From an uncultured virus (IMG/VR IMGVR_UViG_3300031758_000014) (Duplodnaviria; Heunggongvirae; Uroviricota; Caudoviricetes): DNA of 64,000 bases. A program made the position numbers and the translations under genes. The notes below the pieces were generated by a model. That model searched no databases. It saw only the letters and a list, made by a program, of their open reading frames with translations, and had not been told where the DNA came from. Positions 1 to 64,000 of the stretch are shown in pieces. Positions within the stretch are counted from its first letter, which is position 1. Every line of letters starts with the position of its first letter. The DNA is taken from IMG/VR virus record IMGVR_UViG_3300031758_000014. One strand, 5' to 3'.

Positions 1-123
1 CAAGTGCTAACAATATACATAACCACATAGTAATTAACATACTTCTATCACCTTTCCACAAAAAATCTATTTCTTCTATTATCTTTTTCATATTTATATT
101 TTTTTAATTAACTAAAAACCTAC

Positions 124-177
124 ACATAACAAATGATAAACAACATTAAAACGATAATTTATCATCAGACGTTATAA
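124..177. repeat. attC-like site
   Basis: ACATAAC ... ATGATAAA/TTTATCAT inner arms ... GTTATAA. Confidence 0.55.
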
Positions 178-201
178 GTAATAAAATTGATGAAAGCTTC
201 G

Positions 202-666
202 CTATTTGAAATAAGTTTCAATAATATCAGATTTAGGTATCAGAACAAAACTATTTTCATCTGGATGACTATTATATCCAATATCACTTAATTTACCAAT
301 TTTTATACCATTATTATTAATTAAATCATGAGTCTCATCAAAAGTATAATACCCATCTATACTTTTCAACTCATCTGGTATTATTTTACCAATTTCAAAC
401 CAAGTATCACCATTAAATTCGTTTTCAACTAATCCATATCCACAAGATAAAATACTACCATCTTTAAGTTTAGCAAACCAATACTGATTATTTAATTTAA
501 AATCATTGTATATTTTTTCATAATCATATATAAACTCACAATTATCATTAGATAGTTTATAACACCTAAAAGCTCTCTGATACTCTAAATCACTCGTTGC
601 TATTATTGAATTCTTTGAATTGACTAACCTCCAAACATCATCAACCTTAAATAATCTACCTTCCAT
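202..666 (-). CDS. hypothetical protein
   Basis: 154 aa ORF; TATATTTG element at 740-747 upstream. Confidence 0.7.
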   Translation of the reverse strand: MEGRLFKVDDVWRLVNSKNSIIATSDLEYQRAFRCYKLSNDNCEFIYDYEKIYNDFKLNNQYWFAKLKDGSILSCGYGLVENEFNGDTWFEIGKIIPDELKSIDGYYTFDETHDLINNNGIKIGKLSDIGYNSHPDENSFVLIPKSDIIETYFK

Positions 667-897
667 AACTTATAAATTACCATTAAATAAACCTAATTCC
701 CACATAACTATTGTGTCCTTTCATAGTGAGATATTTCTACAAATATAAATAAAAAATAACTACTTCTTACCGTTAGGTAAAAAAATTTTAATACATCTCA
801 TTTAATAAATCTATACCCTTGGTATAAACTATAACCTCTAACTCAGAAGAATGTTAGAAATCTTATCCAGTAATAAATTAATCTGTTTCATATTATT

Positions 898-1239
898 TTA
901 TAATTTAATCCCACATTCTATAAAGTCTTCTGACTTCATTACCTCTTTCAATTTGAAGTACATTTTAATTTCATTGTAGGTTGCTTTCTCAATGAATTTA
1001 AGATAAGTTTCTAAGTTTTTGAATGTATCGTATGGTATGAATTCAAAATTACTAAAATCCCAATTATCGTATTTATAACCGTGTCTCCAAGTTCTGGAAA
1101 ACCAAACTGGTTTGTCATAAATAACTTTACCTGATAAGTATCTACTATATACTGATTCACCACCACCGATATAACCAGAAAGAAGTGTAAATCCGTCAAA
1201 GAAATATCCCTTTTTGTTTTTTAGATCAAATACATTCAT
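898..1239 (-). CDS. hypothetical protein
   Basis: 113 aa ORF on dominant strand. Confidence 0.7.
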   Translation of the reverse strand: MNVFDLKNKKGYFFDGFTLLSGYIGGGESVYSRYLSGKVIYDKPVWFSRTWRHGYKYDNWDFSNFEFIPYDTFKNLETYLKFIEKATYNEIKMYFKLKEVMKSEDFIECGIKL

Positions 1240-1395
1240 ATATTTTCGTTTTGATTTAATAAATATAAGAACTCTATACGAATAATAAAAATAAATTATA
1301 GTGTAATGTGAACAATTTTACGTTTATAGAATTTGAATTAGTTTTGATTTAATTTGAATGGAACGATTTCAAAGTCATACTTCACTTTTAGTTAA

Positions 1396-1421
1396 TACTA
1401 AATTCCGCACACTTTTTAGTA
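1396..1421. repeat. 26-bp palindromic repeat, copy 1
   Basis: TACTAAATTCCGCACACTTTTTAGTA. Confidence 0.85.
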
Positions 1422-1436
1422 CCTTATTTTTCAACA

Positions 1437-1462
1437 TACTAAAATCCGGTCGTTTTTTAGTA
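1437..1462. repeat. 26-bp palindromic repeat, copy 2
   Basis: TACTAAAATCCGGTCGTTTTTTAGTA. Confidence 0.85.
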
Positions 1463-1676
1463 TATTTTTGTGTAAACTCTATCGCCATTTCATTTTCTCT
1501 ACCAGTAGCCTTATTTTCAGCACCAATTTGTATATACACACCTCTCGGAAAGCCTTGACCTGCTTACGTTTCCAGAGGGTCATTTTTCAGTAAAAAATCC
1601 ACTGGGTTTTTACCTGGTTTTTAACAATTTTAATCGGTGATTTCGGGCGGCTCGGATCAATCAGAACTAAAGAAGA

Positions 1677-1702
1677 TACTAAAAAACGTGCGGATTTTAG
1701 TA
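1677..1702. repeat. 26-bp palindromic repeat, copy 3 (inverted)
   Basis: TACTAAAAAACGTGCGGATTTTAGTA; arms extended by AGAAGA/TCTTCT. Confidence 0.9.
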
Positions 1703-1727
1703 TCTTCTCTGAAGTTTAGTATAGGTC

Positions 1728-1796
1728 AGAAGGGACAGGATTCGAACCTTAATCTCTCTCTTAATGAGAGGCTCTTTCCAGTTGAGCTACCCACCT
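1728..1796 (-). tRNA. degenerate tRNA-like element (apparent TAA anticodon, no long variable arm)
   Basis: TAGCTCAACTGGAAAGAGC D-arm, CTCTC/GAGAG stem with 7-nt loop, GGTTCGAATCC T-loop, imperfect acceptor. Confidence 0.5.
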
Positions 1797-1806
1797 AACC
1801 TATTTT

Positions 1807-2226
1807 TTAATTTATTAGTGTTTCTAATTGGTAATCTCTTCTTAGTTGAGTTATTGTTCCTTCGAAAGTAGATTGGAAACGTGTGAATTTCCATTTAACA
1901 TCGTTTAGGATTAGGAAGCCTGTTTTTGGGCATTTAGATTGAATTACTTTACCGTTTCTTGGTATGATATGTTTATAGATTGCGTCTTTGTTTGTAACGA
2001 TTATGATTGGTTTAGAGTAGTCGAAGTTATCGAATTGTTTAACGATTTCTGGTATTGATATACCTGTGTGGGTACCAACTTTGAATATTTGGATATTTTC
2101 TTTACCTAATATATCGGATAATTCGTTTGCGATTGCGTGTACGTTAAACTCGGTTGTTTTGATAACGTTTATTATTCCGATTTCTAATCCGATTATTTGT
2201 GATTTTATTATAGTGTCAAGGTTCAT
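1807..2226 (-). CDS. hypothetical protein with RDxKL-type tail
   Basis: ends RRDYQLETLIN. Confidence 0.7.
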   Translation of the reverse strand: MNLDTIIKSQIIGLEIGIINVIKTTEFNVHAIANELSDILGKENIQIFKVGTHTGISIPEIVKQFDNFDYSKPIIIVTNKDAIYKHIIPRNGKVIQSKCPKTGFLILNDVKWKFTRFQSTFEGTITQLRRDYQLETLIN

Positions 2227-2310
2227 ATCTCTTATTTTGTTTTAGTATTTTATACTCTCACTCTGTGAGTATAAAGATAATGATTTTATCTGTATATCAC
2301 AAGCTAATGA

Positions 2311-2336
2311 TACTAAAATCCGCACGGATTTTAGTA
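2311..2336. repeat. 26-bp palindromic repeat, copy 4
   Basis: TACTAAAATCCG-CA-CGGATTTTAGTA, perfect 12-bp arms. Confidence 0.9.
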
Positions 2337-2412
2337 GTTTCTTTAGAAACTCTAAACGAAGTTTAGTACCTGAGTTAACGAAGGTTCACTATTTTTCCAC
2401 GAAGTCAGAAAC

Positions 2413-2622
2413 CTATTTTTTCTCTTCGGGTATAATGAATAGTTCTTTGAGGCCTTCTATGGTACAAAGTCTTAATTGAGAGCTTCCATTCTCATTTATC
2501 CAGAACGCTGGACCTTCTAATCCGTACCAGTTTAGGACATCTTCCGATGCAATCTCTATTATTGTTGAAATAGTCCCTGAGTTTTTAGATGTGAATTCAT
2601 CACCTTTCTTGTAATCTTTCAT
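2413..2622 (-). CDS. hypothetical protein
   Basis: ORF; likely start MKDYKKGD. Confidence 0.65.
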   Translation of the reverse strand: MKDYKKGDEFTSKNSGTISTIIEIASEDVLNWYGLEGPAFWINENGSSQLRLCTIEGLKELFIIPEEKK

Positions 2623-2636
2623 GATGTTTTTTATAT

Positions 2637-2939
2637 TTAACAAGCACTACTGACCGTTTCCGAATAGAGAGTTACGTCATAACCGTGAGAATAAAAATCA
2701 CCCAACCCACCACTATCAATTACAAGTTTGTGGTCAAAATCGGGATGAATTACTACTACTTGCGTTCCATCATCTGTTTCGATATTATCCGTTGTTGCAC
2801 CTATACAGTCAAGGAAATGTTGCATACTTTGGATGTTATCCATTTCCTGTATTGAATAGTCAATAATGCGATAACTATTTTCGCCTTGTTCAAACATTTC
2901 CTTTACGGAGTTTGGTATTTCATAAATTACTGTTGCCAT
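2637..2939 (-). CDS. hypothetical protein
   Basis: 100 aa ORF next to an attC-like site. Confidence 0.7.
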   Translation of the reverse strand: MATVIYEIPNSVKEMFEQGENSYRIIDYSIQEMDNIQSMQHFLDCIGATTDNIETDDGTQVVVIHPDFDHKLVIDSGGLGDFYSHGYDVTLYSETVSSAC

Positions 2940-2997
2940 TGCTTTTGATTTTTATTTGTGTTTCAAATTAAGTTCCTACTAAATTACCCGTGCCAGC

Positions 2998-3078
2998 GTA
3001 TAACAGCGGTTTTGTGCAAGCTGCTCGACCGCTCAATGCCAAGGCTTCGTAGCCTAACACAAAACCGCAAAACGGGCC
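2998..3078. repeat. attC-like site (right end degenerate)
   Basis: GTATAAC, perfect arms GCGGTTTTGTG/CACAAAACCGC. Confidence 0.55.
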
Positions 3079-3079
3079 A

Positions 3080-3310
3080 TTAATACACCGACACCTTTTC
3101 GAGTGTGGCTTCTATATCTGACAACAATCCTTTTGCCCATAAATTAGGCTTAAATTGTCTTAAAATATCTCTCATTTCAATCAAGTCACCTTGAGAAAAT
3201 TCGATATTCACTATTGCTTCTTTGAGTGGTAAGAAGTCTGTTTCTTCTTCTGTGTGTTCGATAATTTTTTCTTCGTATCTCATTTTGTGAAATTTAACGG
3301 CACATAACAA
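3080..3310 (-). CDS. hypothetical cassette-like protein
   Basis: ORF bracketed by attC-like sites; start lies in the repeat end. Confidence 0.6.
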   Translation of the reverse strand: MLCAVKFHKMRYEEKIIEHTEEETDFLPLKEAIVNIEFSQGDLIEMRDILRQFKPNLWAKGLLSDIEATLEKVSVY

Positions 3311-3397
3311 GGGCTTTGTGTAATAGCCCTATCAAGTGTCGTGGTTAATTTTAAGTTTCTACTAAGGACTACTACGCAAAGCCCCGATACGTTAGTG
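3302..3397. repeat. attC-like site
   Basis: ACATAAC...GGGCTTTGTGTA/TACGCAAAGCCC...GTTAGTG; right end complementary to GCACACTAAC at 3520-3529. Confidence 0.65.
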
Positions 3398-3820
3398 TGC
3401 ATTAGTAATACGACAAATAGTGTGTTCTATTTTAAAACCTTCGTATTTAGGTAGATTACTCCAATACTCTAAACATTCGATAATAGGGTTGCCCTCAAGC
3501 CATTCTACTAATAAATAACGCACACTAACAGCATCTTGGCTCAATGCCTTAGTTTCATTGAAGGTTAGATATATTTGCCTCCTATTGGATTATGGAGATG
3601 GACGCTGATTAGGTTTGTATCTAACCTTTAAGATTATAATTCAATTACTTCATTACCGAATGATGTTGATACATTTAATTTTCTTTTATTGCAATTGTCA
3701 CATTGGTGGACTTTGATATTTAGTTTTTTATCGTTTTGTACAAGTTCCCACTTGTGATTACAATCTTTATTGAATAGTTTTTTGAATAAGGTTATCATGG
3801 TTGTTTATTTTTAGTTTATA

Positions 3821-3828
3821 CAAATATA
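3821..3828 (-). promoter_or_regulatory. Bacteroidota sigma70-type -7 element (representative)
   Basis: TATATTTG on minus strand; TA(T/C-variant)TTTG also at 740, 4723, 5023, 7466, 9127, 11526, 11842, 14765, 15949, 16545, 26295, 28222, 31837, 35178, 41447, 42368, 46030, 46479, 51797, 53908, 54580, 57162, 57743, 58444, 59841. Confidence 0.8.
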
Positions 3829-3837
3829 AGAAATAAA

Positions 3838-3863
3838 TACTAAAAAACGTGCGGATTTTAGTA
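3838..3863. repeat. 26-bp palindromic repeat, copy 5 (inverted)
   Basis: TACTAAAAAACGTGCGGATTTTAGTA, about 10 bp upstream of the -7 element. Confidence 0.9.
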
Positions 3864-3878
3864 TTTTATTAGTAAAAT

Positions 3879-4082
3879 TTAGATTATTCCAAGTTCATTT
3901 AACTTCTCTTCTCTTATTTCTTGTTGTGTTCTGAAAAAGTCTTTACCTATCAATTGCATATGACCTTCATCATCTATGATCCAATATTGGTGAGTTGAAT
4001 GTGCGTTTACTTGGTAGGTCTTGCCTTTAGTTATTTTGTAAGTACCTTCAGCTATACATATAATATTCATTTGTTGGTCCAT
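3879..4082 (-). CDS. DUF6501/SH3-like small protein with tail
   Basis: ICI...ITKGKTY...IIDDEG; ends IREEKLNELGII. Confidence 0.7.
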   Translation of the reverse strand: MDQQMNIICIAEGTYKITKGKTYQVNAHSTHQYWIIDDEGHMQLIGKDFFRTQQEIREEKLNELGII

Positions 4083-4095
4083 ATTCCTAATTCTT

Positions 4096-4389
4096 TTAGT
4101 TTATTACTTCTCCAATATTATCTATGATGAATTTATTTAAATCGTTAAATATTTCTTCTAAAATTTCATCTGAAGTTAAATCGTTGATAAAATAACCATA
4201 TAATAATTCACCATCAATTTTCAAATCACATAAATCAAAAGAAACACCATATATTTCTTCAATTTCTTCTTGTTTATTATAAAACAATTCTTTTGAATCA
4301 TTAAATATTGAATCAAAAACAGTCTGTTCTATATTGTGGTCCAAGACTAATGTTTTATTTGTCTTGGGGTTAGTCAAATGTGTTTTCAT
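4096..4389 (-). CDS. hypothetical protein
   Basis: 97 aa ORF. Confidence 0.65.
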   Translation of the reverse strand: MKTHLTNPKTNKTLVLDHNIEQTVFDSIFNDSKELFYNKQEEIEEIYGVSFDLCDLKIDGELLYGYFINDLTSDEILEEIFNDLNKFIIDNIGEVIN

Positions 4390-4424
4390 TTTAATAAAAT
4401 AATTTTACCTACATTAAATCTTGA

Positions 4425-4703
4425 TTACATATTCCCGGTTACTGCCAATATACCTACTATTATTGACCATAACAACAGAGCTGACGCTGGTATCACGAAA
4501 AGGGTGTAGATTAGTACGCGGTCCTGAATGTATCGTCTCTTTATGGTGGAGTGGTCTTCCAGGTATGCCTGTCCCTCTTCTTTGCTACTGACGAGGAATA
4601 GGTAATCCCATTCACCTTTTTTATTTTTCTTGTATATAGCTGGGTGGCAGTCTCCTTCCCACATACGGAAAGTATCCATTTTATATTCTTCGGTAGTTTT
4701 CAT
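4425..4703 (-). CDS. hypothetical membrane protein
   Basis: C-terminal hydrophobic helix; locally GC-richer. Confidence 0.7.
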   Translation of the reverse strand: MKTTEEYKMDTFRMWEGDCHPAIYKKNKKGEWDYLFLVSSKEEGQAYLEDHSTIKRRYIQDRVLIYTLFVIPASALLLWSIIVGILAVTGNM

Positions 4704-4749
4704 AGGAACTTGTTTTGTAGAACAAATATACTAAACTTTGTTTAGATTA

Positions 4750-4775
4750 TACTAAAATCCGCACGTTTTTTAGTA
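4750..4775. repeat. 26-bp palindromic repeat, copy 6
   Basis: TACTAAAATCCGCACGTTTTTTAGTA. Confidence 0.9.
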
Positions 4776-4976
4776 TTTTTCCTCAAAATTTAAAGGTTTT
4801 CTTTTTAGTTTACCTTTACTATTAATACTTTTATACAGAATAAAAGATACCAACATCCATAAAGATGTTACACCTAATTGCATTATTGGGTAATTTTTAT
4901 CAATTCCATTTTGGTAATTATTCACAACTATAAATATTGCACAAACTATTATTAGTATTTTAAAAAACTTTTCCAT
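4770..4976 (-). CDS. small membrane protein
   Basis: two hydrophobic segments. Confidence 0.6.
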   Translation of the reverse strand: MEKFFKILIIVCAIFIVVNNYQNGIDKNYPIMQLGVTSLWMLVSFILYKSINSKGKLKRKPLNFEEKY

Positions 4977-5048
4977 TTCTATTTAATTTAGTATTAGTTT
5001 TAGCCATAACATTTAGTTTATACAAATATAAATAAAAATGAGACAAAA

Positions 5049-5074
5049 TACTAAAATCCGCACGTTTTTTAGTA
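5049..5074. repeat. 26-bp palindromic repeat, copy 7
   Basis: TACTAAAATCCGCACGTTTTTTAGTA. Confidence 0.9.
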
Positions 5075-5400
5075 TTTATTTGTTTTATTATTTATATAAG
5101 CAGGTTGGAGTTTACCCTCTACGTATTGGAGTTATACGGACCCGTCTTCGATGTTCTCATTGACATTATAAAGATAGTCATTTTATATGACTCTCACAAG
5201 TGAGTAGGGTTTTTATTTCATAAAAACAACTTCTTATGGATTTAGTTTTTTATTCTTTTTAACCCACTCTTTACCCCATATCATTTTACTTATCATTTTA
5301 TTTGCATACTTTGGGTATTTAATTAATAACCAAAGTGTGGTAAAAAGAAAAAATGTGAATACCAATAATCCTACTATAAGTATTATTTCTAATAAATCTA

Positions 5401-5832
5401 TCATATATTTAAAGTATTTAGTTTAGCGTTACGTATTTCTAAAGTTATATCATCACTATTATTAGTGAATATCATATTTAATTCATTTCTTGTGAATGAT
5501 CTTCTTTTTCCAAAATCATCTATGATATAGAATCTTTCTTTCTTTTCATTCTTTTGTTTGCCTATTTTCTTTTTACGCATAGCGTTCCTTTTAGATAGGT
5601 AATCAAAATACTCATATGGACTTACATATCCATCATATTGATAGTGGAATGCTATCCAGTCATGATCATTTGAGCCAATGATTTCGTGTGATTTCTTAGT
5701 CCCTGGTGAGTTATCTAATATAAGATACTCTTTACCTAAGGTGAACCCTTTAAATGACTTTATATTGAAGATACGTGTGTTAATCATTTGGTTTGTTTTT
5801 TGTTTCATTGACATGGTAAAGACCATTTTCAA
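5401..5832 (-). CDS. DUF6501-like protein with tail
   Basis: FTLGKEY...IIDDFG; ends IRNAKLNTLNI. Confidence 0.65.
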   Translation of the reverse strand: MKMVFTMSMKQKTNQMINTRIFNIKSFKGFTLGKEYLILDNSPGTKKSHEIIGSNDHDWIAFHYQYDGYVSPYEYFDYLSKRNAMRKKKIGKQKNEKKERFYIIDDFGKRRSFTRNELNMIFTNNSDDITLEIRNAKLNTLNI

Positions 5833-6146
5833 AGTATTTCTCTTATTTTCTCATCCCTTATTATTTGGGTCATATGTTTATCTAAATATTCTTCAATTTT
5901 ATTATCTAATGAACTATGTCTCTCAGAAGTATAGAAATTCATATTTTTATCACCTATTTCATAATTGATAAGATATGACCATTTACCAAATACGAGTGTA
6001 AGTAGAATACTCTTTATTTTGATTTCACAATTACTATATGGCTTTGAAGAATAATGAATACCAGAAACAGTAATATCCTGAATTAGTTCAATTATATCAT
6101 CATGAACTTCTTCACCAATCTGAGTAAATTTTGGATTTTTAATCAT
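5829..6146 (-). CDS. hypothetical protein with tail
   Basis: likely start MIKNPKF; ends IRDEKIREIL. Confidence 0.65.
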   Translation of the reverse strand: MIKNPKFTQIGEEVHDDIIELIQDITVSGIHYSSKPYSNCEIKIKSILLTLVFGKWSYLINYEIGDKNMNFYTSERHSSLDNKIEEYLDKHMTQIIRDEKIREIL

Positions 6147-6153
6147 ATCTGAT

Positions 6154-6378
6154 TTACATCCATTGATTTTTCTTCTTGAATGAAACGTAGGCACCACCAT
6201 TATATTGGAAACCATCAGTATCAACATGGAAGCCTTCGTCTCTAAGGCGTTGTATGTTATTCTCTAAAAGGTTGCTATCAATAAGAACTTGAGATTTACC
6301 GGAAGAGAATTCTCTTTGTAGTTGTGATATTATCTTATTAAAGTTAATATCAGCTTTCATTTGGTCTGCTAAATTCAT
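6154..6378 (-). CDS. hypothetical protein
   Basis: 74 aa ORF. Confidence 0.65.
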   Translation of the reverse strand: MNLADQMKADINFNKIISQLQREFSSGKSQVLIDSNLLENNIQRLRDEGFHVDTDGFQYNGGAYVSFKKKNQWM

Positions 6379-6647
6379 TATTTCTCAGGTTTTAATAGTA
6401 AATAAGCAAGAATGTATATAACCATTCCAAAAAATGTATAAGCTAAGTATTCCATATATTTATGTTTTAGTTTGTTTAGTCTAGTTATTTGCCCAATAAT
6501 CTGAATGATTTAGATTAGGGTTATTTGGTTTAGGAATTCTACCTAATTTGATTAGTTTATTCCATTGAAATCTCTCTGTATATTTCCCGATAAGGAAACT
6601 GGTGATTATTATTGGTATAAGAATAATTGCTATCATAGTTTATTTTT

Positions 6648-6833
6648 TTAAAAAGTCAAATTTGTATTATATCTAACATCTACGCCATTTAATTCTATAA
6701 TATCAGCAATAATAAATGACATATAATTATATTCACCATTTATATTGAATTTACCTTTATGTACATCAATTTCATTTATAGTCTCTTTAAAGCCGTTTAA
6801 TAACTTAACACTATCACCTTTTCTTACTTTCAT
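6648..6833 (-). CDS. small KOW/SH3-like protein
   Basis: MKVRKGDSVKL start. Confidence 0.55.
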   Translation of the reverse strand: MKVRKGDSVKLLNGFKETINEIDVHKGKFNINGEYNYMSFIIADIIELNGVDVRYNTNLTF

Positions 6834-6845
6834 ATGTATTATATT

Positions 6846-7202
6846 TTAATCTATCAATATAATTGATTTTTGTTTCGCCTTTGATTTAACTCCTTCTAAG
6901 TTAGGATCTTTATGTGAATAACTAAACCCTTCATCATCGATACATTGGTATAATTCTCCTAAACCCCATGTAGATAAATCTCTTTCTGTGGCATATCTTT
7001 CAACTTCATCTTTAACGTTAGATAGATCAAACCAGCATTGTTTACCATCTTTAATTAGTTTTCTTTCTGAAATAACATCAAAATTATCACGATTTAATAT
7101 TCTGAATGATTTAAACCCAAAGTCCCATGAAACATAAGCTTTTAGATAATTTTGTTTATCTTCTTTGGGTCTTAACTTTTTTCTAGCTTTCTTAGATGCC
7201 AT
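6846..7202 (-). CDS. hypothetical protein, basic N-terminus
   Basis: MASKKARKKLRPK. Confidence 0.7.
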   Translation of the reverse strand: MASKKARKKLRPKEDKQNYLKAYVSWDFGFKSFRILNRDNFDVISERKLIKDGKQCWFDLSNVKDEVERYATERDLSTWGLGELYQCIDDEGFSYSHKDPNLEGVKSKAKQKSIILID

Positions 7203-7212
7203 ATCTTATAAT

Positions 7213-7446
7213 TTAAAAAATTTCAAGGAATTTTTCAAAATCATTATCCGGCATTTCATCAAGTAGTTCGGATAATGTAATTGAATGTGCTTTGGTTTTA
7301 GAACAACTCATAGGTACTAATGTTGCAAATTCAACTATATCAGATTCAACATCGATGAAGTTTACCATTTGGCAATCTTCAGTATAGAAACCAAGAGTTC
7401 CACAAAAATCGGGAAATTGAGATTTGAATATTTCGGACTTTGTCAT
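7213..7446 (-). CDS. hypothetical protein
   Basis: 77 aa ORF after -7 element at 7466. Confidence 0.7.
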   Translation of the reverse strand: MTKSEIFKSQFPDFCGTLGFYTEDCQMVNFIDVESDIVEFATLVPMSCSKTKAHSITLSELLDEMPDNDFEKFLEIF

Positions 7447-7539
7447 ATAATAAAATTATTATTAACAAAGATAAGCATTTTATCTGGATTTCACAAGCTC
7501 AGGTATACTAAACTTAGTTTAGATTTTTACGTAGTAAAA

Positions 7540-7565
7540 TACTAAAAAACGTGCGGATTTTAGTA
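7540..7565. repeat. 26-bp palindromic repeat, copy 8 (inverted)
   Basis: TACTAAAAAACGTGCGGATTTTAGTA. Confidence 0.9.
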
Positions 7566-7726
7566 TTTTCTGGACTTTTTCCAATTGTATCTTCTCTCAT
7601 TGTAAATTACAAGAAAAATAGACCAAACTATAATCATTGGAAGTGACCAATAAAACCACAACATATAAAACATAAAAATATGTAGTATTAGTGAAATGGC
7701 TGGTGAATAAATTAATTTTTTCATCT

Positions 7727-7987
7727 TTAGTATAAGATTAGAGTATAAGTTGTTTCTGATCCATTACTATTATACCAATTCTCTGTAACGAATTCGACTC
7801 TATAACCTCCTTTAACGAGTTTATTTACTACTTTGATATCATTCGTTGTAATTACTCTCCTTTGTTTAAGAGGGATGTTGTAAATCGTTCTATGATTATA
7901 ATTGGTGCGACTATTATCAGTTGTTGTATAACTAAATAGAGCGAGTGTTATGATGGTGATAAGACCACCTAAGATTACATTTTTCAT
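7727..7987 (-). CDS. exported/membrane-anchored protein, paralog of 15988
   Basis: N-terminal hydrophobic signal; ...KGGYRV... Confidence 0.65.
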   Translation of the reverse strand: MKNVILGGLITIITLALFSYTTTDNSRTNYNHRTIYNIPLKQRRVITTNDIKVVNKLVKGGYRVEFVTENWYNSNGSETTYTLILY

Positions 7988-8143
7988 TTTATATGTATTT
8001 TTTAGCTTCTTTAATCATTTCTTTAGCTTGTTCCTCCACGATTTTAGGATCAGCTTGAGGGTGAAGACTTTCAAAGTATTCTAATACTTCTTTAACTTTT
8101 AGTCTACCACTCTCAGCAATTATTTCTCTTATTTGGAATATAT

Positions 8144-8479
8144 TCATAATTCTAATATTAATTTTAATCTCATATCTCTTCTTAATTCTTTACCATCAGA
8201 TCTGTTTCCACAGATAATTTCAATTGCGTATTCTAAAGCATCCTTATATGTTTTAAATAGAATCTCATTATTATCTCCATAACCACCACACATCATAGTT
8301 CCACCTGGATAACTAATATTAATAGACCATCTCCAACCAGAGTATTCATCATCATAAAACCCATCAAGAGTTATATTCCACTCATAATGCGACTTTAACT
8401 CATGGTAAAATTGGCAATCAGTACCATAGTTGAATACTTTTTGGCTAGTAAAAGTATTTAAATCTGTACTATAATCCAT
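8144..8479 (-). CDS. hypothetical protein with tail
   Basis: ends RRDMRLKLILEL. Confidence 0.7.
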   Translation of the reverse strand: MDYSTDLNTFTSQKVFNYGTDCQFYHELKSHYEWNITLDGFYDDEYSGWRWSINISYPGGTMMCGGYGDNNEILFKTYKDALEYAIEIICGNRSDGKELRRDMRLKLILEL

Positions 8480-8736
8480 TAGTATCTCTTTTTCTCCATG
8501 AAATCTATAAATATAGTTGCTGGATCAAATGATATAACTAAACTTGATATTGCGTAGAGTTCTTCATCTACGATCTCAGTAATATCTTTTAGTTTATCTA
8601 AACTATCGATTTCAATTTCGAATACTTCAAATGGTGGATATTTAGTACTTCCAGTGGGTACTAATTTGGCTCCTAATTTTATTAGGAGATCATCATTTTG
8701 GTAATGAGTATCGTTGAAGTCTATTTCGAATTTCAT
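8479..8736 (-). CDS. hypothetical protein
   Basis: 85 aa ORF, coupled to next gene. Confidence 0.7.
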   Translation of the reverse strand: MKFEIDFNDTHYQNDDLLIKLGAKLVPTGSTKYPPFEVFEIEIDSLDKLKDITEIVDEELYAISSLVISFDPATIFIDFMEKKRY

Positions 8737-8748
8737 AGTTTTAATAGA

Positions 8749-9111
8749 TTATATACCTAAATGTGTAAGTCTCGAATCTCTTATCTGAGCCAGATATACT
8801 CTTAAAGATTCTTCTGCTCTTTGTATTTTGTTATCATTCATATATAACCAAACCTTAATAAGAGATTGGTGTCTTTCATTTAGGTCGGATAGGACTTGAT
8901 CATCTGCCTGGTCTTCATCGATGAGGTCCACCATATGCATTCCTACTATAAGTCTTTCGAATGGATCTGTTATTGTATCCAGTTTATCAGCGAACTCTGA
9001 TTTAATATTGGTTACATTATGTTTCTCTAAGATTTCAGGGAATGCATCTTTTACATAATCATGTTTCTCTAAGAAATCTTTTAACTTATTTAAAATATTG
9101 GTGGTATTCAT
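8749..9111 (-). CDS. hypothetical protein with tail
   Basis: ends IRDSRLTHLGI. Confidence 0.75.
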   Translation of the reverse strand: MNTTNILNKLKDFLEKHDYVKDAFPEILEKHNVTNIKSEFADKLDTITDPFERLIVGMHMVDLIDEDQADDQVLSDLNERHQSLIKVWLYMNDNKIQRAEESLRVYLAQIRDSRLTHLGI

Positions 9112-9173
9112 AGTTTAACTCTTTTACAAATATAGTAACTTTGTTACTCTTTTCAAATAAAAATGATTAAAAT

Positions 9174-9410
9174 CTAAATAACTTTCATACTTAATGGGGT
9201 GAAGAATGAAGGATCTTCCTTACACTCAAATTCAAATGTTGAACTATAATAAGGCTGTTGAGAAAGATTTTCTGGTCTGATATATTGAGAATTAATATAT
9301 TTCCCACCAATATTCTCAAATTGCCATATAATCATTTTTAATTGTTCATCACCTATAAACTTACCATTAGGTAGGTGAGCACTAACATCTATTGTTATTT
9401 GTGTTTTCAT
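9174..9410 (-). CDS. hypothetical protein
   Basis: 78 aa ORF. Confidence 0.65.
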   Translation of the reverse strand: MKTQITIDVSAHLPNGKFIGDEQLKMIIWQFENIGGKYINSQYIRPENLSQQPYYSSTFEFECKEDPSFFTPLSMKVI

Positions 9411-9411
9411 T

Positions 9412-9711
9412 TTAATAAGTTTTTAATAAGTTTGCTAATCTAACATCTCTCAGAAGTATTCTAACATCTTCTGAATATTCAAATAGGTGTTTATCTTTTA
9501 TTTTATGAAGATCCCACCAAATATTGGTTTGATAAGACCCATTTTTCGGGTATCGAACCGTTATGTCCCAAATACCCTTTTTACTTCTACGTCCTATATT
9601 TGCATCACAACCTTCCCATGGGCCGGATGTAAACTTTACGCCTTTACCCTCTAATATATTCATAGGGTGTGAGCATTTTCTTAATGCTTGTCTCCGTTTC
9701 TTAGAACTCAT
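9412..9711 (-). CDS. hypothetical protein, basic N-terminus and tail
   Basis: MSSKKRRQALRK; ends LRDVRLANLLKTY. Confidence 0.7.
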   Translation of the reverse strand: MSSKKRRQALRKCSHPMNILEGKGVKFTSGPWEGCDANIGRRSKKGIWDITVRYPKNGSYQTNIWWDLHKIKDKHLFEYSEDVRILLRDVRLANLLKTY

Positions 9712-9712
9712 A

Positions 9713-9895
9713 TTATTTATACATTTTCTCTAACATAAGAATCATTTGTTCTGATTGTTCTTTTGTTAATGTGAGAATGATTGTTTCTTGACAATCGAAC
9801 TCAAGTCTTAGTTCATTATGTTCTCTAAAAACACATACATCATCGGTAAATTTATCTACTGATGAGGTTGATTTAATATTGTTTATTCCTTTCAT
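9713..9895 (-). CDS. hypothetical protein
   Basis: 60 aa ORF. Confidence 0.55.
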   Translation of the reverse strand: MKGINNIKSTSSVDKFTDDVCVFREHNELRLEFDCQETIILTLTKEQSEQMILMLEKMYK

Positions 9896-10236
9896 TTTAA
9901 TCTAAGTCTTTTGATATTCTTTTGAGTACTATGAATATTAGAATTATGACGGTAATAACCAGTGGAACTACTGATAAAATGATATGCCATGGTTGTACTC
10001 CTTCTTTCATGATTATTTACAATTAGGGAAGTTTTGGTGTATATGTGATAATACGACCATTGTACAAATGATGGTGAATATCATACTAATTACTAATGAG
10101 GTAAATGGAGACAATTTCATAATTCTATTTTTAGTTTATATAAAGATATGAATTTTTTTAGAATAAACAAAGTTAATATATACTTTATGAAGATAAGAAA
10201 ATTTAATGAATCTATCCATCTGAATCATTTAATAAA

Positions 10237-10245
10237 TAATATATA
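10237..10245 (+). promoter_or_regulatory. putative phage late promoter TAATATATA (representative)
   Basis: also + at 10174, 16574, 30384, 35197, 48730, 53425, 58463, 61021, 62624 and - at 23672, 43297, 53273, 55032, 60215, each shortly before an ATG. Confidence 0.65.
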
Positions 10246-10250
10246 GAAAT

Positions 10251-10823
10251 ATGAAATACTTAAAATTATTTGAAAACTTCGATGGAGAAGATCCTAAATG
10301 GATTGTAACATCTGCTTTAGATCCAATAGAGGTTGATGAGGTTACCTTTGATGAGAAGTACGGAGATACATCTATGTTTCGTTTATTTGAATTTAGTGAA
10401 GAACCTAGTGAAGATAAAATAAACCATTTAAAATCATGGATAGAAGAGGAAGGATATTACTCTCATAAAACAAGTAAAGGAATTATAGTTACTGATAAAC
10501 CAATAGAGAATGTATGTATTGATTGGTTAAATAAAAACTTTTCTGATATGGAAAAAGTTGAGAGTAAGGATCACCCTGGATGTGTTCTTTATAGGTATAA
10601 TCCAGGTGACAATATAATTTTTTATGATAAAAGTAGAGATAGACGAATTTACGTAAGCACTTCAATCTGGTCGTTTTTTGAGAGATATGGTTTTTTATTG
10701 AATATATACAAGAAGGAGGCGTGGGAATGGAGTAAAGAAACCATCATGAATAATTGGTTAAATATTGATGGTAAATTAGTAGTATTATTAAATAAAGGTT
10801 CACTTCTTCAAGTATGTGTATAA
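10251..10823 (+). CDS. putative virion internal protein (CTS-like leader)
   Basis: MKYLKLFENF; TAATATATA upstream. Confidence 0.7.
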   Translation: MKYLKLFENFDGEDPKWIVTSALDPIEVDEVTFDEKYGDTSMFRLFEFSEEPSEDKINHLKSWIEEEGYYSHKTSKGIIVTDKPIENVCIDWLNKNFSDMEKVESKDHPGCVLYRYNPGDNIIFYDKSRDRRIYVSTSIWSFFERYGFLLNIYKKEAWEWSKETIMNNWLNIDGKLVVLLNKGSLLQVCV

Positions 10824-10940
10824 AGCAGGTTGGAGTTTAATAGTAATATGATACCAGAAAATAATGATGAAGAATAATGAAATATCTATCATTTCAAAAT
10901 TCTTTTCAAAGAAAAATATATAAATAAAATATTATCAATT

Positions 10941-11180
10941 TTATTCAAGTAAAGTGGATAATCTCATATCTCTCAACTCCTCTTTGGTATAAAAGAATTT
11001 CCCATAGTAATGAATATCATATTCATCTGGAGAAAAGAACCAAGCTTTTAAAGTATCATCATAAATATTTAGACCACCATATGTATTTTTTATTACATAT
11101 TCTTTACCAATAGTCAATTTATTATGGTTATTATAAATTGAGCTCGTTTTAGCAATTAATATATCTCCCTTTTTAAACAT
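10941..11180 (-). CDS. DUF6501-like protein with tail
   Basis: LTIGKEY; ends YTKEELRDMRLSTLLE. Confidence 0.7.
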   Translation of the reverse strand: MFKKGDILIAKTSSIYNNHNKLTIGKEYVIKNTYGGLNIYDDTLKAWFFSPDEYDIHYYGKFFYTKEELRDMRLSTLLE

Positions 11181-11502
11181 ATGATAATGGTCTTAGAGTT
11201 TTCAAATACTTAATAAGTGATGATTTTATACTTAGATATGGGAATATATTCTTTAAGTCGGAGATCTTTTGGATATTATCATCCAACTCTTGTTTATTTC
11301 TATAAGTATATGACACTATATGGTATTTACCTTCTCTACGTAGATCTTCTGATTTTTCGTTTTTATCTTCCCATTCAACAAATATCTTTGAATATTCACG
11401 AGTATGTTGTATAGATATTTCTGGCTTACAATATTTAATTTCTATACTCTTATGAGTTTCACCTTTTTTAATTTTAAGTCTTCGTTTTCTGGATGATGCC
11501 AT
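11173..11502 (-). CDS. hypothetical protein, basic N-terminus
   Basis: MASSRKRRLKIKK. Confidence 0.7.
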   Translation of the reverse strand: MASSRKRRLKIKKGETHKSIEIKYCKPEISIQHTREYSKIFVEWEDKNEKSEDLRREGKYHIVSYTYRNKQELDDNIQKISDLKNIFPYLSIKSSLIKYLKTLRPLSYV

Positions 11503-11594
11503 TCTGGTGGTTTTAATTTACACATCAAAGATAATAATTTTTTCAATTAGTTTCTATAATGTTGTTAATCTTTATATCTCCATAACCGTTAGTT

Positions 11595-11807
11595 TTAATT
11601 TTCTCCAAGTAACTCACTAAGTTTTTTATCACGAACTTCAGCTTTATTTTTCACCATTCTTTCCACTTCCACTCTCAATTCAAATGGCTCTAATATAGCA
11701 ATTAATCCACCACTATTATAAATTTCAATAGAAGCAAAATTTTCAGGTATGTACTTAATCTTACACCCAGGATTGAGCTTCTCATATTCTTTAATTAACT
11801 TTTTCAT
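11595..11807 (-). CDS. hypothetical protein with tail
   Basis: ends KAEVRDKKLSELLGEN. Confidence 0.7.
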   Translation of the reverse strand: MKKLIKEYEKLNPGCKIKYIPENFASIEIYNSGGLIAILEPFELRVEVERMVKNKAEVRDKKLSELLGEN

Positions 11808-11863
11808 TATGTTTATGTTTATTTAAATAACAAAACTTACTCAAAGATAATAAATTTTTTCAA

Positions 11864-12433
11864 TTAACTCATCAGTTGATTGATTTTAATATCTCTCAAT
11901 TCTCCTTTAAAGGTTTTTTTTATTATTTCTATAATAGTTTAAAAATCTGGTTCAGTTTGTGAAGAACTTAGATTTAATGTAAATGAATCATATTTAATAT
12001 AACCATAATCGATTTTGGTATCTGTACCGACTAATCTGGATCCAGTATATCTAAATCCTGGATCTCTTCTTTTTTCAATATCATTTCTATTATATGAGTA
12101 TTCAACATCTTCACTTATTAAAAAATCATATCTATTCCCAAAATTAGTAGCTTCCAGTTTGATTGAAATATTTCCTTTTCTGAATTCCAATACTTCTAAT
12201 CTACTCTTTGATGCAATGTTATCAATTAATAGTTTATTTATTTTGAATCCAATAGTTTCAACTAAATCGTTAATTCTACTATTAGGATTCAGTCTAAACA
12301 TAATTGAATTACCAACTAATCTAATATCAAATAAAGGACCCTCGTGTCTATGACCTTCATTTTGATGTGCGGGCTTTGTCGTATGTGGTTCTTCGGCAAG
12401 ACCCAATCTCCTATCTTGAGTTTCATAGTCCAA
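11864..12433 (-). pseudogene. hypothetical gene with premature TAA before an in-frame tail
   Basis: ORF stops at 11939-11941 but the frame continues TIIEIIKKTFKGELRDIKINQLMS*. Confidence 0.6.
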
Positions 12434-12686
12434 TTTCTTTCAGCTTCATTTCTCTCGTCTCTTCTATGGAGAAGAACCTTCCTTTGCCAAGGGTCAGACG
12501 GTTTCCGTCGTCGCCGATCACCTTGTAGTACTTGTCATAATCAGGGAAATCATCAGGGGATGTCCCGGAGATGTCCTCGCACTCGTAGATCTTCCCTCTC
12601 GTGAGCACCTTGTTGGGGGTGGGATTTTTATATCCCAGGTCGAGCGTTAGGAAGTAGTCTTCCTTGGCAATCAGCTTTGCGGTCAT
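12423..12686 (-). CDS. DUF6501-like protein with tail (GC-rich)
   Basis: LTRGKIY...VIGDDG; ends TREMKLKEIGL. Confidence 0.7.
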   Translation of the reverse strand: MTAKLIAKEDYFLTLDLGYKNPTPNKVLTRGKIYECEDISGTSPDDFPDYDKYYKVIGDDGNRLTLGKGRFFSIEETREMKLKEIGL

Positions 12687-12694
12687 AATATCTT

Positions 12695-12958
12695 TTAACA
12701 TATTCCTAATTCCTTTAGTTTATCATCCCTCATTTTCTCCCTATCTAATTCGAATACATAATGATAGTCTGTGTTTATAGAACCATCTTCTCTTACTATG
12801 GTTATCGAACCTGGTTCAGGAGATCCGGTATGAGGACATGTATAAGGTTCTATGATATCGATTATCTGACCTCTATGATATTTACGAGTGAAATGTGATA
12901 TACTTGGATGAGATTTATATTTGACGAAGTCTCCAATACTTAGTTTATTTTCCATCAC
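12695..12958 (-). CDS. KOW/SH3-like protein with tail
   Basis: IGDFVKY; ends MRDDKLKELGIC. Confidence 0.7.
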   Translation of the reverse strand: MMENKLSIGDFVKYKSHPSISHFTRKYHRGQIIDIIEPYTCPHTGSPEPGSITIVREDGSINTDYHYVFELDREKMRDDKLKELGIC

Positions 12959-13511
12959 TACTTAATTTATAAATTCCTTTATATTTGAATAAGACACCAT
13001 CAATATATGATAATTTATCTAAGACAATTCTATTAGGCATATTTAATGTTGAATCCATACCACCTGATATATGTGTAGCATATATAATTTCTTGTACATC
13101 ACCAGTTCCATTTGAATAATTAGCTGGTATGACACCTGATTTTGATATATCAGTTAAACCAGGAGATACACATAAATTTCTATCAGCATATCCATCCAAT
13201 TCACGTTCCAAGGATGTTCTAATGCCACCCTTACCATAATTAATACTAATTAAGTGTGATAATTTTACCATATGTGAATCTATACAAGATAAAACTTTCT
13301 CATTCAAATTATTTATATCCAAATCATCATATAAATTATCAATCAAATCAATTAACTGTGAAATATCTCCATCTATATCACTATATTTTTGATTTAATAG
13401 TATATTTAATTTATAATCCCTATTAGATATTTCTTTGAACTTTTCCTTTAAAATTAAATATTTATTCAATAAATATGTAAAATATTTATAATGTTCAGTT
13501 TCAAACTTCAT
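12945..13511 (-). CDS. hypothetical protein, internal tail-like motif
   Basis: internal NRDYKLNILL. Confidence 0.7.
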   Translation of the reverse strand: MKFETEHYKYFTYLLNKYLILKEKFKEISNRDYKLNILLNQKYSDIDGDISQLIDLIDNLYDDLDINNLNEKVLSCIDSHMVKLSHLISINYGKGGIRTSLERELDGYADRNLCVSPGLTDISKSGVIPANYSNGTGDVQEIIYATHISGGMDSTLNMPNRIVLDKLSYIDGVLFKYKGIYKLSSDGK

Positions 13512-13529
13512 TTATTAATTTATTATTAT

Positions 13530-13868
13530 TTAAATACCTAACTCTTCCAATTTTTTATTTCTAATATAAGATTTACTAGGTAGTAATTGATCTTCTTGAA
13601 ATGTAAGTGTTAGAAAATCAATGTCAAATTCATAACCCATACTGGTTGTATGATTATTTTCAAATGGTGTATTATCCTTAACTACACATAACCACATATT
13701 ATCATGCTTATTATATCTCATAGAGATTATTTCACCTTCAATTTTATAACCATTAGTATTAAGATAACCATCTGTTACAACAGAGTCACCTATTTTAAAT
13801 TTAGGAGCAGGTGCATTATAAAATAATTTATATGTTCTATAAATGAACCAGGTTTTAATTTTTTTCAT
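13530..13868 (-). CDS. KOW/SH3-like protein with tail
   Basis: PKFKIGDSV; ends IRNKKLEELGI. Confidence 0.7.
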   Translation of the reverse strand: MKKIKTWFIYRTYKLFYNAPAPKFKIGDSVVTDGYLNTNGYKIEGEIISMRYNKHDNMWLCVVKDNTPFENNHTTSMGYEFDIDFLTLTFQEDQLLPSKSYIRNKKLEELGI

Positions 13869-14232
13869 TTTTACTTAGAATGGTATTAATCTTTATATCT
13901 CTAATTTCAGCAGTTGTTAGAGCCTCGTCTCTTTGTAGTACAGAATCTAATATTAGTTTTTCTTGTTCGGTCGCAAGACGAGTTGGTCTATTCCATACAG
14001 AAGTACCTTCACCTAATGTCCAGGGGTAAGTGTTGGCCCCATCTGATTTTCTAATGAATACAACACTATTTTTGTGCCAGTGGTTATTCATATTAGAGAA
14101 GCTTTGGCAATCTATTATAGAGTCGAATACATTTTGTGTTGAGTTGGGTCTAAATATACTAAAGCCTTCAGTACCATCAACTCTGATTGATGTTACGTGG
14201 TATGTTTCTCCTTTTTTGAACTCTCTATACAT
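13855..14232 (-). CDS. hypothetical protein with tail
   Basis: IRDIKINTIL near C-terminus. Confidence 0.7.
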   Translation of the reverse strand: MYREFKKGETYHVTSIRVDGTEGFSIFRPNSTQNVFDSIIDCQSFSNMNNHWHKNSVVFIRKSDGANTYPWTLGEGTSVWNRPTRLATEQEKLILDSVLQRDEALTTAEIRDIKINTILSKNEKN

Positions 14233-14268
14233 TTAATTTCTTTAGAATGTTTTAAATCAGATTCGAGT

Positions 14269-14748
14269 TCATAACTCTAAGTTATTTAGTATTTCTATTG
14301 CCTTATCCGTACAGATTCTTGTCAAACCATAACCAATATCAACACAATCTTCGTGATCTTTATTACCAGATGTTTTTACGAAATAAGGTAGTTGGTGTTC
14401 TTCCATATCTGTATCATCGTCTAAGATTAAATAACTCGTAATATCTTTGTTCTCTTTAAGATAAGCGTCTATTTCTTTTCCTCTACATAAAGTTGTGCCA
14501 TAATGTCTCATAAAGTTTGGAGTTATACCAATAACCTCACCTGGTAAACCTCTTTTAATCCACATTTCTTTCATTATTTCTAACCCACTTAAACGCCAAG
14601 TACTACTTATAACAATCTTAGCACCAGTTTCATCAATCAATCGTTTTAGATTGTCTACTAAGTGTGGATGAAATAGTGATCCATATTCATCTCTACCTTC
14701 GTAACAAAGGTTAAGAACGCCATCTATGTCTAAAAATATTACTTTCAT
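14269..14748 (-). CDS. HAD-superfamily phosphatase (Swiss Army Knife RNA-repair-like HAD)
   Basis: FLDIDGVLN, IVISSTWR, RGKEI, YLILDDD. Confidence 0.85.
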   Translation of the reverse strand: MKVIFLDIDGVLNLCYEGRDEYGSLFHPHLVDNLKRLIDETGAKIVISSTWRLSGLEIMKEMWIKRGLPGEVIGITPNFMRHYGTTLCRGKEIDAYLKENKDITSYLILDDDTDMEEHQLPYFVKTSGNKDHEDCVDIGYGLTRICTDKAIEILNNLEL

Positions 14749-14818
14749 TTAGATACTTTTATAACAAATATAATAAAAAATCACACACTATAAACCCAAT
14801 TATTATAAATCTCTCATA

Positions 14819-15136
14819 TTATTTTTTTAATAATTCACTTATCTTCTTATCTCTTAAATATGTCTTATATTCGTTCATACTTATTCGATGTATCTCTTCA
14901 TAGAATATTGTCTTCTCCTCAGAGAAAAATGGTTCACTTGAAATCGTTTTACGACGGATTGATATAAAATCATCATCGATTGTATTGTTTGAATCTATTG
15001 TAAATATTCCAATAGATTCATCATCAAAATCCTCCCCTGTAATCTCTGACAATATTTCTATATCGTATTCACCGGAATAATCATTTTTTTCATTCACCAA
15101 ATAAAATAATTCGGTGACCTTTTTAATAGATCTCAT
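14819..15136 (-). CDS. hypothetical protein with tail
   Basis: start MRSIKK just after tRNA-like RNA; ends LRDKKISELLKK. Confidence 0.7.
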   Translation of the reverse strand: MRSIKKVTELFYLVNEKNDYSGEYDIEILSEITGEDFDDESIGIFTIDSNNTIDDDFISIRRKTISSEPFFSEEKTIFYEEIHRISMNEYKTYLRDKKISELLKK

Positions 15137-15139
15137 AGA

Positions 15140-15304
15140 AGTCAGAACAGGACTCGAACCTGTACACACTCGTTCCCGTTTATAGGGCCGCCTTGTCGAT
15201 TGTACTTCTCGTGCGTCTACCAAATTAACATTGTCCCCGTAGTGGATTCTAACCACATTATTTTTACAACTAGAACGGGGATGTTAATATTCCGCCACCT
15301 GACT
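15140..15304 (-). ncRNA. tRNA-like RNA with D-loop insertion
   Basis: AGTCAGGTGGCGGAAT-[insert]-TGGTAGACG ... TACAGGTTCGAGTCCTGTTCTGACT. Confidence 0.65.
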
Positions 15305-15361
15305 AACGAGGGTTTTAATCTGTTATACCCACAAACTTAATTTCATCTATGAAGTTACCCT

Positions 15362-15574
15362 TCATACACAAGTAATTATAATTCTTTCTCTATTCGGATA
15401 TAAAACATACTTTTTATTATCTAATAATATATGTTTTAAATTTTTTTTCCATTCAATATTATCTCGAGTATCATAAACCACTATTGATTTATTCTTTAAT
15501 AACTCTAATATATTATCAACAATATCATCAGTATTATTACCACTCTCAATGATTTTTCTAATTTCGTCTTTCAT
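15362..15574 (-). CDS. hypothetical protein
   Basis: ORF between tRNA-like elements. Confidence 0.6.
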   Translation of the reverse strand: MKDEIRKIIESGNNTDDIVDNILELLKNKSIVVYDTRDNIEWKKNLKHILLDNKKYVLYPNRERIIITCV

Positions 15575-15596
15575 ATTATTTAGCAACCATGTTCGT

Positions 15597-15685
15597 AGTC
15601 AGAAAAGGATTCGAACCTATATAAGCAAAATTTTCAGAATCAGTATCTGAGTCATCTAGCCGTCCTACCATTAGACGATCTGACT
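15597..15685 (-). ncRNA. tRNA-like RNA
   Basis: AGTCAGA/TCTGACT acceptor, GTCTAATGGTAGGAC D-arm, AGGTTCGAATCCT T-arm; aberrant middle. Confidence 0.6.
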
Positions 15686-15692
15686 ATTTAGT

Positions 15693-15766
15693 GGACAGAT
15701 TGAGATTTGAACTCACGTAACACCTGATCAAGGTCAACCCAGTTGTATTAAGTTACATTTCCGCCC
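15693..15766 (-). ncRNA. degenerate tRNA-like RNA
   Basis: GGGCGGA/TCTGTCC acceptor, GAGTTCAAATCTC T-arm. Confidence 0.45.
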
Positions 15767-15851
15767 TGGCGTGTATTTTTTATTCAATAAATGGTATTTA
15801 CTAAACCTCACCCTATGTAATACACAAAACCACACATAGTTAGAACCTCGT

Positions 15852-15944
15852 AGTCAGGACAGGACTCGAACCTGTATGAGAACCTTTCGATTTTACCTAC
15901 ATGGATTTACCTCTAATAACGTCTACCAATTCCGCCACCTGACT
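15852..15944 (-). ncRNA. tRNA-like RNA
   Basis: AGTCAGGTGGCGGAATTGGTAGACG ... TACAGGTTCGAGTCCTGTCCTGACT; -7 element at 15949-15956 immediately upstream. Confidence 0.7.
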
Positions 15945-15987
15945 AAAACAAATATAGTAATATTTTTACAATAATCACCAAAATCTT

Positions 15988-16251
15988 TTAATATTTAACC
16001 ATTAAGAAACTATGATTTCTTGGTTCATTATAATCACCAGTCACTACTTGTTGTACTTGATATCCCTTTTGTAGATATTTATTTAATTGATCGTATCCTA
16101 CATATACCGTCGAAGTTGGTTTAGCAGGTACAGTTAACATAACACCACTGTTTCCACCAAATCTATTATCATTCGTTGCACCACTAATAGTCATTGATAA
16201 TGTAGTGATTACGGTTATACCGATTGCTATTCCTAAAAGTATTCTTTTCAT
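15988..16251 (-). CDS. exported/membrane-anchored protein, paralog of 7727
   Basis: signal-like N-terminus; YLQKGYQV. Confidence 0.7.
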   Translation of the reverse strand: MKRILLGIAIGITVITTLSMTISGATNDNRFGGNSGVMLTVPAKPTSTVYVGYDQLNKYLQKGYQVQQVVTGDYNEPRNHSFLMVKY

Positions 16252-16282
16252 ATTATTCCAGTTTTATTTTTAACGAAGTCAA

Positions 16283-16519
16283 TTAAGAGAACCAACAATT
16301 ACAAGTACCTGAGTTATATCTACCACACTCTGGACAACGGTGTTTTTTCTCCTCCTTGACCTTCTCTACTTTCTCTAGTTTTAAATTAGATAAATATTCA
16401 GTCTCTATTTTAAGATAAGATTGTAAAACATCTTTTAATGTAAACATATTAATACCACCATTTTTATCGTATAAATCAATCTTATCAATCAATTGTTCCA
16501 TTGGAGTTTTATCAGCCAT
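16283..16519 (-). CDS. hypothetical protein with C-terminal Zn-ribbon-like motif
   Basis: N-terminus shared with 25824 (KTPMxQLIDKIxLYD); CPECG..CNC. Confidence 0.7.
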   Translation of the reverse strand: MADKTPMEQLIDKIDLYDKNGGINMFTLKDVLQSYLKIETEYLSNLKLEKVEKVKEEKKHRCPECGRYNSGTCNCWFS

Positions 16520-16600
16520 CTCTTTTCGTTTTTAATTTATACTACAAATATAAAAAAAATAAAAATTACTTTTTAATATATAAAGAAAATAAAAATTATT

Positions 16601-16897
16601 ATGAAGAATATTAAAACATTTGAAAATTATGGACGTGATAGAGGAACATATCAAGAAAATGAAAGACGTTCAGATAGAACTAAAGAGTTAGACAATTTTT
16701 TAAGAAAGAAAAATGTAATCAATGATGATAAAACATCCGAAATTATCGAAAGATTTAAAGCTGAGTTTGGTAATAGAGATTTTTCAACTCAAGAGTTTGC
16801 TGAGTTCTATCATGTATTAAGAACTGAAGGTTTTGATGGTATTCAGATTTTTAATGCTTTAGGTAATATGATACCAGAAAATAATGATGAAGAATAA
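16601..16897 (+). CDS. putative virion internal protein (CTS-like leader)
   Basis: MKNIKTFENY; TAATATATA upstream. Confidence 0.7.
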   Translation: MKNIKTFENYGRDRGTYQENERRSDRTKELDNFLRKKNVINDDKTSEIIERFKAEFGNRDFSTQEFAEFYHVLRTEGFDGIQIFNALGNMIPENNDEE

Positions 16898-17436
16898 TGA
16901 GATATTTACAAACATATGAGTCACTATCAAATGATAGTTTAGTTTCTTTAGTAAAAGAACTTAATAATATAAAACCAGATGCTATTATCTATTCATCACC
17001 AGGAAGGTTTACATTTAACCACCCAAGCGTTAAATTGATTAAATTGAATTTTGAAGAAGGTGATTTAGTTAGTACATCAAAGTCTAGTTTTGATAATTCA
17101 AATGATAAAGGTGCTCATTTATTGAGTATGGGAAATTCAATTGAATACCTTTATAAAAATGATCCAGATTATATTAAAACTAAGAATATAAAAAAATTAA
17201 ACTTACCAATCTATGTAGTTTTAGATAAGGTTGATAAAAAGAAGTTATTTGAAATTGCTAATAAAATAACTGATAGTGGTTATTCGGTTACTTATTATAT
17301 GTTTACATATAGTGAACAAGATTGGTTAAAACCTGAAAACTTCTCTGTAAATTCACTTAGATATTCAAAGAAAATTTCAGAAAGTGAAATAGTGGGACTT
17401 AAACATGATTTTAAGTTTGTTATAGAGTTTAAATAA
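16897..17436 (+). CDS. putative virion internal protein (CTS-like leader)
   Basis: MRYLQTYES. Confidence 0.7.
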   Translation: MRYLQTYESLSNDSLVSLVKELNNIKPDAIIYSSPGRFTFNHPSVKLIKLNFEEGDLVSTSKSSFDNSNDKGAHLLSMGNSIEYLYKNDPDYIKTKNIKKLNLPIYVVLDKVDKKKLFEIANKITDSGYSVTYYMFTYSEQDWLKPENFSVNSLRYSKKISESEIVGLKHDFKFVIEFK

Positions 17437-17466
17437 TTTATTATTATATTTAAAAAAATAAATGAA

Positions 17467-18015
17467 ATGAAAAAATTAAAAACATTTGAAGGTTTTTTTG
17501 ACTTCTTCGAAAAAAGTGATGAACAAAAGTTAAAGTCCGCTAAAAATAAAGTGATTGGACTTTGTAATTTATATTTAATTGGTGATAGCTCTATTGGTAA
17601 AAGGTTTAGAGTTAATGATGATTTATCTGTTGATGTTTATTGTCATGTTGATTTATCTGGTTTAAAGCTAACTAAGTTACCGGTTAAGTTTAATAAAGTC
17701 AATGGTGATTTCAATTGTAGTAACAATCAATTAACATCCTTAGAAGGTGCTCCAAAAGAAATTAATGGGGATTTCAATTGTAGTAATAATCAATTAACAA
17801 CTTTAGTTGGATCACCACAAATTGGTGTGGAAAGATTTGATTGTAGTAAAAATGAATTGACATCTTTAGAAGGTTCACCAAAAAAGGTTTATGTTTTTGA
17901 TTGTAGAGATAATAAATTGACATCTTTGGATGGTGCGCCGACAGTTAGTGGAACTAGTCCAAGTGGTGTTCCTTATCTTTTTTATGTAGGAAATAATATT
18001 AGTTTGAGTAGTTAA
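17467..18015 (+). CDS. leucine-rich-repeat protein with CTS-like leader
   Basis: MKKLKTFEGF; four FxCSxNxLTSLxGxP repeats. Confidence 0.8.
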   Translation: MKKLKTFEGFFDFFEKSDEQKLKSAKNKVIGLCNLYLIGDSSIGKRFRVNDDLSVDVYCHVDLSGLKLTKLPVKFNKVNGDFNCSNNQLTSLEGAPKEINGDFNCSNNQLTTLVGSPQIGVERFDCSKNELTSLEGSPKKVYVFDCRDNKLTSLDGAPTVSGTSPSGVPYLFYVGNNISLSS

Positions 18016-18037
18016 TTGACTACTCAAACTTTTTTTT
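18001..18037. terminator. intrinsic terminator between convergent genes
   Basis: AGTTTGAGTAGT/ACTACTCAAACT hairpin + T run. Confidence 0.8.
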
Positions 18038-18320
18038 ATAAACCCAGTTTTCTTAGTTTTTTATCTCTATTGTACTGTAATAAATCTCTTTCATAAACAA
18101 ATAGGTTCATATCAGAAACACCATGTCCAAGTTCATTAATGGCACCATTATTATAATATAATCGAGTTACTTCATATTTCTTGCCATAAATTAAACCTCT
18201 ATCATTTGAAATTGAAATGATAAAATCACCAATTGATGGATGATCCTTTCCATAATCAATAACTTTTTTTAGTTTAGGTTTCTCCTCAAATATCTTTAAT
18301 AAGAGTTTTAATATTTTCAT
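18036..18320 (-). CDS. DUF6501-like protein with tail, paralog of 37854
   Basis: LIYGKKY; ends NRDKKLRKLGL. Confidence 0.7.
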   Translation of the reverse strand: MKILKLLLKIFEEKPKLKKVIDYGKDHPSIGDFIISISNDRGLIYGKKYEVTRLYYNNGAINELGHGVSDMNLFVYERDLLQYNRDKKLRKLGL

Positions 18321-18329
18321 AAGTCCAAT

Positions 18330-18548
18330 TTAATCACGAGTTTCTACATTACAGAAGTAATTATCGAAATGACCATTACCACATGTTAAATATATTGAAG
18401 TATGACATGTTTCTGATGGTATCTGTTCAAGTTCAGATATATATTTCTCTTTCTTTTTTTTAGACCAAAAGCCAGTGTTTAGACTTTCTATTGATGTATA
18501 TTCATGAAATATTTCACAATCACATTGTTTACATTTTACTTTCTTCAT
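18330..18548 (-). CDS. small Cys-rich protein
   Basis: CKQC...CGNGH. Confidence 0.65.
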   Translation of the reverse strand: MKKVKCKQCDCEIFHEYTSIESLNTGFWSKKKKEKYISELEQIPSETCHTSIYLTCGNGHFDNYFCNVETRD

Positions 18549-18563
18549 AATTCGTTTTTATTT

Positions 18564-18782
18564 TTATATACCCAGAAGATCTTTTAGTTTCTGATCTCTA
18601 TAATACTCTTTATCCATCTGTATTCTGGTTTCATTCATAAAATAATCTATTTTGTATGAATAGTTTGTCTTACCATACCAGTGTATGATTATGTTTTTCT
18701 CTTTTATATCCTTTATAATTCCTCTTATGATATATCCATCTTCAATCCAAAGGTATCTGGTACCAATCTTTATCTCTTTCAT
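18564..18782 (-). CDS. hypothetical protein with tail
   Basis: ends YRDQKLKDLLGI. Confidence 0.7.
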   Translation of the reverse strand: MKEIKIGTRYLWIEDGYIIRGIIKDIKEKNIIIHWYGKTNYSYKIDYFMNETRIQMDKEYYRDQKLKDLLGI

Positions 18783-18979
18783 ATCCCAAGATTTTTTAGT
18801 TTCTTATCTCTTAATAAACTCTTATAGTAGTTATAATCAACACCATAAGCACCACTATTAGGATTCAGTCTAAACATAATTGAATTACCAAGTAATCTGA
18901 TATCAAATAAAGGACCGTCGTGTTTAATTCCTTGTGAATGTATAATAAAATATCTTAGTAAATCTTCATCTACATTCAT
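18779..18979 (-). CDS. chimeric small protein with tail
   Basis: shares 70 bp with the 11939 gene; ends LRDKKLKNLGI. Confidence 0.65.
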   Translation of the reverse strand: MNVDEDLLRYFIIHSQGIKHDGPLFDIRLLGNSIMFRLNPNSGAYGVDYNYYKSLLRDKKLKNLGI

Positions 18980-19245
18980 ATCCCAATCTCTTTTAGTTTT
19001 TGATCTCTAATATTCTGTTTAGTTGAAAACCATCTCCAAATACAATCAACTCCACCAGAACCGGTAAATCTTATCCAAGCATTTGATTTATCTCTAACAT
19101 TTGTACAATAGTAATAAACAGAGCAATATCTATTACTTGTTAGTCTACCATAGTCTTGCACTTTGAAATCATACTCTTTACCAACAACTAATTGGTTGGA
19201 TAAGTTTTTTCCTTTTATTTTATTTGTTATACAAACCATTTTCAT
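18976..19245 (-). CDS. DUF6501-like protein with tail
   Basis: MKMVCI...LVVGKEY; ends IRDQKLKEIGI. Confidence 0.7.
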   Translation of the reverse strand: MKMVCITNKIKGKNLSNQLVVGKEYDFKVQDYGRLTSNRYCSVYYYCTNVRDKSNAWIRFTGSGGVDCIWRWFSTKQNIRDQKLKEIGI

Positions 19246-19466
19246 AACCCAAGTTCTTTTAGTTTCTTATCTCTCCATTCTTTGAGAGTTATAAATCTAT
19301 TAAAATTATAAATACCAATTACACCACTATCATTTTTAATGGATATACTTGAATTTAATTTATAATTATCAATTCTTTTAATTGTATATCCTTTACCATA
19401 AGTTAATTTCTGTTTCTTACCATGATCAGATGAATCAATACAAAAAACAATATCACCTTCTTTCAT
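19242..19466 (-). CDS. DUF6501-like protein with tail
   Basis: FCID...LTYGKGY...IKNDSG; ends WRDKKLKELGL. Confidence 0.75.
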   Translation of the reverse strand: MKEGDIVFCIDSSDHGKKQKLTYGKGYTIKRIDNYKLNSSISIKNDSGVIGIYNFNRFITLKEWRDKKLKELGL

Positions 19467-19492
19467 AAACCATATTAAAAGTAAATTATGTG

Positions 19493-19714
19493 TTATAGTT
19501 TTTCATATTCTTGTCCTGTTCTTAAAGGTTGAGTAGCTCCTAATCTATACTCTGTATATTCAACATTATTGAGATAAGGTAATAGAATACTTATTTGTGG
19601 AATTCCATCTATTATTTCATCTACATAAAAGTCAACCGGAATGATATTTACGGTTAATCTAATAATATCTCTTTTAGTAACTATTGGTTCGGTTGTTGAG
19701 TATTCTGTTATCAT
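19493..19714 (-). CDS. hypothetical protein
   Basis: 73 aa ORF. Confidence 0.6.
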   Translation of the reverse strand: MITEYSTTEPIVTKRDIIRLTVNIIPVDFYVDEIIDGIPQISILLPYLNNVEYTEYRLGATQPLRTGQEYEKL

Positions 19715-19726
19715 ATTAGTCTTTGT

Positions 19727-20023
19727 TTAATAAAAATACTCTTTATAATAATTTAAGGATAAATCCATGGAATCATATTCTTTATTCTCATCATCTAATA
19801 AACAAACATGTTCACCACAAAAGCCAAGTATTTTATATGATATACCTTTTGTGAAACCACCAAGTAATCCAGGTGCTTTAAGACTTTTTTTACAAGTTAC
19901 AAACTCACCTATATTTTTACCTATACTTTTCATAAAATCTTCATTCTGTTTTTTATGAAGATCAGATAAGTATCTATTTTTTAATCTTATCTTTTCTAAA
20001 GATTTCTTCTTAGAATTACTCAT
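19727..20023 (-). CDS. DUF6501-like protein, basic N-terminus, no tail
   Basis: MSNSKKKSLEK; FTKGISY...LLDDE. Confidence 0.65.
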   Translation of the reverse strand: MSNSKKKSLEKIRLKNRYLSDLHKKQNEDFMKSIGKNIGEFVTCKKSLKAPGLLGGFTKGISYKILGFCGEHVCLLDDENKEYDSMDLSLNYYKEYFY

Positions 20024-20028
20024 ATCCT

Positions 20029-20223
20029 TTAATGTTTATACAAATATAGGAAAATCTTCTCAATAAACCCCTTTCTTTTTAAAGAATTGTTCTTTGACCT
20101 CATCTCTCTAAATGATTTCGTCAAATCATCGATTTCTTTTATCCTATTCTTATCACGTTCGGAACTTCTCTTTTTTGAGAGAATTTTCATAAGTTCTTCG
20201 AAATCATTCGGTAAATCGTTCAT
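20029..20223 (-). CDS. hypothetical protein
   Basis: 64 aa ORF, ATGA-coupled. Confidence 0.6.
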   Translation of the reverse strand: MNDLPNDFEELMKILSKKRSSERDKNRIKEIDDLTKSFREMRSKNNSLKRKGFIEKIFLYLYKH

Positions 20224-20579
20224 ACACCAAGCTCATTTAACTTTTGATCTCTTATGATTCTTTTAAAGCTCCCATATATCATCTCATATCTTTCTTTATT
20301 AGATCCTAATCTATCATAACTATCAACATCAACCCAAATAACATCCCAATATTTATTAAACTCATGGAAAGTTTCTATTCTAATATATTTAGGGGTTCCG
20401 TCGGCATTCCAAACTTTTGGTCTTTCTTCTTCTTCATATCTTACACTTACAATATTTAGTTTATTTTCTAAATCTCTAACGTTTATTGTAATGGAACCAG
20501 GCATTGCCTTAGAAGTTCTTATTATATCTATGTTAAATTCTTCACCGGTTCTTTTTAATATAGCCCTAACTTTTATCAT
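20220..20579 (-). CDS. hypothetical protein with tail
   Basis: ends IRDQKLNELGV. Confidence 0.75.
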   Translation of the reverse strand: MIKVRAILKRTGEEFNIDIIRTSKAMPGSITINVRDLENKLNIVSVRYEEEERPKVWNADGTPKYIRIETFHEFNKYWDVIWVDVDSYDRLGSNKERYEMIYGSFKRIIRDQKLNELGV

Positions 20580-20866
20580 ATTCCAAGTTCATTTAGTTTT
20601 TGATCTCTTCTCCATTGAACTATAAAGTCATTAAAATTCATTTGTTCCATTTCACTTATACCACTTATGATTACTCTTACCCATGGACAATTCATTTGAG
20701 CATCAATAAAGGTATCGTAGTTATCAGTTCCTTCGGTATATTTTCTTATAGCATCTTCTAATATAGGTTTTGGATCTTCATCACCGGCATACATGAATAT
20801 TGCTATTACACCAGTGCCACCATTTTTAAGTGGGAATGTTGATTGGTTTATTCTTAAATCTTTCAT
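20576..20866 (-). CDS. hypothetical protein with tail
   Basis: ends RRDQKLNELGI. Confidence 0.75.
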   Translation of the reverse strand: MKDLRINQSTFPLKNGGTGVIAIFMYAGDEDPKPILEDAIRKYTEGTDNYDTFIDAQMNCPWVRVIISGISEMEQMNFNDFIVQWRRDQKLNELGI

Positions 20867-21114
20867 ATACCCAGTTCTTTAAGTTTCTCTTCTCTCATTG
20901 TCTCCACATCCAATTCGTATTCGTATGCATTTTCCCAGCCAGACATATCCTTTCCGTTGACCCACCATTTATCATAGTACCTCACGCGAACCTGATCGAT
21001 AACGAAGTTGGTGGATGTGTTCGGATCGACGTATTTCCTCATTTCTATTATTCTCATTTTAATGTGTGGTTTCATTACCATGTTTCTTATCTTAACCCAA
21101 TCTCCTACGTTCAT
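20863..21114 (-). CDS. KOW/SH3-like protein with tail
   Basis: MNVGDWVKI; ends MREEKLKELGI. Confidence 0.75.
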   Translation of the reverse strand: MNVGDWVKIRNMVMKPHIKMRIIEMRKYVDPNTSTNFVIDQVRVRYYDKWWVNGKDMSGWENAYEYELDVETMREEKLKELGI

Positions 21115-21344
21115 ATTCCTAATTCGTTTAATTTCTCATCTCTCATTCTCTCCACATCTACTACAAATTCATCTGCGGCTTCCCAGGACATTAAAGGTTC
21201 TCTATTTAATGTAGATCTATTATGGTACTTCACGAGTATTCGTCCGGATGATATATTAGTATCTGGTATTATCTGTATTATTTCCATTTTACCTTTACCA
21301 AATTTAAATCCGTTGATGGGTTTTATTAAGTCTCCTACTTTCAT
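21111..21344 (-). CDS. KOW/SH3-like protein with tail
   Basis: MKVGDLIK; ends MRDEKLNELGI. Confidence 0.75.
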   Translation of the reverse strand: MKVGDLIKPINGFKFGKGKMEIIQIIPDTNISSGRILVKYHNRSTLNREPLMSWEAADEFVVDVERMRDEKLNELGI

Positions 21345-21583
21345 ATACCAAGTTCATTTAGTTTATTATCTCTTTCTCTCTGAAAATTTCGGAACCTTTT
21401 CACATCATATATCTCCCTGGCCCTTCTATCGTTAATTATGAATATATAGGTTCTACCATTTAAATATTTAAGTGATTGTATCTCATATTGTTTACCTTCC
21501 GTTAGATATCTCCCTTCTGAGAATGGTATATTTGTTCCACCTTCTATACATACTACGATATCTCCTATTCTAAACTCATTCAT
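21341..21583 (-). CDS. DUF6501-like protein with tail
   Basis: VVCI...LTEGKQY...IIND; ends ERDNKLNELGI. Confidence 0.75.
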   Translation of the reverse strand: MNEFRIGDIVVCIEGGTNIPFSEGRYLTEGKQYEIQSLKYLNGRTYIFIINDRRAREIYDVKRFRNFQRERDNKLNELGI

Positions 21584-21927
21584 ATACCAAGTTCATTTAG
21601 TTTCCTTTCTCTAATAATATCTTTGAATTCATTTTCAAGTACTTCAAAGTCATCTAATTTGAAGTTTATCTTGTTAGACGTGACTTTTTCGCCAAGCCAA
21701 ATGGTAGTCCTACTCAAAGTTGTTTCGGAACCACTTGTGATATATGTAACGTTGTGTTCATTTTTTTTAAACCCCAGACTATATCTTTTTTCGAATCCAC
21801 TATGTTCTTCCGGATTGTATATGGTTATCGTGTATCTTCCATAAGAAAGGTAGATAAACTCATCTCTTATAATAGTGAGAGTGAATCCAATATCTTTTAC
21901 AAATTTTAAAAAGTCTTCTAACATCAT
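21580..21927 (-). CDS. hypothetical protein with tail
   Basis: ends IRERKLNELGI. Confidence 0.75.
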   Translation of the reverse strand: MMLEDFLKFVKDIGFTLTIIRDEFIYLSYGRYTITIYNPEEHSGFEKRYSLGFKKNEHNVTYITSGSETTLSRTTIWLGEKVTSNKINFKLDDFEVLENEFKDIIRERKLNELGI

Positions 21928-22151
21928 ATACCAAGTTCATTTAGTTTCCTTTCTCTTTCCAATTCAATCTTTATAAGTATAATCATTTCCATATACTCAA
22001 TCCAAGAATCCCATATACCAGTGTAAGCAACACCCTTCAATCCATTTATAAGAACTTTAATTTCTTCTATGGGTAGTTCATCAATCCATTTCTGTTTCTC
22101 TTCTCTACCTTTACTAGCAAACTCTGGTACTAACTCTTCATATGTTCTCAT
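21924..22151 (-). CDS. hypothetical protein with tail
   Basis: ends ERERKLNELGI. Confidence 0.75.
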   Translation of the reverse strand: MRTYEELVPEFASKGREEKQKWIDELPIEEIKVLINGLKGVAYTGIWDSWIEYMEMIILIKIELERERKLNELGI

Positions 22152-22184
22152 ATTCCTAATTCTTTTTAGTGATTAACAAATTTT

Positions 22185-22376
22185 TTATAAATACCCATCC
22201 CATTCAAACTTAACATCTTCTAGTTTGAAATCAATATCATAAATATCTTTCAATATCTTTACAGCATGTTGAGCATATGTCATCCTATTCATTTCTAAAC
22301 GGTGATGATTACCATTAACTATCATAGTCATTTCTTCCCCTAAGAAGGAGTGACTTTCAATAAATTTTATTTCCAT
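22185..22376 (-). CDS. hypothetical protein
   Basis: 63 aa ORF. Confidence 0.65.
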   Translation of the reverse strand: MEIKFIESHSFLGEEMTMIVNGNHHRLEMNRMTYAQHAVKILKDIYDIDFKLEDVKFEWDGYL

Positions 22377-22378
22377 AA

Positions 22379-22621
22379 CTACTTTAATAAATCATTAAGT
22401 TTAATTTCTCTCCACTCTTCTAGTGGAACTACTTCTTCTCTAGTATACCAAGATTCCTTACCTTTGTTGTTCTTTATAGAAAAATGTTCTTTTCCTTCTA
22501 TATCAAACAAAGATTTCATATTTGAAAAATCATATCTATAAAATCTTTGTTTGATATCATAGACTTTTCCCATAGTAAGTGGAATCTGATCCATATGGTT
22601 GTTTATACAAATAACTTTCAT
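22379..22621 (-). CDS. DUF6501-like protein with tail
   Basis: MKVICI...LTMGKVY; ends WREIKLNDLLK. Confidence 0.75.
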   Translation of the reverse strand: MKVICINNHMDQIPLTMGKVYDIKQRFYRYDFSNMKSLFDIEGKEHFSIKNNKGKESWYTREEVVPLEEWREIKLNDLLK

Positions 22622-22670
22622 TCTTCCTTTTTTGAATCAATATGTCTCACTTTATAGATGAATATCTTTT

Positions 22671-22892
22671 TCATATTCCTATCTCTTTTAGCCTTTTCTC
22701 TCTCCATTCATCTATCGGCATCACCGTGATCTTGCTGTACCAGTATGTGTTTCCCTCGTCGTCCTGTATTAGGTAGATCGGCTCTTCGGTGTTGTTGTCT
22801 TTCCCCTGTTCCAGCACGTCGTAGGCCTTTCCTGGGGTGAGGTCCCATTTGCAGTATCCAGGGTGGGATTTTCTTATGCAGATTGCTTTCAT
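22671..22892 (-). CDS. DUF6501-like protein with tail (GC-rich)
   Basis: MKAICI...LTPGKAY...IQDDEG; ends WREKRLKEIGI. Confidence 0.75.
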   Translation of the reverse strand: MKAICIRKSHPGYCKWDLTPGKAYDVLEQGKDNNTEEPIYLIQDDEGNTYWYSKITVMPIDEWREKRLKEIGI

Positions 22893-23113
22893 ATTCCTAA
22901 TTCATTTAATTGTTTCTCTCTCCATTCATCTAATGGAATTATAACTCTTCTCGTATAGTATGATCCATATCCAGCATCGTTAATAATAAAGAATCTCATT
23001 TTATCATCCGGGAATTTTATTTCTTTAGCTTTTTTAACGACATTATAGATCTTACCTAAAGTTAGTTCCATATAAGTATCACCGACGTATTCGTTTATAC
23101 AAATAGCTTTCAT
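22889..23113 (-). CDS. DUF6501-like protein with tail
   Basis: MKAICI...LTLGKIY...IINDAG; ends WREKQLNELGI. Confidence 0.75.
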   Translation of the reverse strand: MKAICINEYVGDTYMELTLGKIYNVVKKAKEIKFPDDKMRFFIINDAGYGSYYTRRVIIPLDEWREKQLNELGI

Positions 23114-23118
23114 ATGAT

Positions 23119-23397
23119 TTACTTTATAAATTCTTCAAAAATCTCGTCAATAGTTTTACCTTTTAAATTTTTAAGGTTGTCACCTAAGTATAAACCAAAT
23201 TGTTTCATATCTTCTTCGGTGTACATTTTTTCTGATTGCCATTTAGCACCAGCTTTGAAAGCATTTCTAACATCTTTATTATAATCTTCGGTGCTACCAT
23301 AATCTCCTTCATATAGATCTGGTGGATATAATTTAAGAGCAACTCCTTCTAAATTTTCATTACTTTCGTTATATCTGTGTAAATATTTCATAATCAT
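23119..23397 (-). CDS. protein with CTS-like leader
   Basis: MKYLHRYNES; AFKAGAKWQ phage motif. Confidence 0.7.
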   Translation of the reverse strand: MIMKYLHRYNESNENLEGVALKLYPPDLYEGDYGSTEDYNKDVRNAFKAGAKWQSEKMYTEEDMKQFGLYLGDNLKNLKGKTIDEIFEEFIK

Positions 23398-23407
23398 TAT
23401 TTATTTT

Positions 23408-23667
23408 TTAGTAATACTTATCGTAATTATCATCAATTGTTGAATTAAGAAACTCTAAAGCTTTCTCTTTTGAGACAGTTCCTCTAAGAGAACCAATATA
23501 CTTCAGTTCACCACCTTGTGTCTTTATATCCACTCTAACGAAATAACCTCCAGGTTTAGTATCCATTGCAATACTGCTTCTGGATATTTTTTTCTTAATT
23601 CACTTAATGAAAGCAACTCTTTATGAGATTGCTCTTTTAGCATCTTAAAATTTTTAATATACTTCAT
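23408..23667 (-). pseudogene. frameshifted gene with CTS-like leader
   Basis: MKYIKNFKMLKE...; -1 frame after A-run continues MDTKPGGYFVRVDIK...DKYY*. Confidence 0.55.
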
Positions 23668-23831
23668 TAGTTATATATTAAAATTCTTTTAATCATTTAT
23701 AAAAATCTTTAATTTTCTTCTAAGAGAATCTTTATACTTTTTAGGTGTCATTAAATATATAAATGATACAAAAATTATACAAAAAAACCAAAAAGATATG
23801 ACGATTAAGTATAATAGGTTATTAAATATTT

Positions 23832-24050
23832 TCATCTTTTAAGTATATTCTCTATCTTTTTATCTCGTTCTTCTTGTTTGTGTAAATAATCAAAATAATC
23901 ATATTTACTTTTAAACCCGTGTTTTCTTAAAACCTGAGTTTCATGTGAACGGAACTCGGTGTAACCACGAGTTGATTTCTCACCTAAATTTTTACAAATG
24001 TATTGATAGTCGTCGTAATCATCATACATTTTATCTAGTCCACTTCCCAT
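23832..24050 (-). CDS. hypothetical protein with tail
   Basis: ends ERDKKIENILKR. Confidence 0.7.
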   Translation of the reverse strand: MGSGLDKMYDDYDDYQYICKNLGEKSTRGYTEFRSHETQVLRKHGFKSKYDYFDYLHKQEERDKKIENILKR

Positions 24051-24060
24051 TATTTTATAT

Positions 24061-24510
24061 TTATTCTATTCCTAATTCTGATAATTTTCTATCTCTGATC
24101 TTTTTCTGATCAACAACTATCTCTACTATTCTCTTATCTATCCACTTCTCTTTCATAAAGTTAATTATACTAGGTCTGTTATTAGGATCTCTTGGATAAA
24201 GATCAAATGAAGAGAAATCAGTAGCAGTAACCTTAACACTATCTTTTGATACTTCTAAGATGGTTACCTCATAAGTTACTTTATATTCTATTTTAACAGG
24301 ATCTCTTTTCGGGTTGGTGTTTACAATCCCATAGTCCTTTATTATCCCAGTATCACCAGGCATTATATCAAATATCTCTTTTTCTTTTACAACTACCTTT
24401 TTAGCAGAATCTAATTCTGTTCTGAGTGTAGTGTTTTTATCAAGGAGGTTTGATATGGTTATAGCAGAGATTACCAGTGCTATAGACAAACATATAATAA
24501 CTATTAACAT
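24061..24510 (-). CDS. membrane-anchored protein with tail, paralog of 63138
   Basis: N-terminal TM; YEVTILEVS; ends IRDRKLSELGIE. Confidence 0.75.
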   Translation of the reverse strand: MLIVIICLSIALVISAITISNLLDKNTTLRTELDSAKKVVVKEKEIFDIMPGDTGIIKDYGIVNTNPKRDPVKIEYKVTYEVTILEVSKDSVKVTATDFSSFDLYPRDPNNRPSIINFMKEKWIDKRIVEIVVDQKKIRDRKLSELGIE

Positions 24511-24719
24511 ATTCCTAATTCATTTAGTTTTTCTTCTCTAATTTGTTGTATGGTTTTAAAAAAATCTTGACTTATAGTAATCCAACGATGTTTATCATCA
24601 CATATTATATATTTACCATTCTTAAATTGTTCAGTAAATACTTTGGGGTCGGCAATTCTATACCACTTACCAACTGTTATAGAACTAACATCATCATTAT
24701 TAATACAAAGTACTTTCAT
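24504..24719 (-). CDS. DUF6501-like protein with tail
   Basis: MKVLCI...ITVGKWY; ends IREEKLNELGIC. Confidence 0.75.
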   Translation of the reverse strand: MKVLCINNDDVSSITVGKWYRIADPKVFTEQFKNGKYIICDDKHRWITISQDFFKTIQQIREEKLNELGIC

Positions 24720-25086
24720 ATCTAATATGATTTGTATATAATATTCCTTCTAAACTCCTAAGAGCTTTAATACTTAATAAGTATTTTAAGTCAGACTTCA
24801 ATCTATAACATTCTTCTTTATGTGATATTTCTATGGTTTCTAAGATGGGTTTATTATGATAATTATAGAAATCATCATTAGATTTAATATCTATATTTAA
24901 AACATCTCCTTTAAAGTAGATATTAGTTATAATGAATGGCATAACCGGATTACTGAATAAGTAAAGATTAGGTTTATAACCCATTAAATCATCTCCACTT
25001 ATTTTTAATTTATTGTTTCTATCTAAATAGCTTAGAATTCTTTCTATCATTTCTAACTTTAGATTCTTGGTTTTTAAGACATTCAT
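24700..25086 (-). CDS. hypothetical protein
   Basis: 128 aa ORF. Confidence 0.65.
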   Translation of the reverse strand: MNVLKTKNLKLEMIERILSYLDRNNKLKISGDDLMGYKPNLYLFSNPVMPFIITNIYFKGDVLNIDIKSNDDFYNYHNKPILETIEISHKEECYRLKSDLKYLLSIKALRSLEGILYTNHIRYESTLY

Positions 25087-25427
25087 GATAATAATTGATT
25101 TAATTTTTCTTCTCTAAAAAAGGCTTTAATCTTTTCTTTATTAATTCTTAATGAATCTCCAGGTGCGAGTTTAGAATCTGGTGTAGTCCAAGTTAGTTTA
25201 CCATCATGGGTATACCAGAAGTAATCAGCAAGAGGTTCTCTTTTAAGAACATCATATATTTCTTCTAATGCTCCTTTAACTATATCATCTTCTAATTCTT
25301 TCTGAGTGCTTTGAGGCATTTTATTAAATGAATGTGTTATTTTATCCCAATACTTAATTGATTTTGGATAATTACTATCAATTACCCAATCAAAAAATGG
25401 TGTGTTAAAACAATCTTCTAAACTCAT
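25083..25427 (-). CDS. hypothetical protein with tail
   Basis: ends FREEKLNQLLS. Confidence 0.7.
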   Translation of the reverse strand: MSLEDCFNTPFFDWVIDSNYPKSIKYWDKITHSFNKMPQSTQKELEDDIVKGALEEIYDVLKREPLADYFWYTHDGKLTWTTPDSKLAPGDSLRINKEKIKAFFREEKLNQLLS

Positions 25428-25819
25428 AATATCGTCCTTAATAATTGATCTCTCTTATCTTCTAAGCTCTTACTAAACCAAATGGTTTTTCTATAAGCCA
25501 CTAATAGTTCTTTCCAATTTGGCATTTTATCCCAAACACCATACACATCCATAGAATCATCCCATAGAATTATATTTTGTATCTCTGGTTTATCTTCGAG
25601 TTTCCATGCCCAATAACCAACCTCTTTAGCTGTTATCATTAGTTTCTCACCAATTACTTTAATACCAGTTGCTTTGAAGTCATAATTATCATTACCAACT
25701 CTTACTTTAAAGTAATCGCCTTTCTTAACATTCTCTGTGGTTTCGAATTCAATATAAACACCACCAGATATTTTTTCTCTTCTGTTTGATGCCACTAATT
25801 CTGCTGTCAGTACTTTCAT
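25424..25819 (-). CDS. hypothetical protein with tail
   Basis: likely start MKVLTAE; ends KRDQLLRTIL. Confidence 0.7.
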   Translation of the reverse strand: MKVLTAELVASNRREKISGGVYIEFETTENVKKGDYFKVRVGNDNYDFKATGIKVIGEKLMITAKEVGYWAWKLEDKPEIQNIILWDDSMDVYGVWDKMPNWKELLVAYRKTIWFSKSLEDKRDQLLRTIL

Positions 25820-25823
25820 ATTC

Positions 25824-26276
25824 TTAGTATTCAAATCTTTTATCACAATCAAGTAATTGCTCAAACTCTTCTTCAGGAAGATAATCAAACTCTCCTATAA
25901 CAGTATTAACAAAATAAGATGCTCTTGAGTAATTGGAGTAGTTGTCTAATACTTCGGATAGGATCTTACCAATTTCTTTTAAAGGTTTGTTTTTTAGAAA
26001 TTTTATGATATCATTCATGTTCATTACTTCATGTGGTCCTTTATCATCATAACTGTAAGTGCCGAACTTTTGAATTGCTTTATCTATCTTATCAATAAGT
26101 AAAGAAGCATCTTCACTGATATTAGATGTTTGATTTTCTTTTAGTTTTTCTAAATACTCAGTTTCTAATCTAAGATAGGATTGTAATACTGCTTTAAGTG
26201 TAGGCATATTAATACCACCTCTTTGGTCATAAAGTTCTATCTTATCGATAAGTTGTTGCATTGGTGTTTTTTCCAT
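25824..26276 (-). CDS. hypothetical protein
   Basis: N-terminal module shared with 16283. Confidence 0.7.
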   Translation of the reverse strand: MEKTPMQQLIDKIELYDQRGGINMPTLKAVLQSYLRLETEYLEKLKENQTSNISEDASLLIDKIDKAIQKFGTYSYDDKGPHEVMNMNDIIKFLKNKPLKEIGKILSEVLDNYSNYSRASYFVNTVIGEFDYLPEEEFEQLLDCDKRFEY

Positions 26277-26310
26277 ATTCTTTAGATTTTATAACAAATA
26301 TAATAATTTT

Positions 26311-26541
26311 CTAGGATATTCCCAATTCTTTTATTCTAATTTCTCTCCATTTTTCTAGTGGCATTAAAACATCCTTGTAATACCATCTTTGTATACCAGC
26401 ATCATTTGTTACGACCCATGCTCCTTTATCTTTATCAAATAAATAACCGTTTTTATTTGAATCAACATTATATATTTTACCTGGTGTTAGTTTTACTTTA
26501 CGTCCAGCTAAGTCATAATCATCTATACAAATAACTTTCAT
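26311..26541 (-). CDS. DUF6501-like protein with tail
   Basis: MKVICI...LTPGKIY...NDAG; ends WREIRIKELGIS. Confidence 0.75.
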   Translation of the reverse strand: MKVICIDDYDLAGRKVKLTPGKIYNVDSNKNGYLFDKDKGAWVVTNDAGIQRWYYKDVLMPLEKWREIRIKELGIS

Positions 26542-26819
26542 TCTAATATCTTATTAAGTTTTTCATCTCTAAACATGGTATGGTTTATGAATAGTTCTTT
26601 CATAAACATACCGATATAATTATCATAAATATCAACACCATCAACTTTAAATCCTGTTGGTTCTGGTATAACTAATTCAGATGGTGTTGATTTACCTTCA
26701 CCAAATATTCTATATACTTTATTCATAAACTCTTCACCAACATACCATTTACCTTCTTCTACAAGAATGTTTTCTGTTCCTGATAATATAAAAGTTTTTA
26801 TACAGAATATTTTTTCCAT
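26538..26819 (-). CDS. DUF6501-like protein with tail
   Basis: FCIK...EEGKWY; ends FRDEKLNKILE. Confidence 0.7.
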   Translation of the reverse strand: MEKIFCIKTFILSGTENILVEEGKWYVGEEFMNKVYRIFGEGKSTPSELVIPEPTGFKVDGVDIYDNYIGMFMKELFINHTMFRDEKLNKILE

Positions 26820-27532
26820 TAGTGTTTGTGATTTATTACTTTAGTTTCTCCTTTTTGAACGTGTTCGCGTTCGTTAAGTATTCTTTTTATTTTTAGATTT
26901 CCTCTTCCTTGATTTATAAACAAACTTCTTTTATACATCTTTAAAAGTCTTTCAGTAGAGAGTTTATCAAGTTTTTTATCAATTGAAATATTAGTAAGAT
27001 CTTCTTTTTTTCGTTTACGTAAACAAACACCATCTACATATCTATGTTCGGTATCTCCTACTTTAACACTCCATAGTTGGTTACCACCAAGATATTGGTG
27101 TTTGAATGTTATAATACCATAGTGTCCATTGTAGTGTACTGGGTCTCCTATTTCAAAAGACTTTGAATATTCTTTCTTTGCTTCAATAACTTGACGATAA
27201 TCAAACTTATATTGTTTAGTTGGAGTTCTAAGTTCTTCTAATCGTTTTTGTTGTTCTTGTGTATAGATAATACTTTCTACATCAAATGATGGTAGTTCTT
27301 CTCTATCTGTTTTTAAGATGAAGTCTATAAGACTATCACGAACTTCAGCTTTTATATCAAGCATTTCACACTCAATAGTAAATTGTGGTTTGTTATTATA
27401 ATACTCTAAACTTATGTAAGTAATATCATAATATTTATCATCTTTAACTTTACTTTTCTCGATAGAAATCAATCTCCAAAAGTCTTTTATATTGGATCTA
27501 ATTTTATTTAGAATATTTTCATTATGTTCCAT
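26819..27532 (-). CDS. hypothetical protein
   Basis: 237 aa; internal KAEVRDSLIDFIL; FEIGDPV KOW-like segment. Confidence 0.75.
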   Translation of the reverse strand: MEHNENILNKIRSNIKDFWRLISIEKSKVKDDKYYDITYISLEYYNNKPQFTIECEMLDIKAEVRDSLIDFILKTDREELPSFDVESIIYTQEQQKRLEELRTPTKQYKFDYRQVIEAKKEYSKSFEIGDPVHYNGHYGIITFKHQYLGGNQLWSVKVGDTEHRYVDGVCLRKRKKEDLTNISIDKKLDKLSTERLLKMYKRSLFINQGRGNLKIKRILNEREHVQKGETKVINHKH

Positions 27533-27543
27533 GTGACAATATA

Positions 27544-27837
27544 TTATATTCCTAATTGATTTAATTTTATGTCTCTTATTTTCTCTTTTATGATATTTGT
27601 TATTATTTGGATATTACCACATAATTCTAAATCATAATAGGACTTATTAATTTCAAATGGGTGTTCAATAACCTTTATATTATAATAAGTAAGATCTTTT
27701 GTGTGTAGTTTCTTATGAATTAATTTTATATAATTACTTCTACGAACAGTTATAAATTCATCAATCCAACTCATGTATGATGTTTGTTGTTTATGAATTA
27801 AACTCAATGATTCCCAATACCATTTTTTATCTTCCAT
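27544..27837 (-). CDS. hypothetical protein with tail
   Basis: ends IRDIKLNQLGI. Confidence 0.7.
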   Translation of the reverse strand: MEDKKWYWESLSLIHKQQTSYMSWIDEFITVRRSNYIKLIHKKLHTKDLTYYNIKVIEHPFEINKSYYDLELCGNIQIITNIIKEKIRDIKLNQLGI

Positions 27838-27859
27838 TAGTATTATGAAGTATATCTAT

Positions 27860-28201
27860 TTAATTAAATGAATAGATGAAACTTTCTTCGAAGTCATAGT
27901 TGTTAGCCATTTCTCTTAATTTATCAACTGTAATAGAATTATAAAAATCTTCACCTCTACCTACTACATCATAAACTAAATCACCCCAACTATCATCACC
28001 AACACTGATACCTGGTCCGCCATCATGTCCTAACCAAGCTGATTCATATTTTTTGAATAGAATGTTTGCTTTCTCATTTACAAATTCTTCTATTTCTCTT
28101 TGGTTATCTAAACCAGATAATTCATTTTGAATTCTTTCATAATCATGATCTGATTTCCATTTAAGACCTTCGATTACTTTCCAAATTTCTTTCTCACTCA
28201 T
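27860..28201 (-). CDS. hypothetical protein (DUF4240-like?)
   Basis: W..IE...W; SVGDDSWGDL..DVVGRGEDFY. Confidence 0.6.
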   Translation of the reverse strand: MSEKEIWKVIEGLKWKSDHDYERIQNELSGLDNQREIEEFVNEKANILFKKYESAWLGHDGGPGISVGDDSWGDLVYDVVGRGEDFYNSITVDKLREMANNYDFEESFIYSFN

Positions 28202-28239
28202 ATCTTATAATATTATTATTACAAATATACTAAAAAATA

Positions 28240-28665
28240 TTATATACCAAGTGAATTAATTTTATAATCTCTATCAAACTCTTTTACAATTCTTTTAAAG
28301 TCGTCTGTTAATCTAAATGCTTCATCATCTATTAAACATTGGTTTAGGAATATGTCTTTATTTAATTCCATTTCAGTTACAATCACTTCATCAAAATCTT
28401 TAATCTTATCATACTTATTTAATAAGGTTTGATATTGATAAGATTCTTTCCAGATGAATTCATCATCATAATGATCAAACCATTGATCACTTTTTGGATC
28501 CCAATTGTCAGGCTCATCTAATATAGTTGAATAAGTTCTGTGGAATGTTCTCCATTTTTCAGCAATCTCATTTGCTTTATCTTTATCGGTGAAAAGACCA
28601 ATAGTTATTAGTTGTGATCCTTCAAAATCACTATACATTATTTCTACTTGCCAAATCTTACTCAT
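28240..28665 (-). CDS. hypothetical protein with tail
   Basis: ends DRDYKINSLGI. Confidence 0.7.
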   Translation of the reverse strand: MSKIWQVEIMYSDFEGSQLITIGLFTDKDKANEIAEKWRTFHRTYSTILDEPDNWDPKSDQWFDHYDDEFIWKESYQYQTLLNKYDKIKDFDEVIVTEMELNKDIFLNQCLIDDEAFRLTDDFKRIVKEFDRDYKINSLGI

Positions 28666-29003
28666 TCAAATAATTTATTTAATTTATCGTCTCTATCAAA
28701 CTCTTTATATAGATTATTCAGTTTGTCTATTTTCCATTGTTGGTCAAAAATCTGATGTATATGTGTATATAAAATACCTTTACGGAAATCTGGCTTACCA
28801 CCATTTGGTATATGAGATAATCGAAACCAACATATCTCATCACCAACTACATATCTAAAATAATAAGCATCATCATTTTTAAGTAATCTAATAGTTTTAA
28901 TTTTATTAGATTGTATATCACCAATCATCTTTTTATAAGCGTTAGATGTAGTGATATTAGCAAGAACTATATTATCTGTATCAATCCAATCTATATGTTC
29001 CAT
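28662..29003 (-). CDS. hypothetical protein with tail
   Basis: ends DRDDKLNKLFE. Confidence 0.7.
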   Translation of the reverse strand: MEHIDWIDTDNIVLANITTSNAYKKMIGDIQSNKIKTIRLLKNDDAYYFRYVVGDEICWFRLSHIPNGGKPDFRKGILYTHIHQIFDQQWKIDKLNNLYKEFDRDDKLNKLFE

Positions 29004-29015
29004 TAGAGTATAATT

Positions 29016-29522
29016 TCAACAATCATTATCTTCATCTATTAGTGTATCAACGTACCTTATATATGGCTCATCATTTAAAATTCTTTTATCATTTTCTGAC
29101 AACGACTCTATTCCGTATAAGTTTATTTTATCTAAGATTATATCTTTTGTTATGTAGTTTTCAATATAATCATCGAAGGTAATTATCATATTTTCTTTTA
29201 AGAATCCATATATTTCCATATCGTGTTTACCGTATAATACTTCATCGGTAATATCTTCTACTTTGGTGAAACCATCCATACCTTCGTGAATGATAGCATC
29301 CCATTTTTTAAATTCTATTGCGTATTCTTCTGGACAGAAACCTACACTTAGATATAGATCACCGTCTCTCCAATGACATACTTTACCGTCGTATCTAAGA
29401 TCGAAGAAATCATAACGATTAGCAAAATCAATTAAAAAGTCTTTAGTTTCTTTTTCAAATTTATCAAGACCTATGGTAGTTTCTTCTTCAGAGAATGAAG
29501 AAATAAATCTGTATATTCTCAT
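29016..29522 (-). CDS. hypothetical protein
   Basis: C-terminal ILDKINLYGIESLSENDKRIL (DUF6576-like helix). Confidence 0.7.
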   Translation of the reverse strand: MRIYRFISSFSEEETTIGLDKFEKETKDFLIDFANRYDFFDLRYDGKVCHWRDGDLYLSVGFCPEEYAIEFKKWDAIIHEGMDGFTKVEDITDEVLYGKHDMEIYGFLKENMIITFDDYIENYITKDIILDKINLYGIESLSENDKRILNDEPYIRYVDTLIDEDNDC

Positions 29523-29868
29523 TTATTTTAATTCAATAGATATATTATCAGTTTCGGTACCTAACAAATTTGCTAACTTCTCTTTTAATTCCTCTATCTC
29601 ATTGACATCAATCATAACATCTTTATAAACAGAGATTGATATAAGTTCTTTCATTTTAGTTGTTGTTAGAATTTCTATTTCTTTTAATGATGTTACCAGC
29701 GAAGACAACGATGATTGCTATCCAAAGTGGTATTAGTACGATTGACCAAGACCAGTTAATTACTCCGAATATTTTTAGGATTATTAATATAATTAATACA
29801 GGTCCTAATATAGATTTATTTTTCATATTTATAGATTTTATTTTAGTATAAAGTTAGAAATATATTTT

Positions 29869-30102
29869 TTATATTCCTAATTCTTTAAGTTTAATTTCTC
29901 TTACTTCTGATATTGTTAAAAAATTATCAGCGTTATACTTTCTGAGCATTCCGTCTTCACATTTTACTATATAAGATGGTTCGTCTGGTTTGAATGTGAT
30001 TACATCATATATGATTGGTGCTGGTTCACATTCATACCACTCACCTTTTATAAGGACTTGGGTATCTACCCAATTTACATTTATTTTGGATTGGCATTTC
30101 AT
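29869..30102 (-). CDS. DUF6501-like protein with tail
   Basis: IKGEWY...CEDG; ends VREIKLKELGI. Confidence 0.7.
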   Translation of the reverse strand: MKCQSKINVNWVDTQVLIKGEWYECEPAPIIYDVITFKPDEPSYIVKCEDGMLRKYNADNFLTISEVREIKLKELGI

Positions 30103-30341
30103 AGTCCAAGTTGTTTAAGTTTTTCTTCTCTCAGTTGGTTTTTTGAAAGTGTTATCTGATTTTGGTTCACAACATAATGTTTACTTACGTCAAATGCTTT
30201 ATCCGGATCTGTTGGTATTAGTCTAATTTTAGTTAGACCTTTTGATGTCTTTTCATCTAATATCTCAGTTACTTTATATAAATCATAATTATCTCCAAAT
30301 AATTTGATTGATACTTCGTCACCTACTTTGAAATCTCTCAT
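30099..30341 (-). CDS. KOW/SH3-like protein with tail
   Basis: FKVGDEV; ends LREEKLKQLGL. Confidence 0.7.
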   Translation of the reverse strand: MRDFKVGDEVSIKLFGDNYDLYKVTEILDEKTSKGLTKIRLIPTDPDKAFDVSKHYVVNQNQITLSKNQLREEKLKQLGL

Positions 30342-30397
30342 AATCCAATTTCTTTATTTTTATACAAAAATAATATTCTTTTTTAATATATACAAAT

Positions 30398-30829
30398 ATG
30401 AAATATTTAAAGATATTTGAAGATTTTAATGACCCTATAACGGAAAATAATAATAAGGCTAATGAGATAGTAGATGATATTAAAACCATTTCATATCTTT
30501 TAGAAGAAGAAGGTTTTGAATTAAGATATACATTTGCTACTAAATCTGGTAATTCTTTTGAGGTTGATGAATATAATAAAATCATTAATAGTCATGTTTT
30601 TAATACTAAATCAGTAAATATAGATATGGTGGTTGTAAAAATAATTGGAAGAACAATTACTGATCCTAAAACATTCCAAAGGACTTTAACTGATAGTGGT
30701 AAAGAAGCCATTGAGAGATATATTAATCTCTTAAAAGAACACTTAGATTATATAGACCCTAATAATATAACTACTCAAAGATCTTTGATCGGGAATACAA
30801 ATGTTATAATTAAATTAGATAAAGAGTAG
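30398..30829 (+). CDS. putative virion internal protein (CTS-like leader)
   Basis: MKYLKIFEDF; TAATATATA at 30384. Confidence 0.7.
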   Translation: MKYLKIFEDFNDPITENNNKANEIVDDIKTISYLLEEEGFELRYTFATKSGNSFEVDEYNKIINSHVFNTKSVNIDMVVVKIIGRTITDPKTFQRTLTDSGKEAIERYINLLKEHLDYIDPNNITTQRSLIGNTNVIIKLDKE

Positions 30830-31069
30830 ATATAATCTTATATCTCTTATAATAGATTGATCTCTTAAATCTGAAGCACCACTCTTTATATATTCCGATA
30901 AATATGATTCACATATACTAATAAACTCTTCAGTTTCTATTTCATCATTATCAGAATATAATCCATAGACTTCCTTCTTAATATCACTTACTACGCAATA
31001 TAAATAGAATGATCCTGATGTCATAGAAGTCATTTCATTAATTATCTTGGTAGCAATTGATATTCTCAT
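30815..31069 (-). CDS. hypothetical protein with tail
   Basis: ends IRDIRLYLLFI. Confidence 0.65.
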   Translation of the reverse strand: MRISIATKIINEMTSMTSGSFYLYCVVSDIKKEVYGLYSDNDEIETEEFISICESYLSEYIKSGASDLRDQSIIRDIRLYLLFI

Positions 31070-31341
31070 AGTCCTAATTCTTTTAGTCTATCTTCTCTTT
31101 TTGTTTGAGGGTTTATTTTTCGAGATTCTTCAGTTTCAACCCAACCAGTAAAAATTGTTTTATGCCAAAAATCACTATTGTGTTTTTTAAACTCACCATC
31201 TACTATTTTAGCAACAGATCTATATTTTATTTTAGGATATTCATTTAAATCTAATTCATATAGATGATCATCATTTTGTTCACTTGCTACAATCATGCCA
31301 GTGTGTAATTCCGAAATATCTAATCTTCTTAATATCTTCAT
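31066..31341 (-). CDS. hypothetical protein with tail
   Basis: ends KREDRLKELGL. Confidence 0.7.
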   Translation of the reverse strand: MKILRRLDISELHTGMIVASEQNDDHLYELDLNEYPKIKYRSVAKIVDGEFKKHNSDFWHKTIFTGWVETEESRKINPQTKREDRLKELGL

Positions 31342-31550
31342 TCTCCTAGTAACTCACTAAGTTTTTTATCGCGAGCTTCAGCTTTTTCTCTTGCCAATCT
31401 TTCTTCCTCTGATTCTGATGGTTTTGATTCATACCATATTTTAGCGTCATAATATTTTGAAAGGTATTTACCATCATATGTCATATACCCATCTTCATCG
31501 TCAAAAGAGTATTTACCATACTTATCGTATGTTGTATATTTATCTTTCAT
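31338..31550 (-). CDS. hypothetical protein with tail
   Basis: ends KAEARDKKLSELLGE. Confidence 0.7.
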   Translation of the reverse strand: MKDKYTTYDKYGKYSFDDEDGYMTYDGKYLSKYYDAKIWYESKPSESEEERLAREKAEARDKKLSELLGE

Positions 31551-31645
31551 AAAGTTAACTTATTAATAAGATTGCTATTATTCCCATTATACCTACTCCT
31601 AAAATCAAGCCAATTGTAAAATACTCAGCTCTTTCTGATTTCTTC

Positions 31646-31831
31646 TTAGCCATTATAGTTTTCTATTTCATCAACATATTCTGGGATTCTTATAATATCA
31701 TCATACCATTGTAAATTACTTAAATCCTCATTTTTCATGGTTTCTAATAATATAAGATATTCCATTCCTGTTTCATAAAAGTTCTTTATAAACCAAGATA
31801 TACGTTCTTCGTAAGTTAACTTTTCTCTCAT
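31646..31831 (-). CDS. hypothetical protein
   Basis: 61 aa ORF after -7 element. Confidence 0.6.
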   Translation of the reverse strand: MREKLTYEERISWFIKNFYETGMEYLILLETMKNEDLSNLQWYDDIIRIPEYVDEIENYNG

Positions 31832-31854
31832 AATTACAAATATATGAAAAATAT

Positions 31855-32481
31855 TTATAAACCCAATTCTTTTAGTTTTCTTTCTCTTATGTTAGATTTC
31901 ATTATTGCTTCCATATTATGATAAACATCTTTAGTTGATTCCCAAACTTTGTTTGATACGGTACGTTTAACTATCTCATTATTAATTTCTATATAGAGTC
32001 TTTTCTTAGAAATAAAGTAGATTTGATTTATTTGATGTATCTCATATGGTACTCCAATACTTTTAATGAAATCTTCATCTTGTATCTCAGTAACATAGAT
32101 AGAATCTGTATCAATATAAAGAACAGTATCAATATATTTATTAAAGTAATATTCCATTATAGAATACATATATCCACTAATTCTAACTGAGTTTTTAAAT
32201 TCTAACTTACCAAACCAACTATTTAATATTAGATTTTCATAATCTGAATGGTTATTCCTTTTAAGTAGTTCTTTTAAATCATCTATCTTTATATTTGATT
32301 TATCATCACCTGTTATTAACCCTTCGTCATAAAACTGTATAATAAGATGGGTATAAAGTTTTTTAAACTCTATTTTTAAGATATTACTATGTATTGATAA
32401 GTTATTAAACTTAGAGTTTAACTCACAAAAACCACCACTGTTATTATGATTATCTAAAAATTGTTTAAGCATTAATTCCAA
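31855..32481 (-). CDS. miniature family-B DNA polymerase palm-like protein with tail
   Basis: IEFKKLYTHLII (motif A-like), LILNSWFG (motif B-like), YIDTDSIY (motif C); ends IRERKLKELGL. Confidence 0.65.
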   Translation of the reverse strand: MELMLKQFLDNHNNSGGFCELNSKFNNLSIHSNILKIEFKKLYTHLIIQFYDEGLITGDDKSNIKIDDLKELLKRNNHSDYENLILNSWFGKLEFKNSVRISGYMYSIMEYYFNKYIDTVLYIDTDSIYVTEIQDEDFIKSIGVPYEIHQINQIYFISKKRLYIEINNEIVKRTVSNKVWESTKDVYHNMEAIMKSNIRERKLKELGL

Positions 32482-32643
32482 TTTGTTTTAATTTCCAATC
32501 TCTATAACATTTCTTACAAATCGTAACATTTATTTCTGTTTTAAGACCATTAATTTTAGCGGGTATAGTATAAATATCTTCACCAGTTATCACCTCATCA
32601 CATTTAAAACAATTTGGTGATTTATATGACCAACTTCCACTCA

Positions 32644-32850
32644 TTATATTCCCAATTCAGTTAATTTCTTATCTCTAATCACATCTGTGTGATAAACAGG
32701 TTTCCAAATGTGTGGATATTTAGAAAACTCACCACTTGTATATGGTTCAAATTCTCCAAGTTTTCTTCTATTACCTGGATAATCAGCAATCAAAATATAT
32801 CCCTTAATCTCAGGGTGTCTTCTCGGTGTACTACACATACAAGGTCTCAT
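32644..32850 (-). CDS. hypothetical protein with tail
   Basis: LIADYPG...YPHIWK; ends IRDKKLTELGI. Confidence 0.7.
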   Translation of the reverse strand: MRPCMCSTPRRHPEIKGYILIADYPGNRRKLGEFEPYTSGEFSKYPHIWKPVYHTDVIRDKKLTELGI

Positions 32851-32856
32851 TAACTC

Positions 32857-33261
32857 TTACTCTTCTTTTTTTATTTTCTTATCATTTGGAAGTTTTACTT
32901 TCACACCTACTGGTTTCCATCTAAAGTATGGAGGTAAACATTCACAACACATTTCTCTCTCACCACACGTTCCACAATAATTACCATCACCATCATTTAT
33001 CATGTATTTAAGAGCTTTCTCATTTATCTCTATCTCTGGAACTTTTTCACCACAGAAAGGACAAAAATTAACTTCTATATAACTTTCATGTTTTCCCCAA
33101 GAAAAATCTCTAAAACCAAATGATAACCATTTAGGTTTTTTTGTGGATGGTAGATCAATTGAATACGAATCTTCAAAATTAAATTGAAGTTTTACAACTT
33201 TATGTTTTTTAGATTCATCACAACAATTTGTTGTTATAACATGTTCATATATTCTACTCAT
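32857..33261 (-). CDS. Cys-rich Zn-binding protein
   Basis: CC..., FCPFCG, CGTCG..CCEC. Confidence 0.7.
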   Translation of the reverse strand: MSRIYEHVITTNCCDESKKHKVVKLQFNFEDSYSIDLPSTKKPKWLSFGFRDFSWGKHESYIEVNFCPFCGEKVPEIEINEKALKYMINDGDGNYCGTCGEREMCCECLPPYFRWKPVGVKVKLPNDKKIKKEE

Positions 33262-33521
33262 TATAAAATCTTATTTAATTGCATTTCTCTCCATTCTTCT
33301 AAAGTCACAAAGTTTTCTTTAGAAAAAATTAAACTATGAGAACCATATTCAGTTTTATCATCAAACCAAAATCTAATATAACTTGATGATAAGTATCTAT
33401 CTAATTCATAGTAAGGTAAATCATAAACTTTACCAACTTCTAAGAAGTCGTCTTTTTTAAGATACTCATTTCCCATACTATCTCTTCTCAAGATTTTATC
33501 ATTTACACAAACTAATTTCAT
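33261..33521 (-). CDS. DUF6501-like protein with tail
   Basis: MKLVCV...LEVGKVY; ends WREMQLNKIL. Confidence 0.7.
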   Translation of the reverse strand: MKLVCVNDKILRRDSMGNEYLKKDDFLEVGKVYDLPYYELDRYLSSSYIRFWFDDKTEYGSHSLIFSKENFVTLEEWREMQLNKIL

Positions 33522-33778
33522 ACTCCTAATTCATCAAGTCTTTTTTCTCTCCATTCATCAACCGTTATAAAGTTGTGTATGAAATATTTACCTTTAGCTT
33601 GACCTCTGCTAAGATCATCAATGAATTCAATTGATACCATATGAGACGACGACTTCCAGTAACTTCCTGCTAAAATTATATCTTCATCAGTAACTATGGC
33701 TTTAGCACCAGGTAAACAATTATATCCATCCACCTTCTCCTTCCAAACAAGAATGGTTCCTTTATTCAGTCTAATCAT
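33518..33778 (-). CDS. hypothetical protein with tail
   Basis: ends WREKRLDELGV. Confidence 0.7.
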   Translation of the reverse strand: MIRLNKGTILVWKEKVDGYNCLPGAKAIVTDEDIILAGSYWKSSSHMVSIEFIDDLSRGQAKGKYFIHNFITVDEWREKRLDELGV

Positions 33779-34047
33779 CTAACTTCAATTTCTTCATATG
33801 AGTAAGCATTCACATCACTTAAAGTATGATACTTACTCCACCATTCTAAAAGTAGATTTCTTCTAACATCAGTATCATCAATATCTTCTAACTCACTATC
33901 AATTTCACCAAACCTCTTTTTTAGTCTTTTATTGAATTCATTAGCTTTATCACAATACTTTTTAGCGAATTCTTCTGATCCGGTTACAAATAGGGATTCT
34001 GTATAAAAATCATCCCACGAACCACCTGTTCTTTTAACTACAAACAT
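33775..34047 (-). CDS. hypothetical protein
   Basis: 90 aa ORF. Confidence 0.65.
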   Translation of the reverse strand: MFVVKRTGGSWDDFYTESLFVTGSEEFAKKYCDKANEFNKRLKKRFGEIDSELEDIDDTDVRRNLLLEWWSKYHTLSDVNAYSYEEIEVR

Positions 34048-34053
34048 AATATT

Positions 34054-34356
34054 TTATTTATATGACCATTCATCATCTTCATCAAAGTAATAAGACTTTG
34101 ATTTATCACCATCTGATATAGTACAATAGTATTCAAACTCTTGACATATTTCTTCACATAAGAAAGTATCGATATCCTCTATGTTAGTTAATTCATTAGT
34201 TTCTATTTTGACATTATGTAGTTCTTCATCTATATCATAATCAAATGTTATAATTGAATCTGGATAATCAGATAGAAATCGTTCCATTATTTTTTCACCA
34301 ATTGAATCTATAATGTTAGTGTCGTCTGTGTAAACGAAAAATTCGGTTGTTATCAT
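34054..34356 (-). CDS. acidic hypothetical protein
   Basis: 100 aa, D/E rich. Confidence 0.65.
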   Translation of the reverse strand: MITTEFFVYTDDTNIIDSIGEKIMERFLSDYPDSIITFDYDIDEELHNVKIETNELTNIEDIDTFLCEEICQEFEYYCTISDGDKSKSYYFDEDDEWSYK

Positions 34357-34685
34357 ATTCTCCCTGTTTTTGATGTTCTTCTTAATTCATTTGCTAAAGT
34401 CTCCATTGTTTCACTAACAATAGGATGATTTTTATATGGTTTTCCAACCACAAGTAAAGTTCTTAGAATACCACGATCAGTTTCATTTAGATAACCTTTT
34501 AAATATTCGTTATATTTAACCATTGTTTCATCACTTGGTGATCCTGATCTTTTACCAGTGAATGGTTCTAAATGTTTTTCAGCACCTAATATCTCACTAC
34601 AATCTTCATATATTCCGTGATATATTTTAAGATTATCATTTGTTTCTTTTGAGAACATCGGATTGTATTGATATTCTTTTCTCAT
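34353..34685 (-). CDS. hypothetical protein
   Basis: 110 aa ORF. Confidence 0.7.
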   Translation of the reverse strand: MRKEYQYNPMFSKETNDNLKIYHGIYEDCSEILGAEKHLEPFTGKRSGSPSDETMVKYNEYLKGYLNETDRGILRTLLVVGKPYKNHPIVSETMETLANELRRTSKTGRI

Positions 34686-34927
34686 ATGTTTAACATTTTT
34701 AGTTTAAAGTCTCTAAGTAAAGGTAGTATTAAGTTTTTATCATTTTCACCTAAATCATCTATATACTTATGACATATTTCCATAAAGTCTTCTAATATTA
34801 GATCTTCATCCAATACATATTTGTAATTTAGTTCTTTTTTTATTTTAGATATAAAAAAATAGTTATCTAACTTACGTAAAACTGTAAGTTTTTCTAACTC
34901 CTTAATAAAATCTCTATACTCATTCAT
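34682..34927 (-). CDS. hypothetical protein with tail
   Basis: start MNEYRDF just after tRNA-like RNA; ends LRDFKLKMLNI. Confidence 0.65.
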   Translation of the reverse strand: MNEYRDFIKELEKLTVLRKLDNYFFISKIKKELNYKYVLDEDLILEDFMEICHKYIDDLGENDKNLILPLLRDFKLKMLNI

Positions 34928-34930
34928 AGT

Positions 34931-35009
34931 GGTCAAGATAGGATTCGAACCTATGACGATGCGACCATTAAGGGTGAGATACCACTTTCTCATTACGCAT
35001 TACTTGACC
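34931..35009 (-). ncRNA. tRNA-like RNA
   Basis: GGTCAAG/CTTGACC acceptor, ATAGGTTCGAATCCTAT T-arm; non-canonical D and anticodon region. Confidence 0.55.
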
Positions 35010-35064
35010 AACCTACTTCCTTTCTTCGTCGATGCTCGTTGTTTAGTAGTAACCAATCAGAAGT

Positions 35065-35144
35065 AGTCAGGACAGGATTCGAACCTGTATCATAACGCTA
35101 TAAGGAACTTAATCCACGATGACTTCCCATTAGCCCACCTGACT
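35065..35144 (-). ncRNA. tRNA-like RNA (AGTCAGG family)
   Basis: AGTCAGGTGGGCTAATGGGAAGTC ... TACAGGTTCGAATCCTGTCCTGACT. Confidence 0.65.
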
Positions 35145-35235
35145 AACATTGCCCATTATCCATCGGAAATGTTTCTACAAATATAATAAATATTTTTAAT
35201 ATATACTTTATAATATAAAACAAATTTCATTTAGT

Positions 35236-35790
35236 ATGAAAAAGATTAAGAGTTGGAAGTTATTCAACGAGTCAGTTGAAGAAAGTTTAGAGGATGTAAA
35301 ATGGTTTTTAGTTGATTATGATAATATAGTTCCTTATGATTATTATCCTAACTCAACTAATTTACTTGTGTATCGTATATCTGGTTATGGATTTTCAAAA
35401 GCTGATTTTGAAAGAATTGAAAGACTAGCTAATGAAGAAGATTGGAATGTTATAAATAAGAAAGAGTTTCTTATTTTCTATAAAGGGAGTAGAGAAGAAG
35501 CTGTTTTAAATTGGTTAGATGAGAATTATAATAATCTTAAAATTAAAGTTATATCAAAAGGTGAAGACCACTACTATAAGGAAAATGAGTATGTAATTTC
35601 ATTTACAGTTAATAAAACTTTTAATCCGAATTATGAATTACTTTATAACAATATATTTATGGAAAGTGATATATCTTATGTACCACATGTTTTTATAGAT
35701 GATGCTAACTTATTAGACGATATTTTAAAAAAGTGGTTAGAAAGGACTTATAATATTACTAAAATAACTAACATTTATTATGAGGATTAA
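35236..35790 (+). CDS. putative virion internal protein (CTS-like leader)
   Basis: MKKIKSWKLFNES; resemblance to 10251 (WLxxNF/Y). Confidence 0.7.
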   Translation: MKKIKSWKLFNESVEESLEDVKWFLVDYDNIVPYDYYPNSTNLLVYRISGYGFSKADFERIERLANEEDWNVINKKEFLIFYKGSREEAVLNWLDENYNNLKIKVISKGEDHYYKENEYVISFTVNKTFNPNYELLYNNIFMESDISYVPHVFIDDANLLDDILKKWLERTYNITKITNIYYED

Positions 35791-36235
35791 AAATTGGAAA
35801 TTATTCAACGAGTCAGTTGAATCGAGTATGGAAGATAAGTTTATGAAACATGAAATACTAAACAATATAGAAGTTATTAAAACATATGGTCGTCAAAAAA
35901 ATAATAAATCAATAGATTTAAAATTTATTTATAATGATGATATTATTTGGGAGTTTAAGATTGAGGGAAACGAATATTTTGATGAGGTTATGGAGACAGG
36001 TGAAGGTATTTATAGGATAATATCGTATAAACTCATTGATAAGTATAGGGGTAAAAACTTGGGGTTTGATTTATTTAAAAAAAGTATTAATATTGTTTTC
36101 AATGAGGATGATATAAAAAAAATCTACTCATATAATAATGAGCGAAATAGAAACTCAAATAGATTATGGAATAAACTTTCTGAAAATGGCTATATTGTAA
36201 ATAAAGATGAAAATTTCTACTCTGTTGAACGTTGA
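35780..36235 (+). CDS. GNAT-family acetyltransferase with CTS-like leader
   Basis: MRIKNWKLFNES; YRGKNLG acetyl-CoA motif; SNRLWNKL. Confidence 0.65.
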   Translation: MRIKNWKLFNESVESSMEDKFMKHEILNNIEVIKTYGRQKNNKSIDLKFIYNDDIIWEFKIEGNEYFDEVMETGEGIYRIISYKLIDKYRGKNLGFDLFKKSINIVFNEDDIKKIYSYNNERNRNSNRLWNKLSENGYIVNKDENFYSVER

Positions 36236-36254
36236 TAAAAAAATATATTGTAAC

Positions 36255-36923
36255 ATGAGGATTAAAAATTGGAAATTATTCAACGAGTCACTTGATATGA
36301 TAGAAGGTGAGTTGGAAGATATTGTTATTCACTTCTGTGAAGATGGTAATACTACTTTTGAATTGGTTGAAGTTTTTTGTGATGGTGGTATTTATATTTG
36401 GAAGGTTGATGATACTAGACAAATAAGAAGTAAAAATGATTACTGGGACTTTTATGAATCTCATAGGAGAATGGCTTTAGAGGTTGGTTATCATTTTCAT
36501 TTATCTGGAGTATTGAGTGATTTAATAATATTCTCTAAGTTTGGTGATTTAAAAAACACTCTAATAGAATTATTAGATTGGATTAGTAGTTTAGAATTGG
36601 TTAGTAAAGAAAAACCATTTAATAATAGATATGTTGTTGGTAAGAAAATTTTTAATTATTATTTGTATAAGGACAAGAAGTTAGTAGAGTGGAATAAATA
36701 TGTTAATTCGGATGGTTTAGAGTCATTAGATCCACGTAGAGCAAGTTTTTCAAATGGTGAGATTGGTAGTCATTATAAATCTACTGTTTATCTAGAAAAT
36801 ATAGTTTGTAACATTTTTTTATGTGTTGATTCAAAAATTAAATTTGATATACTTAAATCATGGTTAATTGAAATAGATCCTTTATTTAAAAAGTTTGAAC
36901 TTAATGTTGGTGAATTAAAATAA
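36255..36923 (+). CDS. putative virion internal protein (CTS-like leader)
   Basis: start MRIKNWKLFNES, first 36 nt identical to the 35780 gene. Confidence 0.7.
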   Translation: MRIKNWKLFNESLDMIEGELEDIVIHFCEDGNTTFELVEVFCDGGIYIWKVDDTRQIRSKNDYWDFYESHRRMALEVGYHFHLSGVLSDLIIFSKFGDLKNTLIELLDWISSLELVSKEKPFNNRYVVGKKIFNYYLYKDKKLVEWNKYVNSDGLESLDPRRASFSNGEIGSHYKSTVYLENIVCNIFLCVDSKIKFDILKSWLIEIDPLFKKFELNVGELK

Positions 36924-36941
36924 AAACTCATTCGATTTATT

Positions 36942-37100
36942 TTACTTATTTAAAAGGTTATCAATTCTTAAATCTCTATCTTCTGCTAATATCTCTTCTT
37001 TAGATTTCTCTGGAATGAAATTTATTTTAAGATCTATTAATTGATTATCTTCTCTTTGTGTCCAAGTTATACTCTCGACACTAACTAAGTTTATACCCAT
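36942..37100 (-). CDS. small protein with tail (not in ORF track)
   Basis: MGINLVSVES...EDRDLRIDNLLNK*. Confidence 0.55.
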   Translation of the reverse strand: MGINLVSVESITWTQREDNQLIDLKINFIPEKSKEEILAEDRDLRIDNLLNK

Positions 37101-37147
37101 ATAGTTTGGGATAACCGATAAAGGAAGAGGTGAAATATGTTTTGGTT

Positions 37148-37443
37148 TTAAGTTATTCCTAATTCTTTTATTCGATTATTTCTTAATAGAGGAAGTATCC
37201 ATTTATCATAAGTGTATGATTCTTCATCTATAAAATAATTCATGGTTAGTTTATAAAGTTCATCTTTTATATCTTCAAAGAATGGTAATGCTTCAACTAA
37301 CTCACCATCTTTTGAGATTGTTATTTTGAAAAAACATCACCAGTTCTAATGTTATATAATAGAAATTCCTTTCCGGTACTAAATTCTCTTTTTTCTTTTG
37401 AAAAGAATTTCAGTTCAAATCCTCTGTTATCTTTATATCTCAT
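37148..37443 (-). pseudogene. frameshifted gene with tail
   Basis: MRYKDNRG...; shift in T6 run near 37330; continues ...LRNNRIKELGIT*. Confidence 0.55.
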
Positions 37444-37444
37444 A

Positions 37445-37819
37445 TTAAATTCCACATGGTACTCTTTTTCCATTATCGGATCTAAGTACAAAACTTATAT
37501 CAATTTTAGCTTCTCCTTCTTTTAGTTTAAGTGATTTAACACCGGTTGTTTTACCAGATTTTATTTCAACTATATTTAACTTTGATATAGTATCAACTTT
37601 AACTTCATAAAAAACAATTATGTCTTTATTATATCCATTTAATATTTCAGTTTCCCATTTCCCATTATCCGTTGGATATAATCTATACTCAATTGAATAG
37701 CAATCATCTCTATACCATTGGTCTTTAGGATCTTTTTTATCGGTTGCTAGTTCATATAAAGCAACAAAAACCGCTATAACTAAAGTTAATTTTATTAAAT
37801 ATCTTAAAGTTCTAAACAT
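37445..37819 (-). CDS. membrane-anchored protein
   Basis: N-terminal TM helix. Confidence 0.7.
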   Translation of the reverse strand: MFRTLRYLIKLTLVIAVFVALYELATDKKDPKDQWYRDDCYSIEYRLYPTDNGKWETEILNGYNKDIIVFYEVKVDTISKLNIVEIKSGKTTGVKSLKLKEGEAKIDISFVLRSDNGKRVPCGI

Positions 37820-37853
37820 ATTATTTTTTTTATTTTTTATACTAAAAATTAGA

Positions 37854-38108
37854 TTATTTGTTTATACCTAATTTTCTAAGTTTAAGATCTCTTTGAAGTG
37901 CCAACCAATCAGATTCGTAAACAAATAATGACATATCACATATCATATGACCATAATCATTTTTAACTGACCAAAAAAGACTGCTGTAAGATAAGGTATA
38001 TTTTTTACCTTTTGTTAATCTACAATTATTAGTTATAGATATAACAACTTCACCATCAACTGGCTTACGTTCACTTCGTTCATTTACGGATTTTAGACCC
38101 CATTTCAT
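37854..38108 (-). CDS. DUF6501-like protein with tail
   Basis: LTKGKKY...VKNDYG; ends QRDLKLRKLGINK. Confidence 0.7.
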   Translation of the reverse strand: MKWGLKSVNERSERKPVDGEVVISITNNCRLTKGKKYTLSYSSLFWSVKNDYGHMICDMSLFVYESDWLALQRDLKLRKLGINK

Positions 38109-38274
38109 ATTATCAATCTTTTATCTTAGTGGGCAATAGTTTTTAAATAGACCCAGAATAATCCTAAGAATTTACCTTGTATAACAGTAGCAACTAATGG
38201 TGCTGACCCTTCACCGTTTGAATCCATGGTCATGTCACCATAGATATTCACTCTTCTTAATTTTGTAAATAGTT

Positions 38275-38505
38275 TCATTTGTTTATAATTTGGTTAATTT
38301 TAACATCGCGATTATCACTCTTAATAGAAGATATTAATTTATTGATTTCATATCGGTGGATACTTGAACTCAATAAGACTCCATTATTAAAAAGGATATG
38401 TATAGCGGGTTCTGAGTTACCTTCACTCAAAACTTGTATAGATTTGATATCATACTTTTTTAGTATTTCCTCACTAAGATTTAATTGTTTTATTTCTTCT
38501 AACAT
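38275..38505 (-). CDS. hypothetical protein with tail
   Basis: ends NRDVKINQIINK. Confidence 0.65.
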   Translation of the reverse strand: MLEEIKQLNLSEEILKKYDIKSIQVLSEGNSEPAIHILFNNGVLLSSSIHRYEINKLISSIKSDNRDVKINQIINK

Positions 38506-38515
38506 ATTATTTATT

Positions 38516-38899
38516 TTAATTTGGATCTGTTACTAAACACCAATGTTTAACTTTCATTAAACCATCTTTTACTAATTCTTTTATCTCTTGTGATGTGTGT
38601 ATATCCCAGATATATTCTTTACCATCACTATTTATTTCAATCTTTAGTAATCTAGCAAAAAAGTAATTACCCATTCTATGATCAACACAAACAAGTAGTT
38701 TTGTATTAAATGGTGGATCAATTTCATCACCAATTGAAATCCATTTCATATCTGATTTACTTTTGAGTTCTTTTAATTGTTTCTTCCACATTACCAAACT
38801 ATCACTTAATAGTGGGTTACCATTTTCTTCAGCATATTTGATAACATCAATAAGATTTTTTATTCTCTCACTATCATCTATTAGATTATCACAATTCAT
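38516..38899 (-). CDS. DUF551-like protein
   Basis: KWISI...PP...LLV...VKHW. Confidence 0.6.
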   Translation of the reverse strand: MNCDNLIDDSERIKNLIDVIKYAEENGNPLLSDSLVMWKKQLKELKSKSDMKWISIGDEIDPPFNTKLLVCVDHRMGNYFFARLLKIEINSDGKEYIWDIHTSQEIKELVKDGLMKVKHWCLVTDPN

Positions 38900-38919
38900 A
38901 TTGTAAATATAATAAAAAT

Positions 38920-39177
38920 TTATAAAATTTCATTGAGTTTTATATCTCTTAATTCACTTTTCGTGTAGAAGTATTTACCATAATATAATTCATGATCTTC
39001 TTCTAAGTAAAATCCAAAAGATCTACTATCAGTTATTCTAACCCATATTCTACTCGAACTTTTTGGAATTGGAACAGAGTCTTCCTCGACTATTTGGTAT
39101 TTATTACCTAATAACATCTCAAATTCAACTCCATACTTTATTAAAGGAACACCTTTAGATATTAGAAATTCATCCAT
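38920..39177 (-). CDS. hypothetical protein with tail
   Basis: ends YGKYFYTKSELRDIKLNEIL. Confidence 0.7.
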   Translation of the reverse strand: MDEFLISKGVPLIKYGVEFEMLLGNKYQIVEEDSVPIPKSSSRIWVRITDSRSFGFYLEEDHELYYGKYFYTKSELRDIKLNEIL

Positions 39178-39679
39178 TACTATTCATCATTAGTTCTATT
39201 CTTGATATTAAAGACGCGAAAGCATACTCATAATCATCAAAAAGTGGTACTGAAAATCTCGAACAAACAATCTCAACATTTCCTCTACGATAAAACTTTT
39301 TAGGAGCACAAGCAATTATTTTACCACTTGAGGCGAAGTGGCCAAGTTCAAGAAGTGAAATAGGAGACATAGTATCCTCAACAAAGTTTAAGAAAATAAT
39401 ATCTGACTCTTCGAGTTTATTTAACTCCCAGTTTACTTGGTATCTAAACTCAGGATTCTTTTCGCTTTGTTCCCAACTTGAATCCCAAGAGTCTCTTCTG
39501 GGGTTATAGATTGTAATATTACCTGGTGTAAAAGAAAACTCATTTATTCTATTTGTAATATCTGTCTGCCAATCAACAGCTTTACCCATTTCAATAGATC
39601 CTGCTAAGAATATCTTAATGCTATTCTCAGTAGAGAACTTTGTTTTATTATCTGGTTTTATAACTTCAATTTGTGCCAT
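39170..39679 (-). CDS. nucleoside 2-deoxyribosyltransferase-like protein
   Basis: IFLAGSIEMG..DWQ, YNPRR, QVNWEL, SPISLLELG. Confidence 0.85.
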   Translation of the reverse strand: MAQIEVIKPDNKTKFSTENSIKIFLAGSIEMGKAVDWQTDITNRINEFSFTPGNITIYNPRRDSWDSSWEQSEKNPEFRYQVNWELNKLEESDIIFLNFVEDTMSPISLLELGHFASSGKIIACAPKKFYRRGNVEIVCSRFSVPLFDDYEYAFASLISRIELMMNSNG

Positions 39680-40077
39680 TATCTTAAAAATTTATTTATT
39701 ACATCGTTTATATCATCTGTTGTGACTTTTTCTAAAAGAAGATTTGTAAATCTATTGTCTATTATATTTAAATTAATAAAATCAATAATATCTCTTCGAT
39801 CACCGGTTAAAGCTAATAATCTTGCTTCTCTAATACTTCCTCTATCAATAATTGTAATTTTGAAATCATTAGACTCCATATCCTTTTTCAACTCTTCGAT
39901 AGATTCAATATTAGGAAAATCAACTTCTGTAAAATCATAACTAATCTCATAGTTTTCCATTAAAGACTCGGTTAAATTTTTAGCCTCCCGTAAAGTAATT
40001 GGTAAGTATTCTTTTATTATCTTAACAAACTGTAATTTACGATCTATTTTATCTTCTAATCTTATTCTAACTTTCAT
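39679..40077 (-). CDS. ribosomal L7/L12 C-terminal-like domain protein
   Basis: KLQFVKIIKEYLPITLREAKNLTE; internal IREARLLAL. Confidence 0.55.
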   Translation of the reverse strand: MKVRIRLEDKIDRKLQFVKIIKEYLPITLREAKNLTESLMENYEISYDFTEVDFPNIESIEELKKDMESNDFKITIIDRGSIREARLLALTGDRRDIIDFINLNIIDNRFTNLLLEKVTTDDINDVINKFLR

Positions 40078-40414
40078 TTAACAAGTCATTTAATTTAATA
40101 TCTCTATTTTTTACTATATAATTATCATATTCAAGTCTTATTGTTCTGAGATAATTTATATTATTAAGTATTAAATTGTGAATAAATGGTGTAGCGAATC
40201 CATCTCTTAAAAAGATGAAGAAGTCTTCTATTTGAAGAAAAGTTAAATCATTAATTTCAATGAATTCAGCTTCATCATCAAATATTACAAAGTTGTAATA
40301 CTCTTCACATTTAATTATGAAATTGATAAAGTCATAAACATCATCTATTTCAGACAACTTTGAATCTAAATCTAAATCATATTCAAATAACTCACTTTCT
40401 AATATAGACTTCAT
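40067..40414 (-). CDS. acidic protein with tail
   Basis: ends NRDIKLNDLLNES. Confidence 0.7.
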   Translation of the reverse strand: MKSILESELFEYDLDLDSKLSEIDDVYDFINFIIKCEEYYNFVIFDDEAEFIEINDLTFLQIEDFFIFLRDGFATPFIHNLILNNINYLRTIRLEYDNYIVKNRDIKLNDLLNES

Positions 40415-40416
40415 TG

Positions 40417-41433
40417 TTAATCATATTCTTCGATATATGATTTGTTTATTCTACTAAATTCGTCTAATAAAATTTGATGTTGTTCAAACTCACCACATTG
40501 AGGTGTTAAATATAAAACGTGTGGATAAAATCGACCAGACATTGGTATCAAATTATATCGAACATTCATTAAGTGAACAATAGAATCTCCAAATACTTCC
40601 ATATTATCAAAGTATTGAACTGATATTGGTTTCTTAACCTCTTCAATTTCATATTCTTTACCGTGTTTTCTCCACAATTTACTCAATCTATCATGTAGTG
40701 AGTTATCCTTATTATCAAATAACCTACCCAAATTTTTCTTGTATAATTCAGGTGATTGTAACCTCCATAGTTCATTAGAAGTTTTCTCTTTTAAGAAATT
40801 AAATTCTTCCGAAACTTCTATATACGATTCTAAACAATATGAATCATTTCCAGCTACACGATAAACAAATTGTCCATTATGAGATAATAGAGAGCTTCCA
40901 TCTGAATAGAAAATAACACCATCTTTTTGGTATTTGAATTTATATCTTTTTTGATCATAGTTTTCAATAATTCCTTCAATCGGTTCAAATCCTAATAGAG
41001 ATAACATTTCTGGTCTACCAAGATCATGTTTACCAATCTCCCATTGGTCATGACACTTAGACATAACATCATAAACTTTCTTATCGACCCACATGAAACG
41101 CCAGTTCTCTACCTCATCATACTTATCATTTTCATCTAATTTAGTGATGATTTTATTTACCTCTCTTCTGTTATAAGTAAACTTACCATCAACTAAGAAT
41201 TTAATAAAATCAGCAATGGTGATACCTAAGTGACTTTCTATTAGTTTTGTATTATCATCTTCGATGATATCTTCCATACCACCATAATCGTTATAACGAC
41301 CGAATATGGGTAATGTACAAGGTACATAACCGCCATACTCACTTGTTGATTCTTTTAAAGGTATGATAGCACATTCATGAACACTCGTTATTGCGATGTT
41401 GCTTATTCCACAACTTACTGACCAACTTCCCAT
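40417..41433 (-). CDS. hypothetical phage protein
   Basis: MGSWSVSCGISN...LPIFGRYNDYG. Confidence 0.8.
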   Translation of the reverse strand: MGSWSVSCGISNIAITSVHECAIIPLKESTSEYGGYVPCTLPIFGRYNDYGGMEDIIEDDNTKLIESHLGITIADFIKFLVDGKFTYNRREVNKIITKLDENDKYDEVENWRFMWVDKKVYDVMSKCHDQWEIGKHDLGRPEMLSLLGFEPIEGIIENYDQKRYKFKYQKDGVIFYSDGSSLLSHNGQFVYRVAGNDSYCLESYIEVSEEFNFLKEKTSNELWRLQSPELYKKNLGRLFDNKDNSLHDRLSKLWRKHGKEYEIEEVKKPISVQYFDNMEVFGDSIVHLMNVRYNLIPMSGRFYPHVLYLTPQCGEFEQHQILLDEFSRINKSYIEEYD

Positions 41434-41458
41434 ATTTTATTTTTTACAAATATAAAAA

Positions 41459-41683
41459 TTATAAACCAATATCAGACAATTTCTTTTCTCTAAGTTCTGA
41501 TTTATCACCAAATCTATCTTTATGTATTGAAATAAATTTATTGTTATCATCTCTTAAAAAATAGAAATTACTAAATGTGATGTCATCATCAAGATAGTTT
41601 GGTTCTATATCATATTCTTTATATAAGGTTAAACTAATCCCCATATCTGATAAATTATCAGTATTTATACATATCAATTTCAT
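41459..41683 (-). CDS. DUF6501-like protein with tail
   Basis: MKLICI...LTLYKEY; ends LREKKLSDIGL. Confidence 0.7.
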   Translation of the reverse strand: MKLICINTDNLSDMGISLTLYKEYDIEPNYLDDDITFSNFYFLRDDNNKFISIHKDRFGDKSELREKKLSDIGL

Positions 41684-41880
41684 ATTCCTAATTTTTCTAA
41701 TTGTGAGTTTCTAATATCTGCTATCCATTCAACTTCCGCTATCTTATAAGCCACTCCGTTCATTGCGTAAAAAGAAGCTCCTTCGCCTATGTGAACTATT
41801 ACATGATCAACATAACCATAATACCAATCGTCACTATATTTAGACTTAAATCTAAATTTCATTCCTCTTTCTATTTTCAT
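41680..41880 (-). CDS. small SH3-like protein with tail
   Basis: ends IRNSQLEKLGI. Confidence 0.65.
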   Translation of the reverse strand: MKIERGMKFRFKSKYSDDWYYGYVDHVIVHIGEGASFYAMNGVAYKIAEVEWIADIRNSQLEKLGI

Positions 41881-42344
41881 TTTAATAGTTCATTTAGTTT
41901 ATTGTCTCTTCTTTCTGATTTATAATCAAAGTAATCATCTACTCTATGAACAGAGAGTGTGAAATATGGTTTTTCATTTTTACCCATATCAGCTCCCAAT
42001 TGATAGAGTTCATCATCAGATAATGTTAAAAAGTAGTGAACTGTATCTCTATCATCTGATTTAATCATTAAATGTGGTAGTGATAAAGTCTTCTCACATT
42101 CTTTTTTTATTTTCTCTAAAACTTTATTCTTACTAACCAACCAAGTAGAGTCAATATCTTTATTTTTCAACTTCATTATTTCAAATCCATTTTGAACTAT
42201 TTCACTGAGTGAATTATTCCAAACTTTAAAGTTGGTTACAAAGGTAACTTCTTTCTCATAGATTGTATAGTCATAATATTTACCATATTCGAATATAACA
42301 CCCCAGTGAGCTGCCATTGATTTAGTACAAAGTAATTTACTCAT
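41877..42344 (-). CDS. DUF6501-like protein with tail
   Basis: LLCTK...FEYGKYY; ends RRDNKLNELLK. Confidence 0.7.
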   Translation of the reverse strand: MSKLLCTKSMAAHWGVIFEYGKYYDYTIYEKEVTFVTNFKVWNNSLSEIVQNGFEIMKLKNKDIDSTWLVSKNKVLEKIKKECEKTLSLPHLMIKSDDRDTVHYFLTLSDDELYQLGADMGKNEKPYFTLSVHRVDDYFDYKSERRDNKLNELLK

Positions 42345-42389
42345 TAAATAAAAAGATTATTATCTCACAAAGATAAACAAAAAAATTAT

Positions 42390-43292
42390 TTATCCAAATA
42401 ATTCTATTAACTCTTCTTTTGTCTTATCTTTTAATAAGTCATGTTTTATCATAAGACAATCATCTTCAAACCAACATTCATTACTCTCCTTTGAGAAAAT
42501 TTCGGGTAAATCTTTTAGATATTTAATACTAAAATCATTTAGAGTTGGATCTAAAACTTTATTTAAGTTTTCCAACAAAGTTAAGTTTTTATTATAATCA
42601 GGGAAATAGATTGTCTTTGGTTCAGATCCATCTATTGATACTCTTTCTTTTCCATATTTTTTTTTACTAAACTCATCATACTTTTGATCTAAATATGGTT
42701 TTAACTCTTCCCAATTTGTATCACTTATTTTATGACCAGCTTTAGCTTCAACTACATCAATTATACCTCTGAACCAATTAACAAGTAATCCAGGTGAATC
42801 ATAATCAAATTTTGGATTTCCAGAAGCCACTTTAAAAATTGTTAATCTTTTAAAGGCATACCACATATCCATACTTGGACAAACTCCTATTTTTGTTGTA
42901 TCATAAGGTATTACTAAGTAAATAACTTTACCATGTGACATTTTTACTCTTGAAAGTCTTGAAGTACAAATTGATTTATTTCTTCTTGGATATTCTTTCC
43001 AAGAATCTATATTTGATAAAATAAGATTATGATAATTACCTACTGGTGAATGAGGTGCTATTCTTTCATGAGATGCGGAAACTGGTTTTGAATAAACTAT
43101 ATTTCCTATATCATTAGTTTTTCTGAAAAGTAATTGATCGCTATTAATATCATAATCTAAACTTTTTAATATAGTCAAGAAATCTCTACAATTCTCAATT
43201 AAAAGTGATTTAAATTCCTCAATTGTTATTTCTCTAACTGGTAGAACTCCATCTGATGGTCTAAACTCTTCATAATATTTAATATATCTCAT
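42390..43292 (-). CDS. putative virion internal protein (CTS-like leader)
   Basis: MRYIKYYEEF; TAATATATA at 43297; YPRRNKSICTS. Confidence 0.75.
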   Translation of the reverse strand: MRYIKYYEEFRPSDGVLPVREITIEEFKSLLIENCRDFLTILKSLDYDINSDQLLFRKTNDIGNIVYSKPVSASHERIAPHSPVGNYHNLILSNIDSWKEYPRRNKSICTSRLSRVKMSHGKVIYLVIPYDTTKIGVCPSMDMWYAFKRLTIFKVASGNPKFDYDSPGLLVNWFRGIIDVVEAKAGHKISDTNWEELKPYLDQKYDEFSKKKYGKERVSIDGSEPKTIYFPDYNKNLTLLENLNKVLDPTLNDFSIKYLKDLPEIFSKESNECWFEDDCLMIKHDLLKDKTKEELIELFG

Positions 43293-43321
43293 ACTTTATA
43301 TATTAAATATTATTATTTATT

Positions 43322-43930
43322 TTAATTATCACCTAATAAATCATTTATTCTACTATCTCTTTTAGATGCTTTTGATACGATTCTATCAACATCATCTTTA
43401 AATTTATTAAATTTCTCAATGACAGTTTTATCTTTTTGTTGTTGTAAAGAAACATACATAGAGTGAATAATATCCATGTATTTATGAAGATCTTTATTAT
43501 CTTTCCATCTAATGTTATTATCACCAAAGTGAATGTTACTAACCTTAAATTGATCATCTTTTATTTCCCAACTAATTAAAAAATATATATCTCGGTAATT
43601 GGATAATTTTCTCTTTATAATAATACTACCACTAATTCCTTCTTCAATATACCACTTTTGGTAATTATAACCAACCTCATAACCACTAAATGATATATCA
43701 TCAAGAACTTGAATAAGTAGGTTTTTATATTCATCTAATTCGTTGAACCTTTCTGCTACACCATAAGATTTCTTTTCTACTTTTGTCTCCTCTTCTTTTT
43801 TCTCTTTTTTAAATAATTTATTAAAAAGAGATTTAGTGTTATTAAGATCACAAAAAAGCCAATCCATTCCAAATAATACACCAGATGCCATAGAAAGTAC
43901 TATAAGAGTGCCAATCATAAATTCATACAT
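43322..43930 (-). CDS. membrane-anchored protein with tail
   Basis: N-terminal TM; ends KRDSRINDLLGDN. Confidence 0.75.
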   Translation of the reverse strand: MYEFMIGTLIVLSMASGVLFGMDWLFCDLNNTKSLFNKLFKKEKKEEETKVEKKSYGVAERFNELDEYKNLLIQVLDDISFSGYEVGYNYQKWYIEEGISGSIIIKRKLSNYRDIYFLISWEIKDDQFKVSNIHFGDNNIRWKDNKDLHKYMDIIHSMYVSLQQQKDKTVIEKFNKFKDDVDRIVSKASKRDSRINDLLGDN

Positions 43931-44154
43931 TATTTTTCAGTTTGTAATAATAAATCTAAAATAATTGGCTTCAATTCCTCACATTGTTTAGCCAACCTCG
44001 TAACCATTTCCATTATCTCTGGATTATCTTTATATTCATCTTCGGATAGAATACTTGTTAAAGTCCAAAATGGAGTTAATCTATTTCTAATTTTTGCTTG
44101 TGGTGTCTCTGGTACCCAGTTACCATCCTTATCTTTATGTCCAGTTTCTTCCAT
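43930..44154 (-). CDS. hypothetical protein
   Basis: 74 aa ORF. Confidence 0.65.
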   Translation of the reverse strand: MEETGHKDKDGNWVPETPQAKIRNRLTPFWTLTSILSEDEYKDNPEIMEMVTRLAKQCEELKPIILDLLLQTEK

Positions 44155-44537
44155 TATATTCCTAATCTAATTAGTTTTTTATCTCTTATTTTCATTTCCA
44201 TATCATCTATTTGGTGATTAGAACCAGCTATACCAGTACCTTCTAGTGAATATGTTATACTAACATTGTAGGTTGTAACAAGTTTAGTTTTTAAAACATC
44301 ACCACCTCCATTAAGATCATATAGATGTTGTTTTTCCATTTTAACATAATGTATCTTAAATAAACCATCAAGTTTTAATAGTCCTTCATCTTTTAAAACT
44401 GATATAATATCTTCCGCTACCCAAGTAGTGTAAACTGAATATTGTGAACTAAATGGTAAATCTTCAAATAATCTAACTTCGATTAGATCATCTGGTGATG
44501 TAAATAAATTTCCACTAAACGTATATTCCATATTCAA
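44154..44537 (-). CDS. hypothetical protein with tail
   Basis: ends IRDKKLIRLGI. Confidence 0.7.
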   Translation of the reverse strand: MNMEYTFSGNLFTSPDDLIEVRLFEDLPFSSQYSVYTTWVAEDIISVLKDEGLLKLDGLFKIHYVKMEKQHLYDLNGGGDVLKTKLVTTYNVSITYSLEGTGIAGSNHQIDDMEMKIRDKKLIRLGI

Positions 44538-44706
44538 TTTTATCTAATATTTGCTTAACCTCATTTAGTTCTGCTTGAGATCCGAATAACTCAACTGGTT
44601 TTCTTCCATTCAAAGCAATTATTGGTGAATTAAGCCAACGTCTAAACTTATCTTTTTCATTGTTAAAGACACTTAGACCATATTTAAGTATTTCTCTTTT
44701 ATTCAT
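44515..44706 (-). CDS. Xre/MbcA/ParS antitoxin C-terminal toxin-binding domain (DUF2384)
   Basis: VF...RWLNSPIIALNGRKPVEL...VKQILDKIEYG. Confidence 0.8.
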   Translation of the reverse strand: MNKREILKYGLSVFNNEKDKFRRWLNSPIIALNGRKPVELFGSQAELNEVKQILDKIEYGIYV

Positions 44707-44728
44707 AACTATAAAGTTAATAAAATTA

Positions 44729-45268
44729 TTATTTTATTCCTAATTTTTCCAACTTATCATCTCGCTCTGATTTTTTATCTATATACCCATCCCAATTTTT
44801 AAACTTATCACTAATATTTTTATCTCTTAGTTTATCCTCATATATAGATTCTATTTCACGTTTAATTCTATTTCTTAGAGATTCTATATCACCATAATAA
44901 TCAACTTTACTGATTTTTATCAACGCAAATAATTTTTGTTCATAGATAGTTATGTAATTACCTTTTTTATAACACCAAAAGTAACCAAGATCTGAATAGT
45001 ATATTTTTTTAAATCTGAGCGTAATTAATCCAAATGGTGGTGTGATTAAATCAAATGGACTACTAATTTTATTTAAGTCGATTAAATTTGAAATAGCTCC
45101 TATAATAGTAGATATTAAACTAATTGCTACTTCTACTAAAAGAAGTAGTAATGTAAATCCAATAGTAGCACCAATTGGTGTTGAAGTTTCTCTAGCCATT
45201 AAGTTAGCCAGATAAATTGTTACAATGAAAACTACAACATTTATTAATAAATATATTTTTCTTTTCAT
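44729..45268 (-). CDS. membrane protein with tail
   Basis: two TM helices; ends ERDDKLEKLGIK. Confidence 0.75.
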   Translation of the reverse strand: MKRKIYLLINVVVFIVTIYLANLMARETSTPIGATIGFTLLLLLVEVAISLISTIIGAISNLIDLNKISSPFDLITPPFGLITLRFKKIYYSDLGYFWCYKKGNYITIYEQKLFALIKISKVDYYGDIESLRNRIKREIESIYEDKLRDKNISDKFKNWDGYIDKKSERDDKLEKLGIK

Positions 45269-45269
45269 T

Positions 45270-45788
45270 TTATGCTAATAATGATTTTAATGCTAAATCT
45301 CTTAAATCTGATCTAAGTTGACCTTGATTAAACTTAATATCAATAGTGTCTCCTTTTATCTTGAAAGACATAGGTTTTTTTGTACCATCTGTATTTCTTT
45401 TCCAATATCCTCGACCACGAAAAACAGTCACATTATAATTATTAATTTCAATACCAAGTGTCATTGTTGTAACAATTAGATTTGGTTTAGAAGTTATAAC
45501 TATATGATATTTACTATCCAAATCAACTGACTTGGCCCATTTTTTATAGTTGTTTATATGGTTTGAAATAACATAGTTATACTCTTCAGTATTGAAATAT
45601 GTTATAAGTTCTTGTTTAACTCTTTCCTCATTACATTCGGAAACCTTTATTAAATTAATAACTCCTTTTCTGAAACCAAGTGTATTAGTTTCAGACTCAC
45701 TGTTATGAATTTCTTTTGCTAATTTTGAAACCAATAACCAATCTGGTGTTTCTTTTGATAATTCTAATTGAATCAATTCTTTACTCAT
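45270..45788 (-). CDS. hypothetical protein with tail
   Basis: ends LRDLALKSLLA. Confidence 0.7.
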   Translation of the reverse strand: MSKELIQLELSKETPDWLLVSKLAKEIHNSESETNTLGFRKGVINLIKVSECNEERVKQELITYFNTEEYNYVISNHINNYKKWAKSVDLDSKYHIVITSKPNLIVTTMTLGIEINNYNVTVFRGRGYWKRNTDGTKKPMSFKIKGDTIDIKFNQGQLRSDLRDLALKSLLA

Positions 45789-46024
45789 ATTCCTAGTTTA
45801 TTTAATACTAATTCTCTAAATAACGATTTGAACTTTCGATAGTGTATTGATCCACTTCGAAAATAAACAGCTGGTGGTTCAAAAGTATATAAACTATCAT
45901 TATCAATTAAATAATAACGAGTTTTCCCATCCGCGACAACCTTTATAAAGTCTCCACTTTCAACTGATTTAACGTTCAATTTACTATCAGGGTATAACTC
46001 TTCAAGTGTTTTTTTCAAATCCAT
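45785..46024 (-). CDS. hypothetical protein with tail
   Basis: ends FRELVLNKLGI. Confidence 0.7.
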   Translation of the reverse strand: MDLKKTLEELYPDSKLNVKSVESGDFIKVVADGKTRYYLIDNDSLYTFEPPAVYFRSGSIHYRKFKSLFRELVLNKLGI

Positions 46025-46042
46025 ATTTACAAATATAATAAA

Positions 46043-46465
46043 TTATTTCGGTAAAACCTTATGTTGATCACACTCAATTACCTCACCAGTTTCCAACTCT
46101 ACTAAATATTCGTTTAACCACAATCCTTTCTTAACTTCTTTTACAATACCATCAACTCGTCTGTTCTTGCTAACACCGATTACTCCTTTTATAAAAACTC
46201 TCACTTCATCATCAACATTAAACTTCTTATGAGTTATCTCTGCTGGATGTTTAAGTAACCATTCTTTTAGATTGTATCTATCTCCTTCCCACTCATCTTC
46301 TTCTTCATCATAACCCCAAGGTTGGATAATGAAATCTTCATATGGTTGAAACTTTTCTAAATTATCATTACAGGTTGAACACATCATATGTTGTCTATGT
46401 GATCCAACTTGCTCACCTTCTTTGTTGAGTATTCTATACTCTATTACGTTTGCTGATGTAGCCAT
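46043..46465 (-). CDS. hypothetical protein
   Basis: 140 aa ORF after -7 element. Confidence 0.7.
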   Translation of the reverse strand: MATSANVIEYRILNKEGEQVGSHRQHMMCSTCNDNLEKFQPYEDFIIQPWGYDEEEDEWEGDRYNLKEWLLKHPAEITHKKFNVDDEVRVFIKGVIGVSKNRRVDGIVKEVKKGLWLNEYLVELETGEVIECDQHKVLPK

Positions 46466-46534
46466 ATTTTATTTTTTACAAAGATAAAAACTTTTATTGA
46501 AAAGTTAAATAGAATTATAAATTAAAAAATATTT

Positions 46535-46711
46535 ATGGAAGACGGACCAATGATGGAAAGACCATCTTACAGATGGGAAAACAAAGAATACTTATTAGAA
46601 GTATTTATGAAACAATTAGGTATCACAGAAGATCAATTAGAAAATGAACCTTCTTGGATCAAAGCTAAAGTTAGAGAAGCTAATATTGATAAAGTGTTAG
46701 ATAATAACTAA
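46535..46711 (+). CDS. small protein with tail variant (not in ORF track)
   Basis: MEDGPMMERP...KVREANIDKVLDNN*; terminator follows. Confidence 0.6.
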   Translation: MEDGPMMERPSYRWENKEYLLEVFMKQLGITEDQLENEPSWIKAKVREANIDKVLDNN

Positions 46712-46715
46712 AAAG

Positions 46716-46748
46716 AAAAAGGGATTGTGAAAACAATCCCTTTTTTTA
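46716..46748. terminator. intrinsic terminator
   Basis: AAAAAGGGATTG-TGAAAA-CAATCCCTTTTTTT. Confidence 0.8.
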
Positions 46749-46900
46749 TTCTTTCAATAGTTGTCTAAAAACAACTTCTGTTCCTCCATTTTCAACATCC
46801 GGTCTGATAAAAACAAGATATTTATCATTGTTGATGTTAATTTCTTGTCTAAATCCAACCTTATTATCTTTTATGACTTCGTAGATTTTATCAAATTCGC

Positions 46901-47134
46901 TCATAATCCTAATTCTTTTAATCTTTCTTCTCTAATAAATGGCATCAAACATTTATCTAAATATTCATTAATATCGTTGTTCATTTGATCTCTTGTTTGT
47001 TGTGTATTATATTCCCAAACATATCTAGCAACAATTTCACTTATATCTTTTATTATACAATCTTTTGCTATATCGCCTAAGTTAGAAAGTTTTTCTATCT
47101 TCTCTATGGTTTCATTTGTTAATTCTATATTCAT
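46901..47134 (-). CDS. hypothetical protein with tail
   Basis: ends IREERLKELGL. Confidence 0.7.
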   Translation of the reverse strand: MNIELTNETIEKIEKLSNLGDIAKDCIIKDISEIVARYVWEYNTQQTRDQMNNDINEYLDKCLMPFIREERLKELGL

Positions 47135-47493
47135 CGAATTTTATATTTATTAAATACTTCTAAGTTGTTTGGTTCTAAAATGAATTGTAATATATTCTCA
47201 CATTGTTGTATGTTTTCTGCTTTGAACCTTACTAAAATTCCACTTTTGTTGGTTTCGTATGGATCAAATGAATTTATCATAAATATCTTATCTTTCGGAT
47301 AAAATGTTGCTGTCGCCATTTCTCTTGAATTATCTTTATCGTGTAATCCAATATTATATAAAAATCTATCATCTTGTTCAGACTTTTCATTTAAGAGTTT
47401 ACTTAATCTAATATCTCTTAAATCTTGTAAACTAACTTCCCAACCGTAGTGGTCTGTTACATTCCATGTGTATAAGTTTCCTTTGTAATCCAT
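47131..47493 (-). CDS. hypothetical protein, internal tail-like motif
   Basis: LRDIRLSKLL near N-terminus. Confidence 0.7.
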   Translation of the reverse strand: MDYKGNLYTWNVTDHYGWEVSLQDLRDIRLSKLLNEKSEQDDRFLYNIGLHDKDNSREMATATFYPKDKIFMINSFDPYETNKSGILVRFKAENIQQCENILQFILEPNNLEVFNKYKIR

Positions 47494-47951
47494 TATATTC
47501 CTATTTCGTTTAACCTCTTATCTCTTAAATATTGTTTAAATCTATCTGGTTTAAATTGAACAATAAATCTACTACCTTGATAAACTATGTATTCTTCTTC
47601 GGTGTGAAGAGATGGGTAGGATAAATTACCTCGATTAAAATAAATTGTACTATATTTATCAATATACTTTATTCCACCAAATATTTCAATAAAAGTCTTT
47701 TCAATTTCATTCACTCTCATTGGTAAATAAGATTTCATATCAAAATCTTTATGAAACATTGAGTTATTTACTAAGTAATCTTTAATTTCTTTTTCGGTAT
47801 TTTTATATTCTTCTTTACTAAATAAACTACTTCTGAAATTAAAATTTACTTTGATAGTTTCATCGTTCATTTCGATGACTTTATAGTCCTCAACTTGTTT
47901 GATCCTATCAATTATGTTAACCCACTCGTTTAATAATATTTTTAAGTTCAT
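47493..47951 (-). CDS. hypothetical protein with tail
   Basis: ends LRDKRLNEIGI. Confidence 0.7.
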   Translation of the reverse strand: MNLKILLNEWVNIIDRIKQVEDYKVIEMNDETIKVNFNFRSSLFSKEEYKNTEKEIKDYLVNNSMFHKDFDMKSYLPMRVNEIEKTFIEIFGGIKYIDKYSTIYFNRGNLSYPSLHTEEEYIVYQGSRFIVQFKPDRFKQYLRDKRLNEIGI

Positions 47952-48208
47952 ATACCTAATCCTGTTATTTTTTTATCTCTCATTTCACTTAAAGTAACAA
48001 AGTCTTCTTTAGGAAAAGGCATGTAACACCAAACAAATCTAATATACGAATAATCAGATGAATTATCTTTTTCTACTAATCTCTTATAGGATTTACCTTC
48101 TTCAACTTCGAAATTTCCCCAATCAACATGTAATATAGATTTTGTTTTGAGACAAATTACATCTTCCACTTTATCCGTATTTCTAGTCATTTTCATTGAA
48201 TTGCTCAT
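47948..48208 (-). CDS. DUF6501-like protein with tail
   Basis: VICLK...EEGKSY; ends MRDKKITGLGI. Confidence 0.7.
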   Translation of the reverse strand: MSNSMKMTRNTDKVEDVICLKTKSILHVDWGNFEVEEGKSYKRLVEKDNSSDYSYIRFVWCYMPFPKEDFVTLSEMRDKKITGLGI

Positions 48209-48726
48209 ATACCTAATTCTTTTAATTTATCGTCTCTTAGTTGTCTTTTTGTATAAAAATATTTTCCGTACTTTAACCAATTTATGTTAAATAACATACC
48301 AAGATGATCATCTTTATCACTTAAAGTTACATAGTAAAATTCATCATTCATACCTTTCTTGATATTATAAATTTTATAACTTTTATCTTTAATTTTATTT
48401 TTAAAATTTTGAGTACCACTATAATACATCGAACTAATTAGTAACAAATCTAATGTTTTATATGGTATATTTTCGACCATGTATATTTCATCATCATAAT
48501 CTGGTATTCTCAAGTATTCTCTAGTTTCACTTTCTGAAATACTCATTGATAATTTATCTAAGATTGCTCTGATACTTAGAATTAGAATGAGTAGTATAAC
48601 TACTGTAATAGTATATTCTTTTGAATTATTTATAACAAATAAAATAGGAGTAAATGAGGCTAAGAGTACTAAAACTCTACTCACTGATCGAATTTTATAT
48701 TGAATTAAAATATTTGTTATTCTCAT
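48205..48726 (-). CDS. membrane protein with tail
   Basis: two TM; ends YGKYFYTKRQLRDDKLKELGI. Confidence 0.7.
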   Translation of the reverse strand: MRITNILIQYKIRSVSRVLVLLASFTPILFVINNSKEYTITVVILLILILSIRAILDKLSMSISESETREYLRIPDYDDEIYMVENIPYKTLDLLLISSMYYSGTQNFKNKIKDKSYKIYNIKKGMNDEFYYVTLSDKDDHLGMLFNINWLKYGKYFYTKRQLRDDKLKELGI

Positions 48727-48742
48727 ATTTAATATATACTAT

Positions 48743-49018
48743 ATGAAAGAATTATTATCAAGTTTAGCCGATAAAATCGGTAATTCATTTTCCAATAATG
48801 AAAAAGGTTGGTCAGCTAGAAAATTGACAGCTTTCATAATAACTGTTATTGTTGTCTTTGCTCACATTAAATGGTTATCATCTTGTTATAAAAACGGTGA
48901 TTTTGGTTTACTACCAGAAATACTAATAATCGACTTCTCTACTATATTATCTTTATTAGGTCTAACAACTTGGGAAAGAGTTAAAAACCGAAAAGATGAT
49001 AAAAACAAAAATGAATAA
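48743..49018 (+). CDS. putative holin
   Basis: WSARKL + two TM helices, charged C-terminus, TAATATATA upstream. Confidence 0.55.
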   Translation: MKELLSSLADKIGNSFSNNEKGWSARKLTAFIITVIVVFAHIKWLSSCYKNGDFGLLPEILIIDFSTILSLLGLTTWERVKNRKDDKNKNE

Positions 49019-49229
49019 TTTATTTCTGAAAAAATCTCATTTTTTCATTAAGTTCACTAATTAAATTTAAAGGTGGTAATTGACCAATTTCCTTAAATTG
49101 TCTAATTGTTCTTTGTAAGTATTCAATTCTATTGATTAATTCTTTATCATCAATCTTAACCATATCTTTTGCCATAATTCAATTTTTAATAAAGATAATA
49201 AAAATTTAAAAAAATTCATAATAATTTTC

Positions 49230-49505
49230 TTATCTTAAATAAAAATTCTTGAAGTTTAATACTCTTGATTCATAAACAGAAGAAGTATCAATACCACTTT
49301 GTTTTAATTTATCTAAACACTGATTTAAATAATATTCAGATGGACTACCCACTCTAATGAAGTGTATAGCTGTCCACTTATCACCTTGTGGTTTAAATAA
49401 ATCTTCTGGTAAATCTGAATTCTCAATCAAATCAGCAATTTTCTTCTTTCTAGGTATTAGAGGTTCACCTACCGGAACATCATATGGTTTTATTTTTCTT
49501 TCCAT
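49230..49505 (-). CDS. hypothetical protein
   Basis: 91 aa ORF. Confidence 0.65.
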   Translation of the reverse strand: MERKIKPYDVPVGEPLIPRKKKIADLIENSDLPEDLFKPQGDKWTAIHFIRVGSPSEYYLNQCLDKLKQSGIDTSSVYESRVLNFKNFYLR

Positions 49506-49536
49506 AGAGTATATATAAAATAAAAAAAGAGAGTTT

Positions 49537-49767
49537 TTAACTCTCTTTTAACATTCCAAATAATTGATCTTTTAAGTTTAATCTCTTTTTTCTTAAAGAA
49601 TTTAATTCATCATTAGTGTAAATTTCATTAGCCTCAAGTCTATGAATGTCTTTATCTACTTGGTGATAGTCGTCAAATAATTTTCTAAAATGATTATTTG
49701 TAGTTTTTAAAACATGAATTTTTTCATCATATTCAACAAACTCATGGTGTAAATCGTGTTTTTCCAT
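49537..49767 (-). CDS. DUF465 / YdcH-family protein
   Basis: EF..KIH.LK..NHFRKLFDDYH.VD..I..LE...LRKKRL.LKDQL. Confidence 0.85.
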   Translation of the reverse strand: MEKHDLHHEFVEYDEKIHVLKTTNNHFRKLFDDYHQVDKDIHRLEANEIYTNDELNSLRKKRLNLKDQLFGMLKES

Positions 49768-49822
49768 AATAAATTATATTTTTAATTTATATAAAAGATA
49801 TAGGCTAATGTTTAATTTCGAG

Positions 49823-50452
49823 TTATATTCCTATTTTATTTAATTTAATATCTCTTAATTCAGATTTTGTATAATAATTTTCTCTACTGAAGAATTCCTT
49901 CATAGTTGTTTCTGATACAAATTTATCAAGGTGTGATGTGTCCCATGATCCATTTCTATTTGTTTTTACTCTAAGTATTTTAGAGTATGACGTGTGATAA
50001 TATTTAGTATCACCATCTTCTTCAATTTCACTGATTTTATAATCATTATAAATAGTATCCTTTAGAACCTGGCTAAGTTCTAAATTAATATCACTTTCAT
50101 TAACAAAGCAAGATATTAAAACAATAGCAAAAGCAATATAAGCAAATACCATTGTTGTTATACCAAGTTCACTCCATTCAACACTCTTTATAAAAAACTC
50201 TCCTTTATCTTCAAATAGCCTTTGTTCAGTATCATAAACTAAAGCATCTTTATAATAAGTAAGATCATAAAAATGAATTCCATTATCAATAAAGTGTTTA
50301 TCTACTCTATAAAAACAGACGGACTTATCCATTGAAGTTCCTAATGAGTAAAGTAAAATACCAACAGTTAGTATTATAAACTTAACTTTATTCAAAGCGA
50401 TTAAGTTTTTAATGTAGTTTATCCAAAATCTAATTAAGTTTTGTTTAGTCAT
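49823..50452 (-). CDS. membrane protein with tail, paralog of 55038
   Basis: two TM; ends YTKSELRDIKLNKIGI. Confidence 0.7.
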   Translation of the reverse strand: MTKQNLIRFWINYIKNLIALNKVKFIILTVGILLYSLGTSMDKSVCFYRVDKHFIDNGIHFYDLTYYKDALVYDTEQRLFEDKGEFFIKSVEWSELGITTMVFAYIAFAIVLISCFVNESDINLELSQVLKDTIYNDYKISEIEEDGDTKYYHTSYSKILRVKTNRNGSWDTSHLDKFVSETTMKEFFSRENYYTKSELRDIKLNKIGI

Positions 50453-50580
50453 TTTTATCGTATTTCCATTTAACAATATTAACCCAAATAGCTGAACCAG
50501 TTATCGGTTCTCTCCACTCTGTACAATTCTCAGATTTACAGGCACATCTATAACAATAGTGTTTATCACCTTTAGAATCA

Positions 50581-50697
50581 ATGGCAAAAGCAAGAAAAGA
50601 GGGTAAACCTAAAAGAAATAGAAAAAATTTAGTTAAGACACATAAAAGACTTCAAAATAATTACGAATTATTAAAAAAATATGAAACCATCCAATAA
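50581..50697 (+). CDS. small basic peptide (not in ORF track)
   Basis: MAKARKEGKPKRNRKNLVKTHKR...; hairpin/T-run follows. Confidence 0.5.
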   Translation: MAKARKEGKPKRNRKNLVKTHKRLQNNYELLKKYETIQ

Positions 50698-50742
50698 AAG
50701 ATGGTTTTTTTTATTATATTTGTATAAATAAAAGTCAACACT

Positions 50743-50943
50743 ATGAACGGAACAAAAAATGTAGTAGCTATCGAAAATGCTACAAAGTCAATTGAAACAT
50801 TGACAAGTCTTTTTAAGTCTAAAAGAATTTCATATGAGGAATTTGTAAAAGGCATTAATCAAAATTTATCTGATATGTCGAGTAAACGAGACTACATTCA
50901 ATATCTAAAGAATATTGGATTTTATGATAAATTAGTTAAATAA
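50743..50943 (+). CDS. hypothetical protein
   Basis: TATATTTG at 50715-50722 on plus strand; terminator downstream. Confidence 0.65.
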   Translation: MNGTKNVVAIENATKSIETLTSLFKSKRISYEEFVKGINQNLSDMSSKRDYIQYLKNIGFYDKLVK

Positions 50944-50972
50944 AAAAAACCCTCTTAATGAGGGTTTTTTTT
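50942..50972. terminator. bidirectional intrinsic terminator
   Basis: AAAAAAAACCCTC-TTAAT-GAGGGTTTTTTTT. Confidence 0.8.
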
Positions 50973-51588
50973 ATTTTGTTTTTCTATAAAAAATTAGATC
51001 ATCAATATGATTAAACTCTAATTCATTAAACTTTTCAATCAATTCCGGACTACCATACTCCATAACACGATATTGATCTAAACCAAATATAAACCCACCA
51101 ACTGGTATCTCAGTTATTATTTTATCAAAAAAACTCATTAACTTATTAGAAATTTTAAATGGTGTGAAAAACCAAATAAAATTAGTATTAGAATAATCAT
51201 AACTCATAATATCATCATGAATTAAATTCAAATTGTTATCCCAATATGAAAGTAATTCACTTTTTAATGAATTAACATACTCATCACATTTTTCAATTCC
51301 AGTGAATGTGAATTGTCTATTATTAAATTCTTTTGATTGTAAATAAAGATCGTATAATACTGTTCCAAAACCAACACCACAATCACAAGCATTAACTTCA
51401 CTTGGAAGTAAACCTGCTTCTTCTAATCGTTTTAGTAAAAAAATGTTTCTTTCTATGTTGGATTCAACATATTGCCACTCACCATCTGAGTCGAATTTAT
51501 CTAAATCAACTTTTACTGATGATTTTAAATATTGTACTTTATTAAAGTACTCCACTAAAAGTGGATTTGGTTCAATTATTTCAGTCAT
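50971..51588 (-). CDS. class I SAM-dependent methyltransferase
   Basis: CDCGVGFG, TGIE, HDDI, WFFTPF. Confidence 0.75.
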   Translation of the reverse strand: MTEIIEPNPLLVEYFNKVQYLKSSVKVDLDKFDSDGEWQYVESNIERNIFLLKRLEEAGLLPSEVNACDCGVGFGTVLYDLYLQSKEFNNRQFTFTGIEKCDEYVNSLKSELLSYWDNNLNLIHDDIMSYDYSNTNFIWFFTPFKISNKLMSFFDKIITEIPVGGFIFGLDQYRVMEYGSPELIEKFNELEFNHIDDLIFYRKTK

Positions 51589-51617
51589 ATTAGTTATATG
51601 ACCTACTACAAATTTGT

Positions 51618-51776
51618 TTATTCTTTTTCAGTAAATGCCCATAATATACAATAGGTGAAAAACCACCCAGTTAAAACAAATCCAATTCTCCATATAATCG
51701 GATCAACACCAGACCATTCTCCTAATCCTTCACAGACACCACCAATATAACCTTCTTTCCTTTTAAACTTTTTCAT
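51618..51776 (-). CDS. PspC-domain protein
   Basis: IGGVCEGLGEW.GVDP..WRI.FVL. Confidence 0.85.
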   Translation of the reverse strand: MKKFKRKEGYIGGVCEGLGEWSGVDPIIWRIGFVLTGWFFTYCILWAFTEKE

Positions 51777-51814
51777 ATCAAATATATATTTAATTACAAA
51801 TATACCTATTAAAA

Positions 51815-52045
51815 ATGAAATTAACGTCAATTAAAAAAAATAAAAAATACATAGTTAAGTATATTGAAGACTCAAATTTTAAAGTAAACATAATAGAATT
51901 TGGAATTTTCCCAAATCAAATAGTAAAATTTGTTTATAAAGCTCCATTTGGCGGACCAATAGCAATACTCACTGGTGATCTACAAGGAAATGTTATAGCA
52001 ATAAGTAGAAGAGAAGCTGATTTGGTTATCGTTGAAGAGATATAA
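51815..52045 (+). CDS. feoA: FeoA-family protein
   Basis: EFGIFP...KAPFGGPIAI...IAISRREA..V.VE. Confidence 0.8.
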   Translation: MKLTSIKKNKKYIVKYIEDSNFKVNIIEFGIFPNQIVKFVYKAPFGGPIAILTGDLQGNVIAISRREADLVIVEEI

Positions 52046-52072
52046 AAAAAGAGAGCTTTTAACTCTCTTTTT
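52044..52072. terminator. bidirectional intrinsic terminator
   Basis: AAAAAAAGAGAG-CTTTTAA-CTCTCTTTTT. Confidence 0.7.
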
Positions 52073-52073
52073 A

Positions 52074-53267
52074 TTAATCTTCATCATCCCAATCTTCATC
52101 ATCATCACCATCAGCAGACCATATGATTTCACGAGAACCTTCAAATCTTCTATTACTAATTTTACCAGTATTTCTATCCCAGTTTCTCATGTTATCAACC
52201 GATGGATAAGCACGGTATCCTTCTGGTTTAACTTTAGTGTGAGCAACATATGTTCTACCACCATCATAGATGTAATGCCATCCTTTAGATCTAGCATATT
52301 CTCTAAAAACAGCATTATCTGAATCAGCACTTGTATATATACAATCCATTAAAACACCACCATCATCTAATGTCCAAAGAAGTGCTCTACCAATTATTTT
52401 ATCAGGATTATCTAATGATTTTAAAATAAGTAGTTTAACTGTATCTGGATTATCAATATAGATTTCTAACCAATCTCTTCTACCAACTGCTTGGCAAGAA
52501 CCACCTAAGTTTCCTCTATTTGGGAACTCATAGTTTTCTCTTTTATACCAGTAAAGAAGATCTTCACCATCAACGATTTCAAATCTTGAGAAAACATCAT
52601 TCATTACCGCGATAACACCTCTAAACTCATTTACAAATGTTTCTAATTGAGCATCGTTAAATCTTAAACCTTTAGCATTTAAAAGAGCTCTGATTGCTCT
52701 ACCAATTCTAATAGTTTGTCTTGATGAAGTGAAGACTTTCTTTTTTAATTCTTCATGAGCGTTAGCCAATCTTTCTTGACTATAAACACCTTCACCATTT
52801 TCAAACTTAACATAACACCAAGTTTTATTTGTTCTTGGAGAAGTCCATTTTGATATAACTTCACCATATTCAGTAGCTTGTGGATGATAAACTGGAGTAT
52901 CAACAACCGGTTCATAACCCATTCTTCTAAAGATATTAAGGTTTCCAGCAGTATTTGTTAACCAATTACCTCTACGACCAGTCCATCTAACCATCTCTTT
53001 GTCTAATCTAATAATAGCTTGAGCTGTTCTATCGTTAGTAAATGATAGTTCATTATCGTTATCAATTAAGATATCAAAGAAGTTAGATACAACATCTAAG
53101 TCTTCATTCTCAATTTCTAATAAGGCTTTAGCAACCTCGTTATCAGGTAGTCTTTGTAAAGCCTTTTTAAACTTAGGTGAGTAAGCAACAATTGACTCTA
53201 AAAGAAGTAAACTTTCAACTAAAAGTTTTTCTGATAAGAAATATTTGTAGTTTAATATATTCTTCAT
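52074..53267 (-). CDS. phage protein of GRAxLW/DxIY family, late-type leader; paralog of 55894
   Basis: IRIGR, WYKRENY, GSC, IIGRALLW; TAATATATA at 53273. Confidence 0.8.
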   Translation of the reverse strand: MKNILNYKYFLSEKLLVESLLLLESIVAYSPKFKKALQRLPDNEVAKALLEIENEDLDVVSNFFDILIDNDNELSFTNDRTAQAIIRLDKEMVRWTGRRGNWLTNTAGNLNIFRRMGYEPVVDTPVYHPQATEYGEVISKWTSPRTNKTWCYVKFENGEGVYSQERLANAHEELKKKVFTSSRQTIRIGRAIRALLNAKGLRFNDAQLETFVNEFRGVIAVMNDVFSRFEIVDGEDLLYWYKRENYEFPNRGNLGGSCQAVGRRDWLEIYIDNPDTVKLLILKSLDNPDKIIGRALLWTLDDGGVLMDCIYTSADSDNAVFREYARSKGWHYIYDGGRTYVAHTKVKPEGYRAYPSVDNMRNWDRNTGKISNRRFEGSREIIWSADGDDDEDWDDED

Positions 53268-53437
53268 AATTTTATATATTATTTTTAATTTCTCAAAAAA
53301 ACTATTATATTTGTATCTATATAAAAAAATATGAACGAATATAAGCTTGTTACTGAAAAACTACCCGAAAAGGGCAAAGATGTTATTGCCATAGTGTTTT
53401 TTTTTATTTTTATATATTAAAAAATAATATATAATTT

Positions 53438-53617
53438 ATGGAAAATATTTATACATGGGAAGAATTTAACGAGTCTTATAACAAACCAAGAGCTGGTGGT
53501 AAAAAAAGATGGTCTGTAAAATACAAAAAATCTATTGACTGTAATAACCCTAAAGGTTTTAGTCAGAAACAATATTGTAAGAGAAAAAGAAAAGGTGGTA
53601 AATACAAGAATAATTAA
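53438..53617 (+). CDS. small basic Cys protein with CTS-like leader (not in ORF track)
   Basis: MENIYTWEEFNES...WSVKYKKSIDCNNPKGFSQKQYC; TAATATATA upstream, terminator downstream. Confidence 0.7.
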   Translation: MENIYTWEEFNESYNKPRAGGKKRWSVKYKKSIDCNNPKGFSQKQYCKRKRKGGKYKNN

Positions 53618-53643
53618 AAAAAGAGGCTAAAGCCTCTTTTTTT
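53616..53643. terminator. bidirectional intrinsic terminator
   Basis: AAAAAAAGAGGC-TAAA-GCCTCTTTTTTT. Confidence 0.8.
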
Positions 53644-53881
53644 AAATAGTAATTTTATTTTTTGCTTTATATCCGATTGTCTTACCGGTATAGATTGGAT
53701 CTTTAAATTGATTATATCCTTGATCATACAAAGTCATTCTTTCTCTACCAAGTTGGCACATAATAGAACCCTCACTACGACCAAGAGCTTTACATAGGAA
53801 TTGAATATCCTCAGCATTATTTAAAATTGATGCTCTTAATAAAGCAATTTCGTTTTCAGTCCAGTTTTTTCTAGTTTTCAT
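53642..53881 (-). CDS. Myb/HTH-like small protein
   Basis: WTENEIALLR...LGRSEGSI. Confidence 0.6.
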   Translation of the reverse strand: MKTRKNWTENEIALLRASILNNAEDIQFLCKALGRSEGSIMCQLGRERMTLYDQGYNQFKDPIYTGKTIGYKAKNKITI

Positions 53882-54163
53882 AATTTTAAATTATTAGTTA
53901 ATATTTGCAAATATAAGAATAAAAATTGAAAAAACAAAATTATTCTTCAGTTTCTTCTATTTTTTTCGGTGGATTCATCCATTTATATCTCTCACCATCT
54001 ATATAAATATAATGAGAGTGTGAATTAGCCCCTTTTTGCCAAATTTCTTTCTCGCCTTCGTTTGGATATAAAATGAATCCGTTTTCAGTAAATTTAATTT
54101 TCCCTTTAATCATATTATACTTTTAATTTTTTTGTATATATAATATGAAAAAAATGATTTTTT

Positions 54164-54565
54164 TTAATTATTAGAATAATAATCTGAATCGCATTTTTTA
54201 TATAGATCTTTAATCAGAGTTTCTTTTTTAGAATCCGTTATAGTATAATATAAAATACCGTCTTCAGACTCTTCTTCAACTTCTAAATCAGTAGTATTTA
54301 ACTTACCAACTTCAACAATAAACTTGATAACATTGGAATTTTTTTGAATAATGTGCTTTTCGAGTGGCGTTATATATTCAATTTCATCAATAATAGAACA
54401 TATAAGCAAGATGTATTCATCTAAATTAAATGTTGATTTAACCAAATCACTAAAAGAATCTTTGGTTAGTACTATTTTGTTTTTAATTTTTAATTTATCA
54501 TAAATAGATCTAACCATCTTAGGATTAGTAGATCTTATATATGAAATCAATACATCTAAATTCAT
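54164..54565 (-). CDS. hypothetical protein
   Basis: 133 aa ORF after -7 element. Confidence 0.7.
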   Translation of the reverse strand: MNLDVLISYIRSTNPKMVRSIYDKLKIKNKIVLTKDSFSDLVKSTFNLDEYILLICSIIDEIEYITPLEKHIIQKNSNVIKFIVEVGKLNTTDLEVEEESEDGILYYTITDSKKETLIKDLYKKCDSDYYSNN

Positions 54566-54595
54566 TGTAAATATTTTTACAAATATAAAAAATAA

Positions 54596-55009
54596 TTAAA
54601 TCTTACTACGTTTTATCTCACCATTATCAAAAAATATAGTAACAATCTCTTCAATACCAGTTATTGTTAAAATAGATCTTTCTAAGTCAAAATCAATTTT
54701 CTTTCTCTCATACAAATGAATAACATGAGATGGTTCTCCATTCTTGAATATGATTACACCAAACCAACTATTATACCACTCACCCTTTGTTTCTAAGTTA
54801 TAAACTTTATACTTATCTTCACCAACAGTAAATATTTTAAGTGGCTTATTTGTTAAGTCATAACAAACTTTTGAAAATTGTGTTATGTTTGAGTAATCTT
54901 TTCTCTTTGAAAGATCAATAGTTACTCCTTTATTCATAAGTTGTTTTAAACTGAAAACTGTTTCATTTGGGTTTTCATTTTTAAATGAGTTAAAGTCTTT
55001 AATTAACAT
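54596..55009 (-). CDS. protein with CTS-like leader
   Basis: MLIKDFNSFKNE; TAATATATA at 55032. Confidence 0.7.
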   Translation of the reverse strand: MLIKDFNSFKNENPNETVFSLKQLMNKGVTIDLSKRKDYSNITQFSKVCYDLTNKPLKIFTVGEDKYKVYNLETKGEWYNSWFGVIIFKNGEPSHVIHLYERKKIDFDLERSILTITGIEEIVTIFFDNGEIKRSKI

Positions 55010-55037
55010 TTTAATTTAATATATTTTTTATTATATA

Positions 55038-55637
55038 TTAAATTCCCAACTTATTAAGTATGTTTTCACGTTTTCTTTGAATAGATTTCCACTCTGGGCA
55101 ATTATTTAACTCAGTAAGTGATCTAACTCCAAAGTAGTTAGCTATATTACTCTCAGTTCTTCTATTACTATTTTCACCAATCAATTTATTACCAAAGTAG
55201 TAGTAAAATCTACCATCTTCTACTTCACATTTAGTAAAGAATGAAACTGTTTTTGAAAAGACTCTATCAAGTTGATAATTCGTTTCATCGTCGTTAGCGA
55301 AAATACCAACAACAGCCATTATAAAAGCAATTGTATAAATAATCCAAATAAAAATATTAGCATCATTATACTTATACTCTACAATGTTATTACCCTTTGT
55401 TAATTTGAGTGGTTTAGATTCACTTCTCATTTCTAAATCACCATCATCAAAATAAAAATAACAATGTGATCCTTCAATATTCAATTCTTTAACTACGTGA
55501 GTTACTTCTTTAACATCTGGTAATGAATTTAGTACCGGGTATAAAAGTATTAACAAACCAATAGCAACTGTTTTAACTTTGTTTGTTTTAATAAAGTTTA
55601 ATAAATAAACAAGTGGAAATAGAATAATATTTTTCAT
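55038..55637 (-). CDS. membrane protein with tail, paralog of 49823
   Basis: two TM; ends KRENILNKLGI. Confidence 0.75.
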   Translation of the reverse strand: MKNIILFPLVYLLNFIKTNKVKTVAIGLLILLYPVLNSLPDVKEVTHVVKELNIEGSHCYFYFDDGDLEMRSESKPLKLTKGNNIVEYKYNDANIFIWIIYTIAFIMAVVGIFANDDETNYQLDRVFSKTVSFFTKCEVEDGRFYYYFGNKLIGENSNRRTESNIANYFGVRSLTELNNCPEWKSIQRKRENILNKLGI

Positions 55638-55641
55638 CTTT

Positions 55642-55890
55642 TTAAATTCCTAATATTTTTAATTTTTGTTCTCTTATAAAAGAGGTATAACTTCTAAGTG
55701 ATCTTGGGCTAAATGCTTCACCAGTTAAATACTTAAAACTATCTCTTTTAGATTGTTTTATTATTTTTTTAGATGGTTCATCATAATCAACATAAACATA
55801 ACCATCTTCTAATTCTCTAACAAAGCCACTTAAACCGAATTTATCGGAAAGTGGCATTATTATTACAACTCGCTCCCCTACCTTAAACAT
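55642..55890 (-). CDS. KOW/SH3-like protein with tail
   Basis: MFKVGERV; ends IREQKLKILGI. Confidence 0.7.
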   Translation of the reverse strand: MFKVGERVVIIMPLSDKFGLSGFVRELEDGYVYVDYDEPSKKIIKQSKRDSFKYLTGEAFSPRSLRSYTSFIREQKLKILGI

Positions 55891-55893
55891 ATT

Positions 55894-57141
55894 TTAGTCG
55901 TTATCGTACCAACCTCCGTGTGTTGTTCTTGCTACTCTGGTTTCATCACCACAGATTGACTTAGTATTTGTACAAAACTTACCATCAATATCAATATAAC
56001 AAAGAGTATCCATATATGGTAATTTACCAGTTTTCACTTTGTTAAGAGGAACCTTAATTGTTGCTCTTTTTCTGATAGACCCATTACTGATGTATTGACC
56101 TGGCTCCATATCTTGATGTTCTTTATACCACCATCCATTTTCTTTCGCAAACTCTCTAAATAAGTTTACATCAGAGTCATTTTTAGTGTAGATACGATCC
56201 ATATAAGTTGCTTTCTCACCATCAATCTCACCGTGCCATAAGATAGCACGACCTTTGATTTTTTTAGAAGTGTATTTTTCATCTTTGATTGTACCTTCAT
56301 CATCATAAAGAATAACCATTTGAACATTATCATTCTTAACATAAATGTTAAAGTAAGTTTTAGCAACTTCAGCCATACAAGATGAGTTTAAAGTACCACC
56401 ACCCTCAACATAGTTTTCTCTTTTATACCAGTGTTGAATTTCTTCATCTTGAACAATATCAAACTTCTTGAAAGCGTCTCCTAAAACGTCATAAGTTGAT
56501 TTGTATAAGTTTACAAACTCTTCAATATTAGAATCAGTATATTCTTCTTTAAGTAAAGTTCTAACAAGACGACCAATTCTAATTGGGTTTCTTGATTTTG
56601 TGATCATACCAACGTGTACATCAATTGTGTTGTACCAAGGTGATATAGAACCAGAACAATCATCATTGAAATAATTTTCACCGTAGTATTGGTAATAATT
56701 TTGGTCGTATGGTCGAGTGGCTTGTTTGTTGATAACACCAACACGATCTCCATCTTTTTCTTTGAATAAACAATAAGTTTTACCAGATTGTTTTGAAACA
56801 ACTTCATTTAAAATCTCACCGATTGTCCCTTGTGGAATTTGGAAAGCTAAAGGTGACTCCATATCAAATTCTAAAGCTCCAAATATTCTTCTATTTGAGT
56901 TTTTGAAAAGTAAGTTACCAGTTCCGGTAACAATATGATACACCTTTGTATCATTAAGTAATTCAGCCGCTTTTCTTTCAGTGGTGAAAATTAATCCATC
57001 ATTAGTAGCACCAACATCAACATAGTTGTTTACTAATTCCATTTCAGTATTGGCGTTTGATAAAATCTCCATAGCGATTTTATTTCTACCCATTGCTCTT
57101 AAAACATTTGCAAATTTAATACTTATTCTAAGTTTACTCAT
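55894..57141 (-). CDS. phage protein of GRAxLW/YMDRIY family; paralog of 52074
   Basis: IRIGR, WYKRENY, SSCM, GRAILW, YMDRIY, PYMDT; early -7 element at 57162. Confidence 0.8.
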   Translation of the reverse strand: MSKLRISIKFANVLRAMGRNKIAMEILSNANTEMELVNNYVDVGATNDGLIFTTERKAAELLNDTKVYHIVTGTGNLLFKNSNRRIFGALEFDMESPLAFQIPQGTIGEILNEVVSKQSGKTYCLFKEKDGDRVGVINKQATRPYDQNYYQYYGENYFNDDCSGSISPWYNTIDVHVGMITKSRNPIRIGRLVRTLLKEEYTDSNIEEFVNLYKSTYDVLGDAFKKFDIVQDEEIQHWYKRENYVEGGGTLNSSCMAEVAKTYFNIYVKNDNVQMVILYDDEGTIKDEKYTSKKIKGRAILWHGEIDGEKATYMDRIYTKNDSDVNLFREFAKENGWWYKEHQDMEPGQYISNGSIRKRATIKVPLNKVKTGKLPYMDTLCYIDIDGKFCTNTKSICGDETRVARTTHGGWYDND

Positions 57142-57181
57142 TGTTTGAATTTTTAATAATACAAATATAATAATTATTTTC

Positions 57182-57730
57182 TTATTTGAAAATAGATTTT
57201 AATTTTTTTAATACAGAATTTATTTGTCTACCATTTTCGAATGGATACATGAACTTACCAATTGGTTCTTGTGTAGTGAAAAGTACTTTTGTGAAGAAAC
57301 CATCAGTGAAGAAACGAGACTTACAAGCTTCAAGTATCTCACTACATTTTTCTTCTGATGTTATTAATCCACAGTTCCAAGATCCATCAGGTCTTTTTTC
57401 TAAAAGAACATATGGGTGTTGGAATATAGGGTGCATTAAAACATCACCTTTTTTATACTCAGATGGAACATTTTTCTTAGGAGTTGGTTGGAATGATCCT
57501 TGAGTTGATTTTGGAGTAACCATTTCATCTAAAACTTTTAGTACCTCAGTTTGATTTACAGGTAAACCTTTTAGTTTTTCTAATAGGTATTCTCTATCGT
57601 CCTTTGGTAATGACCTTACCCAAGTAACAAATTTTTCTTTAGTGAAGTCAGCATTTTTAGTAATTAGGTTGATAAACGTCTTTAAAGGAATACCTACATT
57701 TTTTAATTTTTCTTCTGAGATCATAACCAT
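57182..57730 (-). CDS. hypothetical protein
   Basis: ORF after -7 element at 57743. Confidence 0.75.
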   Translation of the reverse strand: MVMISEEKLKNVGIPLKTFINLITKNADFTKEKFVTWVRSLPKDDREYLLEKLKGLPVNQTEVLKVLDEMVTPKSTQGSFQPTPKKNVPSEYKKGDVLMHPIFQHPYVLLEKRPDGSWNCGLITSEEKCSEILEACKSRFFTDGFFTKVLFTTQEPIGKFMYPFENGRQINSVLKKLKSIFK

Positions 57731-57775
57731 ATTTTTGTTTAACAAATATAGTAAAAATATTTATTATAACAAATT

Positions 57776-57997
57776 TTATTCATCATTAGAAATTTTGATA
57801 ACTTGTCTTATAGTTGATACAGTTGTTCCAAAGACACCAAAAAGTGTTAAAATCTTTTTATAGTTAAAAGTATTACTTGGGTGGTTAACATCTAACCAAC
57901 CACCTAAAATGCTACATAAATAAATGGTTAAACCCATTTGTAATCCCATTGTTGTAAATCTTAACCAAAGAGATTTATTATTATTTTTTTGACTCAT
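57776..57997 (-). CDS. AtpZ/AtpI-family membrane protein
   Basis: RFTTMGLQMGLTI...LGGWLD...LTLFGV. Confidence 0.75.
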   Translation of the reverse strand: MSQKNNNKSLWLRFTTMGLQMGLTIYLCSILGGWLDVNHPSNTFNYKKILTLFGVFGTTVSTIRQVIKISNDE

Positions 57998-58439
57998 ATA
58001 TTTTATCTATATTATTTGGATTTAATGAAGCTTCAACTGCTAACTTATCACACATTTCATTTTCAATGTGACCATTGTGACCTTTAACCCAGTGATATGT
58101 TATATTAAATTTTTTAGAAACTTCTAAAAATCTTTTCCACAAATCTTCGTTCTTTTTACCACCAAAGTTTGGTTTAGTTACCCAACTATTAACCCATCCT
58201 TTTGTTATTGAATCAATAACATATTTTGAGTCTGAGTATATTTCAATTGGATAAGTATCAACTGTTACTTTTTCTAAAGCAACAATAACGGCTAACAACT
58301 CCATTCGGTTATTGGTTGTTAGTCTAAATCCTTCTGAAATAGTTTTTTGTTTATCATTAAACTTCATTACTATTCCATATCCGCCTTTCCCAGGGTTACC
58401 AGAGCAAGCGCCATCTGTATAAATTTGAATAATTTTCAT
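57981..58439 (-). CDS. rnhA: ribonuclease HI
   Basis: YTDGACSGNPGKGGYG, TTNNRMEL, SDSKYV, KNEDLW, WVKGH, NEMCDKLA. Confidence 0.95.
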   Translation of the reverse strand: MKIIQIYTDGACSGNPGKGGYGIVMKFNDKQKTISEGFRLTTNNRMELLAVIVALEKVTVDTYPIEIYSDSKYVIDSITKGWVNSWVTKPNFGGKKNEDLWKRFLEVSKKFNITYHWVKGHNGHIENEMCDKLAVEASLNPNNIDKIYESKK

Positions 58440-58478
58440 AAAGCAAATATAAAATAATTTTTTAATATATACAATATT

Positions 58479-59372
58479 ATGAAGAATATAAAAAAGTTTA
58501 ATGAGTTTGTAGATTTACAAAATGAGGGAGTTAAAGACTGGGTAGCTGGTGCTGGACTTTTAGCATCTACACTTTTGCCTAATAAAGCAACTGCCGGTGT
58601 TGAACCTGGTGATACTTTACATAAAGTTACTAAAAGTAAAAGTGAGATGGAACAATTGGTTAAATATAACCATTGGACTTTAGACTCAACAAAGGTTGAT
58701 ACTTTATATCAAATAATAAAAAAGAAAGCTCCTGAGACTAAAATCTATTCAGATACTATCACTTTTGGAGTTGATGGTGAATTATTTTTAACTGGTAAGT
58801 TTGAGTTGAATAGTACTGTTATTAGTGGTATAATGGATGATATAAATAGTATTGGTGAGAAGGGTGGTACTATAACAGACTTTCAAATTGAATCATCAAC
58901 TGATAAAGAGCCAATTAAAATGGGTAATGATGTACTCGCTCAAAAAAGAGCTGATGTCATTAAAAATGAATTAATTAAGAATGGAGTAGATCCGAGTCTC
59001 ATTTCTATTCAGACATTACCAGAACAAGGTCCTGATTTATATAAATCTGGTATGAATTCTGATGAAAGAGTTGAGGCTAGAAAAAAAACATCCGAGTTTA
59101 GATATGTTAAAGTAAGAATAGTTTATATTTTAAATGGTGATGTTGATTTACCTGCTGAATATGATACTATTATGAATAGTAAAAAGACTTATTATTTAAG
59201 TAAACCTGTTACGGTTGGTACTATAAAGCCAAGAAGGCTTAAAAATCATTTTAAAAAGACTACTGTTAGTTTACCGATTAAAAATACAAAAAGAAGTAAT
59301 GGTAGAACTGATTGTCCAGACTGGGGTGGTAAAAAAGGATGGTGGAATAGTAAAAAACTTGGATACGAATAG
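58479..59372 (+). CDS. OmpA-like domain protein with CTS-like leader
   Basis: MKNIKKFNEF; STD..N..LAQKRA..IK..L...GV; TAATATATA upstream. Confidence 0.7.
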   Translation: MKNIKKFNEFVDLQNEGVKDWVAGAGLLASTLLPNKATAGVEPGDTLHKVTKSKSEMEQLVKYNHWTLDSTKVDTLYQIIKKKAPETKIYSDTITFGVDGELFLTGKFELNSTVISGIMDDINSIGEKGGTITDFQIESSTDKEPIKMGNDVLAQKRADVIKNELIKNGVDPSLISIQTLPEQGPDLYKSGMNSDERVEARKKTSEFRYVKVRIVYILNGDVDLPAEYDTIMNSKKTYYLSKPVTVGTIKPRRLKNHFKKTTVSLPIKNTKRSNGRTDCPDWGGKKGWWNSKKLGYE

Positions 59373-59380
59373 TATCCAAT

Positions 59381-59836
59381 TTATTTAAAGTTCATAGTTG
59401 ATAATACTTCATACATTTTAATCATTTTACCATTAAAACCTTTTGTTTCTCTAAGTATTTTAGAAGAAGATCCTACAAATTTATATTTAGGTGATATTAA
59501 AATTTTATTATGTTTCTCTGAAGATTTCCAAGATTTTATAATTTCTATCGCTAAGATTGAATCTACATCTTTCTCATTTATATCAATTTTGACAACTACT
59601 CTATTAACAACTTCGGCTCGAATAAAATTTTCTGAGTGAAAAATTGTATTCTTCACTATCAACATTGAGTCTGTATTCTTTTCAGAAACATTAAAACAAT
59701 CTTTAGTAAAAGAAACTGGTTGTAAATTTAAAGAAGTTCGGTAAGAGTTTAGTTCTTTCAACACTAAACTATCTAATCTGGTTTGTGAGTAAACTACCTG
59801 AGTTAACAACAACAATATGTATAAAATCTTTTTCAT
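59381..59836 (-). CDS. CAP/SCP-domain exported protein
   Basis: signal peptide; LNSYR...L; WKSSEKHNKILI. Confidence 0.7.
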   Translation of the reverse strand: MKKILYILLLLTQVVYSQTRLDSLVLKELNSYRTSLNLQPVSFTKDCFNVSEKNTDSMLIVKNTIFHSENFIRAEVVNRVVVKIDINEKDVDSILAIEIIKSWKSSEKHNKILISPKYKFVGSSSKILRETKGFNGKMIKMYEVLSTMNFK

Positions 59837-59871
59837 ATATCAAATATAATAAAAAATTTTTAGTTTACAAA

Positions 59872-60210
59872 TTATTTCCAAAATATTTGAATTCCTAATA
59901 TCAGTGCTGATAAGAAAAGACAAACTCCTGTTTTTAATGTTATACCTTCCCCAAAAAGTATTATTGATAAAACTGAGAAGACTATTATTCCAATTGAAAA
60001 GCCTATTAATCTACTAGGCCATATTTGACCATCACCCCAAGCAACTAAATTTTTAACAGACATCATAAATACCCAAGAGATAGGTGCTCCCATCATTAGA
60101 ACCCAAAATTTATGATCTTGTAAAAATTGATATTTTAAACTTCCTTGTATTTGAAAAAATATTAAAATTTGTGCTATCGTTCCCCAAAAAATCCCCCAAA
60201 ATAAATTCAT
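59872..60210 (-). CDS. small 4-TM DMT/SMR-like membrane protein
   Basis: four hydrophobic helices; FGEGITLK.G. Confidence 0.65.
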   Translation of the reverse strand: MNLFWGIFWGTIAQILIFFQIQGSLKYQFLQDHKFWVLMMGAPISWVFMMSVKNLVAWGDGQIWPSRLIGFSIGIIVFSVLSIILFGEGITLKTGVCLFLSALILGIQIFWK

Positions 60211-60220
60211 TAGTTATATA

Positions 60221-60979
60221 TTAATTTTTAGTTTTTATTCTTTCAGCTGCTCTTTTATAAGCGTTTAATTCATTTTGTAAAGATTCTCTATCTTTATGAT
60301 TTCTTGGTAGTTTATCTAATTGTTCTTGTCTTAACTTAATCTTTTCATTTAGTTTATCTAAACGAGGATTACCCGTAGTTGTTTCTTGTTTAGGTTGAGA
60401 TCTTTTTTGTTCTTGATTATGTTCTCTTTTATAATCATTATACTTTTTGTCCCAATCATATTGGTTATATGTTCTATAATTGTTGTTGGATGGTCTTCTT
60501 TGTGAATTTCTAGCGATATCCAAGAATATATTTAATACTCTATGGTATTGTTGAGAATTTAATTTATAAATTCCAAGTGTACTACCAATTCGATCACTCA
60601 AAATGATAAAATTATTTAATGAACCTGAGGATAATTTAAGTCTATAACCATTTTCGAATTTATAATAAATTAGATCGCTAGTAATAATATTGATTTTATC
60701 ACTATATGGATTAGCATTAAAGTCTTTAACTAATAAGTTGATTATCTTATTAGACTTTCTTTCGTCTTCATCTGATTTTTCTCTTTGACGGTTTTTATAA
60801 TCTCTATAAGATTTATCAAAATCCTCATACGGATCACTGTTATATTCATAAGAATTGAAACTGTTTCTATACTTACTCTCCTTTTTATTACTCTCTTTTT
60901 CCTCAGGTTCACTTTCCAAATAATTGGTTATTAAAATAAACACTGATAATATTATAATAACAAAAATTATAAATTCCAT
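60221..60979 (-). CDS. membrane-anchored protein
   Basis: N-terminal TM; C-terminal coiled coil. Confidence 0.75.
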   Translation of the reverse strand: MEFIIFVIIILSVFILITNYLESEPEEKESNKKESKYRNSFNSYEYNSDPYEDFDKSYRDYKNRQREKSDEDERKSNKIINLLVKDFNANPYSDKINIITSDLIYYKFENGYRLKLSSGSLNNFIILSDRIGSTLGIYKLNSQQYHRVLNIFLDIARNSQRRPSNNNYRTYNQYDWDKKYNDYKREHNQEQKRSQPKQETTTGNPRLDKLNEKIKLRQEQLDKLPRNHKDRESLQNELNAYKRAAERIKTKN

Positions 60980-61033
60980 AATAATATTTTTTTACAAAAA
61001 TAAAAAAAGATTTTAATTTTTAATATATAAACT

Positions 61034-61687
61034 ATGAGAAAAATTAAACTATTTAGTGAATTTTTAAAAGAGAGTTTAGAAATTCCGGTTGAGTATATTG
61101 ACTTTGTTCAAATGTTGAAAGATCATGGTATTGATACAGATTTATATGGTACTGGTACTTATAAAACAATTGGACATCTTTGGCAAGAAATAAAAGAAGG
61201 TGAAACTGATTTAACTGATGAAAATGGTCAGTTGATGAGAAAAGTACAATTTGTCGGTGCTAGAATTCTTTATAAGAAAGATGGTGGTTGGTTAAGACTT
61301 TATGAAGAGAAACAACTATTCAAAGATGGTAGAGAAAGAAGAAGAACTCACATGCCTTATTCGGCAGCTGAAAAGTTTAAAGCTGGTGAAGATCCAAAAG
61401 AAGTAATCATCAGAGGTATGAAAGAAGAATTGGGTATTGATATAACTAAAGATCAATTTGCTTTTTATAATAAGAAAGAAATACAGAATGATGATGATTA
61501 TCCTGGGATTATTTCGACTCATACTGGTTATGAATTCTTAGTTATATTAAATGATAGTCAATATATAGAAGAAGGTTACATAGAAAGACAAAAAGACAAA
61601 GATGTTTATTTTACTTGGAGACCAGTTGAGAAATCATTAAAAGAATCAAAATTATTTTTAGTATTAGAAAAATATAATAAATTATGA
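61034..61687 (+). CDS. Nudix-like hydrolase with CTS-like leader
   Basis: MRKIKLFSEFLKES; GEDPKEVIIRGMKEELGI Nudix-box variant. Confidence 0.65.
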   Translation: MRKIKLFSEFLKESLEIPVEYIDFVQMLKDHGIDTDLYGTGTYKTIGHLWQEIKEGETDLTDENGQLMRKVQFVGARILYKKDGGWLRLYEEKQLFKDGRERRRTHMPYSAAEKFKAGEDPKEVIIRGMKEELGIDITKDQFAFYNKKEIQNDDDYPGIISTHTGYEFLVILNDSQYIEEGYIERQKDKDVYFTWRPVEKSLKESKLFLVLEKYNKL

Positions 61688-62022
61688 AAAAATTTTCCGA
61701 AATAAATGAAGCTAAATTCTTTTCAGCGGATCCAAGTATTATTAAAAAATACGCTGCTAGAATAATACCATTTTACATAACTGGTGAGTTAGTTTGTAAA
61801 GATACAAAGTTAATTGATGAGTGGTTAGAGATGAATAAAAATAATCAAAAACATCAAAATGAGAATATTGTTTGTGATTTGGAGATAATGGCAGTTAAAG
61901 CTGTTTTGGATTATAGTCCTTTAACTCAAAGTGGATATAGTGTTTTATTTAATGAAATAGATAATAAATGTCCTAAATTAGAAAGATTTATAAGAAATTT
62001 AGTAATCAACTTTAAAAAATAG
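61684..62022 (+). CDS. putative virion internal protein (CTS-like leader)
   Basis: MKKFSEINEA. Confidence 0.7.
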   Translation: MKKFSEINEAKFFSADPSIIKKYAARIIPFYITGELVCKDTKLIDEWLEMNKNNQKHQNENIVCDLEIMAVKAVLDYSPLTQSGYSVLFNEIDNKCPKLERFIRNLVINFKK

Positions 62023-62085
62023 TTTGGATTTTTTATATTAAGAAATTATTATTTCTGATATATACCTTTAAAAAAATCCAAACAA

Positions 62086-62386
62086 ATGAAGTACAATCGA
62101 CCTTAATAAGGTTTCACTTAACGACTTAAATCTTGTCGGTGGTAAAAACGCATCTCTTGGTGAGATGATTCAAAATCTAAAGACGTTGGGAATAAAAGTT
62201 CCTAATGGTTTCGCAATTACAACAGACGCATACCACGATTTTATCAAGTATAATAAACTTGATGAAAAAATAACTAATCTTGTTTCTGATATAGATGATA
62301 GTGATATCAACTTACTTAGAAAAACTGGATTAGAAGTAAGACAATTAAGTTCCTCTTTTTTTATTCTTCTACTTTTTCAATTATAG
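62086..62386 (+). pseudogene. ppsA: phosphoenolpyruvate synthase N-terminal fragment
   Basis: DLNLVGGKNASLGEM..L...GIKVPNGFAITTDAY; frameshift after codon 3 and truncated after about 90 codons. Confidence 0.8.
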
Positions 62387-62561
62387 TCATTAAATTATAT
62401 TCTCTTGAATCTCTTCTCGAATCTTCATATGAATCATATGTTTTGTCTTTGGTAGATGTATATATGAATGTTCTTTTTATAGATATTGCTTGTCTTTTCG
62501 TATCATACATACCTAACTCTAAAATTGGGTCTAAACCATTATCATAATAAACTCTCCACAT
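62361..62561 (-). CDS. hypothetical protein
   Basis: 66 aa ORF, GTG start. Confidence 0.45.
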   Translation of the reverse strand: MWRVYYDNGLDPILELGMYDTKRQAISIKRTFIYTSTKDKTYDSYEDSRRDSREYNLMTIIEKVEE

Positions 62562-62636
62562 AAAAACTTTTTTACTTTATACTATATATTTAAAGAAAAT
62601 ATTACTATATTTACATGTTAAATTAATATATAGATT

Positions 62637-62927
62637 ATGATTAATTGGGATAATTATAAGATTGGTCAAGAACTAAATCTTAAAATAGTAGCCACTAATT
62701 CAGTAGCAAACTTAAAAGTTAAAATATCTGATTTTGAATGGGCACCTAATAGAACATTACATCTTTCTGATGTAGAAGTTATTGAATCTGATGTGGAAGA
62801 TTATCACACAGGTGACTTGTTAAGACTACCGATGATAGTAAAAGATGAATGTTTTAAATTCTTAGTAGTAACGCACTATAAATCTTACAAAGAAGTAGTA
62901 AAAGAAGGATCAATTTGTTTAAACTAA
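62637..62927 (+). CDS. hypothetical protein
   Basis: TAATATATA at 62624. Confidence 0.7.
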   Translation: MINWDNYKIGQELNLKIVATNSVANLKVKISDFEWAPNRTLHLSDVEVIESDVEDYHTGDLLRLPMIVKDECFKFLVVTHYKSYKEVVKEGSICLN

Positions 62928-63145
62928 TCCTTTTTTAAAATTTTATTAAGTTTCCATTCTCTAAGTGCGGCTGGAACTTTTGAATAATAATTTTCATGTA
63001 TAGAAAATGTTAGGTTTTCTTTACCATTCTTTATGGTTATAAAATAAACATCACCTATTCTATTTTCTCGTATAAGTTCATAATCAAAGAAGTTAATATA
63101 AACCTCTTCGATTTCTCCATAAACACTTATTCTAAACTTATCCAT
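62924..63145 (-). CDS. hypothetical protein with tail
   Basis: ends LREWKLNKILKKD. Confidence 0.7.
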   Translation of the reverse strand: MDKFRISVYGEIEEVYINFFDYELIRENRIGDVYFITIKNGKENLTFSIHENYYSKVPAALREWKLNKILKKD

Positions 63146-63557
63146 TTAAAATTTGTTCTAATTTAATATCTCTTTTGGTTGCTTCATCAGCAATCAGTTT
63201 AAGTTCTTTAATATCAACCCATTGACCATTCAAAAAATCAATTATACCATTTCTATTTGATTTATCTCTTACATAATTATCCGTACCTGATATATCTTCA
63301 ACTTTGACTTTAGCTTTTGTATCAGAAACATTCAAAAGTGATACTTCATAATAAACAGTGAACGTATTACCTGATGAATTTTCTTTCAAATCTAAAATAT
63401 GAAGACATTTATCACCAATTCCTAATTTATAAACATCTTTCTTAACTTTAGATTTCAACCTTTCTATTTCAACATTCTTACTCTTTACTTTAATTAAAAG
63501 TAAAATTGTTGATGATATTGTAAATATAAATCCTGTTATAGCAAATGCGAAACTCAT
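63138..63557 (-). CDS. membrane-anchored protein with tail, paralog of 24061
   Basis: N-terminal TM; YEVSLLNVS; ends KRDIKLEQILNG. Confidence 0.75.
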   Translation of the reverse strand: MSFAFAITGFIFTISSTILLLIKVKSKNVEIERLKSKVKKDVYKLGIGDKCLHILDLKENSSGNTFTVYYEVSLLNVSDTKAKVKVEDISGTDNYVRDKSNRNGIIDFLNGQWVDIKELKLIADEATKRDIKLEQILNG

Positions 63558-63559
63558 AA

Positions 63560-63799
63560 TTATTTTTTAGACATTAACTTAATATTATCGGTTGTTGCTT
63601 CCATCATTTCATGAATTGCTTGATGATAAGCAATAAACGCTTTATGAAACTTTAGATTGTTCTCCATAATTTTAGAGTTATTCTCCATCATTTCTGTCGC
63701 ATTTTTAGTTAAATTGTTGAATAGATCAACTGGATTTGTGAACTTTTGATCATTAAAAGCTTTTTGCCACATATCCATCATTTCTTTAAATTGTTCCAT
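63560..63799 (-). CDS. helical hypothetical protein
   Basis: 79 aa, Met-rich amphipathic helices. Confidence 0.65.
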   Translation of the reverse strand: MEQFKEMMDMWQKAFNDQKFTNPVDLFNNLTKNATEMMENNSKIMENNLKFHKAFIAYHQAIHEMMEATTDNIKLMSKK

Positions 63800-63998
63800 C
63801 TTGTAGTATATTTTCTATTTTTTTATTTCTTATTTCATATAAAGGTTTAAAACGCCACATAGGGTAAATGTCATAAAAACTCATATCGTTTTTTATGACA
63901 CTACCATGTTTAAAAGTATCAATTTGATCTAATGTGTATATCTTACCTATTGTTAGGTGACGTTCTACTCCTTTATTATCAATACACAATAGTTTCAT
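63786..63998 (-). CDS. DUF6501-like protein with tail
   Basis: MKLLCI...LTIGKIY...IKND; IRNKKIENIL. Confidence 0.7.
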   Translation of the reverse strand: MKLLCIDNKGVERHLTIGKIYTLDQIDTFKHGSVIKNDMSFYDIYPMWRFKPLYEIRNKKIENILQDGTI

Positions 63999-64000
63999 TA

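Follow-up and report, generated by a model that had tools for sequence, protein, structure and literature searches.

A shared ten-residue tail, predicted to be helical, closes about one in five genes of a large freshwater phage

About one in five genes of a large freshwater phage end in a shared ten-residue tail, R-D/E-x-K-L-x-x-L-G-I, and nearly all of the carriers are small genes outside the late-promoter class. The tail runs from a hydrophobic residue through R, D/E, x, K/R, L/I, x, x, and L/I to either G-I or L-x. In this phage it ends about 75 to 80 proteins, most of them small, and related huge phages carry dozens more such proteins. It is a portable module at the peptide level, which we read as a short, predicted amphipathic helix. 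That it serves for docking, with the helix read by a single putative partner that all carriers share, is a proposal to which we give an even chance. The sequence-only reading had called the system undescribed, and a literature search found no description of such a shared tail.

The strict pattern, R-[DEN]-x-[KRQ]-[LI]-x-x-[LI]-[GL]-[ILV], was searched in a six-frame translation of the whole 171.8-kb contig. In all 48 matches, no more than 2 residues separate the motif from a stop; 47 matches are on the minus strand, and by coordinates 42 fall in the window, the 64,000-nucleotide stretch of DNA analyzed here. A loose pattern gave 86 matches in the same search; for 81 of them a stop is no more than 6 residues away, and the other 5 lie elsewhere. 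Among ORFs of at least 30 aa in the window, 65 carry the loose tail, 42 of them also the strict one, and about nine more degenerate tails are discernible by eye (e.g., 33261 WREMQLNKIL, 38920 LRDIKLNEIL, and 55038 RKRENILNKLGI). Thus, the earlier count of about 70 tails was right, and all six example tails quoted with it were recovered in place. Enrichment over shuffled proteins, a check named beforehand, was clear: across 331 crude gene calls, 1,000 composition-matched within-protein shuffles gave a mean of 0.006 strict terminal matches (maximum, 1) against 42 observed, and 0.03 loose ones (maximum, 2) against 72. Strict internal matches numbered 0, compared with 0.06 in shuffles.

All tail ORFs listed here and below are on the minus strand. 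Those with the strict motif include 12695..12955 (86 aa, RDDKLKELGIC), 13530..13868 (112 aa, RNKKLEELGI), 18779..18979 (66 aa, RDKKLKNLGI), 20220..20579 (119 aa, RDQKLNELGV), 20576..20866 (96 aa, RDQKLNELGI), 21580..21927 (115 aa, RERKLNELGI), 21924..22151 (75 aa, RERKLNELGI), 27544..27837 (97 aa, RDIKLNQLGI), 28240..28665 (141 aa, RDYKINSLGI), 30099..30341 (80 aa, REEKLKQLGL), 31066..31341 (91 aa, REDRLKELGL), 31855..32472 (205 aa, RERKLKELGL), 32465..32644 (59 aa, RDWKLKQIGINA), 32644..32850 (68 aa, RDKKLTELGI), 33518..33778 (86 aa, REKRLDELGV), 37148..37243 (31 aa, RNNRIKELGIT), 41680..41880 (66 aa, RNSQLEKLGI), 44154..44531 (125 aa, RDKKLIRLGI), 46901..47134 (77 aa, REERLKELGL), 47493..47951 (152 aa, RDKRLNEIGI), 47948..48208 (86 aa, RDKKITGLGI), and 55642..55890 (82 aa, REQKLKILGI). 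The loose motif alone ends 1807..2226 (139 aa, RDYQLETLIN), 8144..8479 (111 aa, RDMRLKLILEL), 9412..9711 (99 aa, RDVRLANLLKTY), 11595..11807 (70 aa, RDKKLSELLGEN), 13855..14232 (125 aa, RDIKINTILSKNEKN), 14819..15136 (105 aa, RDKKISELLKK), 18564..18782 (72 aa, RDQKLKDLLGI), 23832..24050 (72 aa, RDKKIENILKR), 25083..25427 (114 aa, REEKLNQLLS), 26538..26819 (93 aa, RDEKLNKILE), 28662..29003 (113 aa, RDDKLNKLFE), 30815..31069 (84 aa, RDIRLYLLFI), 31338..31550 (70 aa, RDKKLSELLGE), 36942..37100 (52 aa, RDLRIDNLLNK), 38275..38505 (76 aa, RDVKINQIINK), 40067..40414 (115 aa, RDIKLNDLLNES), 41877..42344 (155 aa, RDNKLNELLK), and 62924..63145 (73 aa, REWKLNKILKKD).

In related huge phages of 344 to 642 kb, dozens of genes carry this tail at their end. 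Strict matches stood at stops in 16/16 cases in relative G001 (30% GC) and in 58/59 in G002 (36.6% GC), and the tail profile also matched LR745206.1, LR756502.1, and G003; all tail-bearing genomes form one clade. In IMG/VR, 48 of 64 pattern matches lie no more than 3 residues from a stop. A search of 185,579 cellular genomes returned 17 pattern matches, three of them within 6 residues of a stop, one of these three being a 3.5-kb contig with three tails. The tail is therefore restricted to phages, cellular genomes being essentially without it.

The bodies had been described as unrelated, and this holds in part: BLASTP placed 204 tail-bearing bodies in 154 clusters, 137 of them singletons, so that many lack a detectable relationship, but 35 of the 204, about a sixth, form one SH3-like barrel family. 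In the window, this family includes the strict-motif ORFs 3879..4082 (67 aa, REEKLNELGII; near-threshold DUF6501), 12423..12701 (92 aa, REMKLKEIGL), 18976..19245 (89 aa, RDQKLKEIGI), 19242..19466 (74 aa, RDKKLKELGL), 21341..21583 (80 aa, RDNKLNELGI), 22671..22892 (73 aa, REKRLKEIGI), 24504..24719 (71 aa, REEKLNELGIC), 26311..26541 (76 aa, REIRIKELGIS), 29869..30102 (77 aa, REIKLKELGI), 37854..38108 (84 aa, RDLKLRKLGINK), and 41459..41683 (74 aa, REKKLSDIGL), and the loose-motif ORFs 10941..11180 (79 aa, RDMRLSTLLE), 22379..22621 (80 aa, REIKLNDLLK), and 63786..63998 (70 aa, RNKKIENILQDGTI). Membrane-like segments occur in 43322..43930 (202 aa, RDSRINDLLGDN, loose), 44729..45268 (179 aa, RDDKLEKLGIK, strict), 48205..48726 (173 aa, RDDKLKELGI, strict), and 49823..50452 (209 aa, RDIKLNKIGI, strict). 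A body previously called a PolB-like palm had no match in Pfam or in a protein atlas.

AlphaFold2 (AF2) models of two ORFs each predicted a β-barrel followed by a tail helix. In the 149-aa ORF (24061..24510, RDRKLSELGIE, strict), the model places a membrane helix at the N terminus, then a β domain, and the tail helix at residues 135 to 145; this protein has a 139-aa paralogue at 63138..63557 (RDIKLEQILNG, loose). In the 74-aa ORF (22889..23113, REKQLNELGI, strict), an SH3-like barrel precedes a tail helix at residues 61 to 71. Since every barrel-family member carries the tail and both models are a small β-barrel and then the tail helix, the tail may have begun as the barrel family's own C-terminal helix. 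The predicted helix adjoins the folded body without a linker and reaches a pLDDT of 94 in the 74-aa family, as expected of an integral element packed in cis instead of a free tag. Other observations show the tail to be modular. A profile-profile comparison of two families aligned only the 16 tail columns; a G002 homologue of 8749..9111 (120 aa, RDSRLTHLGI, strict; body helical-looking by eye), 47% identical, has its stop precisely where the tail would begin; and in a fused G001 protein, two domains flank a tail-like segment.

Selection on the tail acts at the peptide level, as the sequence-only reading had proposed, and the data support the view that the tail is not a DNA repeat. The synonymous codon variety is real: at 8 of the 10 tail positions, codon choice is in line with that of the bodies, and only Gly9 (GGA raised) and Ile10 (ATA in 33/38) depart from this, the ATA excess fitting an ATA-TGA start overlap. 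In 41 homologous tail pairs, pS was 0.635 and pN 0.252, giving a dN/dS of 0.22 with synonymous sites near saturation, and tails were 62% identical, versus about 38% in the aligned bodies. Moreover, orthologues exchange LGI and ILN endings, a swap that points to a single function.

Recombination exactly at the boundary between tail end and start codon is a new observation that counts against a purely protein-level account. Contigs of three runs skip 478 nt (20860..21337), a precise two-gene deletion between natural strains that removes the strict-motif ORFs 20863..21114 (83 aa, REEKLKELGI) and 21111..21344 (77 aa, RDEKLNELGI). The junction falls in a shared exact 12-mer that covers Gly-Ile-stop together with the overlapping ATG and one further codon. 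Thus, the tail end with its overlapping stop and start is a recombination site for the gain and loss of gene cassettes, and such recombination would offer a possible route by which the tail reaches new bodies.

In the docking proposal, the tail would be a common recognition element bound by one shared reader in the cytoplasm of the infected cell, with the bodies supplying diverse activities and the tail the shared address; we infer both the existence of a single reader and its identity. The most likely specific version, albeit an improbable one that leaves Clp a candidate only, has the Clp machinery of the phage clade itself recognize the tail, in which case tail proteins would either be kept short-lived or serve as adaptors. 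This contig encodes a true ClpP (Pfam E = 2.7e-53; PDB ClpP E = 6e-47), which lies in a unit with a host-like promoter. A ClpC-type unfoldase without an N-domain (PDB ClpC match, E = 6e-214) has orthologues about 70% identical in 5/5 complete tail-bearing relatives. However, the Clp genes do not discriminate: the tail-less relative LR756504.1 has both a ClpP at 44% identity and a ClpC homologue at 40%, LR756501.1 has a ClpC homologue without ClpP, and the tail-bearing genomes all belong to a single clade. Furthermore, the C-terminal degrons known for Clp lack structure and are recognized through their terminal residues, whereas the tails described here can end in I, L, V, K, N, E, or D and the predicted helix abuts a folded body.

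Consistent with the earlier claim, the tail is absent from RNase H, the HAD enzyme, and the TAATATATA class. Late-like units, which hold 15 to 25% of all genes, contained 1/75, 1/64, and 0/77 tail genes, the 1/75 coming from a crude unit analysis. Because they avoid the late-promoter class, the tail genes are probably early, a timing that rests on the promoter consensus TAnnTTTG. The strict-motif ORF 18036..18320 (94 aa, RDKKLRKLGL) is the final gene of its own minus-strand unit, and 49823..50452 is followed by a 55-nt gap.

The ten-residue C-terminal motif R-D/E-x-K-L-x-x-L-G-I, here called the tail, ends about one in five genes of this phage. The strict pattern R-[DEN]-x-[KRQ]-[LI]-x-x-[LI]-[GL]-[ILV], run on a six-frame translation of the contig, gave 48 matches, all within 2 residues of a stop codon (48/48), 47 of them on the minus strand and 42 in the window; none was out of frame or in non-coding DNA. 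A loose version gave 86 matches on the contig, 81 of which were within 6 residues of a stop. By the loose pattern, 65 open reading frames (ORFs) of the window carry the tail, 42 of these by the strict pattern as well, and about nine more degenerate tails were recognized by eye. Every tail that the sequence-only reading had quoted was found in its place. The motif also proved to be enriched at C-termini over composition-matched shuffles: among 331 crude gene calls, there were 42 strict terminal matches, compared to a mean of 0.006 and a maximum of 1 in 1,000 within-protein shuffles, and 72 loose terminal matches, compared to a shuffle mean of 0.03. Among 204 tails from three genomes (the whole contig, G000, and two tail-bearing relatives, G001 and G002), 146 end the protein without an extra residue. 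The shared tail is confirmed as real and lies far beyond chance.

At 8 of the 10 tail positions, codon choice is that of the bodies of the same proteins (a body being the tail-bearing protein minus its tail), with leucine encoded by TTA, CTA, CTT, CTG, and TTG and arginine by AGA, CGN, and AGG. The deviating positions are Gly9, where GGA is in excess, and Ile10, where 33 of 38 codons are ATA and 19 would be expected; the ATA excess arises because the arrangement ATA-TGA, with the ATG of the next gene overlapping the stop, is frequent. For the tails of 41 homologous ORF pairs from the three genomes, pS was 0.635, which is near saturation, and pN was 0.252, with a dN/dS of ~0.22; in these pairs, residue identity was 62% for the tails versus ~38% for the BLAST-aligned parts of the bodies. 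Moreover, the same peptide occurs at 30% and 36.6% G+C (G001 and G002). Because synonymous sites are near saturation, pN is low, and the peptide recurs across G+C contents, its conservation is not at the DNA level only. The sequence-only reading had argued for protein-level selection, and both codon usage and dN/dS agree: the tail is selected as a peptide.

The window corresponds to bases 99,733-163,732 of one 171,766-bp virus contig with a G+C content of 26-31%. Phage genes on the contig include a baseplate wedge (phrog_219), many homing endonucleases, D12 methylases, and nucleotide-metabolism genes, and host-like genes encode NusG, IF3, and a full-length ClpP; one contig protein bears a type-IX-secretion sorting domain. 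In a tblastn search with the baseplate wedge, the closest named relatives were the uncultured huge phages LR745206.1 (634 kb, 63% identity) and LR756502.1 (642 kb), followed by LR756504.1 and LR756501.1 and then, farther away, by jumbo phages of Tenacibaculum, Flavobacterium, and Chryseobacterium. We infer that the host belongs to the Bacteroidota. The contig is probably a piece of a much larger genome, and no capsid protein was found among the annotated proteins of its 172 kb.

The related IMG/VR records G001 (476 kb) and G002 (344 kb) were examined whole. All 16 strict tails of G001 and 58 of the 59 of G002 lay at stops, and tailed ORFs of at least 60 amino acids (aa) numbered 75 in G000, 49 in G001, and 80 in G002. 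An 18-column tail profile gave 36 matches in LR745206.1 (E ≤ 10), 15 in the further relative G003, and 21 in LR756502.1 (E ≤ 0.01); it matched nothing in LR756501.1, LR756504.1, LR756500.1, Tenacibaculum phage pT24, or Flavobacterium phage MaF61. A degenerate DNA pattern of the tail was matched 64 times in 57 loci of IMG/VR, 48 of these matches lying no more than 3 residues from a stop and 16 representing an internal motif of another family. The same DNA pattern, searched in one genome from each of 185,579 prokaryote species, gave 17 matches, only 3 of which lay within 6 residues of a stop, one of these on a 3.5-kb contig with three tails. Host mimicry as the origin of the tail was thus rejected, as the pattern is essentially absent at C-termini across cellular genomes. 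The tail is a phage feature rather than a copy of a common host motif, and it is modular and clade-wide. A tblastn search of 50,697 phage records with a barrel-tail protein, that is, a tailed protein with an SH3-like barrel body, returned the uncultured LR745206.1 as its sole match and no cultured phage, while the clusters to which 10 barrel-tail proteins belong hold metagenomic records only. Our literature search found no description of the tail.

LR756504.1, which is tail-less by the profile, has an ending of its own: five tandem small paralogues (~606.1-607.2 kb; L131:1765-2915, plus strand) end in R-K-x-K-I-x-x-L-L, in the same frame as the tail with Lys replacing Asp/Glu at position 2. 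This ending has 9 matches in LR756504.1 at E ≤ 0.05, the 5 seeds included. Among the small genes without the tail, no second tag was evident; only residual degenerate tails were seen.

The sequence-only reading had called the bodies unrelated. Once the tails had been cut off, the contig's 80 tail ORFs fell into 67 BLASTP clusters and the 204 tail ORFs of the three genomes into 154, including 137 singletons, and an hhalign profile-profile comparison of the two modeled families, one of a 149-aa protein (24061..24510, minus strand) and one of a 74-aa protein (22889..23113, minus strand), aligned 16 tail columns and nothing else. The claim therefore holds for most bodies and fails for 35 of the 204 (17 of 75 in the contig), which an iterated profile places in one SH3-like barrel family. 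As to a single paralogous family, no homology is detectable across the bodies, and remote common ancestry is possible. None of the 65 tail proteins of the window passed Pfam cutoffs (0/65), and 5 of them had weak PHROG matches, all of unknown function. The best window protein scored 23.3 bits against Pfam DUF6501, a small-barrel family without an assigned function, for which the cutoff is 23.8 and the model stops before the tail; no description of DUF6501 came up in the literature search. Two non-barrel tail proteins had no usable match in the protein atlas, which gave no support to the PolB-like palm named in the sequence-only reading. A membrane-like segment occurs in 6 of the contig's 75 tail bodies; 20 bodies are acidic and 9 basic, and a single one is a zinc ribbon.

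Individual genes illustrate how tail and body come apart. In G002, the homologue of a 120-aa protein (8749-9111) is 47% identical to it and stops exactly where the tail would start. In G001, a 280-aa protein runs from a zinc ribbon through a tail-like segment to a nucleotidyltransferase; in the contig, the same gene is split (169620-171343; L007:6623-8600, outside the window) into an 82-aa zinc-ribbon protein with a tail and a 205-aa transferase, which are separated by a GIY-YIG/homing-endonuclease gene on the opposite strand. Only 67 of the 204 tail ORFs have a body homologue in the three genomes; this set of genes is replaced rapidly, and the tail persists.

A logo of the 204 tails has D/E/N at position 2, K/R/Q at position 4, and L/I at positions 5 and 8; R1 is set by the pattern, yet it is also kept in degenerate tails. 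Position 9 is G (61%) or L/I, position 10 is I (50%) or K/N/L/E, and ahead of the motif, position -1 is hydrophobic (L/I/W) and position -2 is E. The ten residues just before the tail (-10 to -1) are rich in F, L/I, K, E, and W, and beta strands reach the helix. Two ending types, -L-G-I and -[IL]-L-[KNE], interchange among orthologues of one family and therefore probably have one function; L-x-x-L-G-I would fit a helix closed by a glycine cap. AlphaFold2 (AF2) predicted the tail as a helix in both modeled families. In the 149-aa protein, the tail helix spans residues 135-145 at a pLDDT of ~72, while the N-terminal membrane helix and beta domain exceed 90; this drop from 94 in the body suggests that the modeled helix may be mobile. 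In the 74-aa SH3-like barrel, the helix spans residues 61-71 at a pLDDT of 94, falling to 85 at the end, which suggests packing in that model. The best Foldseek rows for both models were SH3, Tudor, chromo, and KOW domains, with weak E values of 0.1-0.3 and probabilities up to 0.97. Sliding-clamp binding motifs have the consensus QL[SD]LF or QLxLxL, and the spacing of the tail consensus [KRQ]-[LI]-x-x-[LI]-[GL]-x differs from it.

The reading that we place first, with confidence evenly divided for and against it, is that the tail serves as a common docking or recognition helix for one putative reader, the partner that would bind it. The chief rival, which we regard as possible though doubtful, is that the tail is no more than the C-terminal helix conserved in one old, explosively diverged superfamily (a small SH3/chromo-like barrel and a helix, with assorted N-terminal add-ons), kept to complete the fold or for homo- or hetero-oligomers, with no separate reader. 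Both AF2 models (2/2) are indeed a beta-barrel followed by the tail helix, confidently placed in the 74-aa family, and both find SH3/Tudor/chromo/KOW folds; the barrel profile takes in 35 of 204 bodies, and every match to that profile in the three genomes ends in a tail, intact or degenerate (44/44). The barrel-plus-tail family is also very large, with 4062 metagenomic representatives at E ≤ 1e-3 and tails on 111 of the 127 small proteins among its best 150 matches, and a pre-tail stretch YFYTK-x-ELRD is common to several longer proteins and barrel members. However, 137 of 204 bodies are singletons and the two-family profile comparison aligns the tail only; the same tail sits on a body that looks helical by eye, on a zinc-ribbon body, and on the membrane-like bodies (6/75); and the 47%-identical homologue does without it. 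The helix is furthermore conserved far above any barrel position, including charged R, D/E, and K that are not needed for packing, and eighty coexpressed proteins with one oligomerization face would cross-react.

Since the members of the barrel family are all tailed and the family is very large, the tail may have begun as the family's own C-terminal helix and then spread. Larger, multirepeat barrel relatives match Pfam DUF6501 and DUF7244, and the DUF6501 cutoff was reached by 9 of 13 multirepeat proteins found with the barrel profile; none of six multirepeat DUF6501 proteins from elsewhere had a tail (0/6). Even on the most conservative reading, this is a very large family absent from the literature searched, with 4062 representative clusters in the barrel subset alone.

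Promoter classes were assigned by word content upstream of crude gene units. The word TAATATATA, also given as (T)TTAATATATA, is intergenic in 39 of its 45 occurrences on both strands of the contig and stands ~10-40 nt ahead of structural, homing-endonuclease, and plus-strand genes, the baseplate included; window examples lie upstream of 10251, 16601, 35236, and 61034. It is frequent in the relatives too (143 in G001 and 55 in G002), and from its placement it is probably a phage late or middle promoter. Late-like units make up 15-25% of crude gene calls, and tail genes in them number 1 of 75 in G000, 1 of 64 in G001, and 0 of 77 in G002. On the contig, 31 tail genes are in units preceded by TAnnTTTG, which we take to be the -7 box of Bacteroidota housekeeping promoters, and 43 are in units with neither word; TAnnTTTG is about twofold enriched in non-coding DNA and strand biased (46 versus 13). 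By these word-based classes, the tail genes are non-late and probably early.

This timing bears on a rival that we consider improbable, namely, that the tail is an address by which diverse small proteins would enter the prohead and be co-injected, or would reach some other compartment that the phage builds. In T4, the prohead protease cleaves off the capsid targeting sequence. PMC3012670 describes the capsid targeting sequence of T-even internal proteins as a short conserved terminal peptide on diverse, fast-evolving small phage proteins whose genes lie in plastic regions, all of which resembles the tail. According to PMC8229669, encapsulin cargo-loading peptides are ~10 residues at the cargo C-terminus, follow flexible Ala/Pro/Gly linkers, bind a pocket of the HK97-like shell, and are transferable, with one pocket on one partner; the tail, too, is about 10 residues long and closes a variety of proteins. 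The logic of a capsid address has precedent, and the tail set is hypervariable between related phages (67/204 with a body homologue), as counter-defense cargo would be. In contrast to the T4 sequence, which is N-terminal, the tail is C-terminal (48/48 strict), predicted to be helical, and present on ~20% of genes, and by the inferred promoter classes, its genes are not the late-class cargo of the T4 system (1/75, 1/64, and 0/77) but fall outside the class of the baseplate and other structural genes. Unlike encapsulin peptides, it has no Ala/Pro/Gly linker and has dozens of carriers instead of one to few cargoes per system, and six tail proteins have membrane-like segments. These two systems are the closest published logic, from which the tail departs in terminus, timing, and linker.

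Contigs of four lake or freshwater runs were compared with window 18000-27999. In three runs (X6, X8, and X10), a variant skips 20860-21337, a stretch of 478 nt holding exactly two tail genes, and 12 letters fit both sides of the junction; this 12-mer, exactly alike on both sides, encodes Gly-Ile-stop and takes in the overlapping ATG with the codon that follows. The deletion implies that natural strains recombine at the constant gene end. Many more short-sided joints stop at tail boundaries, and such joints may stem from related phages or repeats. Recombination at the constant gene end can explain both cassette turnover and the gain of tails by new bodies; it does not explain tail conservation, because codon usage follows the background and synonymous sites are free. 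As an evolutionary rule, where a constant gene end overlaps the next start, bodies can be plugged in or taken out by recombination, as seen in wild strains.

Slightly less probable still is that the tail is a DNA boundary element, its 30 nt kept as a recombination linker between co-infecting phages and the peptide incidental. The junction in X6, X8, and X10, the many joints at tail boundaries, and the overlap of the next start in 36 of 68 tail genes versus 25 of 116 other genes of the block are what such a linker would predict, and an exact run of at least 12 nt is shared by 55 of 820 tail pairs. Against it, nucleotide identity between tails averages only 68% with a median longest exact run of 7 nt, residues are kept although synonymous sites approach saturation (pS 0.635; dN/dS 0.22), 8 of 10 positions follow the codon usage of the background, the replacements seen are conservative ones (L/I, K/R, and D/E/N) with Arg kept through AGA, CGN, and AGG, and the motif never occurs out of frame or in non-coding DNA. 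PeSL (promoter-stem-loop) cassettes of T4-type phages are non-coding elements conserved as DNA at gene boundaries. The tail is like them in being a repeat at gene boundaries of a hyperplastic region, where recombination between copies removes or swaps small genes (as in the 478-nt deletion), and unlike them in being coding, always in frame, and conserved as a peptide with free synonymous sites.

Least probable, and very hard to credit, is that the tail acts as a nascent-peptide signal in the ribosome exit tunnel at termination, favoring reinitiation at the overlapping ATG of the next gene in a host that makes little use of Shine-Dalgarno pairing: the tail always lies in the stretch inside the tunnel when the ribosome reaches the stop codon, tail genes more often overlap a downstream start (36/68 versus 25/116), and the phage has its own IF3, but 32 of the 68 tail genes have no such overlap and 11 have gaps of >60 nt, tails are kept on unit-final genes (e.g., 18036), many overlapping genes have no tail, and we know of no arrest peptide that resembles it.

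For a docking helix with one reader, recognition by the phage's own Clp machinery, a ClpC-type unfoldase with ClpP, is the leading specific version, which we hold only tentatively. The contig ClpP (contig 54562-55314, minus strand; L003:16565-17314) is a true ClpP (Pfam E value of 2.7e-53; PDB ClpP E value of 6e-47); its unit has a host-type promoter and is apart from the structural genes. It is 80-82% identical across three phages, the best conserved among the shared proteins listed. The near-complete relative G002 additionally encodes a ClpC-type unfoldase, a second ClpP adjoining a sigma factor, and DnaK, DnaJ, and GrpE (loci, listed jointly: L088:13802-15919, L090:659-1702, L090:18007-19902, L089:18678-19214, and L084:14784-16025). 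The G002 unfoldase aligns with a solved ClpC from residue 149 on (E value of 6e-214) and therefore has no N-domain. Orthologues with ~70% identity are found in all five complete tail-bearing relatives (W01, W03, G001, and G003 among them), while the tail-less LR756504.1 has ClpP and a 40%-identical unfoldase homologue and LR756501.1 has an unfoldase homologue. The clade thus encodes an unfoldase and a peptidase that would be available in the infected cell, yet these are not specific to tail-bearing phages. Identifying the reader by presence and absence was accordingly dropped: the tail-bearing genomes form one clade and LR756504.1 has both Clp genes, so that their distribution does not discriminate.

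C-terminal tags and adaptor tails of Clp systems, such as the ssrA tag, the MuA tail, and the SspB XB peptide, depend on their terminal position, with one reader serving many substrates or adaptors. The phage clade resembles these systems in encoding ClpP and a ClpC-type unfoldase; the tail differs from such tags in its sequence, in a predicted helix that abuts the fold, and in a variable last residue. Clp degrons and adaptor tails are unstructured, accessible terminal peptides; of the two AF2 models, one suggests a mobile tail helix and the other a packed one.

A further elaboration, which we consider unlikely, is that the phage maintains a library of adaptors that dock through the tail and feed its ClpC-type unfoldase, which has no N-domain, and its ClpP. 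The adaptors, small fast-evolving proteins numbering in the dozens, would be made before the late genes, each body would grip a different host protein, and the shared helix would pass that protein to the unfoldase and ClpP, or the adaptor itself would be consumed, in the service of host takeover and counter-defense. Such a library would be a phage counterpart of the F-box or PRANC substrate-receptor families. In it, the ending [LI]-G-[ILV] may resemble, and even act as a mimic of, the unfoldase loop that plugs into ClpP. The F-box, SOCS box, poxviral PRANC, and cohesin-dockerin systems use docking domains of 40-70 residues with known partners. The analogy with F-box and PRANC proteins would lie in a variable body joined to a constant docking element, as a large library in one genome; the tail, unlike these domains and dockerin, has 10-14 residues, and no multibarrel scaffold occurs in the three genomes examined. 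A cohesin-like scaffold was rejected, since the barrel profile gave no tail-less or multibarrel protein in G000, G001, or G002. If there is one reader, a fifth of the genes in a huge freshwater phage clade would be wired to a single hub, most of the "dark matter" small genes could be approached together with one bait, one tag, and one point-mutant set, and the ten residues would be a transferable tag for Bacteroidota-type hosts.

Several minor features of the contig were also recorded. Other strain variants in lake metagenomes affect genes without tails: one deletes most of a 237-aa non-tail gene and has 14 other letters instead, and two more lack 221 and 140 nt from among small ORFs without tails (regions listed: 26863-27535 and 23435-23836). 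ARAGORN called a tRNA-Leu(taa) at 1727-1796 (minus strand) and, at 35063-35144 (minus strand), a tRNA whose anticodon has four bases (taag), which could mean an intron, a frameshift suppressor, or a miscall; Rfam placed tRNAs at 15596-15685 and 34930-35009 (both minus strand), neither of which ARAGORN called. Intein-splicing and LAGLIDADG domains on consecutive ORFs of 373, 325, and 343 aa suggest a gene interrupted by an intein, and several endonuclease-VII-like paralogues lie elsewhere (loci, listed jointly: L004:9036-12172 and L002:1130-2197, both plus strand). A 397-aa protein (52074-53267, minus strand), with the late-like promoter word upstream of its gene, ends in a strongly acidic run (…DGDDDEDWDDED) and belongs to a multicopy family in the contig (66036-67157 and 74649-76364) that is common to G001 and G002. 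Upstream of it, in a small-ORF region, an 80-nt stretch (53510-53592) shares 77-88% DNA identity with T4-like cyanophages (S-CAM9, S-PRM1, P-TIM68, and others), in which the counterparts lie under genes annotated as hypothetical.
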